IMG/VR virus record: IMGVR_UViG_3300021399_000067 | Location: 1 to 33,235 of that record | Strand: one strand, 5' to 3' | DNA from: a virus | Length of the DNA stretch: 33,235 bases | In this document: positions 1 to 33,235 of the stretch, in pieces | Layout of the letters: the number at the start of each line of letters is the position of its first letter | Numbering within the stretch: position 1 is the first letter of the stretch | Notes under the pieces: generated by a model | Database searches by the model: none | What the model was told of the DNA's origin: nothing | Seen by the model: the letters and a program-made list of their open reading frames with translations, nothing else | Made by a program: the position numbers and the translations under genes

Positions 1-123
1 GGCACCTATGGCGGCACCTGCGGCCGCGCCTGCAATACCCAATCCCTTGGCAATCGTTCCGCCAATGGATCCTGCCCGGGATTCGGCATCGCTTAAACCC
101 TCATCGTACTTTGAAGAATCAAG
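1..123. repeat. Terminal direct repeat; bases 1-123 are identical to 33113-33235 (circular or terminally redundant contig, unique length 33,112 bp)
   Basis: Direct base-by-base comparison of the window start (ggcacctatggcggcacctgcgg...gaagaatcaag) with its end. Confidence 0.95.
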
Positions 124-156
124 GGACAATGTGGCAAATAAATCAAATACGTTCAT
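1..156 (-). CDS. Tape measure protein, N-terminal 52 codons (MNVFDLFATLSLDSSKYDEGLSDAESRAGSIGG...); continues across the circular junction into 31205..33235
   Basis: ATG at 154-156 preceded by GGAGGTA. It overlaps the upstream stop as ATGA. It is in frame with ORF 31205..33154 once 33,112 is subtracted (156-42=114, a multiple of 3). Confidence 0.8.
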   Translation of the reverse strand, partial: MNVFDLFATLSLDSSKYDEGLSDAESRAGSIGGTIAKGLGIAGAAAGAAIGA

Positions 157-392
157 ATGTTACCTCCCAAATCGGCCATGAATTTATTGATAATATCGTT
201 GGCCTTTTCTTCGGGGTTTCCTTCTTTTTCTTCGGGAACCAATCCGAGGATTTCCGGGTATGTCTTTGTTAGATACTTGCCACCCAATGCATGGGTAACG
301 GATTCACAAATTAAACGCAACGCCTCCGATGTATAAGATTGATACACCATCGTTCGTTGCGTTTCATCGTTGATTGCTAACATATAAGACAC
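153..392 (-). CDS. Tail assembly chaperone, T-like segment (probably made as a -1 frameshift extension of 452..799)
   Basis: It lies between the chaperone and the tape measure gene. It is in the -1 frame relative to 452..799, and that frame is open upstream to 515, past the G stop at 452-454. The ORF-track start is only GTG. Confidence 0.55.
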   Translation of the reverse strand: MSYMLAINDETQRTMVYQSYTSEALRLICESVTHALGGKYLTKTYPEILGLVPEEKEGNPEEKANDIINKFMADLGGNI

Positions 393-451
393 GAACGGTG
401 TTAATTCCCGTTTGCCCTTATATTGTCCGTAGCACCGCCAAAAAAGGGCGA

Positions 452-799
452 TTAATTGTCGGGGATTTGACGGTGCGATTGAAAAAGTTTTTGTACCTCC
501 GCATTGGAAATCAAATCAAGGATTTGCATTGGCAATGTGACAACATTGATTTGCTCCCGGTATTCGTCCACGGGGACATCCTCAATGCGTGCCAAAATCT
601 CAATGATTGCCTCCTTGTTGTTCTTCAACATCGGCTTTACATACTTAATCGGTGCAACACGGATCCTGTTTCCATTTTCATCCGTTGAATTGTACAATGC
701 GCGGATTTCCTTATCTGCAAGGATAACCGCCAACGGTTCCATGATGTCTGCCATTAAATCAATGGCCGCCTCGCCTTTATAATCCGACAATCTTTTCAT
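452..799 (-). CDS. Tail assembly chaperone (G-like)
   Basis: 115 aa ORF immediately after the major tail gene and before the tape measure; call rests on this conserved position. Confidence 0.65.
   Translation of the reverse strand: MKRLSDYKGEAAIDLMADIMEPLAVILADKEIRALYNSTDENGNRIRVAPIKYVKPMLKNNKEAIIEILARIEDVPVDEYREQINVVTLPMQILDLISNAEVQKLFQSHRQIPDN
481..493 (-). promoter_or_regulatory. Candidate -1 ribosomal frameshift tract CAAAAACTTTTTC
   Basis: A5 and T5 runs lie inside the 60-nt overlap where both the 0 and -1 frames are open. It is not a canonical XXXYYYZ heptamer in the 0 frame. Confidence 0.35.
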
Positions 800-802
800 A
801 AA

Positions 803-1405
803 TTAACCCTCGCCACCCTCGGTGTTTTCGTTGTTGCCTGCGTTTCCTCCGTTTTCGGGTTCACCAATGTAAAACTCCACGGGTTCCGTATCCTGCGAAT
901 TGAGGCTTGTGTGTGCCGTGATTGACGCGGACATTGTACCCTTGCCCTTGTCGGTTGTCTTAAGGGAAAAACCATCGGTGGAAAGTGCGTTAATAAGATG
1001 CACCGCTATGTAACCGCCATTGGACAAATCGCCAATCCACCAAATATCGCCGAAATCAGAAACGGCAAGGTCAACATTGGACACAATTGCACCGCTTTCG
1101 TTGGTCCTTGCGGCGGCAAGAACGAATTTAAGGGATGCATCATTGATATTAAGCAGGGTTGCGGCAATGTTTACATCCATTTCCGTTTTGCGCTTAAGTT
1201 CCTTGGTGTTCTTCGGGCAATTGTCGATGTCCGAACCGAAATCCTCAAATGTCGGCTTGGCGTTGATGGTAATGCCGCCGCTTGTCGCGGAAATAATCTT
1301 ATTAAGGTCCAAAACGCCCGTTGTGGGGTCGAAATCCTTAACCAAAACGCCTGCATTCACTTGTAATTCGTTAAATGTATCTTCGGGAATCTTTGTGAAT
1401 CTCAT
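803..1405 (-). CDS. Major tail (tube) protein
   Basis: 200 aa ORF just upstream of the chaperone pair. N-terminus IPEDTFNELQVNAGVL... resembles Gram-positive siphophage tube proteins. Acidic/Gly-rich C-terminal tail. Confidence 0.7.
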   Translation of the reverse strand: MRFTKIPEDTFNELQVNAGVLVKDFDPTTGVLDLNKIISATSGGITINAKPTFEDFGSDIDNCPKNTKELKRKTEMDVNIAATLLNINDASLKFVLAAARTNESGAIVSNVDLAVSDFGDIWWIGDLSNGGYIAVHLINALSTDGFSLKTTDKGKGTMSASITAHTSLNSQDTEPVEFYIGEPENGGNAGNNENTEGGEG

Positions 1406-1420
1406 GTGTTTAATTCCTCC

Positions 1421-1786
1421 TTAGTTTGATAAAAATTCGATTTCAAGGTTGATTGAATATCCCTTAATGGATGAATCATCATCATCGTTCGTCCTGTTGG
1501 CGAATGGTGAACCCTTATTAATCAATATGGATCCAACATCCATGGGAACCAAACGGCCCCGGGAAATGTAATCCGAAACGGATTTCAAAATGGTGTCCAA
1601 CGATTCCCACGATTCAACGCGATTCCAAATGGAACCACTCGCAGGAACGGCCGTCCCCAATTCGTCAATCGTTGTTTCGTATATGCAATACGGCAATTTG
1701 GCATAATCGGGAACCGCGCCCGATTCATAACAGGGCAACCCGGTTGCGCTATGCCAAAAATCATATAATGCCTGTTGCTTATCCAT
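1421..1786 (-). CDS. Tail terminator / tail completion protein (called by position)
   Basis: 121 aa ORF between the head-closure gene and the tail tube gene. Confidence 0.45.
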   Translation of the reverse strand: MDKQQALYDFWHSATGLPCYESGAVPDYAKLPYCIYETTIDELGTAVPASGSIWNRVESWESLDTILKSVSDYISRGRLVPMDVGSILINKGSPFANRTNDDDDSSIKGYSINLEIEFLSN

Positions 1787-2132
1787 TGGGCAACTCCCAT
1801 TCCTCCGCCTCTACTTGGCGCATATTCAATGTCGAAACGGACGGTGAAACATTATCGTCACCATCCGATGTAACACGGAATATCTTGCCATCCTTGTTAC
1901 GGCGTACAACATCGTGATATTGAAGATTGACATTGGCCCGTGTGGTTATCGTGTACCGGGGAATTGCATTCGCTTGCTCCGCGATGCGCATTTCCTCGGA
2001 GGATTCGAACCCAAAAACGGCATCGATGGTCACGCCATCAACGTATGTCGGTTTTGTTCCGCCCCTGCCATCGTCAACATAAATCTTGTTGATGATGGTT
2101 CCCTTTTCGAGTGCCGATTCCCACAACATCAT
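1779..2132 (-). CDS. Head closure / head-tail joining protein
   Basis: Trimmed from ORF 1779..2366 to the ATG at 2132, which overlaps the upstream stop (ATGA). Size and position match gp7/gp16-type stoppers. Confidence 0.6.
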   Translation of the reverse strand: MMLWESALEKGTIINKIYVDDGRGGTKPTYVDGVTIDAVFGFESSEEMRIAEQANAIPRYTITTRANVNLQYHDVVRRNKDGKIFRVTSDGDDNVSPSVSTLNMRQVEAEEWELPNG

Positions 2133-2578
2133 TCCGCCAATCCTCTTAATCTGCGATATTTGTTTAACCTCTTTGCAAATGCGCCCTGCCATGTGGTCGT
2201 ATCGGATCCATCGGCGGATGCGGATGCCTTGGTGTATGAATAGTTTTGGAACGATTCCGATGCGAATGGTGACATCGCAGGCGATTTGGAATCGCCATAC
2301 GATGTTTGCCATTCTTGAATATCGGAGGCAAGGGCAATAACAGTTTGGGGAACCGCCATTGCCCATATTGTGCCATTAAAGGTTTCATCAACCAAATCGA
2401 ATGCCGGGTATTGATGCACGCCATCGTTGAAAACCGAACCGACAATGCGGAAATATTGGCCATTCTTGATTTGGGGCAACACGATGGTGGAATTCTCAAT
2501 CGTGTAATTCCCGGTTGCCTTTGATACAACAAAATGGTTGTTCAAATATTCGCATAACTCGGTTAACATCGCTTGCAT
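2129..2578 (-). CDS. Head-tail adaptor/connector protein
   Basis: 149 aa ORF directly after the major capsid gene; GGAGGTATTAAACG precedes the ATG. Confidence 0.5.
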   Translation of the reverse strand: MQAMLTELCEYLNNHFVVSKATGNYTIENSTIVLPQIKNGQYFRIVGSVFNDGVHQYPAFDLVDETFNGTIWAMAVPQTVIALASDIQEWQTSYGDSKSPAMSPFASESFQNYSYTKASASADGSDTTTWQGAFAKRLNKYRRLRGLAE

Positions 2579-2597
2579 CGTTTAATACCTCCGGGGA

Positions 2598-3500
2598 TTA
2601 ACCCTCGCCGCCTGCGGATGCGGCCGTGATTGTTCCAACGATAACGCCATCGGGCATTTCGGGGAATATATCGATACCACTAACGGCAACGGTTTCCTCC
2701 TGCATCCTTGTGTAATTGGCCTCCTCGTGGATTCCAACAAATCCTGTTTCGGGATCCGTTGTGAAATCAAAGATTTCGTCAAGGCCGTTTGCACCGTTCA
2801 CATCGATGTAATACATAACAAGATTCTGCATTGCGGTTGCATAGAATGTACCCTTTGTCACGGCGGATGTGATGATAACAGTTCCGAGGCCAAGGAAATC
2901 CTCCACGTACTTGAAACCAAATGCGGTTTGTGTGGAAATTGCGGCCGTCTTGAGATAATCCGCGATGTCGAGGGGATTAACGAAATAAACGGTTGCGACA
3001 TCATCTTCCTCGAACGCAACTTGAAGTGCGCCCCATGCATCTGCAAGTGCGGCCTGTATGCCAACACCGCTTGCGGTTCCTGCGCCTGTGCTGAGTGCCG
3101 TTACAAGGTCACCACGGATACCCTTTTGGATGTCCTTAACCATCTTGGCATCGGTATCGTTTACGGCTTGGTCATACCCGCCCTTGATGATTGCCTCGGC
3201 CGTTGTTGCCTTTCTCCACTTGTCAAGTGTTGCCTCGCCAATGGGGGTCCATGTGGTTGCATACTGTGAAAGCGGGATGATCTCGCCCTCGGGAACGGCA
3301 CCATTGTGCAATGTGCCTGTTACTTTCTTAACCTTAAGCACGGTTCCTGCGGTTACGGGAATCTTTCTCGTAACACCGAGCATCTTAATGAGGGATGCGA
3401 TGGATTCGCCGAAAAGTGCGGCATAATCCATTTCACGAACCTTTGCGATGTTCTGCTTCTTGATTACATTGGTTTCTGCATCTGTGATTACATTTGCCAT
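2598..3500 (-). CDS. Major capsid protein (HK97-fold type, scaffold-dependent)
   Basis: 300 aa ORF after the scaffold gene. No delta domain and no prohead protease nearby. Good RBS. Confidence 0.85.
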   Translation of the reverse strand: MANVITDAETNVIKKQNIAKVREMDYAALFGESIASLIKMLGVTRKIPVTAGTVLKVKKVTGTLHNGAVPEGEIIPLSQYATTWTPIGEATLDKWRKATTAEAIIKGGYDQAVNDTDAKMVKDIQKGIRGDLVTALSTGAGTASGVGIQAALADAWGALQVAFEEDDVATVYFVNPLDIADYLKTAAISTQTAFGFKYVEDFLGLGTVIITSAVTKGTFYATAMQNLVMYYIDVNGANGLDEIFDFTTDPETGFVGIHEEANYTRMQEETVAVSGIDIFPEMPDGVIVGTITAASAGGEG

Positions 3501-3518
3501 CTTGAATTCCTCCTTAGA

Positions 3519-4133
3519 TTAATCGTTCTCGGGTAATCCAAACAATGTGGGATTCTCCATCATCGCCTTTTGGCGTGCAATCGGATCCGCAATTGCTCGG
3601 ATTTCCTCCTTTGTCTTTGTTGCCTTTCCATTATTCGCAGGGGGATTTGCCATGTCTGCGCCCTTGGTGGACTTAACCGGGATAAAATCGGACCATTCCT
3701 CTTTAACGGAATTAACCAATTCGTCCTTGTTGGATATGTTGCCCTCATCGTCAAATACGATGGAATCAATATCAGACACCTTAACGATTGCATCAATCCT
3801 CTTGTCGGGGATTCCGCATTCTTTAAGGATGGAACGGAATGCCGCATCTTTCTGCGCCTTTGTTTTTTCCGTTTCAACGCCTGCCTTGAACGCCTCGTAT
3901 TCCTCCTTGATGGCCTCATACTTTACCTTGTATGAATCCTCCTTGGATCCCGAATTCGCCGCCTTTAGGTTGTCAATTTCCGTCTGCATCCCGGGTACTT
4001 TGTCGGCATCTGCCTTGTATGCATCCCGTTCCGCCTTAAGGGCATCTACAACCTCCACATGGGCCGTGATGATTTCGTCCACCTTGTCGGCCTCAATTCC
4101 TAACGCCTGCAAAAACTTTCGAGAAAAAGCCAT
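3519..4133 (-). CDS. Scaffolding protein (GP20-like)
   Basis: 204 aa, highly charged coiled-coil sequence (KAERDAYKADADK..., EEYEAFKAGVETEKTKAQK) directly upstream of the capsid gene. Confidence 0.8.
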   Translation of the reverse strand: MAFSRKFLQALGIEADKVDEIITAHVEVVDALKAERDAYKADADKVPGMQTEIDNLKAANSGSKEDSYKVKYEAIKEEYEAFKAGVETEKTKAQKDAAFRSILKECGIPDKRIDAIVKVSDIDSIVFDDEGNISNKDELVNSVKEEWSDFIPVKSTKGADMANPPANNGKATKTKEEIRAIADPIARQKAMMENPTLFGLPEND

Positions 4134-4197
4134 GTCGAATCTCCTTTACTTCGGTATATTTTCTTTTATATTCGATTCTACTTTCATATATACCACA

Positions 4198-4233
4198 AAT
4201 GAAAATCACATGCAATTAAATGATTGCATGTGA
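4198..4233 (-). terminator. Intrinsic terminator hairpin (TCACATGCAAT-6 nt-ATTGCATGTGA followed by TTTTC)
   Basis: Perfect 11-bp inverted repeat at 4206-4216/4223-4233, followed on the minus strand by a T run. A possible TGgTATATA extended -10 lies downstream. Confidence 0.55.
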
Positions 4234-4236
4234 AAA

Positions 4237-4575
4237 TCATTCGCCTTTCAAGTATTGGCGCAATATATCGCCGTATTCTGCGGCGTGCGCCGTTGCCCCG
4301 AACCGCAGGAAATGTTTACCCTTGATTTTGGATGTTCCCAATTCTTGATACACGGCATAATTAAGGTTTGTCCCAATATATGCCTCTTGTTTGGATGTAT
4401 CAACCGCAGGACCGATGGAATTGCGCAATGCGCCCGTTTTGTATGGTGCCTTGCCTGCGGCCGTGGATGCCGCATCCTGCGCAATAGCCGCCAACCAATT
4501 GTTGATTTTCTCCTTTGATTCGTATGTGAATTCATCAATGTGGGATTCAATCCTAACACCTTTAATCTGTGGCAT
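4237..4575 (-). CDS. HK97 gp10-family head-tail component
   Basis: 112 aa with the gp10-family signature TGALRNSI...GTNLNYAVYQELGT...KHFL. Confidence 0.75.
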   Translation of the reverse strand: MPQIKGVRIESHIDEFTYESKEKINNWLAAIAQDAASTAAGKAPYKTGALRNSIGPAVDTSKQEAYIGTNLNYAVYQELGTSKIKGKHFLRFGATAHAAEYGDILRQYLKGE

Positions 4576-4577
4576 GG

Positions 4578-4721
4578 TTATTCCTCCTTGTAAAATTCAT
4601 CATAACTTGCCTTTACATCCGGGATGGATGCGCCCAATTCCGTTAATTTATAGCACCATTCTGCCTCATCGAAATAATACCAATCTTCATTTTCCATAAA
4701 ATATGGTCTAATCTGCATCAT
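4578..4721 (-). CDS. Small hypothetical protein (47 aa, MMQIRPYFMENEDWYYFDEAEWCYKL...)
   Basis: Not in the ORF track (under 60 aa). Its ATG overlaps the MuF stop (ATGA), and its stop lies 2 nt before the next ATG. It fills an otherwise empty 140-nt gap. Confidence 0.45.
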   Translation of the reverse strand: MMQIRPYFMENEDWYYFDEAEWCYKLTELGASIPDVKASYDEFYKEE

Positions 4722-6649
4722 AATTTATAACCCTGCCTTTCCAAAAATATTCTTGTTGCCTGCCCCATAATGTTGGGATCCCCACACATCGCATTGGCAA
4801 AACATTCCGCAAAAAATTCATCATCGTTTTTCTTTCCGTAATCGGAAATACCATAAAAAATATCAATTTCATATGCGTTTAGTTCGTTTCTTGCAATATC
4901 TTCAATATCTGTGCGCATTTTTTCCGCCAATTTTTTATATGTTCCACTTGCCTGCCAATCTCCAAATTGCACGAAAACAGTTTTTTTGTATTCTTCGGAT
5001 CCTATTATATATCTACTTGCAAATATATGGCCATATTCATGCGTTACGCCATATGTTTGGTAATAATCCTCCGATATTGGCATGGACCATTTAGATGCCA
5101 TTGTACTCATTGTTTCACTTATTATTTTTTCCTTGTTTTTAGTGTAATACTGTTTTGAAAATGTTAGTTTTTCGGGACCACGCAACAAATGTTGTTGCAC
5201 CTCGGCCACAAATGTGGCAGGCCTATATTCCAAATCCATCCCATCCGTTAATTTTCCAAATATATTGTTTAATTCTGATAACCTATTAACATTATTACAC
5301 AATAATTCCTCATCAAGATTGTTTATAAAATCATCGGATACGGATTTAAAACCCAAATCGTTTTTGAGAATATCCACCGCATCTTGCCTGTTTTGGGCAA
5401 CCCTCCATTTTGGTGGTTCGGATTGTTGTGTGTTTCCCGGTTGTTTGTTGTTAATCGGTTGTGATGTAATTTCAGATATTGGCAACGGTTCGGGAATAGT
5501 GGCCGTTGTGTTGTTTTTTGCCTCCTGCGCTTTTCGGTATGCCTCCGCCTCGCGTGATTCAATTTCCCCGGAATCAAGTTTCTTTTTGCGCTCCAATGCG
5601 CGGCGTTGCTCATCCACTTTGTATTCCATAACACCTGTGGCATCCTTATCGCCAACCCAATCATTATAGAATTCTTCACGCATCATTTTTTCGTATAATT
5701 CATCATCCCGGGAATGGTCAATCCCGGGTAAAAACGAATTAACACGGCACCTGCAATTATATATTTGCTCGGGATCCCCTTTTGGATCCGCAGGAAATCG
5801 CAGTAAATTGCCTGTTGGGATGATGCCCTCCCCATATAATCCCTTTTCGTTGGGTAATGTACCATGTAACATTAAATGGGTATCACGGGTGTTATCCGCC
5901 ATTAACGCCATCCATGGTTCCTGCATGGGGATGCCTGCATCTTGGATTTTCTTTGTGGCATCACGCCGCCCCTCATTTTGTACGGCCGTGTATGCCGTGC
6001 GTGCGGTTCGTGTTGCGGCGTTTTTATCCATGTTTACAATCGGTAATAGTCTTTTGGATATATTGGGGATGGAATCGCCTTGTAATATACCCTGTGCAAT
6101 GGCGTTTTGGATGTGTTTTCGGTTCCACGCCTTATCCGCCGGGATATTAACCTCGGGTGGTTGCCATGGTATTAAATCGGGATCCTCGGTCAATATTATG
6201 CGCATGGCCTCGGTATTGTAGATGGAAAACGATGCATAATTATATCCTGCGGCCTGTGCCATCAATTCGCCTTTGAATCCTGCGAAATTATATCCATTAC
6301 AGTAAACACCGGGTAAATCATTATTAATCATGGCAATGGCCAATTTATCGGTGTTTACCATATCATTGGTCAATTTTTCCACCTGCGCACTCATTTGTTG
6401 CGTGCGCATAATCTTATTAAATCGCCATTTGGTGTATTCATCCTCCGAAATCAGATTGTTTTCTAATTTCTCACGCATTTTGGCATCGGCAATTGCATAT
6501 TGCTCCATGTAGGAAAATAGATTTTCGCTCAATTCTTCCGCCGCATCCCGATATACCCGGTTTATGCGCTTTTCCAATTCCTGCAAGGCATCATCTGCCA
6601 TTTGCATGCCATAATCCATTTCGCTATTAAACCGTTTAAGTGTTGCCAT
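4718..6649 (-). CDS. Minor head protein (MuF / SPP1 gp7 family) fused to a C-terminal zinc metalloprotease domain (HEYGH ... DEFFAECFA, anthrax lethal-factor-like gluzincin motif)
   Basis: 643 aa. The N-terminal two thirds carry MuF hallmarks, including YNCRCR. A Pro/Gln-rich linker follows. HExxH is encoded at 5027-5041 and EFFAE lies about 70 residues later. The gene follows the portal gene. Confidence 0.8.
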   Translation of the reverse strand: MATLKRFNSEMDYGMQMADDALQELEKRINRVYRDAAEELSENLFSYMEQYAIADAKMREKLENNLISEDEYTKWRFNKIMRTQQMSAQVEKLTNDMVNTDKLAIAMINNDLPGVYCNGYNFAGFKGELMAQAAGYNYASFSIYNTEAMRIILTEDPDLIPWQPPEVNIPADKAWNRKHIQNAIAQGILQGDSIPNISKRLLPIVNMDKNAATRTARTAYTAVQNEGRRDATKKIQDAGIPMQEPWMALMADNTRDTHLMLHGTLPNEKGLYGEGIIPTGNLLRFPADPKGDPEQIYNCRCRVNSFLPGIDHSRDDELYEKMMREEFYNDWVGDKDATGVMEYKVDEQRRALERKKKLDSGEIESREAEAYRKAQEAKNNTTATIPEPLPISEITSQPINNKQPGNTQQSEPPKWRVAQNRQDAVDILKNDLGFKSVSDDFINNLDEELLCNNVNRLSELNNIFGKLTDGMDLEYRPATFVAEVQQHLLRGPEKLTFSKQYYTKNKEKIISETMSTMASKWSMPISEDYYQTYGVTHEYGHIFASRYIIGSEEYKKTVFVQFGDWQASGTYKKLAEKMRTDIEDIARNELNAYEIDIFYGISDYGKKNDDEFFAECFANAMCGDPNIMGQATRIFLERQGYKL

Positions 6650-7994
6650 CCTCCGAACCGCCTGCCATTAATCTGTTAACCGCATCGCCTGCCATCTGTG
6701 CCATGATGTTATTCAATTCGTCCTTGTCACCATTCATTGTAACAATTTTCTTGGTGATGTATTCCTCGGGTAAATACAATGCGCCTGTTACAAGGGATTG
6801 TATTTCCTCCGCCTTGTTAACGATGATGGAACGTGTGTATGTCGGTTCATCGTCAACGCCTGCAATCGCCAACAACGCCTTGATGAACCCGGTTATATAT
6901 GGTTCGTGGTCATCCAACTTTTCGTTCAATGGCTCGTATGCGGCGATTATCTCCGTTGCCGTGGCGTTCCTCGAAGATAAATCCTTTGTGTCAACGGCCA
7001 TTGCATCGGAATATAAATCCGCATCCAATCTCGTTAATATCGCCTCGCGGCCTTGATACGATGGTTCAACCGTATGCGATTGTAAATCCGCATCGCCATC
7101 CACTTGCGTGGCGTGGATCCTGCGCAACTTGTTTATCATTTGCACCAAATCGGCATCATCCATTCCGCCCGAATTGGTGATTGTCCAATAGATTATGTTT
7201 GCATCGTCAATGTCGTTGGCGTATCCGCTTGCGATTAAATCCCTTGCATCGATACCCGCACGCAGGGCATTCAATTCGGGTTCACAATCCTCGTTGATAT
7301 ATAAGGGAACAACCGGGAATGTCGGATAATTGGCGTATTCGTATTCAACATCACCATCCGCCACGGAGGATGCAACCTTAACGATGTATGCACGCTTTTC
7401 GTGCAACACGATGTTGTTGCCGTCCTTATCCCTCATGTATTCGGTGTATCCGTCCATTTCGAACATGGTTGCCCTCAATGGCTTGTTGTCTGCAATCTGC
7501 CAAAAACGGATTCCCGCCATTAATGTTCCGTTTTCCTCATCCTTTAATGGCACAAACTCGGTGAATTTGTAAATCTCCACATGTCCGTTGTTGAAGAATC
7601 CGAACGCCTGCCCCTGCCTTTGGGCGTAACGATATGCTTTCATTATCTTTGTATCGAAATCGGATCCCAATGCATCACCGCCCTTGTTGTTGACCCACGA
7701 AACGCCATTGCCTAACAGGACGGACACCGCTTGGGTTACATCGCGCTTGAAAAATCCCGTTGCCAACTTATGGTTAGCGGATACATAATCGGGGACGGCC
7801 TGCCCCATCGCATTAAATAGTATTTTCTCGTATCGCTTAATTGTGGTGTTCTTGCCCTTGTAATAATTATCGCCATCCCTTGCCTCGCGATATGCCCGGG
7901 ATGATTTATGGTCAACGATGGCGGAGAATATCCAATTCATCCGTGTTGTTTCGTCTTTATCTGCAACCTCTAACCAATCTTGATATGTTCGCAT
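6636..7994 (-). CDS. Portal protein (SPP1 gp6-like)
   Basis: 452 aa ORF between terL and the MuF gene; size, position and acidic C-terminus fit. Confidence 0.85.
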   Translation of the reverse strand: MRTYQDWLEVADKDETTRMNWIFSAIVDHKSSRAYREARDGDNYYKGKNTTIKRYEKILFNAMGQAVPDYVSANHKLATGFFKRDVTQAVSVLLGNGVSWVNNKGGDALGSDFDTKIMKAYRYAQRQGQAFGFFNNGHVEIYKFTEFVPLKDEENGTLMAGIRFWQIADNKPLRATMFEMDGYTEYMRDKDGNNIVLHEKRAYIVKVASSVADGDVEYEYANYPTFPVVPLYINEDCEPELNALRAGIDARDLIASGYANDIDDANIIYWTITNSGGMDDADLVQMINKLRRIHATQVDGDADLQSHTVEPSYQGREAILTRLDADLYSDAMAVDTKDLSSRNATATEIIAAYEPLNEKLDDHEPYITGFIKALLAIAGVDDEPTYTRSIIVNKAEEIQSLVTGALYLPEEYITKKIVTMNGDKDELNNIMAQMAGDAVNRLMAGGSEDGNT

Positions 7995-8055
7995 GGATCC
8001 AACCTCCTTGTGGTTATAAGCACATTATAACATGAAATGCAATAGTCAAAAGGAT

Positions 8056-9333
8056 TTATGCGAAATGCCCGGTGATGCGTTTTTCCTCATCCTTGGCCGC
8101 CCACAATACACGGATTAAGGATGCCAACGAATCCGGGGCATCGTCATGTTCGGCATATTCGTTGTAATCCAATATCATATCCAAATAATCATCGTCCGTC
8201 CCATCAACGAACACGACATTGCGCCATTCAAATTTCAGATACGAAACAATTTTATAGTATTTGTTCGTATCTTCCCAATATGTAACAACCTTTTCGCCGC
8301 GTTTCCGCAATTCCTTGGCCATATATCCCTTATCGCCGTTGGTTTCGCACCAAATCTTGCCGATTAAGAATTGTTTACGCAGGGCGATGATTTCGTCCAT
8401 GCATTCGTCAATGTGTTTATGCCACGCTTTGCCCAAAACATAATACTTGCCTTGGGTTTTCTTCACGATGGTGTAAACGGTCCAATCCTCGCCGCCGTAT
8501 GCCGCATCAATATGGGAATATGTGGAATTCATAACCATCGCAGGATCCGCACCGATGGACGGCGAATCGAATATAACATCCTCGGAGGCAATGTGGCGTA
8601 ATTCGTAATTGGCCGCGAAAAGGGACGGCGGCAATTCCTCTTTTTTCTGTGCGATTTCCGCCTCCGACATCAACCCGGTTGAATAACAATCGTATTTTTT
8701 CGGCTCGGGCATGATGGTAAATGCATCATCCTTTTGCCATGGCGTGCCTGTGTTGTATATGCGGCCACCACGATTAAGGATGTTGTGTAACTCCAAATAT
8801 TGCATCTTGGTAAATTCACGTTCCGCCCGGGATGTCCTATCATCAACGGTTACAATATCGTCCGTGAATATCCTGTCGAAGTGTTGGCCCGTCATGGATG
8901 CTTTTATGCCGCTTGCACACAATTGGGATGTTCCCCTTGGGTCCGATGTCAAATTGGTATGGATTTCGAATGCCGAATCCGTGATGAATTTCAAATCCAC
9001 TCCCCAAATGATGCGGATAATCTGCCGCGAAATTGAATGTTTTAACATCAACGTAACTTGGCGGACAATCTCCTTGGCGTTGTTGTCCGTCTTTCTAAAA
9101 AATTTGGTCCTATCATTTGGATATAATATTATAATTAAGAATAAAGCCAACGCAACGCACGTTGTCTTGTATGAACCACGATGTGCCTGCAAGGTTGTGT
9201 CACCCTTGCCGAATACCATGTCTTTGGTCCATTCATTATTCAATGGCGTTAATTTGGTAAATCCCAAATGATGGCCTAATATGTATGGTTGTTCCTTAAC
9301 TTTCCGCAGGATCCGTGTTTGTTCCGGGGTCAT
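8056..9333 (-). CDS. terL: Terminase large subunit
   Basis: 425 aa. Walker-A-like LQAHRGSYKTT near the N-terminus and an acidic nuclease half. It overlaps terS by 38 nt. Confidence 0.85.
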   Translation of the reverse strand: MTPEQTRILRKVKEQPYILGHHLGFTKLTPLNNEWTKDMVFGKGDTTLQAHRGSYKTTCVALALFLIIILYPNDRTKFFRKTDNNAKEIVRQVTLMLKHSISRQIIRIIWGVDLKFITDSAFEIHTNLTSDPRGTSQLCASGIKASMTGQHFDRIFTDDIVTVDDRTSRAEREFTKMQYLELHNILNRGGRIYNTGTPWQKDDAFTIMPEPKKYDCYSTGLMSEAEIAQKKEELPPSLFAANYELRHIASEDVIFDSPSIGADPAMVMNSTYSHIDAAYGGEDWTVYTIVKKTQGKYYVLGKAWHKHIDECMDEIIALRKQFLIGKIWCETNGDKGYMAKELRKRGEKVVTYWEDTNKYYKIVSYLKFEWRNVVFVDGTDDDYLDMILDYNEYAEHDDAPDSLASLIRVLWAAKDEEKRITGHFA

Positions 9334-9724
9334 TTAAGAAATCCTCAATCTCATTCCTGTGGGATTCGTCAATCTCGGCAACGGTCACATCCTGTTTGTC
9401 CGTCTGCCCCAACCATTGTTTGCCCAACCATATGGCCATGCGTTCGGAACCTGCCTCCGCCATATTGAATTGGATGTGGCGCAACGCCGTTTTGCCATTT
9501 TCGGCCTTTTTATTAAGCACGGTTGCAAAATCTGTCCCATACGTTGCCTTGCACCATCGCGTAATCGTGCATTCGTCAACATCGAAGAATGCGGCAATCT
9601 CGGAACGTGTGCATTGAATTTTGCACAATTGTTCGAATTGCCTTTGGTTTATCTCCTTTTTTGGCCGCCCAACTTTCTTTTTGGTCGTTTTCGCCGTTTC
9701 TTTGGCGTTTTTCTTTCCTGCCAT
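9296..9724 (-). CDS. terS: Terminase small subunit (HTH type)
   Basis: Trimmed to the ATG at 9724 (MAGKKNAKETAKTTKKKVGRPKK...). Basic N-terminus, HTH (TRSEIAAFFDVDECTITRWC), directly upstream of terL. Confidence 0.7.
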   Translation of the reverse strand: MAGKKNAKETAKTTKKKVGRPKKEINQRQFEQLCKIQCTRSEIAAFFDVDECTITRWCKATYGTDFATVLNKKAENGKTALRHIQFNMAEAGSERMAIWLGKQWLGQTDKQDVTVAEIDESHRNEIEDFLNDPGTNTDPAES

Positions 9725-9754
9725 CTTGCCGTACCTCGCATCCATAACAGTATT

Positions 9755-9794
9755 AAAAGGGCATATCACCCACAATTGGATTTTATGCCCTTTT
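9755..9794 (-). terminator. Hairpin AAAAGGGCATA-18 nt-TATGCCCTTTT at the end of the middle operon
   Basis: 11-bp inverted repeat at 9755-9765/9784-9794 in the only gap upstream of terS; T-rich 3' side on the minus strand. Confidence 0.5.
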
Positions 9795-9809
9795 GCCTTG
9801 GTTTGTCAA
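9780..9809 (-). promoter_or_regulatory. Sigma-70-type promoter TTGACA-18-TAAAAT (late operon candidate)
   Basis: -35 at 9804-9809 and -10 at 9780-9785, about 55 nt upstream of the terS ATG. The -10 sits inside the hairpin. Confidence 0.5.
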
Positions 9810-9817
9810 AAATGGGA

Positions 9818-10201
9818 TTATTCCCACCACTTTTTCCGTTTGTTCGGTTCCTCGATGATGATTCCCCGGTATGCCATCATCTTGCGTTTAAGGATGTATT
9901 CCTTTGTTTCCATGCCCTTTACATCCTCCACATGCTCCTTGCCGTCCTTGTCGATGTAAACGAAATCTGCAACATACTTGATGGCACGAATCGTTTTGGA
10001 TCCAATCTTAAACGATGATTGCAATTCGTATGGCACTTGCATCCTCAATTGGGATATTTCGCCTTTGGCCTCCATATCGGATAATTGGATGTATCGCATC
10101 ATTTCCGCCTTGGAATCGAATTTCACGCCGTTAATTGTCGGTTTCTCGTTGCCGTATTTCCTGCGCTTGCAATCACCGCCGATGGGATACAACCATTTCA
10201 T
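9818..10201 (-). CDS. DUF1064-like protein (PD-(D/E)xK-type nuclease/resolvase-like)
   Basis: 127 aa with the pattern KYGNEK..INGVKFDSKAEMMRY...YVADFVY...VEDVKG. Confidence 0.6.
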   Translation of the reverse strand: MKWLYPIGGDCKRRKYGNEKPTINGVKFDSKAEMMRYIQLSDMEAKGEISQLRMQVPYELQSSFKIGSKTIRAIKYVADFVYIDKDGKEHVEDVKGMETKEYILKRKMMAYRGIIIEEPNKRKKWWE

Positions 10202-10476
10202 TATTTTATCTCCAAATCATATCCCCGGGACACCAACCATTCTGTTGCCTCCTTGATTTTCTCGGGATCCGCATTGACTTCGTGAATAACCATTTTCCGC
10301 AGGGCGATTTCTATTACATCATCGGATGGCAAATCCTCGGGAGGAACGGCATACACGCCACGCCTGTGCCATTTCGCATAAAATTCACGGAATGCCGCAA
10401 CATCGAATGTCTGCGTTACGGCATTACGCTCCTTTACCCATAATGCCAAATTGTCCTTGTTGCTTAAGATTCCCAC
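10201..10476 (-). CDS. Hypothetical protein (91 aa)
   Basis: GTG start preceded by AAGGAGGG; stop overlaps the next start (TAATG). Confidence 0.5.
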   Translation of the reverse strand: MGILSNKDNLALWVKERNAVTQTFDVAAFREFYAKWHRRGVYAVPPEDLPSDDVIEIALRKMVIHEVNADPEKIKEATEWLVSRGYDLEIK

Positions 10477-10982
10477 GGCAATTCCCTCCTTATCAATTCG
10501 AATATATCCATATTATGGTATCTGCCCGATTCGTCACGGAATACATCCGTTAATTCGAAATCGTTGATTTTATATTTATCCGACATGCGGTCAACGATGT
10601 TCCTATACTTGAAATACGCGGGATTGTCCCCAACGCATCGGAATTCTATTCGGTGCAAATCCATCGTCATTAAATGGTGGATTGCATCAAGGATGCCCCA
10701 TGCCATCCATATTGTGTCCGCAGGATCCGGGGAAAACTTAATCAATCCGAACGAATACGCCGTGTGGGCGTGATGGTCCACATCATATGCGATGTATCCA
10801 ACCAAACGGCCTGCCCTGTCAACGATTGCCCATTGATAACGGCCGCCACCGTCCCAATCATCTGTTATTTGGATCCGTCCGTGTTCGTTGCATCCGTTGT
10901 AAAACATCATGTTCGTGGAATACCGCAGGATGTCGGACCATTCCGTTATTTCTTTTTGATACTTAATCGCAGGAATCAACAT
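10464..10982 (-). CDS. GNAT-like N-acetyltransferase (tentative)
   Basis: 172 aa. The pattern ...LVGYIAY...LHRIEFRCVGDNPAYFKYRNIV... resembles RimJ/RimL-type acetyltransferase cores. Called by eye only. Confidence 0.45.
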   Translation of the reverse strand: MLIPAIKYQKEITEWSDILRYSTNMMFYNGCNEHGRIQITDDWDGGGRYQWAIVDRAGRLVGYIAYDVDHHAHTAYSFGLIKFSPDPADTIWMAWGILDAIHHLMTMDLHRIEFRCVGDNPAYFKYRNIVDRMSDKYKINDFELTDVFRDESGRYHNMDIFELIRRELPWES

Positions 10983-10983
10983 A

Positions 10984-11073
10984 TTATTTCATCCTCCCGG
11001 GCTTATCCTTGTTGATGAACGATATTATTACGCAGGATGCGCAAATAATCGCCGTGATTATGATTGCTTTCAT
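10984..11073 (-). CDS. Possible 29-aa hydrophobic peptide (MKAIIITAIICASCVIISFINKDKPGRMK)
   Basis: ATGA overlap with the upstream stop; ends 1 nt before the next ATG; not in the ORF track. Confidence 0.3.
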   Translation of the reverse strand: MKAIIITAIICASCVIISFINKDKPGRMK

Positions 11074-11456
11074 TCGTTGTCACCGCCTTTCTTATATGGT
11101 TCGGGTAACGGCATCCATGCCACAACATCCCCTTTATCCTCGTATCCATCAAAATAATAGCCATAATCGGTATAAAATGCCGTGATTACGATTCCCCATG
11201 GTGTAGAAATAAGCACCTCTTGGCCATCATCGGGCAAAGAACAATCAAACATCTCTATATCGCCATAATCTTTTCCGTATTCTTCCACAATCTCGTTTTT
11301 TTCTTCTTCGGTCATAGGTCTATATTTAATCGGGATCCACTCGCCTGTCGGTGCATTGTCGATTTCTTCTTCTATGATTTCTGTTATCCGAGAATCATCT
11401 TCTGACAATCTGTTAATCAAAGCCTTTTTCAAAGCATCTAAATCACCTAATCTCAT
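11070..11456 (-). CDS. DUF551-like protein
   Basis: Trimmed to the ATG at 11456 (ATGA overlap). The C-terminal ...VVAWMPLPEPYK is the DUF551 hallmark. Confidence 0.6.
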   Translation of the reverse strand: MRLGDLDALKKALINRLSEDDSRITEIIEEEIDNAPTGEWIPIKYRPMTEEEKNEIVEEYGKDYGDIEMFDCSLPDDGQEVLISTPWGIVITAFYTDYGYYFDGYEDKGDVVAWMPLPEPYKKGGDNE

Positions 11457-11656
11457 TCCTCCGCCTCCTTTTCCTCGTCTGCCTTGAATTTGAATGCATC
11501 CATCCACAATCCGAACGATTCCATACAATCAATGCACAAATCCTTGGTGTCAATGGGGATAAATGCGCCAATCCTTTTATCGCCAATTCCAACGGACATA
11601 TGCATTGGATCCGCACGGAAAATCTTTCCGCATCTGTCACATATTACCGCATCCAT
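11453..11656 (-). CDS. Small zinc-ribbon protein (67 aa)
   Basis: Trimmed to the ATG at 11656, preceded by GGGAGGATTGACA; CDRC ... CIDC motifs. Confidence 0.5.
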   Translation of the reverse strand: MDAVICDRCGKIFRADPMHMSVGIGDKRIGAFIPIDTKDLCIDCMESFGLWMDAFKFKADEEKEAEE

Positions 11657-11658
11657 TG

Positions 11659-12018
11659 TCAATCCTCCCGGTTGTTTTGGATCCATGTTTCGCACCATTC
11701 CACAAACGTGGCGTGTGATAATGGCAACGCGCATGTATAATGTCCCATCGCCTCGATTGTTCCGTTCGTTTCCTTGAAGATGGAAATCGTGTAAATCCCC
11801 GCTTGCTCATGGTATCCAAACGAATATCCGCAGGACTCGTATGTGTCCGCGTGGGCCTCCAATCCTGCCAACCTTTCCTCATCCCTGTGGTTCATTCCAT
11901 CTTCGTGTCCTGTGGCATATCCATCTTCGTATCCTGTGGCATATCCATACTCGCGGCCGCGTTCCCACGCCTGCTCCAACAATTTGTCCTTGTATTTCTC
12001 CAATGCTCGATTATTCAT
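11659..12018 (-). CDS. Hypothetical protein with internal GYATG(Y/H)EDG tandem repeat
   Basis: 119 aa; RBS GGAGGCAAACAATG; about 24-nt tandem DNA repeat around 11896-11945. Confidence 0.55.
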   Translation of the reverse strand: MNNRALEKYKDKLLEQAWERGREYGYATGYEDGYATGHEDGMNHRDEERLAGLEAHADTYESCGYSFGYHEQAGIYTISIFKETNGTIEAMGHYTCALPLSHATFVEWCETWIQNNRED

Positions 12019-12042
12019 TGTTTGCCTCCAATCTGTTATAAT
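12014..12042 (+). promoter_or_regulatory. Plus-strand extended -10 promoter TGTTATAAT (weak -35 TTCATT) for the tRNA
   Basis: TATAAT at 12037-12042 with TG at 12034-12035. The seventh base downstream is 12049, the first base of the tRNA. Confidence 0.45.
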
Positions 12043-12048
12043 CTGTGT

Positions 12049-12122
12049 AGCGCATTAGTGTAATGGCAACACAACGGTTTTTGGGTCCGTTATTATGGGT
12101 TCGAATCCCATATGCGCCGCCA
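12049..12122 (+). tRNA. tRNA, anticodon UUG (Gln-type), 74 nt with encoded CCA
   Basis: Hand-folded cloverleaf. Acceptor AGCGCAT/ATGCGCC (A1-C72 mismatch). D arm GTGT-AATGGCA-ACAC. Anticodon arm ACGGT-TTTTGGG-TCCGT (U31-U39 mismatch). Variable region TATT. T arm ATGGG-TTCGAAT-CCCAT. Discriminator G, then CCA. Confidence 0.75.
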
Positions 12123-12293
12123 TCATATCTCCACAATGTCCGCTTGAACCTCCGTGTATCCCTTTTCAACCAAATCGGAACACACATCGCACGCCGCGCG
12201 GTCACATGCATTATAATCTGAAAATATATTGCACCCCTTAATAATATGCAATCTTCCGTTGTGGTCCCTATATTCACATTCGTATTTATACAT
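12123..12293 (-). CDS. Small Cys-rich hypothetical protein (56 aa, MYKYECEYRDHNGRLHIIKGCNIFSDYNACDRAACDVCSDLVEKGY...)
   Basis: GGAGGAATGACC precedes the ATG. The stop TGA abuts the 3' end of the opposite-strand tRNA. Not in the ORF track. Confidence 0.45.
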   Translation of the reverse strand: MYKYECEYRDHNGRLHIIKGCNIFSDYNACDRAACDVCSDLVEKGYTEVQADIVEI

Positions 12294-12295
12294 GG

Positions 12296-12436
12296 TCATT
12301 CCTCCATTTCGTCCTCTATTTCGTCCTCTATTTCGTCCTCTTCGGGTTCCTCGAAATAATCCCCGTAAATGTCCTCATTCTCGCCCCACGGATACATCGG
12401 TCTATCCGGGAAATTATCACAAATCAAATCAAGCAT
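12296..12436 (-). CDS. Very acidic 46-aa protein (MLDLICDNFPDRPMYPWGENEDIYGDYFEEPEEDEIEDEIEDEMEE)
   Basis: GGAGGATGTTGAAA precedes the ATG, which overlaps the upstream stop. The C-terminus is encoded by a 12-nt x3 tandem repeat at about 12307-12342. Confidence 0.45.
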   Translation of the reverse strand: MLDLICDNFPDRPMYPWGENEDIYGDYFEEPEEDEIEDEIEDEMEE

Positions 12437-12674
12437 TTTCAACATCCTCCTTTAATTCAACATCACCGAAATGGTACACGCCAATGGATACCTTGGATCC
12501 ATCCATGTTCGTTACCGTCCTGCGTGTGCAAACGATGTCATATCCTGCCTTTTTCAAATCGAAGATAATTGCGGACAACCGCAGGATCCCCATGCGCATT
12601 GCCTGCATTGATGTGATGGATCCGTAGGATTCCATGAAATCCAAAACCCTGTCATACTGTGTTAACCTTGCCAT
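12429..12674 (-). CDS. Winged-helix / HTH DNA-binding protein
   Basis: 81 aa; GSITSMQAMRMGILRLSAIIFDLKKAGYDI resembles small phage HTH proteins. Confidence 0.5.
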   Translation of the reverse strand: MARLTQYDRVLDFMESYGSITSMQAMRMGILRLSAIIFDLKKAGYDIVCTRRTVTNMDGSKVSIGVYHFGDVELKEDVENA

Positions 12675-12688
12675 TGTTGTATGCCTCC

Positions 12689-12877
12689 TTACAAATTTTC
12701 GTAATTGATGATTGATATGATGGCCAAATTATCAAGACCCGTCATGTTGCGGATTCCGTCTTGTATCTCGGCGATGGTTTCGAAATCCTTTAAATCCATC
12801 ACCACATCCCGGTTGCCAACGAACATTTGCCCGTCCGCATCGGTCCCCATGAATGCCACAAAATACTTTTTTGCCAT
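12689..12877 (-). CDS. Hypothetical protein (62 aa)
   Basis: RBS AAAGGAGGCATATAATG; compact ORF. Confidence 0.5.
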   Translation of the reverse strand: MAKKYFVAFMGTDADGQMFVGNRDVVMDLKDFETIAEIQDGIRNMTGLDNLAIISIINYENL

Positions 12878-12899
12878 TATATGCCTCCTTTCTGTCTAT

Positions 12900-13463
12900 T
12901 TATGGGACGGTTACGAAATAATTGCCGCCGTAATATCCATATGCCGTGCCGTAATTGTAACCGCTATTGTTGAAGTACAGGACGTGCGGCGCATCCCCTG
13001 CCTGCCATTCCTCGTATGCCTCAATCACGGCCGCATCTGATATGTTTGTTCTATCGGCCACCACGGATCCATTGGATACAACCTCAAATTGCCCCGATTG
13101 ATTGCAAACGCCTGTGATTGTGTCCGGGAACGAATCGGATTCGTATGCCCTGTTGATAATAACCTCCGCAATCAATATCCTGCCTTGGTATGAATCCGCA
13201 TCGGATCCCCTGTCCGATTCTGCCTCCACCACGGAGGAAATCAAGATAAATTCTTCGGTTGTCATGCCGATGGATGCCGCCTTTGCCTCAATTGGTGCCT
13301 CGTATCGTTCTAATTCTGATAATCCGTTCCACCATACGAGGAACGCCACCAACGGGATTGTAATTGCCTTAATCATCATCGTTAGGGGATTCCTGCGGTT
13401 CCTGCGTATCGGGTACATAATGGGGACACGCATTTTTCGCGCAATCTTTGCATTCAAATTCAC
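12900..13463 (-). CDS. Membrane-anchored SleB-like cell wall hydrolase (Hydrolase_2 family)
   Basis: Basic N-terminus plus TM segment (IKAITIPLVAFLVWW). Catalytic-domain pattern ...EAESDRG...LIAEVIINRAYESDSFPDTITGVCNQSGQFEVV.... The GTG start is uncertain; internal ATGs are possible. Confidence 0.7.
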   Translation of the reverse strand: MNLNAKIARKMRVPIMYPIRRNRRNPLTMMIKAITIPLVAFLVWWNGLSELERYEAPIEAKAASIGMTTEEFILISSVVEAESDRGSDADSYQGRILIAEVIINRAYESDSFPDTITGVCNQSGQFEVVSNGSVVADRTNISDAAVIEAYEEWQAGDAPHVLYFNNSGYNYGTAYGYYGGNYFVTVP

Positions 13464-13744
13464 ACATTGCCGTTACCTCCGTTGGGGAAATCAACATCGT
13501 AATATTCCCGGACCACTCCAACATCGTGGAATTGCCTTTGGGGTTCGTTGTTGCGGATTTGCTTGTTGTTCATCATGCGCAGGATGGTTGCGCCTCTTGT
13601 CTTGATTTCCTTTTCACAATCGGCAACCAAATCTTCGTACATGCCCACAATCTCGCGAATGTCCTTGATGTACTCGAAGTATGCCGCGGCAATCCCTGCC
13701 GCCATTCCTGCCAAAAAACCTAAAATGATAAATAATGCTGTCAT
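13460..13744 (-). CDS. Membrane protein (N-terminal TM, 94 aa)
   Basis: MTALFIILGFLAGMAAGIAAAYF... TM helix; RBS AAGGAGGCATACAATG. Confidence 0.55.
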   Translation of the reverse strand: MTALFIILGFLAGMAAGIAAAYFEYIKDIREIVGMYEDLVADCEKEIKTRGATILRMMNNKQIRNNEPQRQFHDVGVVREYYDVDFPNGGNGNV

Positions 13745-13759
13745 TGTATGCCTCCTTGT

Positions 13760-13936
13760 TTACTTTCTTTTCCTTGCGATGTTCGCCCGAATTAATGCCT
13801 TTACCGCCGCCGTGGCGGATGCCTGCGAATTCAACCATTCGATTATATCCGCATCCTTATCCGGGACCATTCGCATGGACCATTGCTTTGTTTTCGCGGA
13901 ATACTTAGCCGCCGCCCTTTTCTGTGCCTCTGTCAT
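13760..13936 (-). CDS. Small ribbon-helix-helix-like DNA-binding protein (58 aa)
   Basis: Trimmed to the ATG at 13936 (RBS AAAGGAGGCAACACAATG). MTEAQKRAAAKYSAKT...DADIIEWLN...AVKALIRANI resembles Arc/CopG-type proteins. Confidence 0.5.
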   Translation of the reverse strand: MTEAQKRAAAKYSAKTKQWSMRMVPDKDADIIEWLNSQASATAAVKALIRANIARKRK

Positions 13937-13961
13937 TGTGTTGCCTCCTTTCGTCTTTATC

Positions 13962-13974
13962 AGTATAGCATATA
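13962..13974 (-). promoter_or_regulatory. Extended -10 promoter core TATATGCTATACT (copy 1 of 2)
   Basis: The 13-mer is identical to 23127-23139. It lies about 25 nt upstream of the RHH gene ATG. Confidence 0.45.
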
Positions 13975-14125
13975 TTTTCAAAAAGTAAAACAAATAATTC
14001 CTTTTCCAAACGGTTACGATATTGTGTCCATCGGTCCCGTGTTTCCTGCGATGGTGTGCCTCGGATGATAACGGATGCCCTTTCGATTTCTTCCCGGTAT
14101 TCTGTTTCCGTTTGGAATCTGAGGT

Positions 14126-14458
14126 TTATTCCCCGAAAATACATGATGTCTTGTCGCAATCGTCTTTATAAGGGCATACCGTGCAACCGGGAATTGATAC
14201 ATGTTCCGAAGATGGCAACGCCGTGTTGGATCCATACAGATGCTTGGCCTTGCCTGCGGCCATTATCAATTCCGCAGGCTTGGGAAACCATTTATTTGTT
14301 GCCATGTGGGACCGTGCCGCCTTGTATATGGATTCTGCCTCGTATTCGGCAAATATCATTTGCCACATGCTCAACATTTCCGCAGGATCCTCGATTCGTG
14401 TGTTGGGATACGCCGCCACCAATGCTTTTATCAACGAAATTGTTTCCGCCCGTGTCAC
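14126..14458 (-). CDS. G39P-like helicase loader (tentative)
   Basis: 110 aa directly after the replisome organiser. The pattern ...LIKALVAAYPN...W...F...KWFPKPAELI resembles the loader-and-inhibitor-of-G40P family. Confidence 0.5.
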   Translation of the reverse strand: MTRAETISLIKALVAAYPNTRIEDPAEMLSMWQMIFAEYEAESIYKAARSHMATNKWFPKPAELIMAAGKAKHLYGSNTALPSSEHVSIPGCTVCPYKDDCDKTSCIFGE

Positions 14459-15243
14459 GCCTTTTTTGCCTCCTTTGCCAATTCTTCGGCTAACATATCA
14501 TCCAATATGTCCATTGTGGATTTCTTCGGCACCTGTGGCGGAATCTTGCCACCTCGGAATCCAACATCATGCACCGGGAATATGCCACGATATGAATTCA
14601 TAATGGATTGATTGATGCATTCCATCATCTGCGCAGGATCCCCATTGCCGTTCTTGAATGCATCGTTGATGGCCAATTTCAAACCGCGTTCGGTTGTGAT
14701 GGGATGTTTCGTGTTTTTCCTCATTTCGAAGAAATCAATAAACGCCTGCCTCAAATCGGGATTGTTCTTGATAATCTCCACGGAATCCAAAACGGAATCA
14801 ACATCCAATTTCGCCTTGGTCCCCTTATTAGATAAACCATTATTTGGTTTTATATTTGGTTTTATATATGGTATTGGTTCCGCATTTTCCACAAATCCAT
14901 TTTTATTTTCTGCCAAATCCATTTCGGAATTTTCGGAAATGCAACCAACCGATTTTACATCGGCATACCATTTCGTGCGGTCATATGACGAATTGTTATA
15001 ATTCCCTGTTTTTATATACCCGGATTCCTCCAATTTCTTAAGGGCATATGTTATTTGGTCCTTGGTCAAATACGGGAATTGGTCACAAAATGCCTTGATA
15101 CTGTTGTATGTCCAATATTCCCCATCGTGAAAATGAACATCGTTCGTGCGGTTTTTCTCGCACCAAAATTGGATGTTCTTATACAGAATAGCCGCAATAA
15201 CGCCAACATCCTGCGCAACCTCGGTGTCAAATGAATTAATCAT
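14455..15243 (-). CDS. Replication initiator / replisome organiser (wHTH N-domain, DnaD-like C-domain)
   Basis: 262 aa. N-terminus ...AAILYKNIQFWCEKN...EYWTYNSIKAFCDQFPYLTKDQITYALKKLEESGYI...DRTKWYA is typical of Firmicutes phage/plasmid initiators. Confidence 0.65.
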   Translation of the reverse strand: MINSFDTEVAQDVGVIAAILYKNIQFWCEKNRTNDVHFHDGEYWTYNSIKAFCDQFPYLTKDQITYALKKLEESGYIKTGNYNNSSYDRTKWYADVKSVGCISENSEMDLAENKNGFVENAEPIPYIKPNIKPNNGLSNKGTKAKLDVDSVLDSVEIIKNNPDLRQAFIDFFEMRKNTKHPITTERGLKLAINDAFKNGNGDPAQMMECINQSIMNSYRGIFPVHDVGFRGGKIPPQVPKKSTMDILDDMLAEELAKEAKKA

Positions 15244-15262
15244 GTGTCGGGATCCTCCTTGA

Positions 15263-15300
15263 AGAAATTAAAACCCCGGGATGTGGCACGTTCCCGGGGT
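15263..15300 (-). terminator. Intrinsic terminator ACCCCGGGA-10 nt-TCCCGGGGT followed by TTTTAATTT
   Basis: 9-bp GC-rich stem at 15273-15281/15292-15300 plus a U tract, only about 20 nt upstream of the organiser RBS. Confidence 0.65.
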
Positions 15301-15382
15301 TGCGGTTGTTAACGATGGATTGTTGATGTGCCACCGTCAACAACCAAAATAAAGGCATACAATGTAAAAGCATTGTAATACG

Positions 15383-15411
15383 ATTATATGCCCACCCTGC
15401 GGAAAATTCAA
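15383..15411 (-). promoter_or_regulatory. Near-consensus promoter TTGAAT-17-TATAAT followed by the conserved box CGTATTACA
   Basis: -35 at 15406-15411 and -10 at 15383-15388, immediately after the stop of the upstream gene. Confidence 0.6.
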
Positions 15412-15414
15412 CAA

Positions 15415-16092
15415 TTAATCAAATGTGAACGGCAATTCCAATTCATCCTGTGCCTCGGGAATCGGCATCGGCTCGGGGATGGGTTCGGGCATCGGTTCGA
15501 GTTCCTGCGCCTTTTCCATTGCGGCCTTTTTGGCGGCAACGCAGGATTTGCAAACGTACTTGCCCCATCTGTCGTGTGATTTCTTCGCCCACGTGGCATC
15601 CGTGAACAACTTGTGGCAATTAGCGCATTCATACTTAATATGTGCCTTGGGTTCCGCCTTGGCCGCCTGTGGCGCATTCTGTTGCATGATGGCGGATGCC
15701 ATTTCGTCTGCGGATGCTATGGATTCAACGATGCCGAATCCTGCCATACCCAACGCCCTGCCAACGGCCGATGTTTCGCAATTCTCGATGTATGATGTGC
15801 GATTGATGACGGACGAATCTTCGCTTTCGTATGATGTCCCCGTTCCGAGAATCCGCAGGGATCCATCCTCCATGTAATATCCCACCTTGGCAACCATTAC
15901 GATGATGCCGTCCACGTGGGACACAATGTCCGTCATAATGAACCCATCCGGGAACACGGAACGGAACGCATTAACGCGTTCGTTAACGGATGCGTATTCC
16001 TTGCTAATCTCTTTCCCCAATTTCTTATCCCATCGGGTAATCGTCATGGTCTTTATATTCTTGTTTGCCTTTTTCAATTCTTCGTATGTCAT
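15415..16092 (-). CDS. Single-strand annealing protein (Sak/Rad52-like or ERF-like) with C-terminal Zn ribbon and acidic tail
   Basis: 225 aa after the Gp157-like gene. Motif IENCETSAVGRALGMAGFG; CANC...CKSC; acidic end DELELPFTFD reminiscent of SSB-type tails. Confidence 0.55.
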   Translation of the reverse strand: MTYEELKKANKNIKTMTITRWDKKLGKEISKEYASVNERVNAFRSVFPDGFIMTDIVSHVDGIIVMVAKVGYYMEDGSLRILGTGTSYESEDSSVINRTSYIENCETSAVGRALGMAGFGIVESIASADEMASAIMQQNAPQAAKAEPKAHIKYECANCHKLFTDATWAKKSHDRWGKYVCKSCVAAKKAAMEKAQELEPMPEPIPEPMPIPEAQDELELPFTFD

Positions 16093-16107
16093 TGTATGCC
16101 TCCTTGT

Positions 16108-16611
16108 TTATTTAATCTGTATGTTCTTCTTTTCTTCGATGTATGCGCCATCAACGATTTCGCCGCCATCGATTGCCTCTTTGATTGCCTTTTTGTCCGG
16201 GGCAAATGTTACCTTTTCCGTCACGAAACGGGGATCCAACAAATCCACGTTGGGGACCACAACCGAACGCGAAGAACGGAACGACAACTTGACACGATTT
16301 GACTTGAATTCCGTTTCGCCTGCGCCCTGCATGGATGTGGCCAAATAATCCTTAAGTCTTTCCGCCTTGTTGGCCGCAATCGTTGCCCTGTCCGCCAATT
16401 TCTTGGATTCCGCCTTAAGGGCATCCGCCTCCGCAACGCATTCCTTGTAATACAATGCGATGTTCTCAATCTTCGTGTTCCTTTCTGCGTTCAACGCCTC
16501 GATGCGCTCGAAATCACCATCCGCAATGCATCCGTCCTCATCCATGGACGAATAAAGCGCATCCAACGCCTCGCGAATCTGTGAATCGATGTCAAACAAT
16601 GAAAATCCCAT
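16108..16611 (-). CDS. Siphovirus Gp157-like protein
   Basis: Trimmed to the ATG at 16611 (GGAGGTGATGAATTT upstream). Coiled-coil N-terminus and conserved C-terminal half (...VTFAPDKKAIKEAI...). Confidence 0.65.
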   Translation of the reverse strand: MGFSLFDIDSQIREALDALYSSMDEDGCIADGDFERIEALNAERNTKIENIALYYKECVAEADALKAESKKLADRATIAANKAERLKDYLATSMQGAGETEFKSNRVKLSFRSSRSVVVPNVDLLDPRFVTEKVTFAPDKKAIKEAIDGGEIVDGAYIEEKKNIQIK

Positions 16612-16665
16612 AAATTCATCACCTCCGTGTATATATTTGGCGGCATGGGTACCCGCCACGCATAT

Positions 16666-16694
16666 ATGATACACCACATTGTAAATATATGCAA
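16666..16694 (-). promoter_or_regulatory. Promoter TTGCAT-17-TATCAT for the recombination genes
   Basis: -35 at 16689-16694 and -10 at 16666-16671, just downstream of the terminator at 16704-16736. Confidence 0.45.
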
Positions 16695-16703
16695 TACGAG
16701 AAA

Positions 16704-16736
16704 TCAAAAACCGCAGGAACCGAAATCCCTGCGGTT
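16704..16736 (-). terminator. Intrinsic terminator AACCGCAGG-10 nt-CCTGCGGTT followed by TTTTT
   Basis: 9-bp stem at 16709-16717/16728-16736 followed by a T5 run on the minus strand. Confidence 0.7.
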
Positions 16737-16774
16737 AATGAGTGAAAACCACGGTGGTGATGTGATGTAACACG

Positions 16775-16803
16775 ATTATATATCAACCGCGCAATTTGTT
16801 CAA
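16775..16803 (-). promoter_or_regulatory. Near-consensus promoter TTGAAC-17-TATAAT followed by the conserved box CGTGTTACA
   Basis: -35 at 16798-16803 (inside the end of CDS 16783..17085) and -10 at 16775-16780. The terminator lies only about 40-70 nt downstream. Confidence 0.6.
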
Positions 16804-17085
16804 CGCGGCATCGTATAACCGGGGTTGAAAAGCACGGACCGTTTCCATCACCTCATCAATCACGGGCCATACTTTGGATGCATCTTTGCCGTGAACCATC
16901 TGCAAGAATTCCGAATTCCCATTAACATTAATCACTACTTCCCGGGATGATGCTTGCATCGGTTCGGATCCATACATGTGGTCGAGAAGAATATAAAAGG
17001 TTGCCAATTTCTCGCAATCTTGGTATGTTGCGCACGAATTCTCCAATTCGTCTATGGCATCCAATAATTGCGGTTTGGTCAACAT
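16783..17085 (-). CDS. Hypothetical protein (100 aa)
   Basis: ORF with RBS; last gene of the 19931->16783 cassette. Confidence 0.55.
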   Translation of the reverse strand: MLTKPQLLDAIDELENSCATYQDCEKLATFYILLDHMYGSEPMQASSREVVINVNGNSEFLQMVHGKDASKVWPVIDEVMETVRAFQPRLYDAALNKLRG

Positions 17086-17088
17086 GGA

Positions 17089-17538
17089 TTATTCCTCCAT
17101 GCGCCTAATGATTTTCTGCAATGCCCTGCGTTCATCCTCGGATGATACCTCGGACATCATGTCGCGCAGGATTTGCACCTTTTCTTCGTTGCCATCATCG
17201 TATGAATAACCATCGTTACGCGAATATCTACCACGGCCACCGCGTGCGGACGGATAACCGCCCTCGCGCGAATATCTGCCCATGGAATCCCTGCGTGCAT
17301 TGGATCCACGGCCGCGTGCGTTGGAATAACCGCGATTTGTCATGCCGTCCATGCCATCTGCGTTCGAATATTCGCCATCCTCGGAATATTCCTCGTACAT
17401 GATAATCTTGCATGAATTCTTGATGGAATTTAACAGTTTGTCGATTGTTTCCAAACTCCCGGCGGACAATTCGCCCTTGCGCACGATTTCGTCCAATTCC
17501 TTTTTGAGCATGTCTTTAACATCGTAATATGTGTGCAT
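17089..17538 (-). CDS. Hypothetical protein with helical ends and an Arg/Gly/Tyr/Ser-rich disordered core
   Basis: 149 aa; RBS AAAGGAGGAACCGAAGATG; low-complexity core ...RGYSNARGRGSNARRDSMGRYSREGGYPSARGGRGRYSRNDGYSY... Confidence 0.55.
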   Translation of the reverse strand: MHTYYDVKDMLKKELDEIVRKGELSAGSLETIDKLLNSIKNSCKIIMYEEYSEDGEYSNADGMDGMTNRGYSNARGRGSNARRDSMGRYSREGGYPSARGGRGRYSRNDGYSYDDGNEEKVQILRDMMSEVSSEDERRALQKIIRRMEE

Positions 17539-17556
17539 CTTCGGTTCCTCCTTTCC

Positions 17557-18015
17557 TTAAGCGATTCGCGTAATTACGAGATTTGCATTTTTCAAATTGA
17601 TGGATGCGGGCGGCGTTGTCGCAGGATCCTCAACCGTTGCATCGATATAACGGACCGATGCGGCAAAACAACACCCCTTGGGGATGGTCACGATGGCCGT
17701 GGCCGTTATATTGCCGTATTCGTCCACCGCCTGCGGCGTGAATATCGCCGTGGATGTAACCCGGGGTTCGCCATCAACGGCAATTGCCATTGCTATTGGC
17801 GCAACATCCTCGCCCTCCGGGATTGCGATATTTCCGTTAAAGGTCAATTGATACCTTGCGAAACAATTGTTGTTGCATGTCCTGCCACGCAAAATAAAAA
17901 TCCCTGTTTCATCCTCATGGTACACATTGCCATTGGGGCATGGGATAGAGGCCGTAAATAATGCCGGGGCATTCAACGCAATGGATTGAACGGCATTTGC
18001 CAAATATTCTGCCAT
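17557..18015 (-). CDS. Hypothetical beta-rich Cys-containing protein (152 aa)
   Basis: RBS AAGGAGGTGTAATCCATG. By eye the pattern is reminiscent of TNF/C1q-like jelly-roll spore-surface domains (BclA-C / ExsF type). This resemblance is low confidence. Confidence 0.5.
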   Translation of the reverse strand: MAEYLANAVQSIALNAPALFTASIPCPNGNVYHEDETGIFILRGRTCNNNCFARYQLTFNGNIAIPEGEDVAPIAMAIAVDGEPRVTSTAIFTPQAVDEYGNITATAIVTIPKGCCFAASVRYIDATVEDPATTPPASINLKNANLVITRIA

Positions 18016-18028
18016 GGATTACACCTCC

Positions 18029-18838
18029 TTATCCGTTACATCCGCAACCGCAACCATTGTTGCATGTGAAAATGTTTTGACGGCCATAAACGGGAACGGA
18101 CGGAATCGGACAATTAGAAAGACGATTATACAAAGCATCGATTTCTTGATTGAATCCGTTTTGTATAAACGCATTCTGTGCCGTCTGCGATGCGGCAAGG
18201 TTTGCCATGGTCAACTGTCTTTCAAGGTCCGCGATTTTTTCGTTTTTGGCATCGATTTTATCGTTACAGATTTGGTCAAGTATTTTTTGCGTGTTTGCCG
18301 TTTGGTTCACGAGAATATCACGGATACCATCGGACACGGCCGCCCTGTCTGCGCAGGCCTCGCGTGCAATATCCGCACCGAGGTTGGCAATGCCCAACCT
18401 ATTTTCGCAACAACAATCGGCAAACTGTTGTGATAATGCGAAATTCTGTTGCATGTTGGCCATCTGCCTGCCGTTGGCGGCAATTTCTGCCTGTGCAAAT
18501 CCATTCTGCACGGTTCCTTGCATGTCTGCGCAACAATTGCATAACTGTTGTGCAAGTGATGTCACGCCGTCACGAATCGATGTGATGTTGCCATTCAACA
18601 TTTGGTCACGGAATCCATCGGATGTAATCTCCGCTTGGTTCATCCACGGATATAATCCGCCTGCGCCTCCGTTACCGCCTCCGTTGTTGAATCCGTTGCC
18701 CCATCCGCCGTTGAAAAGGCAAAGGAACAAAAGGATAATCCACCATGAACCATCCCCGCCGAATCCGTCATTGTTTCTTGAACCGCCGACAACCGCGGCA
18801 AGGTCCGCCGCGCTCATTTCGCCTGTTGTTAGTGACAT
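18029..18838 (-). CDS. Cys-rich coiled-coil protein with a double-glycine-type leader and a Gly-rich hydrophobic segment
   Basis: 269 aa. N-terminus MSLTTGEMSAADLAAVVGG matches the LSxxELxxIxGG leader consensus at -12,-11,-8,-7,-4,-2,-1. Then GDGSWWIILLFLCLFNGGWGNGFNNGGGNGGAGG. 14 Cys in clusters (CNCC, DCCCE, CNNGCGCGCNG). Confidence 0.6.
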   Translation of the reverse strand: MSLTTGEMSAADLAAVVGGSRNNDGFGGDGSWWIILLFLCLFNGGWGNGFNNGGGNGGAGGLYPWMNQAEITSDGFRDQMLNGNITSIRDGVTSLAQQLCNCCADMQGTVQNGFAQAEIAANGRQMANMQQNFALSQQFADCCCENRLGIANLGADIAREACADRAAVSDGIRDILVNQTANTQKILDQICNDKIDAKNEKIADLERQLTMANLAASQTAQNAFIQNGFNQEIDALYNRLSNCPIPSVPVYGRQNIFTCNNGCGCGCNG

Positions 18839-18902
18839 TTGTTTTTTCTCCTTTCGTTGGATTTTGATTTATATTTCCTGTTGCAACAATTGGAAATCAT
18901 GG

Positions 18903-19112
18903 TTACCGCATGTTTTTCATTTGGTTGTATATTTGGTCCGCCTGTTGGGCGTATTGATTAATTTGCGCCTGCGAAATCCTGCCCGAATTAAGCATGTTTT
19001 GCACCACTTGTTTGGGATTCCCGGTGAATAACCTTTTGAATTCCATCAATGTTTGCATCATGTTGTTGCTCGGCATCTTCGGTCCCAATTGATTGAATAA
19101 TGGTGATGGCAT
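18903..19112 (-). CDS. Hypothetical Gln/Asn-rich helical protein (69 aa)
   Basis: Compact ORF tightly linked to its neighbours. Confidence 0.5.
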   Translation of the reverse strand: MPSPLFNQLGPKMPSNNMMQTLMEFKRLFTGNPKQVVQNMLNSGRISQAQINQYAQQADQIYNQMKNMR

Positions 19113-19115
19113 GGT

Positions 19116-19544
19116 TTATCCCTCCGCGTGTTCGGATCCATCAAGGATTCCGTTTATATCCTTTGTGATTTTTGCCTTGAATGCATCGAATTCCGAACGC
19201 GGCACATAATCGGGATTTGTCCCCGGTTTGTCCCCAACATGTCCCCGGTTTGTCCCCGATTGTTCGCGCTCCTTATAATCGAAGATACGCAGGGGCAACG
19301 GCATGCCGCTTTGGTCCATTGACTTGATGTAAAAAACGGATTCCTCCGAATCCATCAATAAAGCAGATTGTCCCGATGCCACGGGATGCGATTTCGCGGC
19401 CGCCTCGCCTTGAACCCATGTAATCCCATTGTTGGATGTGGTAACGCCGTTTTGGGGCATCTGTGCGCCCTGTGGCGGCATCTGCGGCGTTGGCACCATA
19501 TACATTGGATTGTAAAACTGTGGAATGTAATTGTTATATGCCAT
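19116..19544 (-). CDS. Hypothetical protein (142 aa; Pro/Gln-rich N-terminus, conserved-looking core WVQGEAAAKSHPVASGQSALLMDSEESVFYIKSMDQSGMP)
   Basis: ORF with RBS; contains an 18-bp perfect direct repeat at 19218-19235 and 19240-19257. Confidence 0.55.
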   Translation of the reverse strand: MAYNNYIPQFYNPMYMVPTPQMPPQGAQMPQNGVTTSNNGITWVQGEAAAKSHPVASGQSALLMDSEESVFYIKSMDQSGMPLPLRIFDYKEREQSGTNRGHVGDKPGTNPDYVPRSEFDAFKAKITKDINGILDGSEHAEG

Positions 19545-19550
19545 TTGGGT

Positions 19551-19931
19551 TTATTCCTCCTTTTCCCAAAAATACAAAAGAATCTCCGAACCCGAATCCC
19601 ACGAATCAAAATAGGATCCGTTCTCGATGCAACATACATGCCCTTGCGATGCAACGACATATGTTCCTTTTGGATGGTCCTTGGCGAAATCTGCGATGGT
19701 GATGCATGCCGGGCAAATGGATGGAACCATCTTTTGTTCAAATCCGTGTTTCCGCAGGAACATGCCCCACACATAATTGGCGGACGGCATGTCATGGTAA
19801 AATAACCCCTCGGCGCACAACCCAACGTATGCATCTTCCCAATCTTTGTTCAATGCCTTGGCAATCGCACGAACGGCGCAATCGCCCACCCTTTGATTGT
19901 TTGGATTCGGATTATAACGAACGTATGCCAT
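19551..19931 (-). CDS. Putative papain-fold Cys-His hydrolase (126 aa)
   Basis: Trimmed to the ATG at 19931 (AAGGAGGGCAGGAACC upstream). Candidate catalytic NQRVGDCAVRAI and QGHVCCIENGSYFDSWDSG motifs. Confidence 0.5.
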   Translation of the reverse strand: MAYVRYNPNPNNQRVGDCAVRAIAKALNKDWEDAYVGLCAEGLFYHDMPSANYVWGMFLRKHGFEQKMVPSICPACITIADFAKDHPKGTYVVASQGHVCCIENGSYFDSWDSGSEILLYFWEKEE

Positions 19932-19999
19932 GGTTCCTGCCCTCCTTGCCTTAATTGTGGCAAATGGGCAATCGATATTGAATGAATCGGAAATGCGTG

Positions 20000-20021
20000 T
20001 TTTACGCAATTTTTACGCAAT
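20000..20021 (-). repeat. Perfect tandem 11-mer ATTGCGTAAAA x2 (minus-strand reading)
   Basis: ttttacgcaat twice on the plus strand, between a terminator and the first cassette gene. Confidence 0.8.
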
Positions 20022-20052
20022 AAAACAGGGGCCGCATGCTCGCGGTCCCTGT
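20021..20052 (-). terminator. Intrinsic terminator ACAGGGACCGC-GAGCAT-GCGGCCCCTGT followed by TTTTA
   Basis: GC-rich hairpin at 20025-20052 (one A/C mismatch) plus a T tract, directly after the sigma-like gene. Confidence 0.6.
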
Positions 20053-20076
20053 CTTACAAAAAGGAGAAGAAAATAA

Positions 20077-20298
20077 TTATGGAATGTGTTTGAAGATGAT
20101 ATCTTCGCACCTTAAAACAATGTTTTGAATCTGCCTCGGGGATAAATCGAACTCATCCGCCAAATCTTCAATTAGGATCCTGTCCAACAATCTGCGTTTG
20201 ATGATGGCGCGATTCCTTTTATTGTGAATATATGAATCAATCGCACTCACAATTTGTTCGGCGGATATATCATCCCAATTATAACGAATCTTCGGCAT
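20077..20298 (-). CDS. Sigma-70 region-4-like HTH transcriptional regulator (73 aa)
   Basis: ...RNRAIIKRRLLDRILIEDLADEFDLSPRQIQNIV... resembles region 4 of sigma factors and phage late activators. Confidence 0.5.
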   Translation of the reverse strand: MPKIRYNWDDISAEQIVSAIDSYIHNKRNRAIIKRRLLDRILIEDLADEFDLSPRQIQNIVLRCEDIIFKHIP

Positions 20299-20779
20299 TT
20301 AACGCCTCTTTCGTCTGCCCCTGCGCCTCGTTACTCGTACTCGTGCCATTGTTTATGTCACCGTCCCCATTAAGATAATTGGCGATTCCCTCGCCCTCCG
20401 AATCTACATCAACGGAATAATCATCCACAATCTCGTATGTATTCCATTGGTAAATCCAATACATGTTGGACCCGACAAAAAGAATAACAAGGATGATGAT
20501 AACAATAATCAACCATCGGTTGTGCCTGTCCATCCGTGCCAATGCCGATTCAAACGCCATAAACGGCACCGCATCGTCCTTGTTTCCCATCGGATCCATC
20601 CTCCTATTTGTGATTATATCCGATGGTGGCTTGGATGGCAATGTGTCCGAGAATTCACCGCAGGATTCATGCTCCGGGAATTCAACATCACGATGGAACG
20701 GGCAATGGCCACGCATGTTCTTAATATCATCCTTGATAAAATGGATGCAATGTCCGCAAATGTCGTTTGTCTTATTCAT
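20279..20779 (-). CDS. Cys/His-rich N-terminal domain + single TM + acidic/Gly-rich C-terminal domain (anti-sigma-like topology)
   Basis: Trimmed to the ATG at 20779 (AAAAGGAGGCAAACAATG). CGHC...HCPFH...C, then TM WLIIVIIILVILFVGSNMYWIY. Overlaps the sigma-like gene by 20 nt. Confidence 0.5.
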   Translation of the reverse strand: MNKTNDICGHCIHFIKDDIKNMRGHCPFHRDVEFPEHESCGEFSDTLPSKPPSDIITNRRMDPMGNKDDAVPFMAFESALARMDRHNRWLIIVIIILVILFVGSNMYWIYQWNTYEIVDDYSVDVDSEGEGIANYLNGDGDINNGTSTSNEAQGQTKEALNAEDSL

Positions 20780-21146
20780 TGTTTGCCTCCTTTTCTGCAT
20801 CTAACATAACATATTCGTTATCAATCACCCTGCATTCAATCGTTAACCTTGTATCGCAGGAAATCCGTTGTGCCTCGAATCTGTCGTGCAATGTAACATA
20901 GACATCACAATATGTTGGTGTTGATGTCAACGATACCGTGTTAACAGAAATCGGCGCAATCACAATTTTGGGTCCTTTGTCTGTGTTAATCTTCAATCGG
21001 ATGTATGATTTTGCACCGCCCCTCTTGTTTTCACCCGTAAAATCAATGGCCATCATGTCGTAAACCTTGGATCCGCAATAAACGCATGTTCCTGCATCGT
21101 TTAGGATTCCGCCGCAATTGGGACAATTCTTCAATTGTTCAATCAT
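20772..21146 (-). CDS. Zinc-ribbon protein (124 aa)
   Basis: CPNCGG...CVYCGS N-terminus; RBS present. Confidence 0.5.
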   Translation of the reverse strand: MIEQLKNCPNCGGILNDAGTCVYCGSKVYDMMAIDFTGENKRGGAKSYIRLKINTDKGPKIVIAPISVNTVSLTSTPTYCDVYVTLHDRFEAQRISCDTRLTIECRVIDNEYVMLDAEKEANNE

Positions 21147-21396
21147 TCGTATTGCCCTCCTTTTCCGCCAAAAAGCACCATCCCTCGGGATCAGTCTTCA
21201 TATAACCATTGCCCCACTTGGTGCATGCCTCGTGTCCTGTGATTATCGGAACGCCCGGGCATGCCTCGGTAAAAACATCCTCCAAATAGTATTTGCAATG
21301 CTTGCACTTGATTAATTCCGTGGGGACCATCTCAATTGATGCCAATTTTGGTTTGTATTCGAACACCATACCATCGGGAATATCAATTCTTGCCAT
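21139..21396 (-). CDS. Small Cys-rich protein (85 aa)
   Basis: CKHCKYY...C...C; shares the conserved junction sequence at its start. Confidence 0.5.
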   Translation of the reverse strand: MARIDIPDGMVFEYKPKLASIEMVPTELIKCKHCKYYLEDVFTEACPGVPIITGHEACTKWGNGYMKTDPEGWCFLAEKEGNTND

Positions 21397-21595
21397 TGTC
21401 TGCCTCCTTTCTCATTGGTACTAAATATCCATCGGGTAAACAATCAAATAAATGTTGTAATGCATTATATGAATTAATCTGCATTGTTACCAATGGATTT
21501 TGATTGCATGTTTTCAATTCGCGTATAGCATCATTAATCGATGCTTGTATTTCATCCCGCAACCTTGGCGTTAATGGTTTATATATCGTTGCCAT
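21383..21595 (-). CDS. Hypothetical protein (70 aa)
   Basis: Trimmed to the ATG at 21595, preceded by AAAAGGAGGCAGACA. Confidence 0.5.
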   Translation of the reverse strand: MATIYKPLTPRLRDEIQASINDAIRELKTCNQNPLVTMQINSYNALQHLFDCLPDGYLVPMRKEADNGKN

Positions 21596-21770
21596 TGTCT
21601 GCCTCCTTTTCTGCACCATAGTATTTTTCCAAATCCGCCTCAACCCAACAATCGGGGCAAATAACGGGTTCATTCAATGCGATGCCCACGAAATTAAAAA
21701 GGGCATTCCCGGGAATGTGGCAATCCTCGGTTGCAAATAGGTTTTTGCAACCATAACACATCCTAATCAA
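21579..21770 (-). CDS. Small zinc-ribbon protein (63 aa, TTG start)
   Basis: TTG at 21770 has the same spacing from GGAGGCAGACA as the ATGs of neighbouring genes; CYGC...CPDC. Confidence 0.45.
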   Translation of the reverse strand: MIRMCYGCKNLFATEDCHIPGNALFNFVGIALNEPVICPDCWVEADLEKYYGAEKEADNGNDI

Positions 21771-21915
21771 TGTCTGCCTCCTTTTCGGGATCCAATACAT
21801 CCCGTGCGCCTTTTATTATTGTTTCTGCCATCTGCAATTCGCTTGCCAAATAATAGCATGCCGATGCAAGAATCATATTTAACACCATGGAACCGATAAA
21901 AAATATATAAATCAT
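21766..21915 (-). CDS. Possible 49-aa membrane peptide (MIYIFFIGSMVLNMILASACYYLASELQ...)
   Basis: ATGA overlap with the upstream stop; RBS AAGGAGGGCAATGC; not in the ORF track. Confidence 0.35.
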
Positions 21916-22298
21916 GCATTGCCCTCCTTTAACAAATCATCAAATGTTATTTGTTCCGATTCTTCAACATCGGTCAAACACCGGGGATTTTTCCATAATA
22001 TGCGATAACCGCAATTCCAACAAAAGTTATCCACGATGTCCTTTAATGTGGATCCGCAATGCCCGCAGGAATAATAATCATGTTTGCGGCCATATACACC
22101 TTTGTGGAATTTCGGTTTTGCCCCAACATATGCATCAACGACATATTGCCTTTGTGGTTCCGAGATTGCCGATGGTGCCAAATCAATTAATCCGCAATAT
22201 GCGCCTTTTTGATATTTGCACCTATCACATTCACAAATACACCGCGCCTTGAATTCCTCGCGCAATCCGTTGGCATCAATCAAGCGAATTATACTCAT
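21912..22298 (-). CDS. Double zinc-ribbon protein (128 aa)
   Basis: Trimmed to the ATG at 22298; CICECDRC...C and CGHCG...CWNCG motifs. Confidence 0.5.
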   Translation of the reverse strand: MSIIRLIDANGLREEFKARCICECDRCKYQKGAYCGLIDLAPSAISEPQRQYVVDAYVGAKPKFHKGVYGRKHDYYSCGHCGSTLKDIVDNFCWNCGYRILWKNPRCLTDVEESEQITFDDLLKEGNA

Positions 22299-22558
22299 GC
22301 CAAATATGCCTCCAATTCTGCCGCCTGCCATCTGTCCAATTCGATGGTTTCACGCTCGTAGTGATTGCCGTTCTCGGTGATGCCGCCGCCGATAAAGATA
22401 AACGCAGGAACCAACGAATATTCCTCGCCATCATCGTGTTCATCGTAACCGATACGGCACGGGATCCATTCGCCGTTGCGCTCAATCTCGCCGAATGCGA
22501 TGTGGTCGCATATGCCCGTGTGTGCCTTGATTAACCCTGTGCGTCTTACGTTCAACAT
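22295..22558 (-). CDS. Hypothetical protein (87 aa)
   Basis: Trimmed to the ATG at 22558 (AAGGAGGGCATTACAATG). Confidence 0.5.
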   Translation of the reverse strand: MLNVRRTGLIKAHTGICDHIAFGEIERNGEWIPCRIGYDEHDDGEEYSLVPAFIFIGGGITENGNHYERETIELDRWQAAELEAYLA

Positions 22559-22571
22559 TGTAATGCCCTCC

Positions 22572-22889
22572 TTAAACCTGTCCGTAATAAACAAAAACCG
22601 TGGATCCATACTCGTATGGGTCCTTGTACTTATTGAACAACCCAACATGCCGCATCAACCATGCATCTGCCTTGGCGGCCTGCGCCCTTGTCATTCCGCC
22701 ATCGGCCGTGGTAAATTCACCCTCCACATACATATCCACCTCATGCAACACCATCCACCACACATCCGCAAATGAATCGATGCAATCATCTAATGCGGCG
22801 CAGGAATAAACGCGCAACCGCTTTAATTCCTTTATGGCCTGCCTGCAATCCTCCGGGATCCGCTTTTCAAATTCGTTTCTAATGCTCAT
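22572..22889 (-). CDS. Hypothetical protein (105 aa)
   Basis: RBS AAGGAGGCACACAATG. Confidence 0.5.
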   Translation of the reverse strand: MSIRNEFEKRIPEDCRQAIKELKRLRVYSCAALDDCIDSFADVWWMVLHEVDMYVEGEFTTADGGMTRAQAAKADAWLMRHVGLFNKYKDPYEYGSTVFVYYGQV

Positions 22890-22900
22890 TGTGTGCCTCC

Positions 22901-23086
22901 TTAAGATTCAAAAAGATAAAACAATTTTGTTGCCCCGGACTTGGAAACATCCACGCAATTTCCGTCCCTGTCGTACACGGAAAAATACATGTTGCCGTGA
23001 TAAATCAACGCACAACCATCGGGCATGAACGCCATGCCCGACTTGATTGCCACATCAACCTTTTTGATAAACTGTGCCTTTGTCAT
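22901..23086 (-). CDS. Hypothetical protein (61 aa), first early gene
   Basis: Trimmed to the ATG at 23086 (AAGGAGGCACACAATG), about 40 nt downstream of the promoter at 23127-23154. Confidence 0.5.
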   Translation of the reverse strand: MTKAQFIKKVDVAIKSGMAFMPDGCALIYHGNMYFSVYDRDGNCVDVSKSGATKLFYLFES

Positions 23087-23126
23087 TGTGTGCCTCCTTG
23101 ATAAATCGTATTGATTAACTATATGT

Positions 23127-23154
23127 AGTATAGCATATACACATATAAATGCAA
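23127..23154 (-). promoter_or_regulatory. Early promoter TTGCAT-16-TGcTATACT (extended -10; core TATATGCTATACT, copy 2 of 2)
   Basis: -35 at 23149-23154 and -10 at 23127-23132, in the 187-nt gap between the endolysin stop and the first early gene. Confidence 0.55.
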
Positions 23155-23183
23155 TACCCAATTTCAATGTTTTTTCAAAAGGC

Positions 23184-23220
23184 ATGAAAAATCCCCACGG
23201 CGTGCGGTCCGCAGGGATTT
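23184..23220 (-). terminator. Late-operon terminator (AAATCCC...GGGATTT hairpin followed by TTTTC)
   Basis: 7-bp outer stem at 23189-23195/23214-23220 enclosing a GC-rich inner stem, followed by a T run, about 50 nt after the endolysin stop. Confidence 0.55.
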
Positions 23221-23273
23221 AGTGAGTATATATCGGGGGTCATTGAATGGAAAGTAACCGCCGCACCGATTCT

Positions 23274-24182
23274 TTACTTAATAAATGAGGCAAACACGAA
23301 TCCCGTGCCATCTGCCAATTCGTACCAATCGCCCTGTTTCTCGCCCTTGATGGCAACCATGGAACCCTTGGGCAATAGACGAACAACCGGGGCATTAAGT
23401 GATGCCGTCTTGCGCACACGCAGGGGATCCCGATTCGTGGCAACGGTTCCCGTCCACACGGATGTGTTTTCCTCGGGCCTGTGGATTTTCTGCCCAACGC
23501 GGATTAAATCGGGATTGAGGATGCCGTTGTCCTTTGCAATCACGGAAACGGACACGCCCCACATCTTGGCAATCTTGGTCAACGTATCGCCTGCCTTTAC
23601 GATGTAAAAATCATCCTCCGCAGGATCCGAAGATGCCGAAGATTCCGCAGGATCCGCAGGAACGGAGGCGGATTCGTACTCAATCCCGGGAATCTTGAAC
23701 CATTCTTCCCACGCCGTATCCTTGATGCCATCCTCAATTACACCGTAATTAAAACCCTTGGCCTGCACAACCTTGCCATCGCCGATGTAAACGCCAACGT
23801 GGTTGTTCTTCCACAATCCCAATCCGGGGATTTCGGGGATGGATCCGATGGGGCCTTTTTCGGTTGCCCGGGAATGCATCACGTTTGCGGACATGTCGAA
23901 ATCCTTATTATATATCGGAGGCATCGGCATGCCGTCAACATCGGGTTCCTTGGTCATTAGATAATCCTTGATTAATCCGCCGCAATCCATTACACGTTTG
24001 CCGTAATCGCCGCGTTCCTTGGCCTGCGCGATGCGCTTGCCCGAGAATTGGGATGGATACCTCTTGGCGCAGGATTCAAGCAATTTGGGGTTGCCAATCT
24101 GCCCATACGTTCCGAACCAATACACCTGCCCCACCATCTTTTTTACGAATTTTACCAACCCGGTGTTAGTTTTCTTAGACAT
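23274..24182 (-). CDS. Endolysin: NlpC/P60-type peptidase + LysM + SH3 domains
   Basis: 302 aa. Catalytic-type motifs VMDCGGLIKDY and NNHVGVYIGDGKVV. LysM: YIVKAGDTLTKIAKMWGVSVSVIAKDNGILNPDLIRVGQKI. SH3-like C-terminus. Confidence 0.85.
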   Translation of the reverse strand: MSKKTNTGLVKFVKKMVGQVYWFGTYGQIGNPKLLESCAKRYPSQFSGKRIAQAKERGDYGKRVMDCGGLIKDYLMTKEPDVDGMPMPPIYNKDFDMSANVMHSRATEKGPIGSIPEIPGLGLWKNNHVGVYIGDGKVVQAKGFNYGVIEDGIKDTAWEEWFKIPGIEYESASVPADPAESSASSDPAEDDFYIVKAGDTLTKIAKMWGVSVSVIAKDNGILNPDLIRVGQKIHRPEENTSVWTGTVATNRDPLRVRKTASLNAPVVRLLPKGSMVAIKGEKQGDWYELADGTGFVFASFIK

Positions 24183-24495
24183 TTGTTTGCTCCTTTAATT
24201 CGTCAATGCGTTTCCACATTGTGGCTTGCTCCTTTTCCACCAATGTAATGCGCGTATCGATGGCGTTTACATTCTGCGATAACGATTTAACATCCGCCTT
24301 GATGTCGTTTGTGGTGGAATTAATGTTCTTGGTCATTAAGGACAATTCCAAAAGGGATTTCGTCATTTCCTCTTTGGATTTGTTCTCCTTTTCAATGTCG
24401 TTTTTCCCGTTATGCACGGCGTTGATGATGAATGTTGAAACGCCAACAATCATCATAACGCAGGAAACAATCAACGACACGATGGATGTGTTCAT
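24175..24495 (-). CDS. Lysis-cassette membrane protein (N-terminal TM + coiled coil)
   Basis: 106 aa between the holin and the endolysin; ATGA overlap with the holin stop. Confidence 0.45.
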   Translation of the reverse strand: MNTSIVSLIVSCVMMIVGVSTFIINAVHNGKNDIEKENKSKEEMTKSLLELSLMTKNINSTTNDIKADVKSLSQNVNAIDTRITLVEKEQATMWKRIDELKEQTNV

Positions 24496-24686
24496 TGCTT
24501 ATTTCCTCCATCTGCGAATCCCTCGCCGACAATATACGCCACAACGGATCCCAACGACATGATTATTCCCGTTATAGAATCGGGGTTCGTCTTATCCGGG
24601 GATGTCATGTATATAACCATACCCGTGACAAACGCCGCGATGGCCAACCAAAACTTGCGCGATGTTAATTTCCTTTTCCAATCCAT
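24492..24686 (-). CDS. Holin (phi LC3 / LL-H-like small holin)
   Basis: 64 aa. MDWKRKLTSRKFWLAIAAFVTGMVIY... two hydrophobic segments and a charged C-terminus, upstream of the endolysin. Confidence 0.65.
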   Translation of the reverse strand: MDWKRKLTSRKFWLAIAAFVTGMVIYMTSPDKTNPDSITGIIMSLGSVVAYIVGEGFADGGNKQ

Positions 24687-24700
24687 GTGTGTTCACCTCC

Positions 24701-25990
24701 TTAATTTGCATCTTTCTCGGTTACTTCAACCGTTAATGTCGAAAATTGTTTCATATATATAAAAACCGTAACATTTTTAAGAATAGCAGTCATTCCGTAA
24801 TCGGACGATACGGGAACGATTCCGTTAAATACAATACCCGTTGGTAGGTAACTGATGCCTGTTGCCCGCAACTGTGCAACACTCCCCAAACTTGAAGTAA
24901 ATTCGCATGTAATTTCTATATCGTCACTAAATCCCGAAACCAATGCACTTACAATGTCTGATTCTGTATATGGGGATGGAATCGTTATTGTTGGCGTGGA
25001 CCCCGTATTATTTACTGTTATAAGAATTGGCGCTACGGACAACGAATAATTGCCATTGTTGTTAACCCGTAAAAATTTATGTTTATCCGATAATGAAACC
25101 GCAGGAATCGCAATCGGCCTTTTGCAATACGATAATGTTGTGGTTAATACGGGATTAAAAACAAAGTTATTATCCCCAACCTGCATGTTCTCGCGTATTG
25201 GTTCCAAATTGTTTTCAAAATATCTAAACTCGCGGGTTGACAATTCATATTGCAAATCCTTTAAAATGTCGTTGGCCGTTGCCAAATCCGTGAACCGGGA
25301 ATCGAAAATATAAATAATTCCCTCGGCCACCGCGTGCTTGAAATATCCACTATTTATTTGGTTTATTCCTGCCGTGGATTTACGGTACATTGATGTTGAT
25401 TTAACAGCGTCCGTGTATATGGAATCCGTCTTGATATATGGCACGCCCTTGGTGTTTACCGCCAATTCAACGCCAACAATTCCTTCATCGTGAACGGATA
25501 AATCCTCGCCATATCTGCCCGTTATCAAATCCACATCGAATCCATACAACGCCTTTTCAAATGTCCGCGTGTGGGTTTTGCCGTTTATCGTTACACTTAA
25601 CGATGTGTATTTCCTATACGGACGAACATTCGTTGGCGAAACTGTGCCACTTCCTGTTTGCACGATGGTGGACTTACCATTCAATTGCAAAATCGGTGCA
25701 ATAACATCCGTGTTCACCTTATTATTAGCAATCACCGTTGTAACAATGGGCAATCCCTCGGCTCGAAGATTAACAACATCCGTTTGTGTTTGGTATCCTG
25801 CATCGTTTTCCAATTCGGATACTTTCGCAGGAATCTCAATGCCCAAATCCTCCGTGGATTTATCCCCGGACAACTCCACGCCATTTATCGATGGCTTATT
25901 TGTAAGGGCATCATAATCCGTTGTGGCCGTGTTCGCCTCGGATCCAAACTCGGCGTTGAACCCTGTTTCCAATGTGCCGAAATCATCCAT
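24701..25990 (-). CDS. Tail fibre / receptor-binding protein
   Basis: 429 aa, last structural gene before lysis. N-terminal fibre motifs YDALTNKPSINGVELSG and VSELENDAGYQT. Confidence 0.6.
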   Translation of the reverse strand: MDDFGTLETGFNAEFGSEANTATTDYDALTNKPSINGVELSGDKSTEDLGIEIPAKVSELENDAGYQTQTDVVNLRAEGLPIVTTVIANNKVNTDVIAPILQLNGKSTIVQTGSGTVSPTNVRPYRKYTSLSVTINGKTHTRTFEKALYGFDVDLITGRYGEDLSVHDEGIVGVELAVNTKGVPYIKTDSIYTDAVKSTSMYRKSTAGINQINSGYFKHAVAEGIIYIFDSRFTDLATANDILKDLQYELSTREFRYFENNLEPIRENMQVGDNNFVFNPVLTTTLSYCKRPIAIPAVSLSDKHKFLRVNNNGNYSLSVAPILITVNNTGSTPTITIPSPYTESDIVSALVSGFSDDIEITCEFTSSLGSVAQLRATGISYLPTGIVFNGIVPVSSDYGMTAILKNVTVFIYMKQFSTLTVEVTEKDAN

Positions 25991-26306
25991 TTTGCACGCC
26001 CTCCTTTTGCACCTCGTAGATGGTCACATCCGCAATCTTGGTGATGGGACGGGACCCGTTGGCAAGTACAACGGACAATTGCACGCCTGCGGTTCCTGCA
26101 TGGAATTTCAATGTTTCCGCCTGCGACAATGCCATATATATTCGCCTATCTTCAATATAGCAATCTTCGGTTTTCTTGTCTATTTTAAGGATCCCATCCT
26201 GTTTCATGTTGAACCAAATTGATGTGATTTGGGATAAATCGGGGATTTGTTCCTCCGATATTTCACAATAGATATTCACCGTTTGGCCGCGTACAAATTC
26301 AACCAT
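25983..26306 (-). CDS. Baseplate/fibre-associated hypothetical protein (107 aa)
   Basis: ORF within the tail-tip module, overlapping its neighbour. Confidence 0.45.
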   Translation of the reverse strand: MVEFVRGQTVNIYCEISEEQIPDLSQITSIWFNMKQDGILKIDKKTEDCYIEDRRIYMALSQAETLKFHAGTAGVQLSVVLANGSRPITKIADVTIYEVQKEGVQNG

Positions 26307-26321
26307 GATTTCTGCCCTCCT

Positions 26322-26711
26322 TTAACTCGGAATCACTATGTAATTAACATAATACGTTGAAGATGATTGTTGATTGAAGTAAACACGAATCGCGCCATCC
26401 CTTGCCTCGGAGGCGATGGGGAAATTGGCATTTGCCACCGAAACGGCGGATGCCCTTTGCACGAAACAATAATCCCCTGCCTTTACTCCATCAACCGGGA
26501 TGTCATAATACCACGATGATGTGGTTGCATACGCCAATTTGCGCCCACGGATGATGGACTTGCCCTTTAAATCCGTAATAACGCCATCCAATTTGGCGAA
26601 AATTGACACATCGTCCGTACCATTGACGATTAATCCGATTTCATCCAATCCGATGTTTTCGTCCAACGCCTGTTTGGATCCGTATTTTTCAACTTTATAA
26701 ATCTTAGACAT
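26322..26711 (-). CDS. Baseplate/fibre-associated hypothetical protein (129 aa)
   Basis: ORF within the tail-tip module. Confidence 0.45.
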   Translation of the reverse strand: MSKIYKVEKYGSKQALDENIGLDEIGLIVNGTDDVSIFAKLDGVITDLKGKSIIRGRKLAYATTSSWYYDIPVDGVKAGDYCFVQRASAVSVANANFPIASEARDGAIRVYFNQQSSSTYYVNYIVIPS

Positions 26712-27993
26712 GCGTCACCTCGTACGAAATCTTGGCAACCAACGATGATGTTTTTTCAACGGCCGTTTCCAACACGAATTTGGATGCCATATATGTGGGA
26801 TTAACCATCCATGCTAACGGCGTGCGCCTTGCCTCATTGGATCCCTGCGGATACCTTGAAAATGCTTGCCATACTCCAACGCGATGCCCGGTCGTATATG
26901 GATATTGTGCCGCCGTAACCTCGATGATATTATCATCCGCATCAATAACAAACGTGTTGGATGATATATCCCCGGTATCTGCCAAATAGAACAAATCGCC
27001 AATGTTCGTCACCGGGGCATCGAATCGGTCGAAATCCGCCGTGGAATTGATGTTCACCTTATAGATTGTGTTTTCGGATCCCATCGCATTGACGAAATAC
27101 AGATAATTGCCACGCTTGGCAATCATGTTTCGAGAACCAATATTTGATGTTGTGGCCTCCGTGATGGAATGTTGGAATGTCATTGTTCTTGTCGATATTG
27201 TCAAATCGGACAAATCAATCGTGGTCAATGTCTTGGCCGTTCCTGTGGATCCCGACAAAATATAAATGGCATTATCTGCGGCGGACAACCCAACGCGGGC
27301 ATTTCCAACATCATTGGAATATACCAATTCGGAATTGGCATCGTCCCATGTGTTTTGGTTTATGAGAATCTCCAACAACGGTCTTTTAATCCTCTTGATG
27401 GAATCGCCGCTTTGAAACAATCCCACCGTTGCCGATACGATGTAATAGAAGTAATCGCCAACGAATCCCAACATCCTTGTTGTGGATGTCGTGATAATCT
27501 GTCCCACGTTGTTTACAATCTGCCCGAAATAATTAACCTTGCCGTATGCCTCGCCACCATAACGATTCGTTAAACAAATCGTCTTGATGAATCCGTTTGC
27601 ATTGGATGTGGCGAAATCGTAAACGAATCGGTATCCGTTCGCAATATCGCCCGATTCGATGGCATTGAACGAACCCGCTTTCAAATCTGTTTCGTCCCTT
27701 GCGCCAACCCGGGCATATCCTGTGGGCATATGGTCCCACGCCTCATACAATCCCGAACCGACATCACCCGGGAATAACAGGATCCCACCCAACGCCGTGG
27801 TAGCAAGATTCGTCAAATTCTCGTATGTGGATACATCGGAATACGGCGAAAAATGCCGCCTGTCTGCGCCATACGGGCATTTGTTTAAAAGGGAATTGAT
27901 GGCATCGGTAAACGCATTGTTGCCCTCGATTTCCTCTTTTATCCTGCCTGTTATTCCGTCTGCCAATTGCAATTTAACATGGCCTTTTAACAT
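26704..27993 (-). CDS. Baseplate structural protein (429 aa, unassigned)
   Basis: Large ORF in the tail-tip module; no motif recognised. Confidence 0.45.
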   Translation of the reverse strand: MLKGHVKLQLADGITGRIKEEIEGNNAFTDAINSLLNKCPYGADRRHFSPYSDVSTYENLTNLATTALGGILLFPGDVGSGLYEAWDHMPTGYARVGARDETDLKAGSFNAIESGDIANGYRFVYDFATSNANGFIKTICLTNRYGGEAYGKVNYFGQIVNNVGQIITTSTTRMLGFVGDYFYYIVSATVGLFQSGDSIKRIKRPLLEILINQNTWDDANSELVYSNDVGNARVGLSAADNAIYILSGSTGTAKTLTTIDLSDLTISTRTMTFQHSITEATTSNIGSRNMIAKRGNYLYFVNAMGSENTIYKVNINSTADFDRFDAPVTNIGDLFYLADTGDISSNTFVIDADDNIIEVTAAQYPYTTGHRVGVWQAFSRYPQGSNEARRTPLAWMVNPTYMASKFVLETAVEKTSSLVAKISYEVTHV

Positions 27994-28006
27994 TTGGTTT
28001 TCCTCC

Positions 28007-28465
28007 TTAATTCAATGAAACCGATTCCATCGTTACGGTCGATTTGCTTGCGTTTGTCACGGCGATTTCAACATTTCCATCAATCTGCAATTCGCCATTG
28101 TAGAAATGCATATTAATGTTTGTATGGCTCCCCAAGAATCCAAAAACGATGGTGCATACATCCCCGGCATTCAATGAAATGTTGGGGATGGTTCCGATAT
28201 TGGTTGTTGTATTCGCAGGCAATGTGACGGAATGAACCGCCGTGCCGTTTTTCCGAATTTCGATGTATCCGTCATTATTCGAACAATTTGTGCGGCCCGT
28301 ACATGCCGAACCAAACGCAATCGTTGTCGTTCCTGTTGCCGTGATGGTCAACATGTTTCGTTCATCGCCTGCGGATGCATTCCAACTACCCGTAATATCG
28401 GATTGAAACGCAATCGTTGCTTGCCTGCTCCCGCCAACGGATCCAATGCATTTATACCATGCCAT
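28007..28465 (-). CDS. Tail-tip hypothetical protein (152 aa)
   Basis: TAATG coupling to the upstream gene; beta-rich sequence. Confidence 0.45.
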   Translation of the reverse strand: MAWYKCIGSVGGSRQATIAFQSDITGSWNASAGDERNMLTITATGTTTIAFGSACTGRTNCSNNDGYIEIRKNGTAVHSVTLPANTTTNIGTIPNISLNAGDVCTIVFGFLGSHTNINMHFYNGELQIDGNVEIAVTNASKSTVTMESVSLN

Positions 28466-29019
28466 TATGATATCCTCGCTTTCACGCCAATATTGTTGGC
28501 CTGCGCAGGGAACGTAATTGTTACGGATCCTGCGGCAACAACAACCGATGTGGGATTTACTCCGAACACATCCGTGTATATCTCAACCGTGGATGTCGTT
28601 AATATGGCGGCATCCTGCAACGTGATGGTTGTTTGTCCTGCGGTCAATGTCCCCGTGACATCCTTATATGTTGCGCCACCGCTAACCGGGGCGAACACAT
28701 CCGTTGTCGTGCCGTTGATGGTGATTTCCGCAATCTTGGCACCTGTGCCAATCAATTGGGACCATGCAACGGAGGAACCGCCACCGCCTCCGCCTCCGCC
28801 TGCGGCCAATTCGTTGATTGCACCGAAGATGTCTTTTGCCGTGGTACTCAATGCATCGGGATATGTCAACACATCCAATAACAACGTGGCCAATTCTGCG
28901 GATGAAATCTTGCGTGATGCATATGTCTGCCCGTCCGTGATGGACACAACAAACAAGGTCGATGCGTTCGTTGATTCCGCCGTGGTCAATTCCGAAATCT
29001 TGATGTCGGTTTCTGCCAT
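28465..29019 (-). CDS. Tail fibre-like protein with Gly8 hinge
   Basis: 184 aa. N-terminal KISELTTAES... fibre-attachment-like motif, then AAGGGGGGGGSS linker, then a Thr/Val-rich beta domain. Confidence 0.55.
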   Translation of the reverse strand: MAETDIKISELTTAESTNASTLFVVSITDGQTYASRKISSAELATLLLDVLTYPDALSTTAKDIFGAINELAAGGGGGGGGSSVAWSQLIGTGAKIAEITINGTTTDVFAPVSGGATYKDVTGTLTAGQTTITLQDAAILTTSTVEIYTDVFGVNPTSVVVAAGSVTITFPAQANNIGVKARIS

Positions 29020-29031
29020 CTTGGTTCCTCC

Positions 29032-30822
29032 TTAATCGCAAATAATATGATTTGCGCCATCTTCAGTAATTATCGTTGATTCGCCATCCTCGGTCAATAT
29101 ACGGTTAACCGCCACATCCATTACGACACGGCCAATATCCGTATAACCGAACGCGATTCCATCGGATCCAATGCCAAACGAATATGTATCCCGGGCATTG
29201 TCCCTTTGGGGTTCACCCTCCGAATACGAGGATGTGGAATCGTCATATGTAAACCCGATACCCTCTTGAATATTGAATTGGTATTCGTCCGTTGCCTCCA
29301 AATATCCATCCCAAACGCCTGCGGTTACGCCCACGCCTTGAATTACAACATGGCAATTGTCAACGGCAACGATTCCCTCGCCGTCTGTTGACATGATTTC
29401 AACGATAACCTCGTTGATTTGCTCGTTGGTGATGTTAACAGGCAAGAACAATGTTATCGTGTCCAATCCAACCGGGAATTGGCACACATGGATAAATGGT
29501 TCATAGAATCCATTAACGCGATACCTAACATACACATGCCCTGCATCCGTCATATTAAGGCGAATAACGCCGTGTAATTGTGCAATTTGTGATTGCATTA
29601 CACCGATGCGAAGATGGGCAATTTGCCGCCATTCCTCGTCAATTCCCACGGCCGTGGCGTTGGCATAATGGATAACGGATATTCTATCCTTGCCCGATTC
29701 CGTGGATTTCTTCAATCCTGCGATGTTTTTGTCCGTTTTAGATTTCGCACCGAACAACGCAGGATTCTTGCCAAATCCTGTTATCTTCACGCCCTTGCGA
29801 TACGAGAATTCAATTTTATGGACACAACACATGGAATATGTCCCGGCAAGACCATCCGTGTATTTTATTACATCGCCCAAATCGAAACACGGATCCAATA
29901 AACCCGATGATGTAAACGGCGTATAATCGAATGCCTCCAACGCCGCCAATATATTGCGGCATCGTTCCGCCTTGGTGGATTCATCGCCGTATTGCATCAA
30001 CGGATTCGGTCCCAAATTCATGGTCAATCCTGTGTCGGATGTGGTCCCATAATACGATGTCGTTTCCTCCGCAATATTGGTGATGGAAACGCCCGTGTAA
30101 TATGTCACGAAATCGGACCATTGGCCGCCTGTGGCGCGGTCGTACACATCCATGGTTATATCCTCGGAGGAATGCCATGTGCGGAATTCCAAACGCCCTG
30201 TACGGTTTATCGTGGCGAATCCTCCGATGGTAACGGCAATCCATGAAATAAAATCACGCCATGTTTCGATGTCGTTTTCGGGATACAAACTCAATAACTC
30301 CGTGCCGTTCGGTAATGCCTGCATTTCCGTTTGGGTCATTCCCAATTGAACATTGCAATTCCTGCACGCCAACGTGGCCAATGCAAACACATTGCCATCG
30401 GTCGATTTAACGCCCATCGTTTTATCAAATTTCGTCATGGCATCATATGCCGTTACGGATACGCCGTCCCGGGACCACATCGCGGAATCGATGGTGTATG
30501 GCTTGCACGGCACATCCTCCCATGTGTCGTTCGCAGGATCCACCAATAAACCAATACTGCATCGGATTTCCTTGCCTCGCCAATCGCCACGATTGACATT
30601 GGCGGCGAACGCAGGGCAAAAGGTCAAATCCATTTGTCCCACGAATACACCGCCCAAATTAATATCTGCGGAATTAACGCATTTTTCGGTTATCGTGAAC
30701 GATGATGATATTATATCGTTCTCGGTGAATGCAATATTTCCAACGGTCCCACGGATGCGCCGCGTTACAACCTTTGTATTGGATAATATCTTTTGAAGAT
30801 ATGCCGTTGATACCGCATACAT
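29032..30822 (-). CDS. Tail tip / tail-associated protein (Tal position, 596 aa)
   Basis: Trimmed to the ATG at 30822 (GGAGGAATTATAAAATG); second gene after the tape measure. Confidence 0.55.
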   Translation of the reverse strand: MYAVSTAYLQKILSNTKVVTRRIRGTVGNIAFTENDIISSSFTITEKCVNSADINLGGVFVGQMDLTFCPAFAANVNRGDWRGKEIRCSIGLLVDPANDTWEDVPCKPYTIDSAMWSRDGVSVTAYDAMTKFDKTMGVKSTDGNVFALATLACRNCNVQLGMTQTEMQALPNGTELLSLYPENDIETWRDFISWIAVTIGGFATINRTGRLEFRTWHSSEDITMDVYDRATGGQWSDFVTYYTGVSITNIAEETTSYYGTTSDTGLTMNLGPNPLMQYGDESTKAERCRNILAALEAFDYTPFTSSGLLDPCFDLGDVIKYTDGLAGTYSMCCVHKIEFSYRKGVKITGFGKNPALFGAKSKTDKNIAGLKKSTESGKDRISVIHYANATAVGIDEEWRQIAHLRIGVMQSQIAQLHGVIRLNMTDAGHVYVRYRVNGFYEPFIHVCQFPVGLDTITLFLPVNITNEQINEVIVEIMSTDGEGIVAVDNCHVVIQGVGVTAGVWDGYLEATDEYQFNIQEGIGFTYDDSTSSYSEGEPQRDNARDTYSFGIGSDGIAFGYTDIGRVVMDVAVNRILTEDGESTIITEDGANHIICD

Positions 30823-30823
30823 T

Positions 30824-31204
30824 TTATAATTCCTCCAATGTGAACGATATTTCCCATACGCCTGCAACCTCGGTCAACTTTTCGGACCCCTTGCGTGGAT
30901 TGCACGAAAATCCATTCATATACATTGTGTGGACTTCGTAACCATGTGTAACCGGGGAATAAATGGAAACAACAAACGATTCCTTTTTTGAATAGGTTTC
31001 AAAGAATCCCGCCCATTCATCATCCGCAACCGAACAATTGAACGGAACCGCCAATTTCTCGGCGCGGATTATCTGCATCATATCGCGGCCACCCTCCGAT
31101 TGCATCGTTTCGCGGATGGGGTTGTTGTTCCTGCCCCACTTGGATGGCCAAAAGGGAATTGTGGTATTGTCGAATATGAACGGATAATTGTTGATACTTG
31201 CCAT
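30824..31204 (-). CDS. Small distal tail protein (Dit position, 126 aa)
   Basis: Starts immediately after the tape measure stop (TAAATG). Shorter than typical Dit proteins. Confidence 0.45.
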   Translation of the reverse strand: MASINNYPFIFDNTTIPFWPSKWGRNNNPIRETMQSEGGRDMMQIIRAEKLAVPFNCSVADDEWAGFFETYSKKESFVVSIYSPVTHGYEVHTMYMNGFSCNPRKGSEKLTEVAGVWEISFTLEEL

Positions 31205-33235
31205 TTATCCTCTACCTCCGCCAATAAAATCATTCCTTTGGTTTGATTGTACCACGAATTCATCGATTTGTTCTCCGCCGATGTAAACAGGAACGACAAC
31301 GGTTTGATTTGTTGCTTGGCTTATCGCCTGCAACAATTGATTGTATCCCATTATCAATTCGCCGCCGTATGAATCACCGCCGCCCAATGCGCGGCCGTCA
31401 CCATAACCAAAAATTGTGGGGTCATTTAACAAGATGGGTTGATTATATGCCTTTTTGTACCATTCCACGCCAACGGACGGTAACGAACCTTGCCCACCGA
31501 ATCCCCATGGTGCCTCGCCTCCACTAACGGAAAAGTGCGGCAATTTGATTTCGGGCAATTCCCAATCGAAATCGAAGAATCCCAACAATTCATCGATTGC
31601 CCCGGACACAATGGATTTGGCATCCTCAAATATGCCTGTGAATTTCTCCCATACATCGTCACCGAATCCCTCGATTTTGCCGATTATATCGGAAAATCCT
31701 GTGGTGAAATTCTCCCATGCATCGGAAAAGAATGTAACTATGGATTCTATAACATCCGCGCCAATCTCGCCTGCCTTGGTTAATACATCGGATCCAAATG
31801 TGGTAACTTTATCCCACCATTGCGCAAGGCCGTCAATAACCTCAACCAATCCGTCACCGAACATGTCGTACAACCAATTTCCTAAATCTTCGCCCAAATC
31901 TGCGATGAAATTGCCGATTTGAACCGCGATGTCGGGTAACGATTCCGCCAATGCAACTATGATATTAGAAATAAGGATAATTGCCGCGCCCACCAATTCC
32001 GGGGCATGCTCGAGCAACGCCGTTGATATCGTCAATATGATTTCAACGGCCACGTTGATAAACGATTCGATGTTGTCCGGGGTCAAAAAATCATCAACCA
32101 AAATGTGGATAACATCAATAACCGTGTCCAAAAGTAAATCCGCATTATCTGCAAGGCCGTTGGCCAATCCCATGAGCAATTCGCCGCCCGCCTCGATGAG
32201 CATTGGCGTGACGGATATAATCGCAGGGATTAACGTGCTTAGAATCTGCGGCAAGGCCGCCGAAATCGCGCTAATTATAGATGGCAACGCCTGCACCAAT
32301 GCCGTGACAATCGAAATGGATGCCGACAATAACGGAGGCAATACCGTGTCGATGATGGTTGGTAATTGGTCCACGATTATTGGCGCAACCTCTTGAATCA
32401 ATGTCGCGATTCCGCCCAACGCCTGCGTAACAACCGGGGCCAAATTGCCAACAACTGTTTCGGCGGATGAAACAACATTGTCAATCAAGGATCCCAAATC
32501 GGCGTTTTCGTCTGCCATGCCTGTTACAAGATTTGTCCACGATGCGGACAACATCCCGATGGATCCGCTAATGGTTGTGGATGCCTCGTTGCTTGTCGTG
32601 CCTGCGATGTTCATTTCCTCTTGCACGGCGTGGATGGCCTCAATCATTTGGTCGAATGAAACATCATCAAGGGATGTTATTTGTTCCTCCAAAATGCCCG
32701 AATCGTTTATCAATCGGAGCATTTCCTCGCCTGTGCCGCCATAACCTAATTTGAGATTATCCAACATGGTGTAATTGCCCTTGGCAAATCCCATGTATGC
32801 GTTTTGTATCGCCTCCATGTCCGTGCCGTATGTGTTGGCATTGTCTGCCATGTCGGCAATGGCCATGTTGGCAATATCTGCGGCCGCATCCGTATCGCCA
32901 CCCAATCCCTGCAACAACGATGCCGAAAAGCCTGTTACTGTTTCCATGTATTGGTTAGCGGACATTCCCGCGGTTTCGAACGCCTGTGATGCATATTCCA
33001 TCACGGTATCGGAGGAATCGCCGAATAACTTTTCAACGCCGCCCGATAATTGTTCAAAATCCGCATATGCCTTGACGGATTCGGTCGTTAATGTGGCAAC
33101 GCCTGTGGCGGCGGCACCTATGGCGGCACCTGCGGCCGCGCCTGCAATACCCAATCCCTTGGCAATCGTTCCGCCAATGGATCCTGCCCGGGATTCGGCA
33201 TCGCTTAAACCCTCATCGTACTTTGAAGAATCAAG
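31205..33235 (-). CDS. Tape measure protein, main body; open to the window end and continues at 1..156 (687 aa in total on the circle)
   Basis: Long Ala/Gly/Ile-rich helical ORF after the chaperone pair. The frame stays open upstream of the ORF-track start at 33154. The joined length of 2064 nt is a multiple of 3. Confidence 0.85.
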   Translation of the reverse strand, partial: LDSSKYDEGLSDAESRAGSIGGTIAKGLGIAGAAAGAAIGAAATGVATLTTESVKAYADFEQLSGGVEKLFGDSSDTVMEYASQAFETAGMSANQYMETVTGFSASLLQGLGGDTDAAADIANMAIADMADNANTYGTDMEAIQNAYMGFAKGNYTMLDNLKLGYGGTGEEMLRLINDSGILEEQITSLDDVSFDQMIEAIHAVQEEMNIAGTTSNEASTTISGSIGMLSASWTNLVTGMADENADLGSLIDNVVSSAETVVGNLAPVVTQALGGIATLIQEVAPIIVDQLPTIIDTVLPPLLSASISIVTALVQALPSIISAISAALPQILSTLIPAIISVTPMLIEAGGELLMGLANGLADNADLLLDTVIDVIHILVDDFLTPDNIESFINVAVEIILTISTALLEHAPELVGAAIILISNIIVALAESLPDIAVQIGNFIADLGEDLGNWLYDMFGDGLVEVIDGLAQWWDKVTTFGSDVLTKAGEIGADVIESIVTFFSDAWENFTTGFSDIIGKIEGFGDDVWEKFTGIFEDAKSIVSGAIDELLGFFDFDWELPEIKLPHFSVSGGEAPWGFGGQGSLPSVGVEWYKKAYNQPILLNDPTIFGYGDGRALGGGDSYGGELIMGYNQLLQAISQATNQTVVVPVYIGGEQIDEFVVQSNQRNDFIGGGRG
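33113..33235. repeat. Second copy of the 123-bp terminal repeat (identical to 1-123)
   Basis: Direct comparison. Confidence 0.95.

Follow-up and report, generated by a model that had tools for sequence, protein, structure and literature searches.

The real anomaly in this uncultured rumen siphovirus is a context lock: the tetranucleotide GATC is banned throughout the genome, but one of its contexts, the palindrome GGATCC, is spared. Across the 33,235-nucleotide stretch analysed (hereafter the window), an exact count gives 71 GATC, 69 of them GGATCC (70 and 68 on the circle), with exceptions at 3279 and 21189, just as the original prediction had counted them. The reading we favour, with a probability of roughly 0.4, combines GATC-directed restriction in the host, a shield in the form of GGATCC-specific (BamHI-type) host methylation, and weak, HIP-like positive selection. 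The features referred to are the following.

1 to 33,235: the phage's complete genome, comprising a circle of 33,112 bp and an assembly overlap of 123 bp.
33,113 to 33,235: terminal direct repeat, an exact 123-base match to bases 1-123.
3279 to 3282: first GATC outside GGATCC (TGATCT on the plus strand, AGATCA on the coding strand), inside a 300-aa gene at 2598-3500.
7995 to 8000, minus strand: intergenic GGATCC directly upstream of the portal gene ATG, coding-strand context AAGGAGGTTGGATCCATG.
8056 to 9333, minus strand: large terminase gene, the marker for finding relatives and defining the clade.
9296 to 10,201, minus strand: junction of the DUF1064 gene and the small-terminase gene, with no methyltransferase cassette.
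9309 to 9314, minus strand: GGATCC where the small- and large-terminase genes overlap, an example of flank conversion.
15,250 to 15,255, minus strand: intergenic GGATCC that overlaps the replication-initiator gene's ribosome-binding site, coding-strand context CAAGGAGGATCCCGACACATG.
21,189 to 21,192: second GATC outside GGATCC (GGATCA on the plus strand, TGATCC on the coding strand), in a small early gene at 21139-21396.
GGATCC starts, first part: 67, 661, 1529, 2204, 2752, 3583, 3945, 4776, 4997, 5772, 5784, 6180.
GGATCC starts, second part: 7115, 7662, 7995, 8543, 9309, 9998, 10265, 10723, 10871, 11333, 11607, 11679.
GGATCC starts, third part: 12495, 12584, 12618, 13065, 13203, 14228, 14385, 14636, 15250, 15859, 16232, 16966.
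GGATCC starts, fourth part: 17302, 17624, 19134, 19614, 20175, 20592, 21069, 21788, 22050, 22462, 22602, 22856.
GGATCC starts, fifth part: 23425, 23623, 23650, 23841, 24546, 25940, 26189, 26676, 26839, 27076, 27247, 27780.
GGATCC starts, sixth part: 28439, 28525, 29164, 29891, 30536, 31790, 32489, 32561, 33179 (33179 duplicates 67).

The 123-bp repeat is an assembly overlap, left because the genome is circular or circularly permuted. Independent assembly yielded the same genome as ~33.1 kb contigs in two other data sets (assemblies of 33,167 and 33,142 bp) and as fragments in IMG/VR; since the GATC/GGATCC pattern is identical in all of these, it is not an assembly artefact. All long genes of the phage lie on the minus strand. 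The gene holding the first exception is presumably the major capsid gene, because the gene for the scaffold protein (Phage_scaffold match) lies immediately upstream of it, and an independent assembly that spans this position (L005; 43 GATC, 42 of them GGATCC) also has one GATC outside GGATCC.

GGATCC occurs at 2.05 per kb, with 4-10 sites in every 3-kb bin and a mean spacing of 487 bp, close to the ~490 bp given earlier. The sites occupy all three reading frames (30 Gly-Ser, 21 x-Asp-Pro and 11 x-Ile-x) and, in about three cases (7995, 15250 and 21788), truly intergenic sequence; because all of these follow the same rule, a single codon pair is no explanation, as had been argued from the start. 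Of the two gene leaders named at that stage, the site at 7995 was correctly placed, while the other starts at 15250 rather than 15249, and the copies extended to GCAGGATCC or GGATCCTGC, put at about 15, number 13 on the circle.

Base composition predicts 124.5 GATC and 6.5 GGATCC, so that GGATCC, the most frequent hexamer of the genome, is 10.5-fold in excess. Outside GATC, GAT is preceded by G in ~34% of cases and ATC is followed by C in ~32%, from which about 8 of 70 GATC would be expected as GGATCC, not 68. The other 15 flank combinations are present in 0-1 copies each, including GGATCA/G/T and A/C/TGATCC; as these half-matched contexts are as absent as the rest, exemption requires the complete palindromic hexamer. 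GAT and ATC are themselves abundant, and the coding strand is rich in hexamers containing AGAT (GCAGAT 37, GAAGAT 24, CAAGAT 23, ACAGAT 19), yet AGATC occurs once. GATC is observed 64 times versus 147 expected from codon shuffles, and outside GGATCC it is significantly depleted, at two copies versus about 110-130 expected under composition- and codon-aware nulls. A word under restriction avoidance is avoided wherever present, whereas GATC is tolerated in 68 copies of GGATCC.

The original prediction put the enrichment of GGATCC at 8-10 fold and held that it calls for a positive explanation. The figure stands against base composition, but most of the excess follows from the removal of GATC. With protein and codon usage kept, the 62 GGATCC in coding sequence compare with 17 expected (3.7x), and a swap-MCMC null that keeps protein, codon counts and junction dinucleotides yields 28.3±5.1 (2.2x). 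Adding a ban on all other GATC contexts raises this null to 45-47, and a further 83 depleted words raise it to 51.4±3.2. The ban-conditioned nulls overall thus expect 45-51 copies and leave a residual of 1.2-1.4x in the window, so most of the excess needs no positive explanation. In line with a passive origin, the Gly codon before a T-starting codon is GGA in ~60-69% of cases, irrespective of the next codon, and the non-GATC neighbours GAATCC, GGATTC, GCATCC and GGATGC already reach 24-31 copies each. Relatives behave alike: under the null, under the null with the ban, and as observed, GGATCC numbers 13.4, 28.9 and 44 in L008, 17.3, 31.1 and 44 in L007, and 14.8, 26.5 and 38 in L095. The residual excess over the ban-only equilibrium is 1.2-1.5x across four lineages and 1.4-1.5x in these three.

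We give negligible weight to the view that amino-acid and codon usage alone produced the pattern. This vocabulary does lift the GGATCC expectation from 6.5 to 17-28. However, the view is refuted by shuffles keeping codons or dinucleotides, in which GATC reaches 139-147 copies but GGATCC only 17-28, and GGATCC stays at or below 29 in all 500 codon shuffles; the codon-shuffled controls proposed with the original prediction therefore do not reproduce the enrichment. The rule is also obeyed in all three frames and between genes, and orthologous proteins of sister phages follow the opposite rule.

Sites also appear to have been acquired by conversion of their flanks. Direct evidence for such conversion comes from outgroup phages, in which a differently flanked GATC is aligned with about 8 of 35 compared sites. 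At 9309, for example, GGATCC in the window, L007 and L008 encodes Arg-Ile-Leu using a rare CTN Leu codon, and the aligned position reads GGATCT in outgroup L094 and CGATCT in outgroup L093.

It is possible, though doubtful, that GGATCC is instead a functional, positively selected iterated palindrome of the HIP type, present about once per gene as the site of a dimeric protein or of a site-specific modification and acting as a 'self' mark, roadblock, condensation signal or recombination signal; the purge of GATC would then be unrelated, or would guard against off-target action at near-cognate words. HIPs occur at 1-2 per kb (PMC4390886), a range whose upper end the density of GGATCC matches, and the GGATCC count exceeds the ban-conditioned null in all four lineages. 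The sites are conserved at 67% in L007 and 46% in L008, compared with 35% and 13% for all hexamers and 30% and 14% for one-mismatch neighbour words, and wherever the amino acids are conserved GGATCC is kept (19/19 and 8/8). Part of this conservation is expected from the ban alone, which locks the flanks of existing sites, while the preferred codons GGA and GAT raise it in appearance; comparison of the window with L008 shows turnover at about half of the sites. Spacing is more even than the ~0.97 coefficient of variation of random placement (0.66, 0.57, 0.74 and 0.70 in four lineages; P from below 2e-4 to 0.02) and has the lowest coefficient among 142 frequent hexamers, but it is marginal against random subsets of the 114 synonymous potential positions that the proteins permit (P = 0.05-0.10). 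Only 11 genes lack a site, versus 17.7 expected, and GGATCC fills 21 of the 24 eligible x-Asp-Pro positions, although a clade-wide depletion of GAC/GTC forces GAT-CC at Asp-Pro. Some sites arose by amino-acid change, as in the portal, which has Gly-Ser here and Gly-Lys, Gly-Asn or Gly-Asp in five outgroups, and rare CTN Leu and CCT Pro codons occur within sites. Against selection as the main cause, most of the abundance arises in the nulls without it, and no candidate binding protein or methyltransferase was found in the phage. Protein binding and DNA modification had been the second and third candidates of the original prediction; the extra conservation, more even spacing and residual excess weakly suggest them.

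Relatives were found, and the clade defined, by the large terminase gene. The lock belongs to one clade of uncultured rumen siphoviruses, with five sampled lineages (three complete) and three more in which it is partial, and it was seen in 0 of 80 genome-derived loci of related prophages, taken to include as much as 10 kb of sequence on either side. Sister lineages lack GGATCC, lack GATC altogether, or have their GATC locked as AGATCR. GATC is absent, versus 45-75 expected, from many relatives (L028, L040, L060, L082, L103-L107, L144 and L161), and about half of the relatives, among them L003, L010, L018, L030, L047, L057, L075 and L092-L094, have zero GGATCC among 44-137 GATC. GATC-directed and GGATCC-directed pressures are both common in this phage family. 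The comparison with related phages that had been called for thus shows the lock and its residual excess recurring within the clade and opposite patterns, absent from the earlier account, in sister lineages. Relatives under both pressures have reached zero GATC, whereas the clade keeps 2 sites per kb, an observation to be set against the shield model.

Some sister lineages follow orientation-specific rules. On the coding strand of L092, 61 of 63 GATC are AGATCR and YGATCT is absent, and L099 and L101 share its top contexts; in L096 every GATC has a coding-strand 5' G (GGATCC 20, GGATCT 7, GGATCG 4), the mirror forms AGATCC and CGATCC being absent, so that GGATCB occurs on the coding strand only. 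Such rules, which count against the shield model, are impossible from a symmetric type II enzyme with a symmetric methylase. They would suit selection on one strand or orientation, through type III-like restriction or through a nuclease or modifier whose substrate is single-stranded DNA or mRNA, with the genes all on one strand and GGATCC the sole context that satisfies the flank rule on both. We consider this quite unlikely as the source of the lock. In fully locked genomes the rule is perfectly symmetric and indistinguishable from a duplex rule, the flank letter is G or A depending on lineage, which no single RNase or single-strand enzyme would produce, and coding preferences for AAG-ATC and GAG-ATC may explain part of the L092 asymmetry. 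We know of no nuclease with such one-strand specificity. One-orientation site bias does serve T7 as an escape from type III restriction by EcoP15I, and it is similar in that sister lineages keep GATC words one way and AG words of the window are often confined to the coding strand; however, GGATCC is palindromic, which makes orientation, including the strand skew of Chi-like or uptake-like motifs, inapplicable, and the affected words far exceed the reach of one enzyme.

The purge of short words in this genome, which the original prediction did not mention, extends far beyond GATC. AGCT (0 versus 22 expected), CTAG and CCWGG (0 versus 32) are absent, and of the 64 six-base palindromes 33 occur once at most, versus 0.7 expected. 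The CT and AG steps stand at 0.23 and 0.53 of expectation on the coding strand, the CT depletion holding in all three codon phases, and many AG words run one way (GGCAGG 38 versus CCTGCC 1; TGCAGG 27 versus CCTGCA 0). These asymmetries are what selection on one strand would leave, yet AGC/GCT, ACT/AGT and CTA/TAG are depleted on both strands. The strand-biased CT/AG depletion is carried by the same clade as the lock, and the shield model does not account for it. With both strands combined CT/AG is at 0.41 of expectation, to our knowledge outside the range of cellular genomes.

That figure also bears on whether the pattern is inherited background, the phage mirroring mutation and repair in a host whose genome has a GGATCC iterated palindrome or the same GATC bias, for example through an orphan methyltransferase and biased very-short-patch-type repair. 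Phage word usage commonly follows the host, HIP-type palindromes including GGGATCCC occur genome-wide in some bacteria together with a cognate methyltransferase (PMC4390886), and the lock is limited to one clade and inherited together with further compositional oddities, as if tracking one host lineage. Such inheritance is nevertheless very unlikely, given the CT/AG value and the absence of the pattern from the 80 prophage loci. Among the non-GATC neighbour words of GGATCC, the T-variants (GGATTC 31, GAATCC 31) are not depleted relative to the others (GCATCC 30, GGATGC 24), which speaks against enrichment by very-short-patch repair.

No DNA match to known phages and no close relative among 185,579 species genomes was found, but distant relatives are located in ruminant-gut Clostridia MAGs and endolysin homologues point to Clostridia only. 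No methyltransferase domain was detected among the window's proteins, and none was seen in the 21-kb locus of L008, which has the full lock; the lock is therefore independent of a phage-encoded methyltransferase, and any shield must be host-derived. In relatives, methyltransferase or DNA-modification cassettes lie just upstream of the small-terminase gene, in L007 (radical SAM and an N6_N4_Mtase-like gene) and L094 between the DUF1064 and terminase genes. Cassettes are also present in L092 and L093, a PAPS-reductase-family gene in L095, and a methyltransferase or DNA-modification gene in L096.

Sharp reportedly described the avoidance of restriction palindromes in phage genomes in 1986. The phenomenon is documented by Rusinov et al. 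2018 (PMC6286503), and the window resembles it in that short palindromes are lost genome-wide and in every frame, the phage has no methyltransferase of its own, and relatives avoid different word sets, as expected from differing host restriction repertoires. In contrast to ordinary avoidance, GATC is lost in 15 of 16 flank contexts and freely used in the sixteenth, which is a classic restriction target wholly avoided by sister phages, and the depletion reaches just over half of all six-base palindromes, whole trinucleotides and one dinucleotide step. Similarly, cyanobacterial HIPs (HIP1, GCGATCGC, with GGGATCCC as the alternate in Synechococcus JA-3-3Ab/JA-2-3B'a) are GATC-core palindromes at ~1-2 per kb or roughly one per gene, in all frames, conserved above background and non-randomly spaced, and are thought to depend on a word-specific methyltransferase (PMC4390886, PMC5861425). 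However, HIPs are recognised by a 15- to 300-fold over-representation against an adequate null, where GGATCC here reaches 1.2-3.7x over a fair null; they belong to cellular genomes encoding cognate orphan methyltransferases, unlike this phage; and the two HIP papers describe for HIP1 no such loss of the core word outside the palindrome, which is the striking feature here (PMC4390886, PMC5861425). In subcluster B3 mycobacteriophages GGATCC exceeds expectation >4-fold genome-wide, unlike in sister subclusters and without explanation, but GATC overall is also 4-fold over, whereas here it is about half of expectation and confined to GGATCC (PMC4841201). The statement that no described phage system accounts for the pattern is thus nearly true, with B3 mycobacteriophages (PMC4841201) and HIPs (PMC4390886) as partial precedents.

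Restriction with a host shield, the first candidate of the original prediction (a GATC nuclease with a GGATCC methylase, and escape by flank conversion), fits best, in view of the full-hexamer exemption, the flank conversion and the pressures seen in relatives; from these we infer restriction enzymes as the cause of the ban and host methylation as the shield. In overlapping-methylation shielding, the C or A of a GATC embedded in a longer site can be modified by the methylase of that site, and a given GATC enzyme may be blocked by N4mC or 5mC in GGATCC, as in methylation-sensitivity tables; we know of no description of a genome-wide evolutionary footprint of such shielding. The proposed mechanism draws on M.BamHI, whose product is GGAT(N4m)CC (PMC3646050), and on DpnI/DpnII/DpnIII (PMC4471560), the enzyme pair here being proposed by analogy, and a known methyltransferase methylates the A of GATC only when G-flanked (PMC5809426). 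Three alternative GATC-directed systems are possible at one bacterial locus (PMC4471560), and because GATC is the target of several mutually exclusive systems, its deletion is the only universal escape.

Lacking a methyltransferase, the phage would survive through word avoidance, with an exceptional number of short words purged. GATC would most likely have been lost to GATC-directed enzymes (DpnII/MboI/Sau3AI-like, possibly methyl-dependent DpnI-like) circulating in the host population. If the hosts of this clade always modify GGATCC by a GGATCC-specific (BamHI-type) methyltransferase, GATC within it would be invisible to such enzymes and GGATCC itself unrestricted. The permitted codons (GGA before T, TCC, GAT and ATC) would generate many GATC cores, of which only those flanked by G and C would be viable, the others being destroyed or flank-converted; under this exemption rule, a high GGATCC count follows largely passively. 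The residual 1.2-1.5x excess, the complete retention at conserved amino acids and the under-dispersed spacing are not predicted by a neutral shield, and a smaller additional positive pressure may keep the sites slightly commoner, more conserved and more even than the passive model predicts.

Exact counting found 71 copies of GATC in the window, 69 of them inside GGATCC, against base-composition expectations of 124.5 and 6.5, respectively, which bears out the original prediction that the tetramer is nearly confined to a single hexamer; the two copies elsewhere are TGATCT at 3279 and GGATCA at 21189. The first 123 bases of the window are the same as the last 123, giving a unique circle of 33,112 bp with 70 GATC and 68 GGATCC, the latter every 487 bp on average, and GGATCC is the commonest hexamer of the genome. 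Outside GATC, G precedes GAT in ~34% of cases and C follows ATC in ~32%, so only ~8 of the 70 GATC would be expected to lie within GGATCC. The ban acts at the level of the tetramer and exemption from it needs the full palindromic hexamer, as half-matched flanks are missing to the same degree as all others. A union of BglII, PvuI and BclI hexamer bans is ruled out because the 12 non-palindromic flank combinations are missing as well, and AG/CT depletion does not account for the missing AGATC, since coding-strand hexamers containing AGAT are common while AGATC occurs once. Avoidance of BamHI star sites is excluded by the abundance of GAATCC and GGATTC, and a Chi-like role is unlikely for GGATCC, a palindrome. 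Separate assemblies of the same genome (33,167 bp, 33,142 bp and IMG/VR fragments) show an identical pattern, ruling out an assembly artefact. Sites fall in all three reading frames and the intergenic ones follow the rule as well, so a single codon pair cannot underlie the pattern, as had also been proposed.

GGATCC had further been described as 8-10 fold enriched, and although this raw excess over base composition stands, most of it is passive under fairer nulls. In the window's coding sequence, where 62 GGATCC were observed, a synonymous codon shuffle keeping protein and codon usage gave only 16.9±3.5 GGATCC (with 147±9.5 GATC), so the enrichment cannot be dismissed as a codon by-product. 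A swap-MCMC null that also kept junction dinucleotides gave 28.3±5.1 (139 GATC), and together the two procedures rule out a codon or amino-acid artefact. The expectation rose to 45-47±3.5 when all GATC outside GGATCC was forbidden, and to 51.4±3.2 when 83 further depleted 4/5-mers were forbidden as well; the swap-MCMC nulls keep codon counts and are hence conservative, and may keep a trace of the sequence from which they started. The bulk of the excess is therefore a passive outcome of a GATC-rich codon vocabulary and a ban on all other contexts. The main codons for Ser, Asp and Ile are TCC, GAT and ATC, and Gly ahead of any T-starting codon (TCC, TTN or TAN) is encoded by GGA in 59-69% of cases, a preference that follows from the avoidance of C|T junctions. 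Neighbouring words lacking GATC (GAATCC, GGATTC, GCATCC and GGATGC) occur at 24-31 copies each. An excess over the ban null survives in the window and replicates in three loci of related phages: L008 (no-ban null 13.4, ban null 28.9±2.3, observed 44), L007 (17.3, 31.1±2.4 and 44) and L095 (14.8, 26.5±2.6 and 38).

Every gene of the window lies on the minus strand.

Gene content of the window
Minus strand: tape-measure gene, tail proteins and an NlpC/P60-LysM-SH3 endolysin
Minus strand: SPP1-type portal, Mu-F-like head protein, large and small terminase
Minus strand: DnaD/O-like replication initiator and Gam-like protein
12429-12674: small HTH protein specific to the clade
12049-12122, plus strand: tRNA-Gln (anticodon TTG) called by ARAGORN, opposite all genes; it overlaps a minus-strand ORF at 12011-12277 and may be a false positive

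No integrase domain was found among the window proteins. Megablast of the window against 50,697 deposited phage records returned zero matches. The window's terminase shares ~50% identity with terminases of Lactococcus P335-type and Enterococcus phages. The close relatives recovered are without exception uncultured contigs from metagenomes, and their sample accessions, where known, belong to rumen or ruminant-gut data sets. An alignment scan recovered distant relatives (≤66% identity) in ruminant-gut Clostridia MAGs (Acutalibacteraceae, Oscillospiraceae and Lachnospiraceae), none of which showed the lock, that is, GATC kept almost only inside GGATCC. A single-protein scan of species genomes for the host gave no matches, and endolysin homologues hint broadly at Clostridia and at nothing narrower.

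Repeating the statistic on related phages (loci of ≤ ~21 kb each) showed the pattern to recur, and on these comparisons the GGATCC lock is a clade character.

GATC and GGATCC in the lock clade
L007: terminase 83% identical to that of the window; GATC 49, GGATCC 49
L008: terminase 75%; GATC 54, GGATCC 54
L095: endolysin 72%; GATC 40, GGATCC 39
L177: endolysin 56%; GATC 20, GGATCC 18

Partial locks were found in L097 (terminase 74%; GGATCC in 17 of 25 GATC), L178 (34 of 48, plus 8 CGATCC) and L096 (20 GGATCC, 7 GGATCT and 4 GGATCG, the coding-strand 5′ flank always being G), and CT/AG depletion is common to all seven of these loci. Just outside the clade, L094 (72%), L092 (69%), L093 (67%), L010 (66%) and L003 (58%) lack GGATCC altogether among their 49-137 GATC, as do about half of ~160 more distant loci, and phages with only the endolysin family in common did not show the lock. 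About twenty loci hold two or fewer GATC, a dozen of them zero, and L093 avoids the pentamer GGATC/GATCC. GATC-directed and GGATCC-directed pressures are thus both present in the wider phage family. L092 keeps 61 of its 63 GATC as AGATCA or AGATCG on the coding strand, mostly in AAG/GAG/CAG-ATC codon pairs, while the reverse orientation (TGATCT, CGATCT) is absent, making this an orientation-specific context lock; the top GATC contexts of L099 and L101 are the same. Across L003, L004 and many loci of L012-L173, nearly each lineage has its own set of absent tetramers (GATC, GGCC, CATG, GCGC/CGCG, ACGT or AGCT, varying by lineage), and CTAG is absent from almost all. In L008 (whole locus) and L009, GGCC is over-represented 3.2-fold (152 versus 48 expected) with random spacing (CV 1.00), and GCGC and CGCG are wholly absent.

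A methyltransferase encoded by the phage itself was rejected as the shield, as searches with PHROGs, Pfam and NCBIfam, together with precomputed Pfam hits, found no methyltransferase domain in the window proteins. Relatives carry variable methyltransferase or DNA-modification genes, mostly directly upstream of the small terminase gene; the window and L008 have none.

Modification genes of relatives
L007: 7481-9648
L092: 4289-4996 and 6088-9169
L093: 7652-9636
L094: 1120-3294
L010: 2337-6094
L095: 11860-13077
L096: 12019-13480

These cassettes include a radical SAM gene with an N6_N4 methylase-like gene, a ParB-fused N6_N4 methylase with a PP-loop ATPase, a C5 methylase flanked by ParB_N genes, ADDT with an acetyltransferase, a PAPS-reductase-family gene and split C5 methylases. 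Their distribution suggests that modification and word avoidance are two alternative strategies in this phage family.

The most economical reading, to which we assign a probability of roughly 0.4, is that GATC-directed nucleases of the host population would drive the ban, while a GGATCC-specific, BamHI-type methyltransferase, present in all hosts of the clade, would protect GGATCC from its own cognate enzyme and conceal the embedded GATC. N4mC or 5mC within GATC would be expected to block particular GATC enzymes. The product of M.BamHI is GGAT(N4m)CC (PMC3646050), some methylases target the A of GATC solely in G-flanked contexts (PMC5809426), and one pneumococcal locus may carry DpnI, DpnII or DpnIII, all GATC-directed and differing in the methylation state acted on (PMC4471560). 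Such a shield, with escape by flank conversion, had been the first candidate of the original prediction, and the ban, the hexamer-specific exemption and flank conversion agree with it. At ~8 of 35 compared sites the window's GGATCC aligns in an outgroup with GATC bearing other flanks (GGATCT or CGATCT in the terminase overlap, AGATCC or TGATCC in the Mu-F gene), which is direct evidence for the conversion of flanks. Other sites arose by amino-acid change, as in the portal, with Gly-Ser in the window and Gly-Lys, Gly-Asn or Gly-Asp in outgroups. The shield leaves unexplained the residual excess, extra conservation, even spacing, orientation rules and strand-biased CT depletion.

Three of these features favour a rival that we consider rather unlikely, in which GGATCC is a functional site resembling the highly iterated palindromes (HIPs) of cyanobacteria. 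The first is the excess over the ban null. The second is conservation beyond that of other hexamers: of the window sites compared by codon alignment, 19 of 29 recur in L007 and 10 of 24 in L008, with conservation of 67% and 46% for GGATCC, 35% and 13% for all hexamers, and 30% and 14% for one-mismatch neighbours. Where amino acids are conserved, 19 of 19 (L007) and 8 of 8 (L008) sites are kept, against 56% and 36% of hexamers generally; the ban by itself predicts some of this, since flank mutations make forbidden words, and preferred codons also add to it. The third is even spacing, with a CV of 0.66 in the window (P < 2e-4), 0.57 in L008 (P < 2e-4), 0.74 in L007 (P = 0.019) and 0.70 in L095 (P = 0.012) against ~0.97 for random placement, although these lineages have common ancestry and their P values are not independent. 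None of the other hexamers among 142 frequent ones has as low a CV as GGATCC, which is missing from 11 genes versus 17.7 expected; relative to random subsets of the 114 potential positions, the evenness is marginal (P = 0.05-0.10). Protein-permitted synonymous positions are occupied at 62 of 114 (Gly-Ser 30/57, x-Asp-Pro 21/24, x-Ile-x 11/33), the high Asp-Pro value being helped by the clade's dislike of GAC/GTC, whose depletion pushes Asp to GAT and so feeds GGATCC. GAC/GTC stands at 0.12-0.15 of expectation in L007, L008 and L095, compared with 0.53 for the window and 0.92 for L096. Cyanobacterial HIPs include GGGATCCC at 1,160-1,345 copies per Mb (PMC4390886, PMC5861425); GGATCC in the window is alike in core sequence, density, conservation and presumed methylase dependence but falls short on fold-enrichment and on encoding a methylase.

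The ban on GATC sits within a wider purge of words. AGCT, CTAG and CCWGG have zero copies in the window, 33 of 64 six-base palindromes occur once or not at all (0.7 expected), and 133 of 1,024 pentamers are missing from the first 15 kb, compared with 0 in a mononucleotide shuffle and 27 in a first-order Markov chain. Nineteen of the rare palindromes lack AG/CT (for example AACGTT, ACCGGT, GCCGGC, GGCGCC, GGGCCC, GTCGAC, GACGTC, GTGCAC, TCATGA and TCCGGA), and RCCGGY is avoided among CCGG flanks. Surviving palindromes are mostly raised to 1-4.5 times base-composition expectation because much of the word space is closed, GGATCC being extreme at 10.5 times. On the coding strand, CT and AG stand at 0.23 and 0.53 of expectation, with CT depleted in all three codon phases (observed/expected 142/324, 96/557 and 103/545), and with both strands pooled CTA/TAG, AGC/GCT and ACT/AGT fall to 0.14-0.17. 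To our knowledge, depletion of a dinucleotide step together with three trinucleotides exceeds any word bias known in a bacterial virus. The codons GCT, ACT, TCT and CCT are almost unused, and the gene stops comprise 36 TAA, 13 TGA and no TAG. DarT-type ADP-ribosylation was rejected as the cause of CT/AG depletion, as DarT1 lacks a consensus motif and that of DarT2, with T at positions 1 and 3, is different.

The strand bias of this CT depletion, a feature found in the GGATCC-lock clade only, and the orientation-specific GATC rules of L092 and L096 both suggest that some selection acts on one strand or orientation, a reading that is nonetheless improbable. Still more improbable is that the lock is inherited host background: T-variants of GGATCC, which biased repair would deplete, are normal, and this rules out very-short-patch-type repair. 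A broader and unlikely proposal is that a clade devoid of methyltransferases keeps evenly spaced, HIP-like GGATCC through selection, about one per gene, as a dense, host-methylated 'self' label or shield within a stealth genome of restricted vocabulary. Every other GATC would have been removed, as would entire di- and trinucleotides (the CT/AG step, AGY and TAG), perhaps countering several defence classes at once, including orientation-dependent systems or those with 2-3-nt motifs (CRISPR PAMs), and sister clades may meet the same problem through other locked contexts (AGATCR) or modification cassettes.

A second refuge word was seen at 94 window sites (49 CGCAGG and 45 CCTGCG on the plus strand). 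Coding-strand CTGC is CCTGCG in 51 of 54 cases, with one-mismatch neighbours at 0-1 copies, and 24 of 30 Pro-Ala dipeptides are written CCT-GCG, CCT being otherwise a rare codon; CCTGCG was observed 47 times where the nulls gave 4-15. Neither orientation predominates, and the sites are randomly spaced (CV 0.92). L007 and L095 also have the word and L008 lacks it; in the window it often adjoins GGATCC (GGATCCTGCG occurs 10 times). It is possibly a Chi-like motif used in both orientations or a methylation motif.

Our literature searches found no description of a genome that keeps a restriction tetramer solely inside one hexamer. The window works like classical restriction-site avoidance (PMC6286503), but the word is not avoided wherever it occurs. 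A paper on S. acidocaldarius was rejected as a precedent: it places every GATC within AGATCC or GGATCC, but does so by adding up motif counts, which does not show a genome-wide lock. The earlier claim that no described phage system accounts for the pattern thus holds for the lock and not for GGATCC excess, for which the B3 mycobacteriophages are the one phage precedent, although there, unlike in the window, GATC as a whole is enriched (PMC4841201).

Strong palindrome 'enrichment' can arise passively from a ban on a sub-word elsewhere, which calls for caution in motif-enrichment scans. The family's absent-tetramer sets richly document the restriction repertoires of hosts among ruminant-gut Clostridia. 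Should the residual selection be real, a HIP-like iterated palindrome would have been seen in a phage for the first time, and the phage would be a small, tractable system in which to study the function of such palindromes. If the host-methylase shield is true, phage word statistics would record both the host restriction enzymes and the host methylase relied on, so that host defence repertoires, and perhaps hosts, could be inferred from virome sequence alone.

Follow-up and report, generated by a model that had tools for sequence, protein, structure and literature searches.

A mobile, conserved seven-gene cassette of Clostridia phages encodes a protein with a predicted TNF/C1q-type jelly-roll fold

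Seven adjacent open reading frames (p1–p7, positions 16783–19931) on the minus strand of a small tailed phage genome form a real, strongly conserved and self-contained module. The window, i.e., the whole stretch of viral DNA analysed, is 33,235 nucleotides long (IMG/VR record IMGVR_UViG_3300021399_000067), and about 10% of this 33-kb genome is cassette; many phages of gut and rumen Clostridia carry it as well. The sole solid clue to its role comes from structure modelling, in which p5 is predicted to have a fold like that of the TNF/C1q-type spore-surface anchor proteins.

Table 1. Cassette genes and flanking features of the window. Loci are counted over 89 loci; dN/dS refers to the comparison with the relative L090.
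Feature	Position	Strand	Description	PHROG family (E)	Loci	dN/dS
p7	16783–17085	-	100-aa helical protein; last, least constant cassette member		30	0.18
p6	17089–17538	-	149 aa; N-terminal helices, R/G/Y/S-rich core, C-terminal helix		67	0.09
p5	17557–18015	-	152-aa protein, predicted TNF/C1q-type jelly-roll; conserved Cys including invariant GCC	phrog_20016 (1.5e-29)		0.09
p4	18029–18838	-	269 aa, 14 Cys	phrog_16490 (7e-41)		0.10
p3	18903–19112	-	69-aa helical protein, Q/N-rich (29%)	phrog_22984 (1e-13)	61	0.05
p2	19116–19544	-	142 aa; Pro/Gln/Tyr-rich N-terminus	phrog_21718 (1e-24)	79	0.25
p1	19551–19931	-	126 aa from ATG, RBS AAGGAGG; predicted minimal papain-like thiol enzyme	phrog_3754 (2e-31)		0.08
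reg73	20077–20298	-	73-aa HTH protein resembling sigma-70 region 4			
p173	20279–20800	-	173 aa; Cys/His-rich at the N-terminus, one strong TM helix			
Direct repeat TTGCGTAAAA x2	20000–20020	-	copies at 20020–20011 and 20009–20000, directly after the hairpin			
Terminator-like hairpin ACAGGGACCGCGAGCATGCGGCCCCTGT + TTTTATT	20019–20052	-	read from the sequence; scan found the central part			
Intrinsic-terminator-like hairpin	16709–16736	-	strong; 12-bp stem, 6 GC pairs, T-run; ends the cassette unit			

The sequence-only reading had placed here seven unassignable proteins with no standard replication, structural or lysis role, and this description was borne out: all seven minus-strand frames were recovered, and they form a genuine unit. 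In comparison with L090 (dS about 0.7–1.0), dN/dS is 0.05–0.25 for all seven genes, and this purifying selection indicates that p1–p7 are real genes. The order p1–p2–p3–p4–p5–p6(–p7), the commonest one, was found again in about 85 loci of Clostridia phages and prophages, with p2–p4–p5 as the minimal core. Many of the carriers belong to Lachnospiraceae or Oscillospiraceae; the only cultured one is Butyrivibrio virus Ceridwen, whose host is Butyrivibrio fibrisolvens. Selfish genes are tolerated within some cassettes, namely an HNH endonuclease, a DNA methyltransferase and a 264-aa ORF.

Searches of Pfam, NCBIfam and PADLOC with p1–p7 gave no match, and no significant match was found among PDB sequences (none at all for p4, p5, p6 and p7). 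The best PDB match of p2, a 34-residue stretch with E = 0.0036, was judged to be a chance helix match. Five members could be assigned to PHROG families, all of unknown function, while p6 and p7 had no family match. The genes co-occur in other genomes, and a check for homology to housekeeping phage functions revealed none.

Low complexity dominates p2, p3, p4 and p6 (P/Q/Y, Q/N, G/N plus Cys and R/G/Y/S, respectively), with conserved helices at the flanks. In the alignment, the N-terminus of p2 is followed by a conserved small domain (WVQGE..GAKSY..LxDSE..xYxKS.D.SGMP), a YVTRxE helix and a charged tail, and p6 has a conserved core NSYARGRG.NARRDSMGRYS...GYSRDD, with R, G, Y and S making up 40% of the protein. 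According to hydropathy, no member has a signal-peptide-like hydrophobic N-terminal stretch, and six of the seven lack any TM- or signal-like stretch, the short one in p4 being the exception. These six proteins therefore look cytoplasmic, which gives little support to the earlier suggestion that the cassette is envelope-directed or a toxin module.

The p5 model (AF2; pLDDT 70, pTM 0.68) is predicted to be a TNF/C1q jelly-roll, the closest solved structures being the exosporium anchors BxpB/ExsFA and the BclA head. The top Foldseek matches in the PDB were BxpB (8d02), ExsFA (7r1m), the F-BclA C-terminal domain (9h38), 4-1BBL, EDA and C1q (E from 4e-6 to 2e-4, TM 0.5–0.66), so that the by-eye comparison of p5 with TNF/C1q-like spore-surface domains is supported at the fold level. 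Both p5 and p4 belong to very large families without fusions to other domains: at least 8000 clusters for p5, and for p4 at least 8000 at 90% identity and 1286 at 50% identity, the latter all about 200–330 aa. In p4, a G/N-rich linker joins the conserved N-terminal peptide (MSAADLAAVVGG in the window) to the short hydrophobic WWIILLFLCLF; after another stretch rich in Gly comes a long helical region, which is Q/N-rich and contains an invariant CCC motif, and the C-terminus is rich in Cys.

For p1 the papain-like call likewise holds at the fold level. Its AF2 model (pLDDT 92.9) and the residues C18, H98 and D109, invariant in 57 sequences, allow us to predict with confidence a minimal papain-like fold with a Cys-His-Asp triad. 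Among PDB structures no fold match reached significance (the best are the PCAT1 C39 domain and Josephin); in BFVD, small proteins from many phages matched strongly, one of them labelled as a C39 domain. Homologues of p1 fall into 1292 clusters. Since the fold is common in phages without the cassette and p1 is missing from 26 of the 89 loci, p1 may be only loosely coupled to the other members.

The cassette occurs in three genomic contexts: in the window, Ceridwen and L090 it follows the lysis genes and precedes the early genes; in Dulem virus 35, L077 and L007 it is placed between a minor head protein and scaffold/MCP; and in Dulem virus 33 and L087 an integrase adjoins it. Together with a frequently conserved hairpin/promoter-like element, this indicates that it behaves as a mobile, self-contained unit. 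The usual upstream neighbour of the cassette is reg73: in 24 loci, Ceridwen included, a homologue of it immediately precedes p1. Searches with reg73 gave only weak sub-threshold matches (sigma-32/ECF region 4, the CD3324 family and HTH_23). The TM-containing C-terminal half of p173 has homologues in 18 loci, either immediately before the cassette or within it; family searches with p173 gave no match.

The boundaries proposed from the sequence alone were confirmed on both sides. Upstream, the hairpin ACAGGGACCGCGAGCATGCGGCCCCTGT (20052–20025) is followed by a T-run and then by two copies of TTGCGTAAAA, the only ones within the window; this terminator-like hairpin closes the reg73 transcription unit. 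At the place of this repeat, other cassette loci have a conserved hairpin + T-run + (A/G)TGCGA(A/T)AAT element; the repeat is a candidate for the promoter or operator of the cassette. A related motif, hairpin + T-run + TGCGA(A/T)AA, has 22 plus-strand matches, 14 of which (in 14 loci) fall within the roughly 230 nt that precede p1 or p2, and the leader is partly conserved in L090. Downstream, a promoter-like TTGAAC-17-TATAAT at 16803–16775 is paired with the terminator at 16736–16709. Phage morons are autonomous promoter-gene-terminator units inserted between conserved modules, and the cassette resembles them in its own terminators and promoter-like element and in its variable insertion sites, which include the lysis-integrase junction and the variable region of the head module. 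Unlike typical morons, it is far larger and more conserved, the order of its seven genes being fixed and purifying selection on them strong, and it is kept in an apparently integrase-less phage: no recognisable integrase was found in the 33-kb genome scanned.

GGATCC is 10.6-fold over-represented in the window, and 69 of the 71 GATC sites fall inside it. The 1510 bp without this site (17624–19134) are indeed the longest such stretch, as had been noted, but the suggested hint at a separate origin fails: with 69 random sites, a longest gap of 2321 ± 544 would be expected (P(sim ≥ obs) = 0.98), more than the one observed, which is therefore not unusual and says nothing about origin.

Our tentative explanation is that the cassette is an accessory operon of Clostridia siphophages that moves horizontally and whose products would co-assemble in the cytoplasm into a structural assembly of several proteins around a p5 trimer. 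A host-takeover, superinfection-exclusion or toxin module at the cell envelope, with p4 and the neighbouring p173 inserted in the membrane and the other proteins regulating or assisting, seems rather unlikely. It would account for the hydrophobic stretch of p4 with its Gly-rich flanks, for the p173-like TM proteins travelling with the cassette, for the moron-like position with its own promoter-like element, terminators and sometimes an adjacent integrase, and for the p4 homologue that an N4-like Vibrio phage carries in its left-end region. However, the supposed membrane segment of p4 is only about 12 residues long (KD15 1.72 vs. 3.51 for the true TM of p173, residues 97–111), the other six proteins have nothing comparable, known defence and exclusion families give no match, and host-takeover genes are usually small and fast-evolving, and are not usually found as seven genes in the same order in hundreds of divergent phages. 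Far less probable, and largely refuted, is a bacteriocin-like system in which p4 is a double-glycine-leader precursor cleaved by p1 as a stand-alone C39-type peptidase. Double-glycine leaders have the consensus LSxxELxxIxGG, which the window peptide MSAADLAAVVGG fits, ending in GG, and p1, like C39 enzymes, has a predicted papain-type Cys-His-Asp triad and weakly resembles the PCAT1 peptidase domain in fold. The assignment of a double-glycine, secretion-type leader nevertheless does not stand: GG is replaced by VVGN even in close relatives and by TGN or an unrelated MPVxP motif in most of the family; the leader-like class occurs in loci without p1 within 8 kb; a scan of window proteins, covering some of the small ORFs, turned up no ABC exporter; p1 has no Pfam C39 match; and p4 is a long protein with conserved helical domains.

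An accessory structure on the virion, whether a decoration of the head, a fibre of head or tail, or cement, is a sub-case of the co-assembly explanation that we regard as unlikely; here p5 would form a trimeric knob or decoration and p4 a coiled-coil shaft, while p1, p6 and p7 would help as chaperones or in maturation. Like the TNF/C1q-fold knobs of phage tail fibres and the capsid decoration trimers, p5 has a predicted trimer-type jelly-roll, with cyanophage tail and tail-fibre domains among its fold matches (ranks 31 and 37). The location within the head gene cluster in one phage subgroup, the fixed order, the lack of export signals and the retention in an integrase-less 33-kb phage agree with it. 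Yet the location varies, the unit has its own terminator and promoter, the hydrophobic and low-complexity content is atypical for fibres, and p5 is a stand-alone protein of about 150 aa whose mobile unit of seven genes lies, in the window, apart from the tail module. No cassette protein has significant similarity to annotated PHROG structural families or to other structural proteins of the window. No virion proteomics exists for Ceridwen (PMC7372960). Quite improbable, in our estimate, are phage-encoded coat- or exosporium-like proteins that remodel the spores of sporulating Clostridia; the part of BxpB/ExsFA would fall to p5 and that of a Cys-rich basal or nap protein to p4, while p1 would be the enzyme that cross-links or processes. 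Proteins that are rich in Cys, Gln, Gly and Tyr and lack signal peptides, such as those of the cassette, are typical of coat and exosporium; the best structural matches of p5, the many Lachnospiraceae and Oscillospiraceae carriers and a SleB/CwlJ-type Hydrolase_2 protein encoded by the same phage point the same way. On the other hand, Butyrivibrio fibrisolvens and many Ruminococcus hosts are not known to sporulate, no cassette protein is related at the sequence level to a coat or exosporium family, and the upstream element, as we read it, looks like a housekeeping extended -10 rather than a sigma-K, -E, -G or -F promoter. The LVGPT variant of the p4 peptide does resemble the exosporium leader (PMC12357932).

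One of the closest known parallels to the proposed co-assembly is in the Bacillus exosporium, where the BxpB/ExsFA (ExsF) trimer binds the N-terminal leader of the collagen-like proteins BclA and F-Anchor. ExsF takes up the leader of F-Anchor at its trimer interfaces, and F-ENA subunits dock via an N-terminal M-P-psi-psi-x-P-psi hook (PMC12357932). The cassette is similar in the best matches of the p5 model, in the adjacent p4, whose short N-terminal peptide is conserved and has many Pro and hydrophobic residues (class B, M-P-V-x-P-[MA]-[YG]), and in Cys-rich or low-complexity components without signal peptides. It differs in being phage-borne, with a housekeeping-type promoter-like element and hosts that include non-sporulating genera, in lacking sequence-level homology, and in that p4 has no collagen repeats. 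No sequence-level or experimental link was found between the cassette and any characterised assembly. Several points count against a structural assembly: the p5 similarity is one of predicted fold only (pLDDT 70, TM about 0.6), and TNF-like jelly-rolls serve many purposes; the N4-like Vibrio phage 12VC501 has a p4 homologue on its own, with no p5; the cassette tolerates selfish genes within it; and alignment columns of p5 covary with the p4 motif class no more than those of p1, p3 and p6, so that a p4-p5 contact gains no support from covariation. The housekeeping-type promoter and moron-like placement would fit a host-modifying function equally well.

If the co-assembly explanation is correct, the cassette would be neither an enzyme pathway, a secreted toxin nor a defence system, and its products would build a coat, fibre or matrix in the cytoplasm of the infected cell. 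In such an assembly p5 would provide a trimeric platform and p4 a helical, Cys-cross-linkable subunit, whose N-terminal peptide (MPVxPxY, or S-x-A-D-I-A-A-V-T-G-N) might dock onto a partner by analogy with the leader and hook peptides at the trimer interfaces of ExsF and F-ENA; p2, p3, p6 and p7 could be co-assembling matrix or chaperone components, and p1 may process or cross-link a component. The destination might be the virion, an intracellular body, or the host spore or cell, and the share of an apparently integrase-less genome devoted to the cassette speaks for a function in the particle or during the lytic cycle.

The seven open reading frames that the sequence-only reading placed at 16783-19931 are present as described, and their divergence from relatives identifies them as genes. 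Compared with L090, a relative with the same layout that was found through P0122 and served as the selection reference, the cassette proteins p1-p7 show amino-acid identities of 73-93%, with dS of about 0.7-1.0 and dN/dS of 0.05-0.25 for all seven; this purifying selection indicates that p1-p7 are functional protein-coding genes. The start of p1 is most likely ATG 19931, which is preceded by AAGGAGG and lies where the homologues also begin. Since the minus frame of p4 is under strong purifying selection (dN/dS 0.10), the long antisense frame opposite it most likely encodes no protein and owes its existence to composition.

The boundaries claimed for the cassette are also real, with a hairpin and repeat upstream and a promoter plus terminator downstream; the coordinates are collected in the table. 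After the upstream hairpin, TTGCGTAAAA stands twice in tandem and has no other copy in the window. At the downstream end, a second promoter-like region lies between the terminator and the Gam gene, and the promoter-then-terminator arrangement at 16709-16803 might control the early recombination genes, as a leader/attenuator or through a small RNA. The GC content of the cassette (0.47-0.49) is like that of its surroundings, and no paralogues of its proteins are detectable among the other proteins of the window.

Features of the cassette and of the surrounding genome, in gene order
Feature	Position	Strand	Remarks
Tape measure	31205-33154	minus	First in gene order, then distal tail protein and further tail genes
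NlpC/P60-LysM-SH3 endolysin	23274-24182	minus	After the tail genes; about ten small genes next
p173, Zn-ribbon/TM protein	20279-20800	minus	Cys/His-rich N-terminus, one strong TM helix; before reg73
reg73, 73-aa sigma-region-4-like HTH protein	20077-20298	minus	Directly before the cassette
Upstream hairpin + T-run	20052-20025		After reg73
p1	19551-19931	minus	First cassette gene, 126 aa
Antisense ORF	18150-19031	plus	293 aa, opposite p4
p7	16783-17085	minus	Last cassette gene, 100 aa
Sigma-70-like promoter TTGAAC-17-TATAAT	16803-16775	minus	Overlaps the p7 stop codon
Terminator, 12-bp stem	16736-16709		About 40 nt past the promoter, before Gam
Gam/Gp157	16108-16611	minus	After the cassette; likely true start ATG 16611
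Single-strand annealing protein, replication initiator, G39P-like loader		minus	After Gam/Gp157, in that order
SleB/CwlJ-type cell-wall hydrolase	12900-13463	minus	Pfam Hydrolase_2, E 6e-15; early genes, near DUF1064
Terminase, portal, head-morphogenesis protein, scaffold, major capsid protein, major tail protein		minus	End of gene order

In essence, the window is a single siphovirus genome, circularly permuted, whose genes all lie on the minus strand. NCBI, ENA and Logan contain contigs of 33,163-33,190 bp that encode identical cassette proteins, and the window therefore corresponds to approximately a whole genome, one met repeatedly in metagenomes. An integrase was not found in the window, and megablast of 14000-22000 against 50,697 phage records gave zero matches. 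The SleB/CwlJ-type hydrolase is additional to the endolysin, an arrangement common to the window, Butyrivibrio virus Ceridwen and the close relative L091.

The sequence-only reading had tied its proposal to co-occurrence of the seven genes in related genomes, and this co-occurrence is clear over 89 loci. The search of deposited phages with p4 and p5 (tblastn) found Ceridwen as the one cultured carrier, and, among uncultured phages, about 20 from the gut of humans, lemurs and a mouse. The gene order in Ceridwen is endolysin, p173-like TM protein, reg73 homologue, terminator, p1-p2-p3-p4-p5, a 264-aa insert, p6 and p7. A scan with the p5 alignment of one genome per GTDB species gave 142 relatives, from which 80 loci were kept; these come mostly from rumen or gut MAGs labelled Lachnospiraceae, Ruminococcus, Oscillospiraceae/Acutalibacteraceae or Clostridia, together with a few isolates. 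Queries with Gam in IMG/VR and JGI metagenomes, run to see whether close relatives carry the cassette, returned only distant relatives (<=44% identity), those with the replication initiator found no relatives in the same collections, and the two yielded just one further cassette locus.

Iterative profile searches over all open reading frames of the 89 loci detected p5 in 86, p4 in 83, p2 in 79, p6 in 67, p1 in 63, p3 in 61 and p7 in 30 loci, with reg73 in 24 and a p173-like gene in 18. The gene order is near-constant; the commonest arrangements are p1-p6, p1-p7 and reg73/p173-p1-p7, and the minimal core is p2-p4-p5. Both p173 and reg73 co-travel with the cassette in other loci (18 and 24, respectively), and in one subgroup a p173-like gene lies between p1 and p2. 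The p4 and p5 families each comprise at least 8000 clusters at 90% identity, almost all from gut or rumen metagenomes, and the p1 family comprises 1292 clusters. At 50% identity the p4 family forms 1286 clusters (614 with E<=1e-10), all of about 200-330 aa and with no added domains. Vibrio phage 12VC501 (Schitoviridae, N4-like, Gram-negative host) carries a lone 197-aa p4 homologue near its left end (L004, 4607-5200), with a Gly-rich N-terminus, a hydrophobic stretch, the CCC motif and a coiled coil; no other cassette gene is present in this phage.

The cassette is a mobile, self-contained unit that occupies at least three genomic contexts. It lies between the lysis and early genes in the window, L090 and Ceridwen, in the head gene cluster, between the minor head protein and scaffold/MCP, in Dulem virus 35, L077 and L007, and beside an integrase in Dulem virus 33 and L087; the L071/L073/L076 prophage group probably has the head-cluster placement as well. 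Own terminators, a conserved promoter-like element (putative promoter) and the three insertion contexts are the features of a phage moron. Genes unrelated to the cassette interrupt it in several phages. In Dulem virus 33, p3 and p4 are separated by an HNH endonuclease gene on the opposite strand (L003, 5043-5594), in a Lachnospiraceae prophage a DNA methyltransferase gene separates p4 from p5 (L071, 6825-7940), and in Ceridwen the 264-aa frame lies between p5 and p6 (L001, 9184-9978). The endonuclease and the methyltransferase are inserted selfish genes.

Many loci share an upstream arrangement that starts with a terminator-like hairpin and T-run; (A/G)TGCGA(A/T)AAT comes directly after these and, 10-20 nt further on, the ribosome-binding site of p1 or p2. 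Matches to the strict pattern on the plus strand numbered 22 in 1.1 Mb, and 14 of these lie within about 230 nt upstream of p1 or p2. To judge from its sequence, the element may be an extended -10 type promoter that travels with the cassette; in the window, the TTGCGTAAAA repeats occupy its place. The hairpin-TGCGAAAAT element is a candidate promoter with reg73 as its candidate regulator, and p173 and reg73 may form a dedicated membrane sensor/regulator pair for the cassette. It should be added that many loci (e.g., L003, L024, L028, L056, L063, L066, L074, L083 and L001) have an extra frame of about 45 aa directly before p1, with the pattern xxRLIxAGxxPxxAxxxxxWYxxQG...L..Y, which the window is without.

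The window also has a marked GGATCC signature, with 69 sites observed against 6.5 expected (10.6-fold over-representation). GATC as a whole is scarcer than expected (71 sites against 125), and 69 of these sites are part of a GGATCC. The GGATCC sites occur in intergenic DNA as well as in genes, where all three codon phases are represented; no longer consensus surrounds them, and their spacing is more regular than random placement would give (CV 0.65). Sites inside the cassette include 16966, 17302, 17624, 19134 and 19614. The signature is common to the close relatives, with 31/35 GATC sites being GGATCC in L090 and 30/32 in L091, and is absent from more distant cassette-bearing phages. No DNA methyltransferase was found among the window proteins scanned. 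The GGATCC-free stretch in the middle of the cassette, which had been taken as a hint of separate origin, does exist, but simulation with 69 sites leads one to expect a largest gap of 2321 +/- 544 bp, and at 1510 bp the observed one is rather short, so that the stretch carries no weight for foreign origin; the GC content of the cassette is unremarkable as well.

The protein with the clearest structural likeness is p5. Its AF2 model, built with 38 homologues, is all-beta (pLDDT 70, pTM 0.68), and Foldseek against the PDB gives matches with probability 1.00 (E 4e-6 to 2e-4, TM 0.5-0.66) to BxpB of B. anthracis, ExsFA of B. cereus, the F-BclA C-terminal domain, ExsF with the F-Anchor peptide, 4-1BBL, EDA and C1q (entries 8d02, 7r1m, 9h38, 6cu0, 1rj7 and 1pk6), with cyanophage tail-fibre domains ranked lower. 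On this model p5 is predicted to be a ten-strand TNF/C1q-like jelly-roll, as had been guessed by eye, and the likeness holds at the level of the fold; no Pfam or NCBIfam match supports membership in sequence, and the profile search of PDB sequences gave nothing relevant.

In the AF2 model of p1 (pLDDT 92.9), helix 18-26 begins at Cys18, strands span 90-124, and His98 and Asp109 lie on the sheet; all three residues are invariant in 57 homologues. Both the residues and the modelled fold bear out the papain-like Cys-His assignment of the sequence-only reading, and p1 is a putative thiol enzyme of papain-like (clan CA) type, which could be a protease, a transglutaminase or something else. The top Foldseek matches in the PDB are papain-fold enzymes (the PCAT1 C39 domain, Josephin-2, ataxin-3, TssM and FMDV Lpro), all at non-significant scores, with best E-values of 0.26-0.5 and TMq up to 0.49; the C39 domain itself scores a non-significant E of 0.26-0.44 with TMq 0.34-0.46. 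Pfam contains no C39 or other match at E<=1. Matches in BFVD are small uncharacterised proteins of Pseudomonas, Enterococcus, Cellulophaga, Sinorhizobium, Nodularia and other unrelated phages, one of them labelled C39 domain (E 8e-3). Since such folds occur in many unrelated phages, p1 is one of a widespread family of minimal papain-like phage proteins, and its link with the remainder of the cassette may be only a loose one.

Of the remaining proteins, p2 shows an N-terminus rich in P/Q/Y, a small domain that is conserved, and a YVTRxE helix; p3 is helical with 29% Q/N; p6 has conserved terminal helices flanking an NSYARGRG-NARRDSMGRYS-GYSRDD core; and p7 is helical. None of these four has a strongly hydrophobic, signal-like stretch. 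The PHROG families of p1-p5 (3754, 21718, 22984, 16490 and 20016) are all of unknown function, p6 and p7 match no PHROG family, and searches of Pfam, NCBIfam and PADLOC gave no meaningful match for any of p1-p7. With reg73 and p173 included, PADLOC at E<=1 returned nothing relevant, a JetA3/JetA match to p3 (E 0.011, 12.4 bits) being judged chance, and profile searches of PDB sequences with p1, p2, p4, p5, p6 and p7 gave only chance or coiled-coil matches.

In p4, a short conserved N-terminal peptide is followed by a G/N-rich linker, about 12 hydrophobic residues (GDGSWWIILLFLCLF), a second Gly-rich stretch, a Q/N-rich helix of about 170 residues with an invariant CCC and other conserved Cys, and finally a C-terminus of P-x-P and GCGC type. 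The N-terminal peptide exists in two or three interchangeable versions: class A, [ML][ST]xAD[IL]AAV[TV]G[NG] (consensus end AAVTGN), to which the p4 of the window belongs, and class B, [MF]xMPVxP[MA][YG]G, carried by most members, with the variant TMLV[GQ]P[TS]. A bacteriocin/C39 system, in which the peptide would be a double-glycine leader, finds its resemblance in this N-terminus and in the C39-like matches of p1. We reject it for p4 on family conservation and co-occurrence, because Gly-Gly (or GA/GS) at the leader end is not conserved, close relatives having VVGN, and class A p4 is present in loci without p1; no ABC exporter was found among the window proteins scanned, and as an account of the cassette the system is very improbable. 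The membrane segment assigned to p4 exists as a hydrophobic stretch, but one of only about 12 residues whose KD15 hydropathy is 1.72 against 3.51 for the bona fide p173 TM helix, so that a membrane anchor in p4 is uncertain.

Fixed order, purifying selection and low-complexity/Cys-rich sequence, together with a trimer-type jelly-roll, no enzymatic signature but p1 and no export signals, point to proteins that assemble together in the cytoplasm; they suggest neither a pathway nor a secreted toxin or defence system. Structural co-assembly of the cassette proteins in the cytoplasm is the reading we prefer, tentatively; the assembly could end up on the virion, in an intracellular body or at the spore/cell surface. 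The envelope-directed, exclusion or host-takeover module proposed from sequence has the hydrophobic stretch of p4 on its side and the missing export signals against it, and we consider it unlikely. A specific virion accessory structure, one of the possible end sites, seems quite unlikely, and spore-surface remodelling improbable; the carriers are a mix of Clostridia with Butyrivibrio fibrisolvens as the sole cultured host, and the upstream element, which would bear on an exosporium or spore-coat promoter, resembles an extended -10 housekeeping promoter.

The exosporium offers the nearest mechanistic precedent for co-assembly, by analogy only. There, N-terminal leader peptides bind where the subunits of the ExsF/BxpB trimer meet, and an M-P-psi-psi-x-P-psi hook serves for the docking of F-ENA subunits (PMC12357932); the MPVxP and LVGPT peptides of p4 resemble such docking hooks. 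Against a p4-p5 docking of this kind, p4 motif class and p5 columns show no covariation in excess of control families, and the p4 homologue of Vibrio phage 12VC501 stands alone. The cassette might, at long odds, be a virus-borne analogue of the exosporium 'nap' machinery that makes a cross-linked protein coat or fibre layer. A BxpB/ExsFA-like p5 trimer would capture the N-terminal hook of the Cys-rich helical p4, and low-complexity partners and a papain-fold maturation enzyme would join them in building the layer, on virions or on phage-carrying host spores or cells, and in the gut it would give the phage protection or aid its dispersal.

We found no description of this module in the literature, the Ceridwen genome paper included, and it has neither a Pfam family nor a name. 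No known system fits the set and p5 fails membership at the sequence level; the module is therefore rated as lying outside known kinds, which reflects ignorance of its function and not a demonstrated new mechanism. Seven genes in fixed order and under purifying selection, taking up about 10% of a 33-kb genome, must matter to phages of dominant gut Clostridia, and with Ceridwen on B. fibrisolvens DSM 3071 as a cultured carrier their function can be tested directly. Should the exosporium-like reading prove wrong, the module would remain among the larger coherent unexplained gene blocks in gut phages; if it is true, the cassette would represent a previously unrecognised class of phage structure, present in very many Clostridia phage sequences.

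What the first reader, a model, noticed from the sequence alone, without database searches (positions are those of the whole stretch)
18029..19931. Large double-glycine-leader protein with a possible stand-alone Cys protease and no ABC exporter
The 269-aa protein starts MSLTTGEMSAADLAAVVGG/SRNN.... This matches the class II bacteriocin / peptide-pheromone leader consensus LSxxELxxIxGG at -12 (M), -11 (S), -8 (D), -7 (L), -4 (V) and the GG. Such leaders are normally removed by the C39 peptidase domain of a dedicated ABC transporter, and no transporter is encoded here. Three genes upstream in the same operon, 19551..19931 encodes a 126-aa protein. It carries a Gln-x4-Cys motif (NQRVGDCAVRAI) and a later His (QGHVCCIENG...DSWDSG), which is the order expected for a papain/C39-like catalytic set. 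The link between the two is my inference: a phage-borne leader-processing pair acting on an unusually large, Cys-rich membrane-active cargo. I am not aware of a described system of this kind.
Basis: inference. Interest (0 to 1): 0.65.

Follow-up and report, generated by a model that had tools for sequence, protein, structure and literature searches.

The report
Phage membrane-fibre operon, not bacteriocin leader
The "double-glycine leader" is a variable stretch in front of a membrane anchor, not a conserved cleavage signal. The two genes belong to a widespread, uncharacterised seven-gene operon of gut and rumen Clostridia phages that also encodes a BclA/TNF-type head protein and a small papain-fold enzyme.

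Summary
Both ORFs are real genes at the stated coordinates, with good ribosome-binding sites. The 269-aa protein (D) does match the double-glycine consensus in this one sequence. The match is not conserved. Among close homologues the residue after AAVVG is N in 57, G in 39, A in 10 and T in 4. Most of the family carries a different N-terminus (MVMPVAPMYGG). The GG lies in a Gly/Asn-rich spacer 12 residues before a hydrophobic helix.

The 126-aa protein (A) gives a confident model whose best PDB matches are papain-fold enzymes (Josephin, staphopain, the PCAT1 C39 domain), but none is statistically significant. Cys18, His98 and Asp109 are invariant. The proposed Gln is not conserved. No peptidase HMM matches A.

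A and D are linked. In 86 related loci with enough flank, A accompanies D in 82 and E (17557..18015) in 83, in two different gene orders. E is a TNF/C1q jelly roll of the BclA-CTD/ExsF type.

The unit is A-B-C-D-E-F-G, ending at a strong terminator. It sits in the accessory-gene slot after the lysis genes.

My best reading, which is inferred, is a membrane-anchored, Cys-rich coiled-coil stalk (D) with a BclA-like head (E), matured by A. It is not a bacteriocin-type export system.

The parts
20077..20298 (-). S: 73-aa small HTH / sigma-70 region-4-like protein. It precedes the cassette in about 40% of related loci.
   Evidence: Pfam HTH_23 at E 0.007, below the cut-off. The homologous 79-aa gene in L002-L004 and L171 has a precomputed weak Sigma70_r4 hit. 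It is present in 38 of 86 loci.
19932..20076 (-). 145-nt intergenic region upstream of A. It holds a small hairpin plus T-run after S, a direct repeat TTGCGTAAAA x2, and a palindrome TGCGT-N5-ACGCA. It is a possible regulatory region for the cassette.
   Evidence: Sequence read. Hairpin at 20032..20045 found. No conserved promoter motif was found across 108 related upstream regions.
19551..19931 (-). A: 126-aa soluble protein with a minimal papain-like fold and a candidate Cys18-His98-Asp109 triad (N7/N9 are invariant). It belongs to phrog_3754.
   Evidence: - PHROG match at 2e-31.
- AF2 model with pLDDT 93. C18 lies at the N-terminus of helix 18-26, H98 lies before strand 99-103, and D109 lies at the end of strand 106-109.
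- The best PDB TM-scores are to Josephin-2, staphopain, ataxin-3 Josephin and the PCAT1 C39 domain, at TM 0.47-0.50, none with E<=1e-3.
- 24 BFVD matches at E<=1e-3.
- Invariant residues in the broad alignment A4.
- No Pfam, NCBIfam or PDB sequence match.
19116..19544 (-). B: 142-aa protein with a Q/P/Y/M-rich N-terminus (MAYNNYxP...), a conserved core of about 55 aa (IxWVQGEAxAKxYxV...LxDSE..xYIKSxDxSGMP.PLRIFDY), and a helical tail. Function unknown (phrog_21718).
   Evidence: No PDB or Pfam match. It is found upstream of D in both gene orders.
18903..19112 (-). C: 69-aa Q/N/M-rich helical protein (phrog_22984).
   Evidence: Present in 59 of 86 loci. No family match.
18029..18838 (-). D: 269-aa protein of the finding (phrog_16490). 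It consists of a variable N-terminal tail, a Gly/Asn-rich spacer, a hydrophobic helix, a second Gly-rich spacer, a long helical Cys-rich domain (LCNCC, invariant CCC at 142-144) and a Pro/Cys-rich tail.
   Evidence: The family has 1772 representatives at 50% identity with E<=1e-3. Only weak, non-significant coiled-coil-type matches were found in the PDB.
18782..18838 (-). D residues 1-19, the leader-like segment MSLTTGEMSAADLAAVVGG. It is a variant specific to one sub-clade.
   Evidence: - The residue after AAV[VM]G is N in 57, G in 39, A in 10 and T in 4 of the close homologues.
- Among 122 representatives at 50% identity, 24 have the ADLAAV type, 75 the MPVAP type and 23 other types. The strict motif occurs in 0.
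- No NCBIfam leader model matches.
18701..18748 (-). D residues 31-46 (SWWIILLFLCLFNGGW). This is the single hydrophobic helix, bounded by Trp and flanked by Gly-rich spacers. It is a probable membrane anchor.
   Evidence: The Kyte-Doolittle 15-residue maximum is 1.72, at windows starting at residues 28-33. It is the only such segment in the cassette. G25, W33 and G47 are nearly invariant, and W32 and W46 are also nearly invariant among the closer homologues.
18032..18124 (-). D residues 239-269, RLSNCPIPSVPVYGRQNIFTCNNGCGCGCNG. This is the most conserved part of the family, combining a Pro-rich motif with a (GC)n tail.
   Evidence: Conservation in A2, A6 and A9: R239, L240, C243, P244, P249, V250, Y251, G252, F257, C259, C263, G264, C265.
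17557..18015 (-). E: 152-aa TNF/C1q-type jelly roll of the BclA C-terminal domain / ExsFA-BxpB type (phrog_20016). It lies immediately downstream of D in nearly all relatives.
   Evidence: - AF2 model with pLDDT 85, all-beta.
- Foldseek against the PDB gave 109 hits at E<=1e-3. The top hits are F-BclA CTD 9h38 (7e-7), BxpB 8d02, ExsFA 7r1m, BclA 1wck, EDA, 4-1BBL and C1q.
- 5 of 23 family members hit Pfam BclA_C, best E 5e-7.
- Present in 83 of 86 loci.
17089..17538 (-). F: 149-aa protein with helical ends and a central R/G/Y/S-rich disordered region containing the conserved motif ARGRGxNARRDSMGRYS.
   Evidence: Alignment A8. Present in 74 of 86 loci. No family or PDB match.
16783..17085 (-). 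G: 100-aa protein of unknown function. It is the last gene of the unit.
   Evidence: Present in 42 of 86 loci. No family match.
16709..16736 (-). Intrinsic-terminator-like hairpin (12-bp stem, 6 GC pairs, T-run) directly after G. It ends the A-G transcription unit.

Best explanation
Shown:
- The two genes are parts of one self-contained accessory operon, A-B-C-D-E-F-G (19931 down to 16783, terminator at 16709..16736). It is often preceded by a small sigma-r4/HTH protein.
- The operon is conserved in a very large family of siphophages and prophages of gut and rumen Clostridia.
- It normally sits after the holin and endolysin genes. In temperate relatives it lies next to the integrase, which is the classical slot for accessory genes.
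- D is not a secreted precursor. It has a short, lineage-variable N-tail, a Gly-flanked hydrophobic helix, a long helical Cys-rich domain and a conserved Pro/Cys-rich tail.
- D is almost always followed by E, a TNF/C1q jelly roll of the BclA-CTD/ExsF type.
- A is a minimal papain-fold protein with invariant Cys18, His98 and Asp109.

Inferred:
- D forms an oligomeric (probably trimeric) coiled-coil stalk anchored in the host membrane by its single helix.
- The E trimer is its head or partner, possibly docking on D's conserved Pro-rich tail and fixed through the many conserved cysteines.
- A is the cytoplasmic maturation enzyme of the assembly. It could be a protease, or a transglutaminase-type cross-linker acting on the Gln-rich B and C proteins. 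B, C, F and G are low-complexity accessory or scaffold components.
- The product remodels the envelope of the infected or lysogenic cell. It does not export a toxin, and no PCAT/C39-ABC step is involved.
For: - The operon is conserved in Butyrivibrio virus Ceridwen and Dulem viruses.
- Of 86 loci with at least 3.5 kb on both sides of D, 83 have E, 82 have A, 74 have F, 62 have B and 59 have C. The orders are (S)ABCDEF(G) and (BC)DE(F)A. DE is invariant and A moves with the set, even when the set lies in a head module.
- The position after holin and endolysin, and beside integrase and repressor, is seen.
- Terminator after G. Ribosome-binding sites.
- D domain layout and conservation. Hydrophobic helix found only in D.
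- E fold and BclA_C hits in relatives.
- A fold and invariant C/H/D.
- The ExsF trimer binds N-terminal Pro-rich leader peptides of fibre proteins, and BclA loses residues 1-19 (PMC12357932). This is the analogy used.
- Family sizes: D and E each reach the 8000-cluster cap at 90% identity. D has 1772 representatives at 50% identity.
Against: - There is no direct evidence for a D-E contact, for oligomeric state, for topology or for any catalytic activity of A.
- E and all the other partners lack signal peptides or hydrophobic segments. If D's large domain is extracellular, E cannot reach it without lysis. If it is cytoplasmic, 14 cysteines would stay reduced.
- The hydrophobic helix is short, about 14-16 residues.
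- The helical/coiled-coil nature of D rests only on non-significant PDB matches.
- HMMs for the exosporium leader do not match D's termini.
- A's PDB fold matches are all above E 0.1.
- The A family also occurs without D or E in Bacillus, Geobacillus and Prevotella phages.
- A D-like protein occurs alone in an N4-like Vibrio phage.
- At least one host genus (Butyrivibrio) is not, to my knowledge, a spore former, so the exosporium analogy is structural only.
Confidence: 0.4

Rival explanations
1. First reader's model. D carries a class II bacteriocin-type double-glycine leader, and the stand-alone C39-like Cys protease A removes it after Gly19, releasing a large membrane-active cargo.
For: - The window sequence matches L/M(-12) S(-11) D(-8) L(-7) V(-4) GG. 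The strict pattern arises in 5.5e-5 of composition-preserving shuffles.
- A related LSxxD(I/V)AAVxG motif recurs in about 20% of family representatives.
- A has a papain-like model with conserved Cys/His/Asp. PCAT1 and ComA peptidase domains are among its non-significant structural neighbours. A phage 'Peptidase C39 domain' protein matches at E 1.8e-3 in BFVD.
- A and D are syntenic in 82 of 86 loci.
Against: - The -1 residue is Asn in 57 of 110 close homologues, and Asn or Arg in most of the representatives shown. Known leaders end in GG, GA or GS (PMC6363468).
- Among the 122 representatives, 61% (75) carry MVMPVAPMYGG, whose prolines at -5 and -8 fall where known leaders have conserved consensus residues such as Glu(-8), and 19% (23) carry other N-termini.
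- The GG lies in a Gly/Asn-rich spacer containing several GG pairs, 12 residues before a hydrophobic anchor.
- The cargo is 250 aa.
- No leader HMM matches the N-terminus. No C39 or C39_2 HMM matches A. Gln13 is not conserved.
- No exporter is encoded in the window.
- The A family is common in phages without D.
Confidence: 0.06
2. D and E are virion-associated accessory fibres. D would be a coiled-coil shaft and E a C1q/TNF-type receptor-binding head. They would be made late and attached to the head or tail, with A as their maturation protease.
For: - E's fold also matches cyanophage tail-fibre and portal-tail proteins (9k09, 8ke9). C1q-like domains are described in phage tail fibres and eCIS receptor-binding domains.
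- The cassette follows the late and lysis genes on the same strand.
- In Dulem virus 35 it lies between the minor and major capsid genes.
- In type-2 loci it lies just upstream of what looks like the terminase (the 592-aa ORF was named from its sequence only, not searched).
Against: - The window already has a complete tail-tip and fibre set.
- The position relative to the structural genes is not fixed.
- The cassette has its own terminator and upstream intergenic region.
- A Gly-flanked hydrophobic helix and five low-complexity partner proteins are unusual for fibres.
- Neither E nor D matches any PHROG annotated as a tail protein.
Confidence: 0.2
3. A is functionally independent of D. It would be a general small papain-fold enzyme of phages, for example a deconjugase/DUB-like or amidase-type host-takeover or counter-defence factor. 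Its synteny with D-E would reflect a shared accessory region. D-E alone would form the membrane module, for instance for superinfection exclusion.
For: - A-family genes occur in 52 phage records (23 Bacillus, 15 Prevotella, 2 Geobacillus). D was found in none of those genera.
- In GBK2, A sits at the same junction between the late genes and the recombination module, without B-G.
- The BFVD fold family spans phages of Pseudomonas, Enterococcus, Cellulophaga, Sinorhizobium and others.
- The best PDB neighbour is a deubiquitinase, Josephin-2.
- A D-like gene occurs alone in Vibrio phage 12VC501.
Against: - A stays with D-E in two different gene orders and when the cassette sits in a head module.
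- Cassette-type A proteins form distinct subfamilies that go with the two cassette types, for example CPxC only in type 1.
- No PADLOC match.
Confidence: 0.2
4. Lysis accessory. D would be a spanin- or antiholin-like bitopic membrane protein (N-terminal TM, coiled-coil ectodomain, intermolecular disulfides) acting at the last step of envelope disruption.
For: - The gene lies shortly downstream of holin and endolysin in most loci.
- The architecture of a TM segment plus a helical Cys-containing domain resembles the i-spanin Rz. This comparison is from my own knowledge and was not tested.
Against: - The hosts are mostly monoderm Clostridia, which to my knowledge need no spanin.
- The cassette is separated from the lysis genes by up to 3 kb of small genes plus a hairpin.
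- Seven genes, including a TNF-like protein, have no counterpart in lysis cassettes.
- The Vibrio D-like gene lies near the left end of the genome record (position 4607-5200 of 70.7 kb), with no annotated lysis gene nearby.
Confidence: 0.08

Closest known systems
Double-glycine leader peptides processed by C39 peptidase-ABC exporters (PCAT/AMS; e.g. ComA, LahT, PCAT1)
   Same: The window's D N-terminus fits the L(-12)xxxE(-8)L(-7)xxI(-4)xGG pattern. A has a papain-type Cys/His/Asp, and C39 domains are among its distant structural neighbours.
   Different: - The GG is not conserved; it is mostly GN.
- Most family members have another N-terminal motif.
- The putative cargo is a 250-aa protein with a hydrophobic helix.
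- There is no ABC exporter.
- No leader HMM and no C39 HMM matches.
- The oxyanion Gln is not conserved.
Bacillus exosporium nap and F-ENA anchoring: BclA / F-BclA (C1q-like head), ExsFA/BxpB (stand-alone TNF-like trimer that binds N-terminal leader peptides), and Cys-rich ExsY/CotY
   Same: - E has the same fold as BclA-CTD, F-BclA-CTD, BxpB and ExsFA, and like BxpB/ExsFA it is a stand-alone protein of about 150 aa.
- It is paired with a Cys-rich partner.
- BclA-type assembly involves an N-terminal peptide that is cleaved (residues 1-19 in BclA) and Pro-rich docking peptides.
- All partners lack signal peptides, as in assembly within the mother cell.
   Different: - The system is phage-borne.
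- There is no collagen repeat. The stalk would be a coiled coil on a separate polypeptide with a membrane anchor.
- The exosporium-leader HMM does not match.
- The hosts include Butyrivibrio, which to my knowledge does not form spores.
- There are no ExsY/CotY homologues.
- No interaction has been shown.
Small papain-fold cysteine enzymes: Josephin deubiquitinases, staphopain, C39 peptidase domains, transglutaminase-like Cys-His-Asp enzymes
   Same: The catalytic-type Cys lies at a helix N-terminus, the His at a strand start and the Asp on the next strand. A has a compact alpha+beta fold. TM-scores are 0.47-0.50.
   Different: A has only 126 residues. No sequence-profile match was found to any Pfam, NCBIfam or PDB family, and Foldseek E-values are above 0.1. 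Its substrate and its chemistry (hydrolysis or transamidation) are unknown.
C1q/TNF-like receptor-binding domains at phage tail-fibre tips and on eCIS fibres
   Same: The same jelly-roll fold occurs in phage-encoded proteins (cyanophage A4 and A-1(L) hits).
   Different: E is a separate 152-aa protein encoded outside the tail module. It is always paired with a protein carrying a hydrophobic helix.

Membership tests
Double-glycine (class II bacteriocin / peptide-pheromone) leader | Consensus hydrophobic/acidic pattern L(-12), E(-8), L(-7), I(-4), ending in GG/GA/GS | tested here: met
   The window sequence MSAADLAAVVGG fits the strict regex, with D for E and V for I. The shuffle frequency is 5.5e-5. 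The consensus is taken from PMC6363468.
Double-glycine (class II bacteriocin / peptide-pheromone) leader | The cleavage-site residues (-2 Gly, -1 Gly/Ala/Ser) are conserved among homologues | tested here: not met
   The -1 residue is N in 57, G in 39, A in 10 and T in 4 of 110 close homologues. The strict motif occurs in 0 of 122 representatives and in 0 of 114 locus N-termini. The MPVAP-type N-terminus is the most frequent type in both sets (75 of 122 representatives; 53 of 114 locus N-termini).
Double-glycine (class II bacteriocin / peptide-pheromone) leader | Match to curated leader-domain HMMs | tested here: not met
   NCBIfam was scanned with the isolated N-terminal 31 aa and six variant N-termini at E up to 10. 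There were no hits. The full-length protein gave none either. Caveat: HMMER filters drop weak matches on short sequences.
Double-glycine (class II bacteriocin / peptide-pheromone) leader | A cognate C39-ABC exporter in the locus, and a small soluble cargo | tested here: not met
   There is no ABC signature plus Walker A pair in any frame. No window-encoded product searched matched a transporter family, and the three largest ORFs are structural. The cargo would be 250 aa, with a hydrophobic helix starting at residue 31. A host-encoded PCAT cannot be tested here.
Peptidase C39 / C39-like (PF03412, PF13529) | Sequence-profile membership | tested here: not met
   Pfam gave no hit for the window's A at E up to 1. 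No peptidase family appeared among the hits of 20 diverse members. NCBIfam gave none. The PDB profile search gave no peptidase.
Peptidase C39 / C39-like (PF03412, PF13529) | Papain-like fold with Cys on a helix N-terminus and His on a beta-strand | tested here: inconclusive
   - The model has pLDDT 93 with C18 at the start of helix 18-26 and H98 before strand 99-103.
- The best PDB TM-scores are to papain-fold enzymes, including PCAT1 (0.47). All have E>0.1, and Josephin-2 scores higher.
- In BFVD, a 'Peptidase C39 domain' phage protein matches at E 1.8e-3.
Peptidase C39 / C39-like (PF03412, PF13529) | Conserved catalytic Cys and His (plus Asp) and an oxyanion Gln upstream of the Cys | tested here: inconclusive
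C18, H98 and D109 are invariant down to 21% identity. N7 and N9 are invariant and could take its role.
BclA C-terminal domain / TNF-C1q-like (protein E) | Jelly-roll fold matching BclA-CTD, ExsFA and BxpB | tested here: met
   AF2 model with pLDDT 85. Foldseek gave 109 PDB hits at E<=1e-3. The top hits are 9h38, 8d02, 7r1m, 1wck and 3tyj, at TM 0.63-0.68.
BclA C-terminal domain / TNF-C1q-like (protein E) | Pfam BclA_C (PF18573) profile match | tested here: inconclusive
   The window's E has no hit. 5 of 23 family members hit, with best E 5e-7. The L018 member scores 17.9 bits against a cut-off of 38.
BclA C-terminal domain / TNF-C1q-like (protein E) | Trimeric assembly and attachment to a fibrous stalk | not testable with these tools
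   No multimer prediction was available. The stalk role of D is an inference.
Exosporium leader peptide (TIGR03720-type docking motif) | HMM match of D's N- or C-terminal Pro-rich motifs | tested here: not met
   No NCBIfam hit for seven N-terminal and two C-terminal peptides. Only one rare member (P0403, IQPTLPLAP) looks similar by eye.

The most novel reading that the evidence does not exclude
The A-G operon is a phage-borne, self-assembling surface or coat system built on exosporium/ENA-type principles. It would combine a BclA/ExsF-type trimer, a Cys-cross-linked stalk protein, low-complexity matrix proteins and a dedicated papain-fold maturation enzyme (protease or transglutaminase). Thousands of gut and rumen Clostridia phages would use it to remodel the envelope of the infected or lysogenic cell. 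That would make it a new class of phage accessory module.
Probability: 0.2. Interest if true: 0.75.

Novelty: new variant of a known kind. Interest (0 to 1): 0.45.

Why it matters
The specific claim of a large double-glycine-leader protein with its own stand-alone leader peptidase does not hold, so no new bacteriocin-type export route is indicated.

What remains is still useful. It is a discrete six-to-seven-gene module with no assigned function. D has 1772 representatives at 50% identity, and D and E each exceed 8000 clusters at 90% identity. The module is confined largely to phages and prophages of gut and rumen Clostridia and sits in the accessory-gene slot.

It now has three structural handles: a BclA/ExsF-type trimer, a protein with a hydrophobic anchor and a Cys-rich helical domain, and a papain-fold Cys-His-Asp enzyme. 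If the parts form an envelope-associated assembly, this would be a common and unrecognised way in which phages modify the surface of dominant gut anaerobes.

The isolated phage Ceridwen and its Butyrivibrio host, plus a prophage in the isolate Butyrivibrio sp. INlla21, make this experimentally testable.

Tried and rejected
- **Family searches for A-G.** Pfam, NCBIfam and PADLOC gave nothing above threshold for any window protein. PHROGs gave only families of unknown function.
- **PDB by sequence.** I searched with A as a single sequence and as a profile, and with profiles of B, D, E and F. Nothing was significant. D gave only weak coiled-coil-type matches (topoisomerase I linker, ZorA tail).
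- **Endolysin in bajarodcaudo virus 5.** I tested whether its 'C39-like family peptidase' is an A-domain fusion. It is not: BLASTP E 17, and it matches Pfam Peptidase_C39_2 in its own right.
- **CPxC motif in A.** I considered that C73-P-x-C76 with C18 and H98 could form a zinc site rather than a catalytic set. I rejected this as a family feature, because CPxC is missing from type-2, Bacillus and Geobacillus members while C18, H98 and D109 stay invariant.
- **Exosporium-leader idea for D's termini.** No HMM support.
- **Promoter upstream of A.** I looked for a conserved motif in 108 related loci and found only T-rich terminator tails.
- **SleB-type hydrolase.** It co-occurs with the cassette within the fetched flanks in only 2 loci by tblastn, plus L173 and Ceridwen by annotation. 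This is too sparse to use.
- **Literature.** Searches for phage papain-like early proteins, BclA-like phage cassettes and Ceridwen proteomics found nothing relevant.

Full report
**Setting.** The window is a tailed-phage genome or near-genome with every convincing gene on the minus strand. Reading in the direction of transcription, it encodes:
- tape measure and tail proteins (33154 down to 24701);
- an NlpC/P60-LysM-SH3 endolysin (23274..24182);
- about 3 kb of small genes;
- the region of the finding;
- a Gp157/Gam-like gene, a replication initiator, large terminase, portal, a head-morphogenesis/minor head protein and the major capsid protein.

**The observation.** Both ORFs exist as described. 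D (18029..18838, 269 aa) starts at an ATG preceded by AAAGGAG. A (19551..19931, 126 aa) starts at an ATG preceded by AAGGAGG, and its homologues are also about 126 aa. A, B (19116..19544), C (18903..19112) and D are consecutive.

D's first 19 residues fit a strict double-glycine-leader pattern. That pattern arises in only 5.5e-5 of shuffles of residues 2-31. D has 14 cysteines and the only TM-grade hydrophobic segment in the cassette.

No ABC exporter is encoded. There is no Walker A plus LSGGQ pair in any frame. No window-encoded product I searched matched a transporter family, and the three largest ORFs are structural.

**Is it a leader?** No, judged by conservation. The family is very large. 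It reaches the 8000-cluster cap at 90% identity and has 1772 representatives at 50% identity with E<=1e-3.
- Among the 110 close homologues that keep MSLTTGEMSAADLAAV(V/M)G, the next residue is N in 57, G in 39, A in 10 and T in 4.
- Among 122 full-length representatives at 50% identity, 75 carry a different N-terminal motif (MALTDE...MVMPVAPMYGG), 24 carry the LSxxD(I/V)AAVxG(N/G/R) type and 23 carry other types. The strict pattern occurs in none.
- The 114 unique N-termini from fetched loci gave the same picture.
- Known leaders end in GG, GA or GS, with L(-12)xxxE(-8)L(-7) upstream (PMC6363468). Asn at -1 and prolines at -5 and -8 do not fit this.
- The GG sits inside a Gly/Asn-rich spacer with several further GG pairs, 12 residues before the conserved Trp-bounded hydrophobic helix WWIILLFLCLF..W.
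- NCBIfam has no match for the isolated N-terminus at E up to 10.

The conserved parts of D lie elsewhere. They are the Gly-flanked helix, the motifs YPWMNQ, LCNCC and an invariant CCC(E/D)xR, a helical region giving only weak coiled-coil-type PDB matches, and the tail NCP(V/I)PxxPVYGxxPIFTC...GCGCGC.

**Protein A.** With a 54-sequence alignment AF2 gives pLDDT 93. Foldseek against the PDB finds nothing at E<=1e-3. Every hit with a meaningful TM-score is nevertheless a papain-fold enzyme:
- Josephin-2 (TM 0.50, probability 0.82);
- staphopain (0.48);
- ataxin-3 Josephin (0.48);
- the PCAT1 C39 domain (0.47);
- further down the list, with lower TM-scores (0.23-0.35), the ComA peptidase domain, PRRSV Nsp1 and TssM.

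Against viral models there are 24 hits at E<=1e-3 from phages of many hosts. These include a protein annotated as a C39 domain (1.8e-3) and a Josephin-domain protein (9e-3).

I built a broad alignment of cassette type 1, cassette type 2, Bacillus phage Tsamsa gp15 and Geobacillus GBK2 gp35, reaching down to 21% identity. It leaves N7, N9, D17, C18, R21, W31, L59, H98 and D109 invariant. C18 starts a helix, H98 precedes a strand and D109 ends the next strand, which is the papain-type arrangement. No Pfam, NCBIfam or PDB sequence profile matches.

A is therefore a plausible Cys-His-Asp enzyme from an unclassified family. Membership of C39 is not shown. Hydrolase and transamidase chemistry cannot be told apart here.

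**Linkage.** The same genes occur in the same order in Butyrivibrio virus Ceridwen, and also in Dulem viruses 33 and 35 with extra genes interspersed. I fetched 170 loci from IMG/VR, GTDB genomes and phage records and searched them with iterated HMMs. Among the 86 loci with at least 3.5 kb on both sides of D, the counts are E 83, A 82, F 74, B 62, C 59 and G 42.

Two arrangements exist: (S)ABCDEF(G) and B-C-D-E-x-F-A (for example L018). D-E adjacency is invariant, and A moves with the set. A stays near the cassette even in Dulem virus 35, where the cassette lies between the minor and major capsid genes. The A-D link is therefore real at the level of gene neighbourhood.

The A family is nevertheless much wider than the cassette. 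It occurs in 52 phage records, including 23 Bacillus, 15 Prevotella and 2 Geobacillus, and D was found in none of those genera. A D-like gene occurs alone in an N4-like Vibrio phage.

**Protein E.** The gene directly after D (17557..18015) gives an all-beta model with pLDDT 85. It has 109 PDB matches at E<=1e-3. The list is led by the F-BclA C-terminal domain (9h38, 7e-7), B. anthracis BxpB (8d02), B. cereus ExsFA (7r1m) and BclA (1wck, 3tyj). EDA, 4-1BBL, C1q and cyanophage fibre domains follow. Five of 23 family members hit Pfam BclA_C, with best E 5e-7, although the window's own E does not. E is a stand-alone TNF/C1q jelly roll of the BclA/ExsF kind.

**The unit and its place.** A 12-bp-stem terminator follows G at 16709..16736. 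A 145-nt intergenic region with a small hairpin precedes A. In relatives the cassette follows the holin and endolysin genes. In temperate ones it is the last block before the integrase and repressor on the opposite strand. That is the usual position of phage accessory genes.

Assigned hosts are overwhelmingly gut and rumen Clostridia, such as Ruminococcus, Lachnospiraceae, Acutalibacteraceae and Butyrivibrio. Most are MAG contigs of phage size, and one is a prophage in the isolate Butyrivibrio sp. INlla21.

**Mechanism (inference).** D is probably a single-pass membrane-anchored, oligomeric helical stalk, and E its trimeric head or partner. The numerous conserved cysteines in both proteins (in E: C26, C51, C115, C116) would supply cross-links or metal sites. 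A would mature a component.

The nearest described logic is the Bacillus exosporium and F-ENA system. There the stand-alone TNF-like trimer ExsF binds Pro-rich N-terminal leader peptides of fibre proteins, BclA loses residues 1-19, and Cys-rich proteins form the lattice (PMC12357932). This is an analogy of parts, not membership:
- the exosporium-leader HMM does not match D;
- D has no collagen repeats;
- at least one host genus (Butyrivibrio) is not, to my knowledge, a spore former;
- topology is unresolved, because none of D's partners has an export signal.

I put this reading at about 0.4. The virion-fibre rival and the independent-A rival are each at about 0.2.

**Verdict.** The genes and the local motif are real, but the double-glycine-leader interpretation fails its own conservation test. 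The peptidase-like nature of A and its linkage to D are supported in weaker form. What is there is an uncharacterised, very common accessory operon of Clostridia phages that can now be approached through structure.

Noticed in passing
window 12900..13463 (-): A second cell-wall hydrolase lies outside the lysis module. It matches Pfam Hydrolase_2 (SleB/CwlJ spore-cortex-lytic type) at E 5.8e-15. Ceridwen has a PF07486 'putative lysin', and locus L173 has a Hydrolase_2 gene upstream of its cassette.
   Followed up: partly
window 19932..20076 (-): The 145-nt intergenic region upstream of A holds a hairpin plus T-run after the sigma-r4-like gene, a direct repeat TTGCGTAAAA x2, and a palindrome TGCGT-N5-ACGCA. 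It may be an operator or promoter. No shared motif was found in 108 related upstream regions.
   Followed up: partly
window 20077..20298 (-); L002:8419-8658, L171:8712-8909: A small 65-79-aa protein with weak Sigma70_r4/HTH similarity precedes the cassette in 38 of 86 loci. It may be a dedicated regulator.
   Followed up: no
L018:3742-5061 (type-2 loci): In the alternative gene order B-C-D-E-x-F-A, at least in L018 (the one locus read in full), the cassette is preceded by a 439-aa polytopic membrane protein and two small TM proteins. It is followed by a gene on the opposite strand that looks RuvC-like and by what looks like the terminase (both named from sequence only, not searched).
   Followed up: no
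L010:3848-4441 (Vibrio phage 12VC501 gene0008): A 197-aa D-like protein (Gly-rich spacer, hydrophobic helix, CCC(D)xR motif, coiled-coil segment) occurs alone near the left end of an N4-like Vibrio phage genome, without A or E. The D core therefore extends to phages of a Gram-negative host.
   Followed up: partly
window 17089..17538 (-) and relatives (alignment A8): Protein F carries a highly conserved ARGRGxNARRDSMGRYS motif inside an R/G/Y/S-rich disordered region, between two conserved helices. It could be a cleavage, docking or nucleic-acid-binding site.
   Followed up: no
window 20279..22648 (-): There is a run of small ORFs, several with CxxC...CxxC zinc-ribbon-like motifs (for example 20772..21146, 21139..21396, 21912..22331), between the lysis genes and the cassette. 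None has a family match.
   Followed up: no
P0403 and P0374 (D-family representatives), N-termini: Rare D variants carry IQPTLPLAP or IQPTVELA N-terminal motifs. By eye these resemble the BclA-type exosporium leader IGPTLPPIPP. There is no HMM support.
   Followed up: partly
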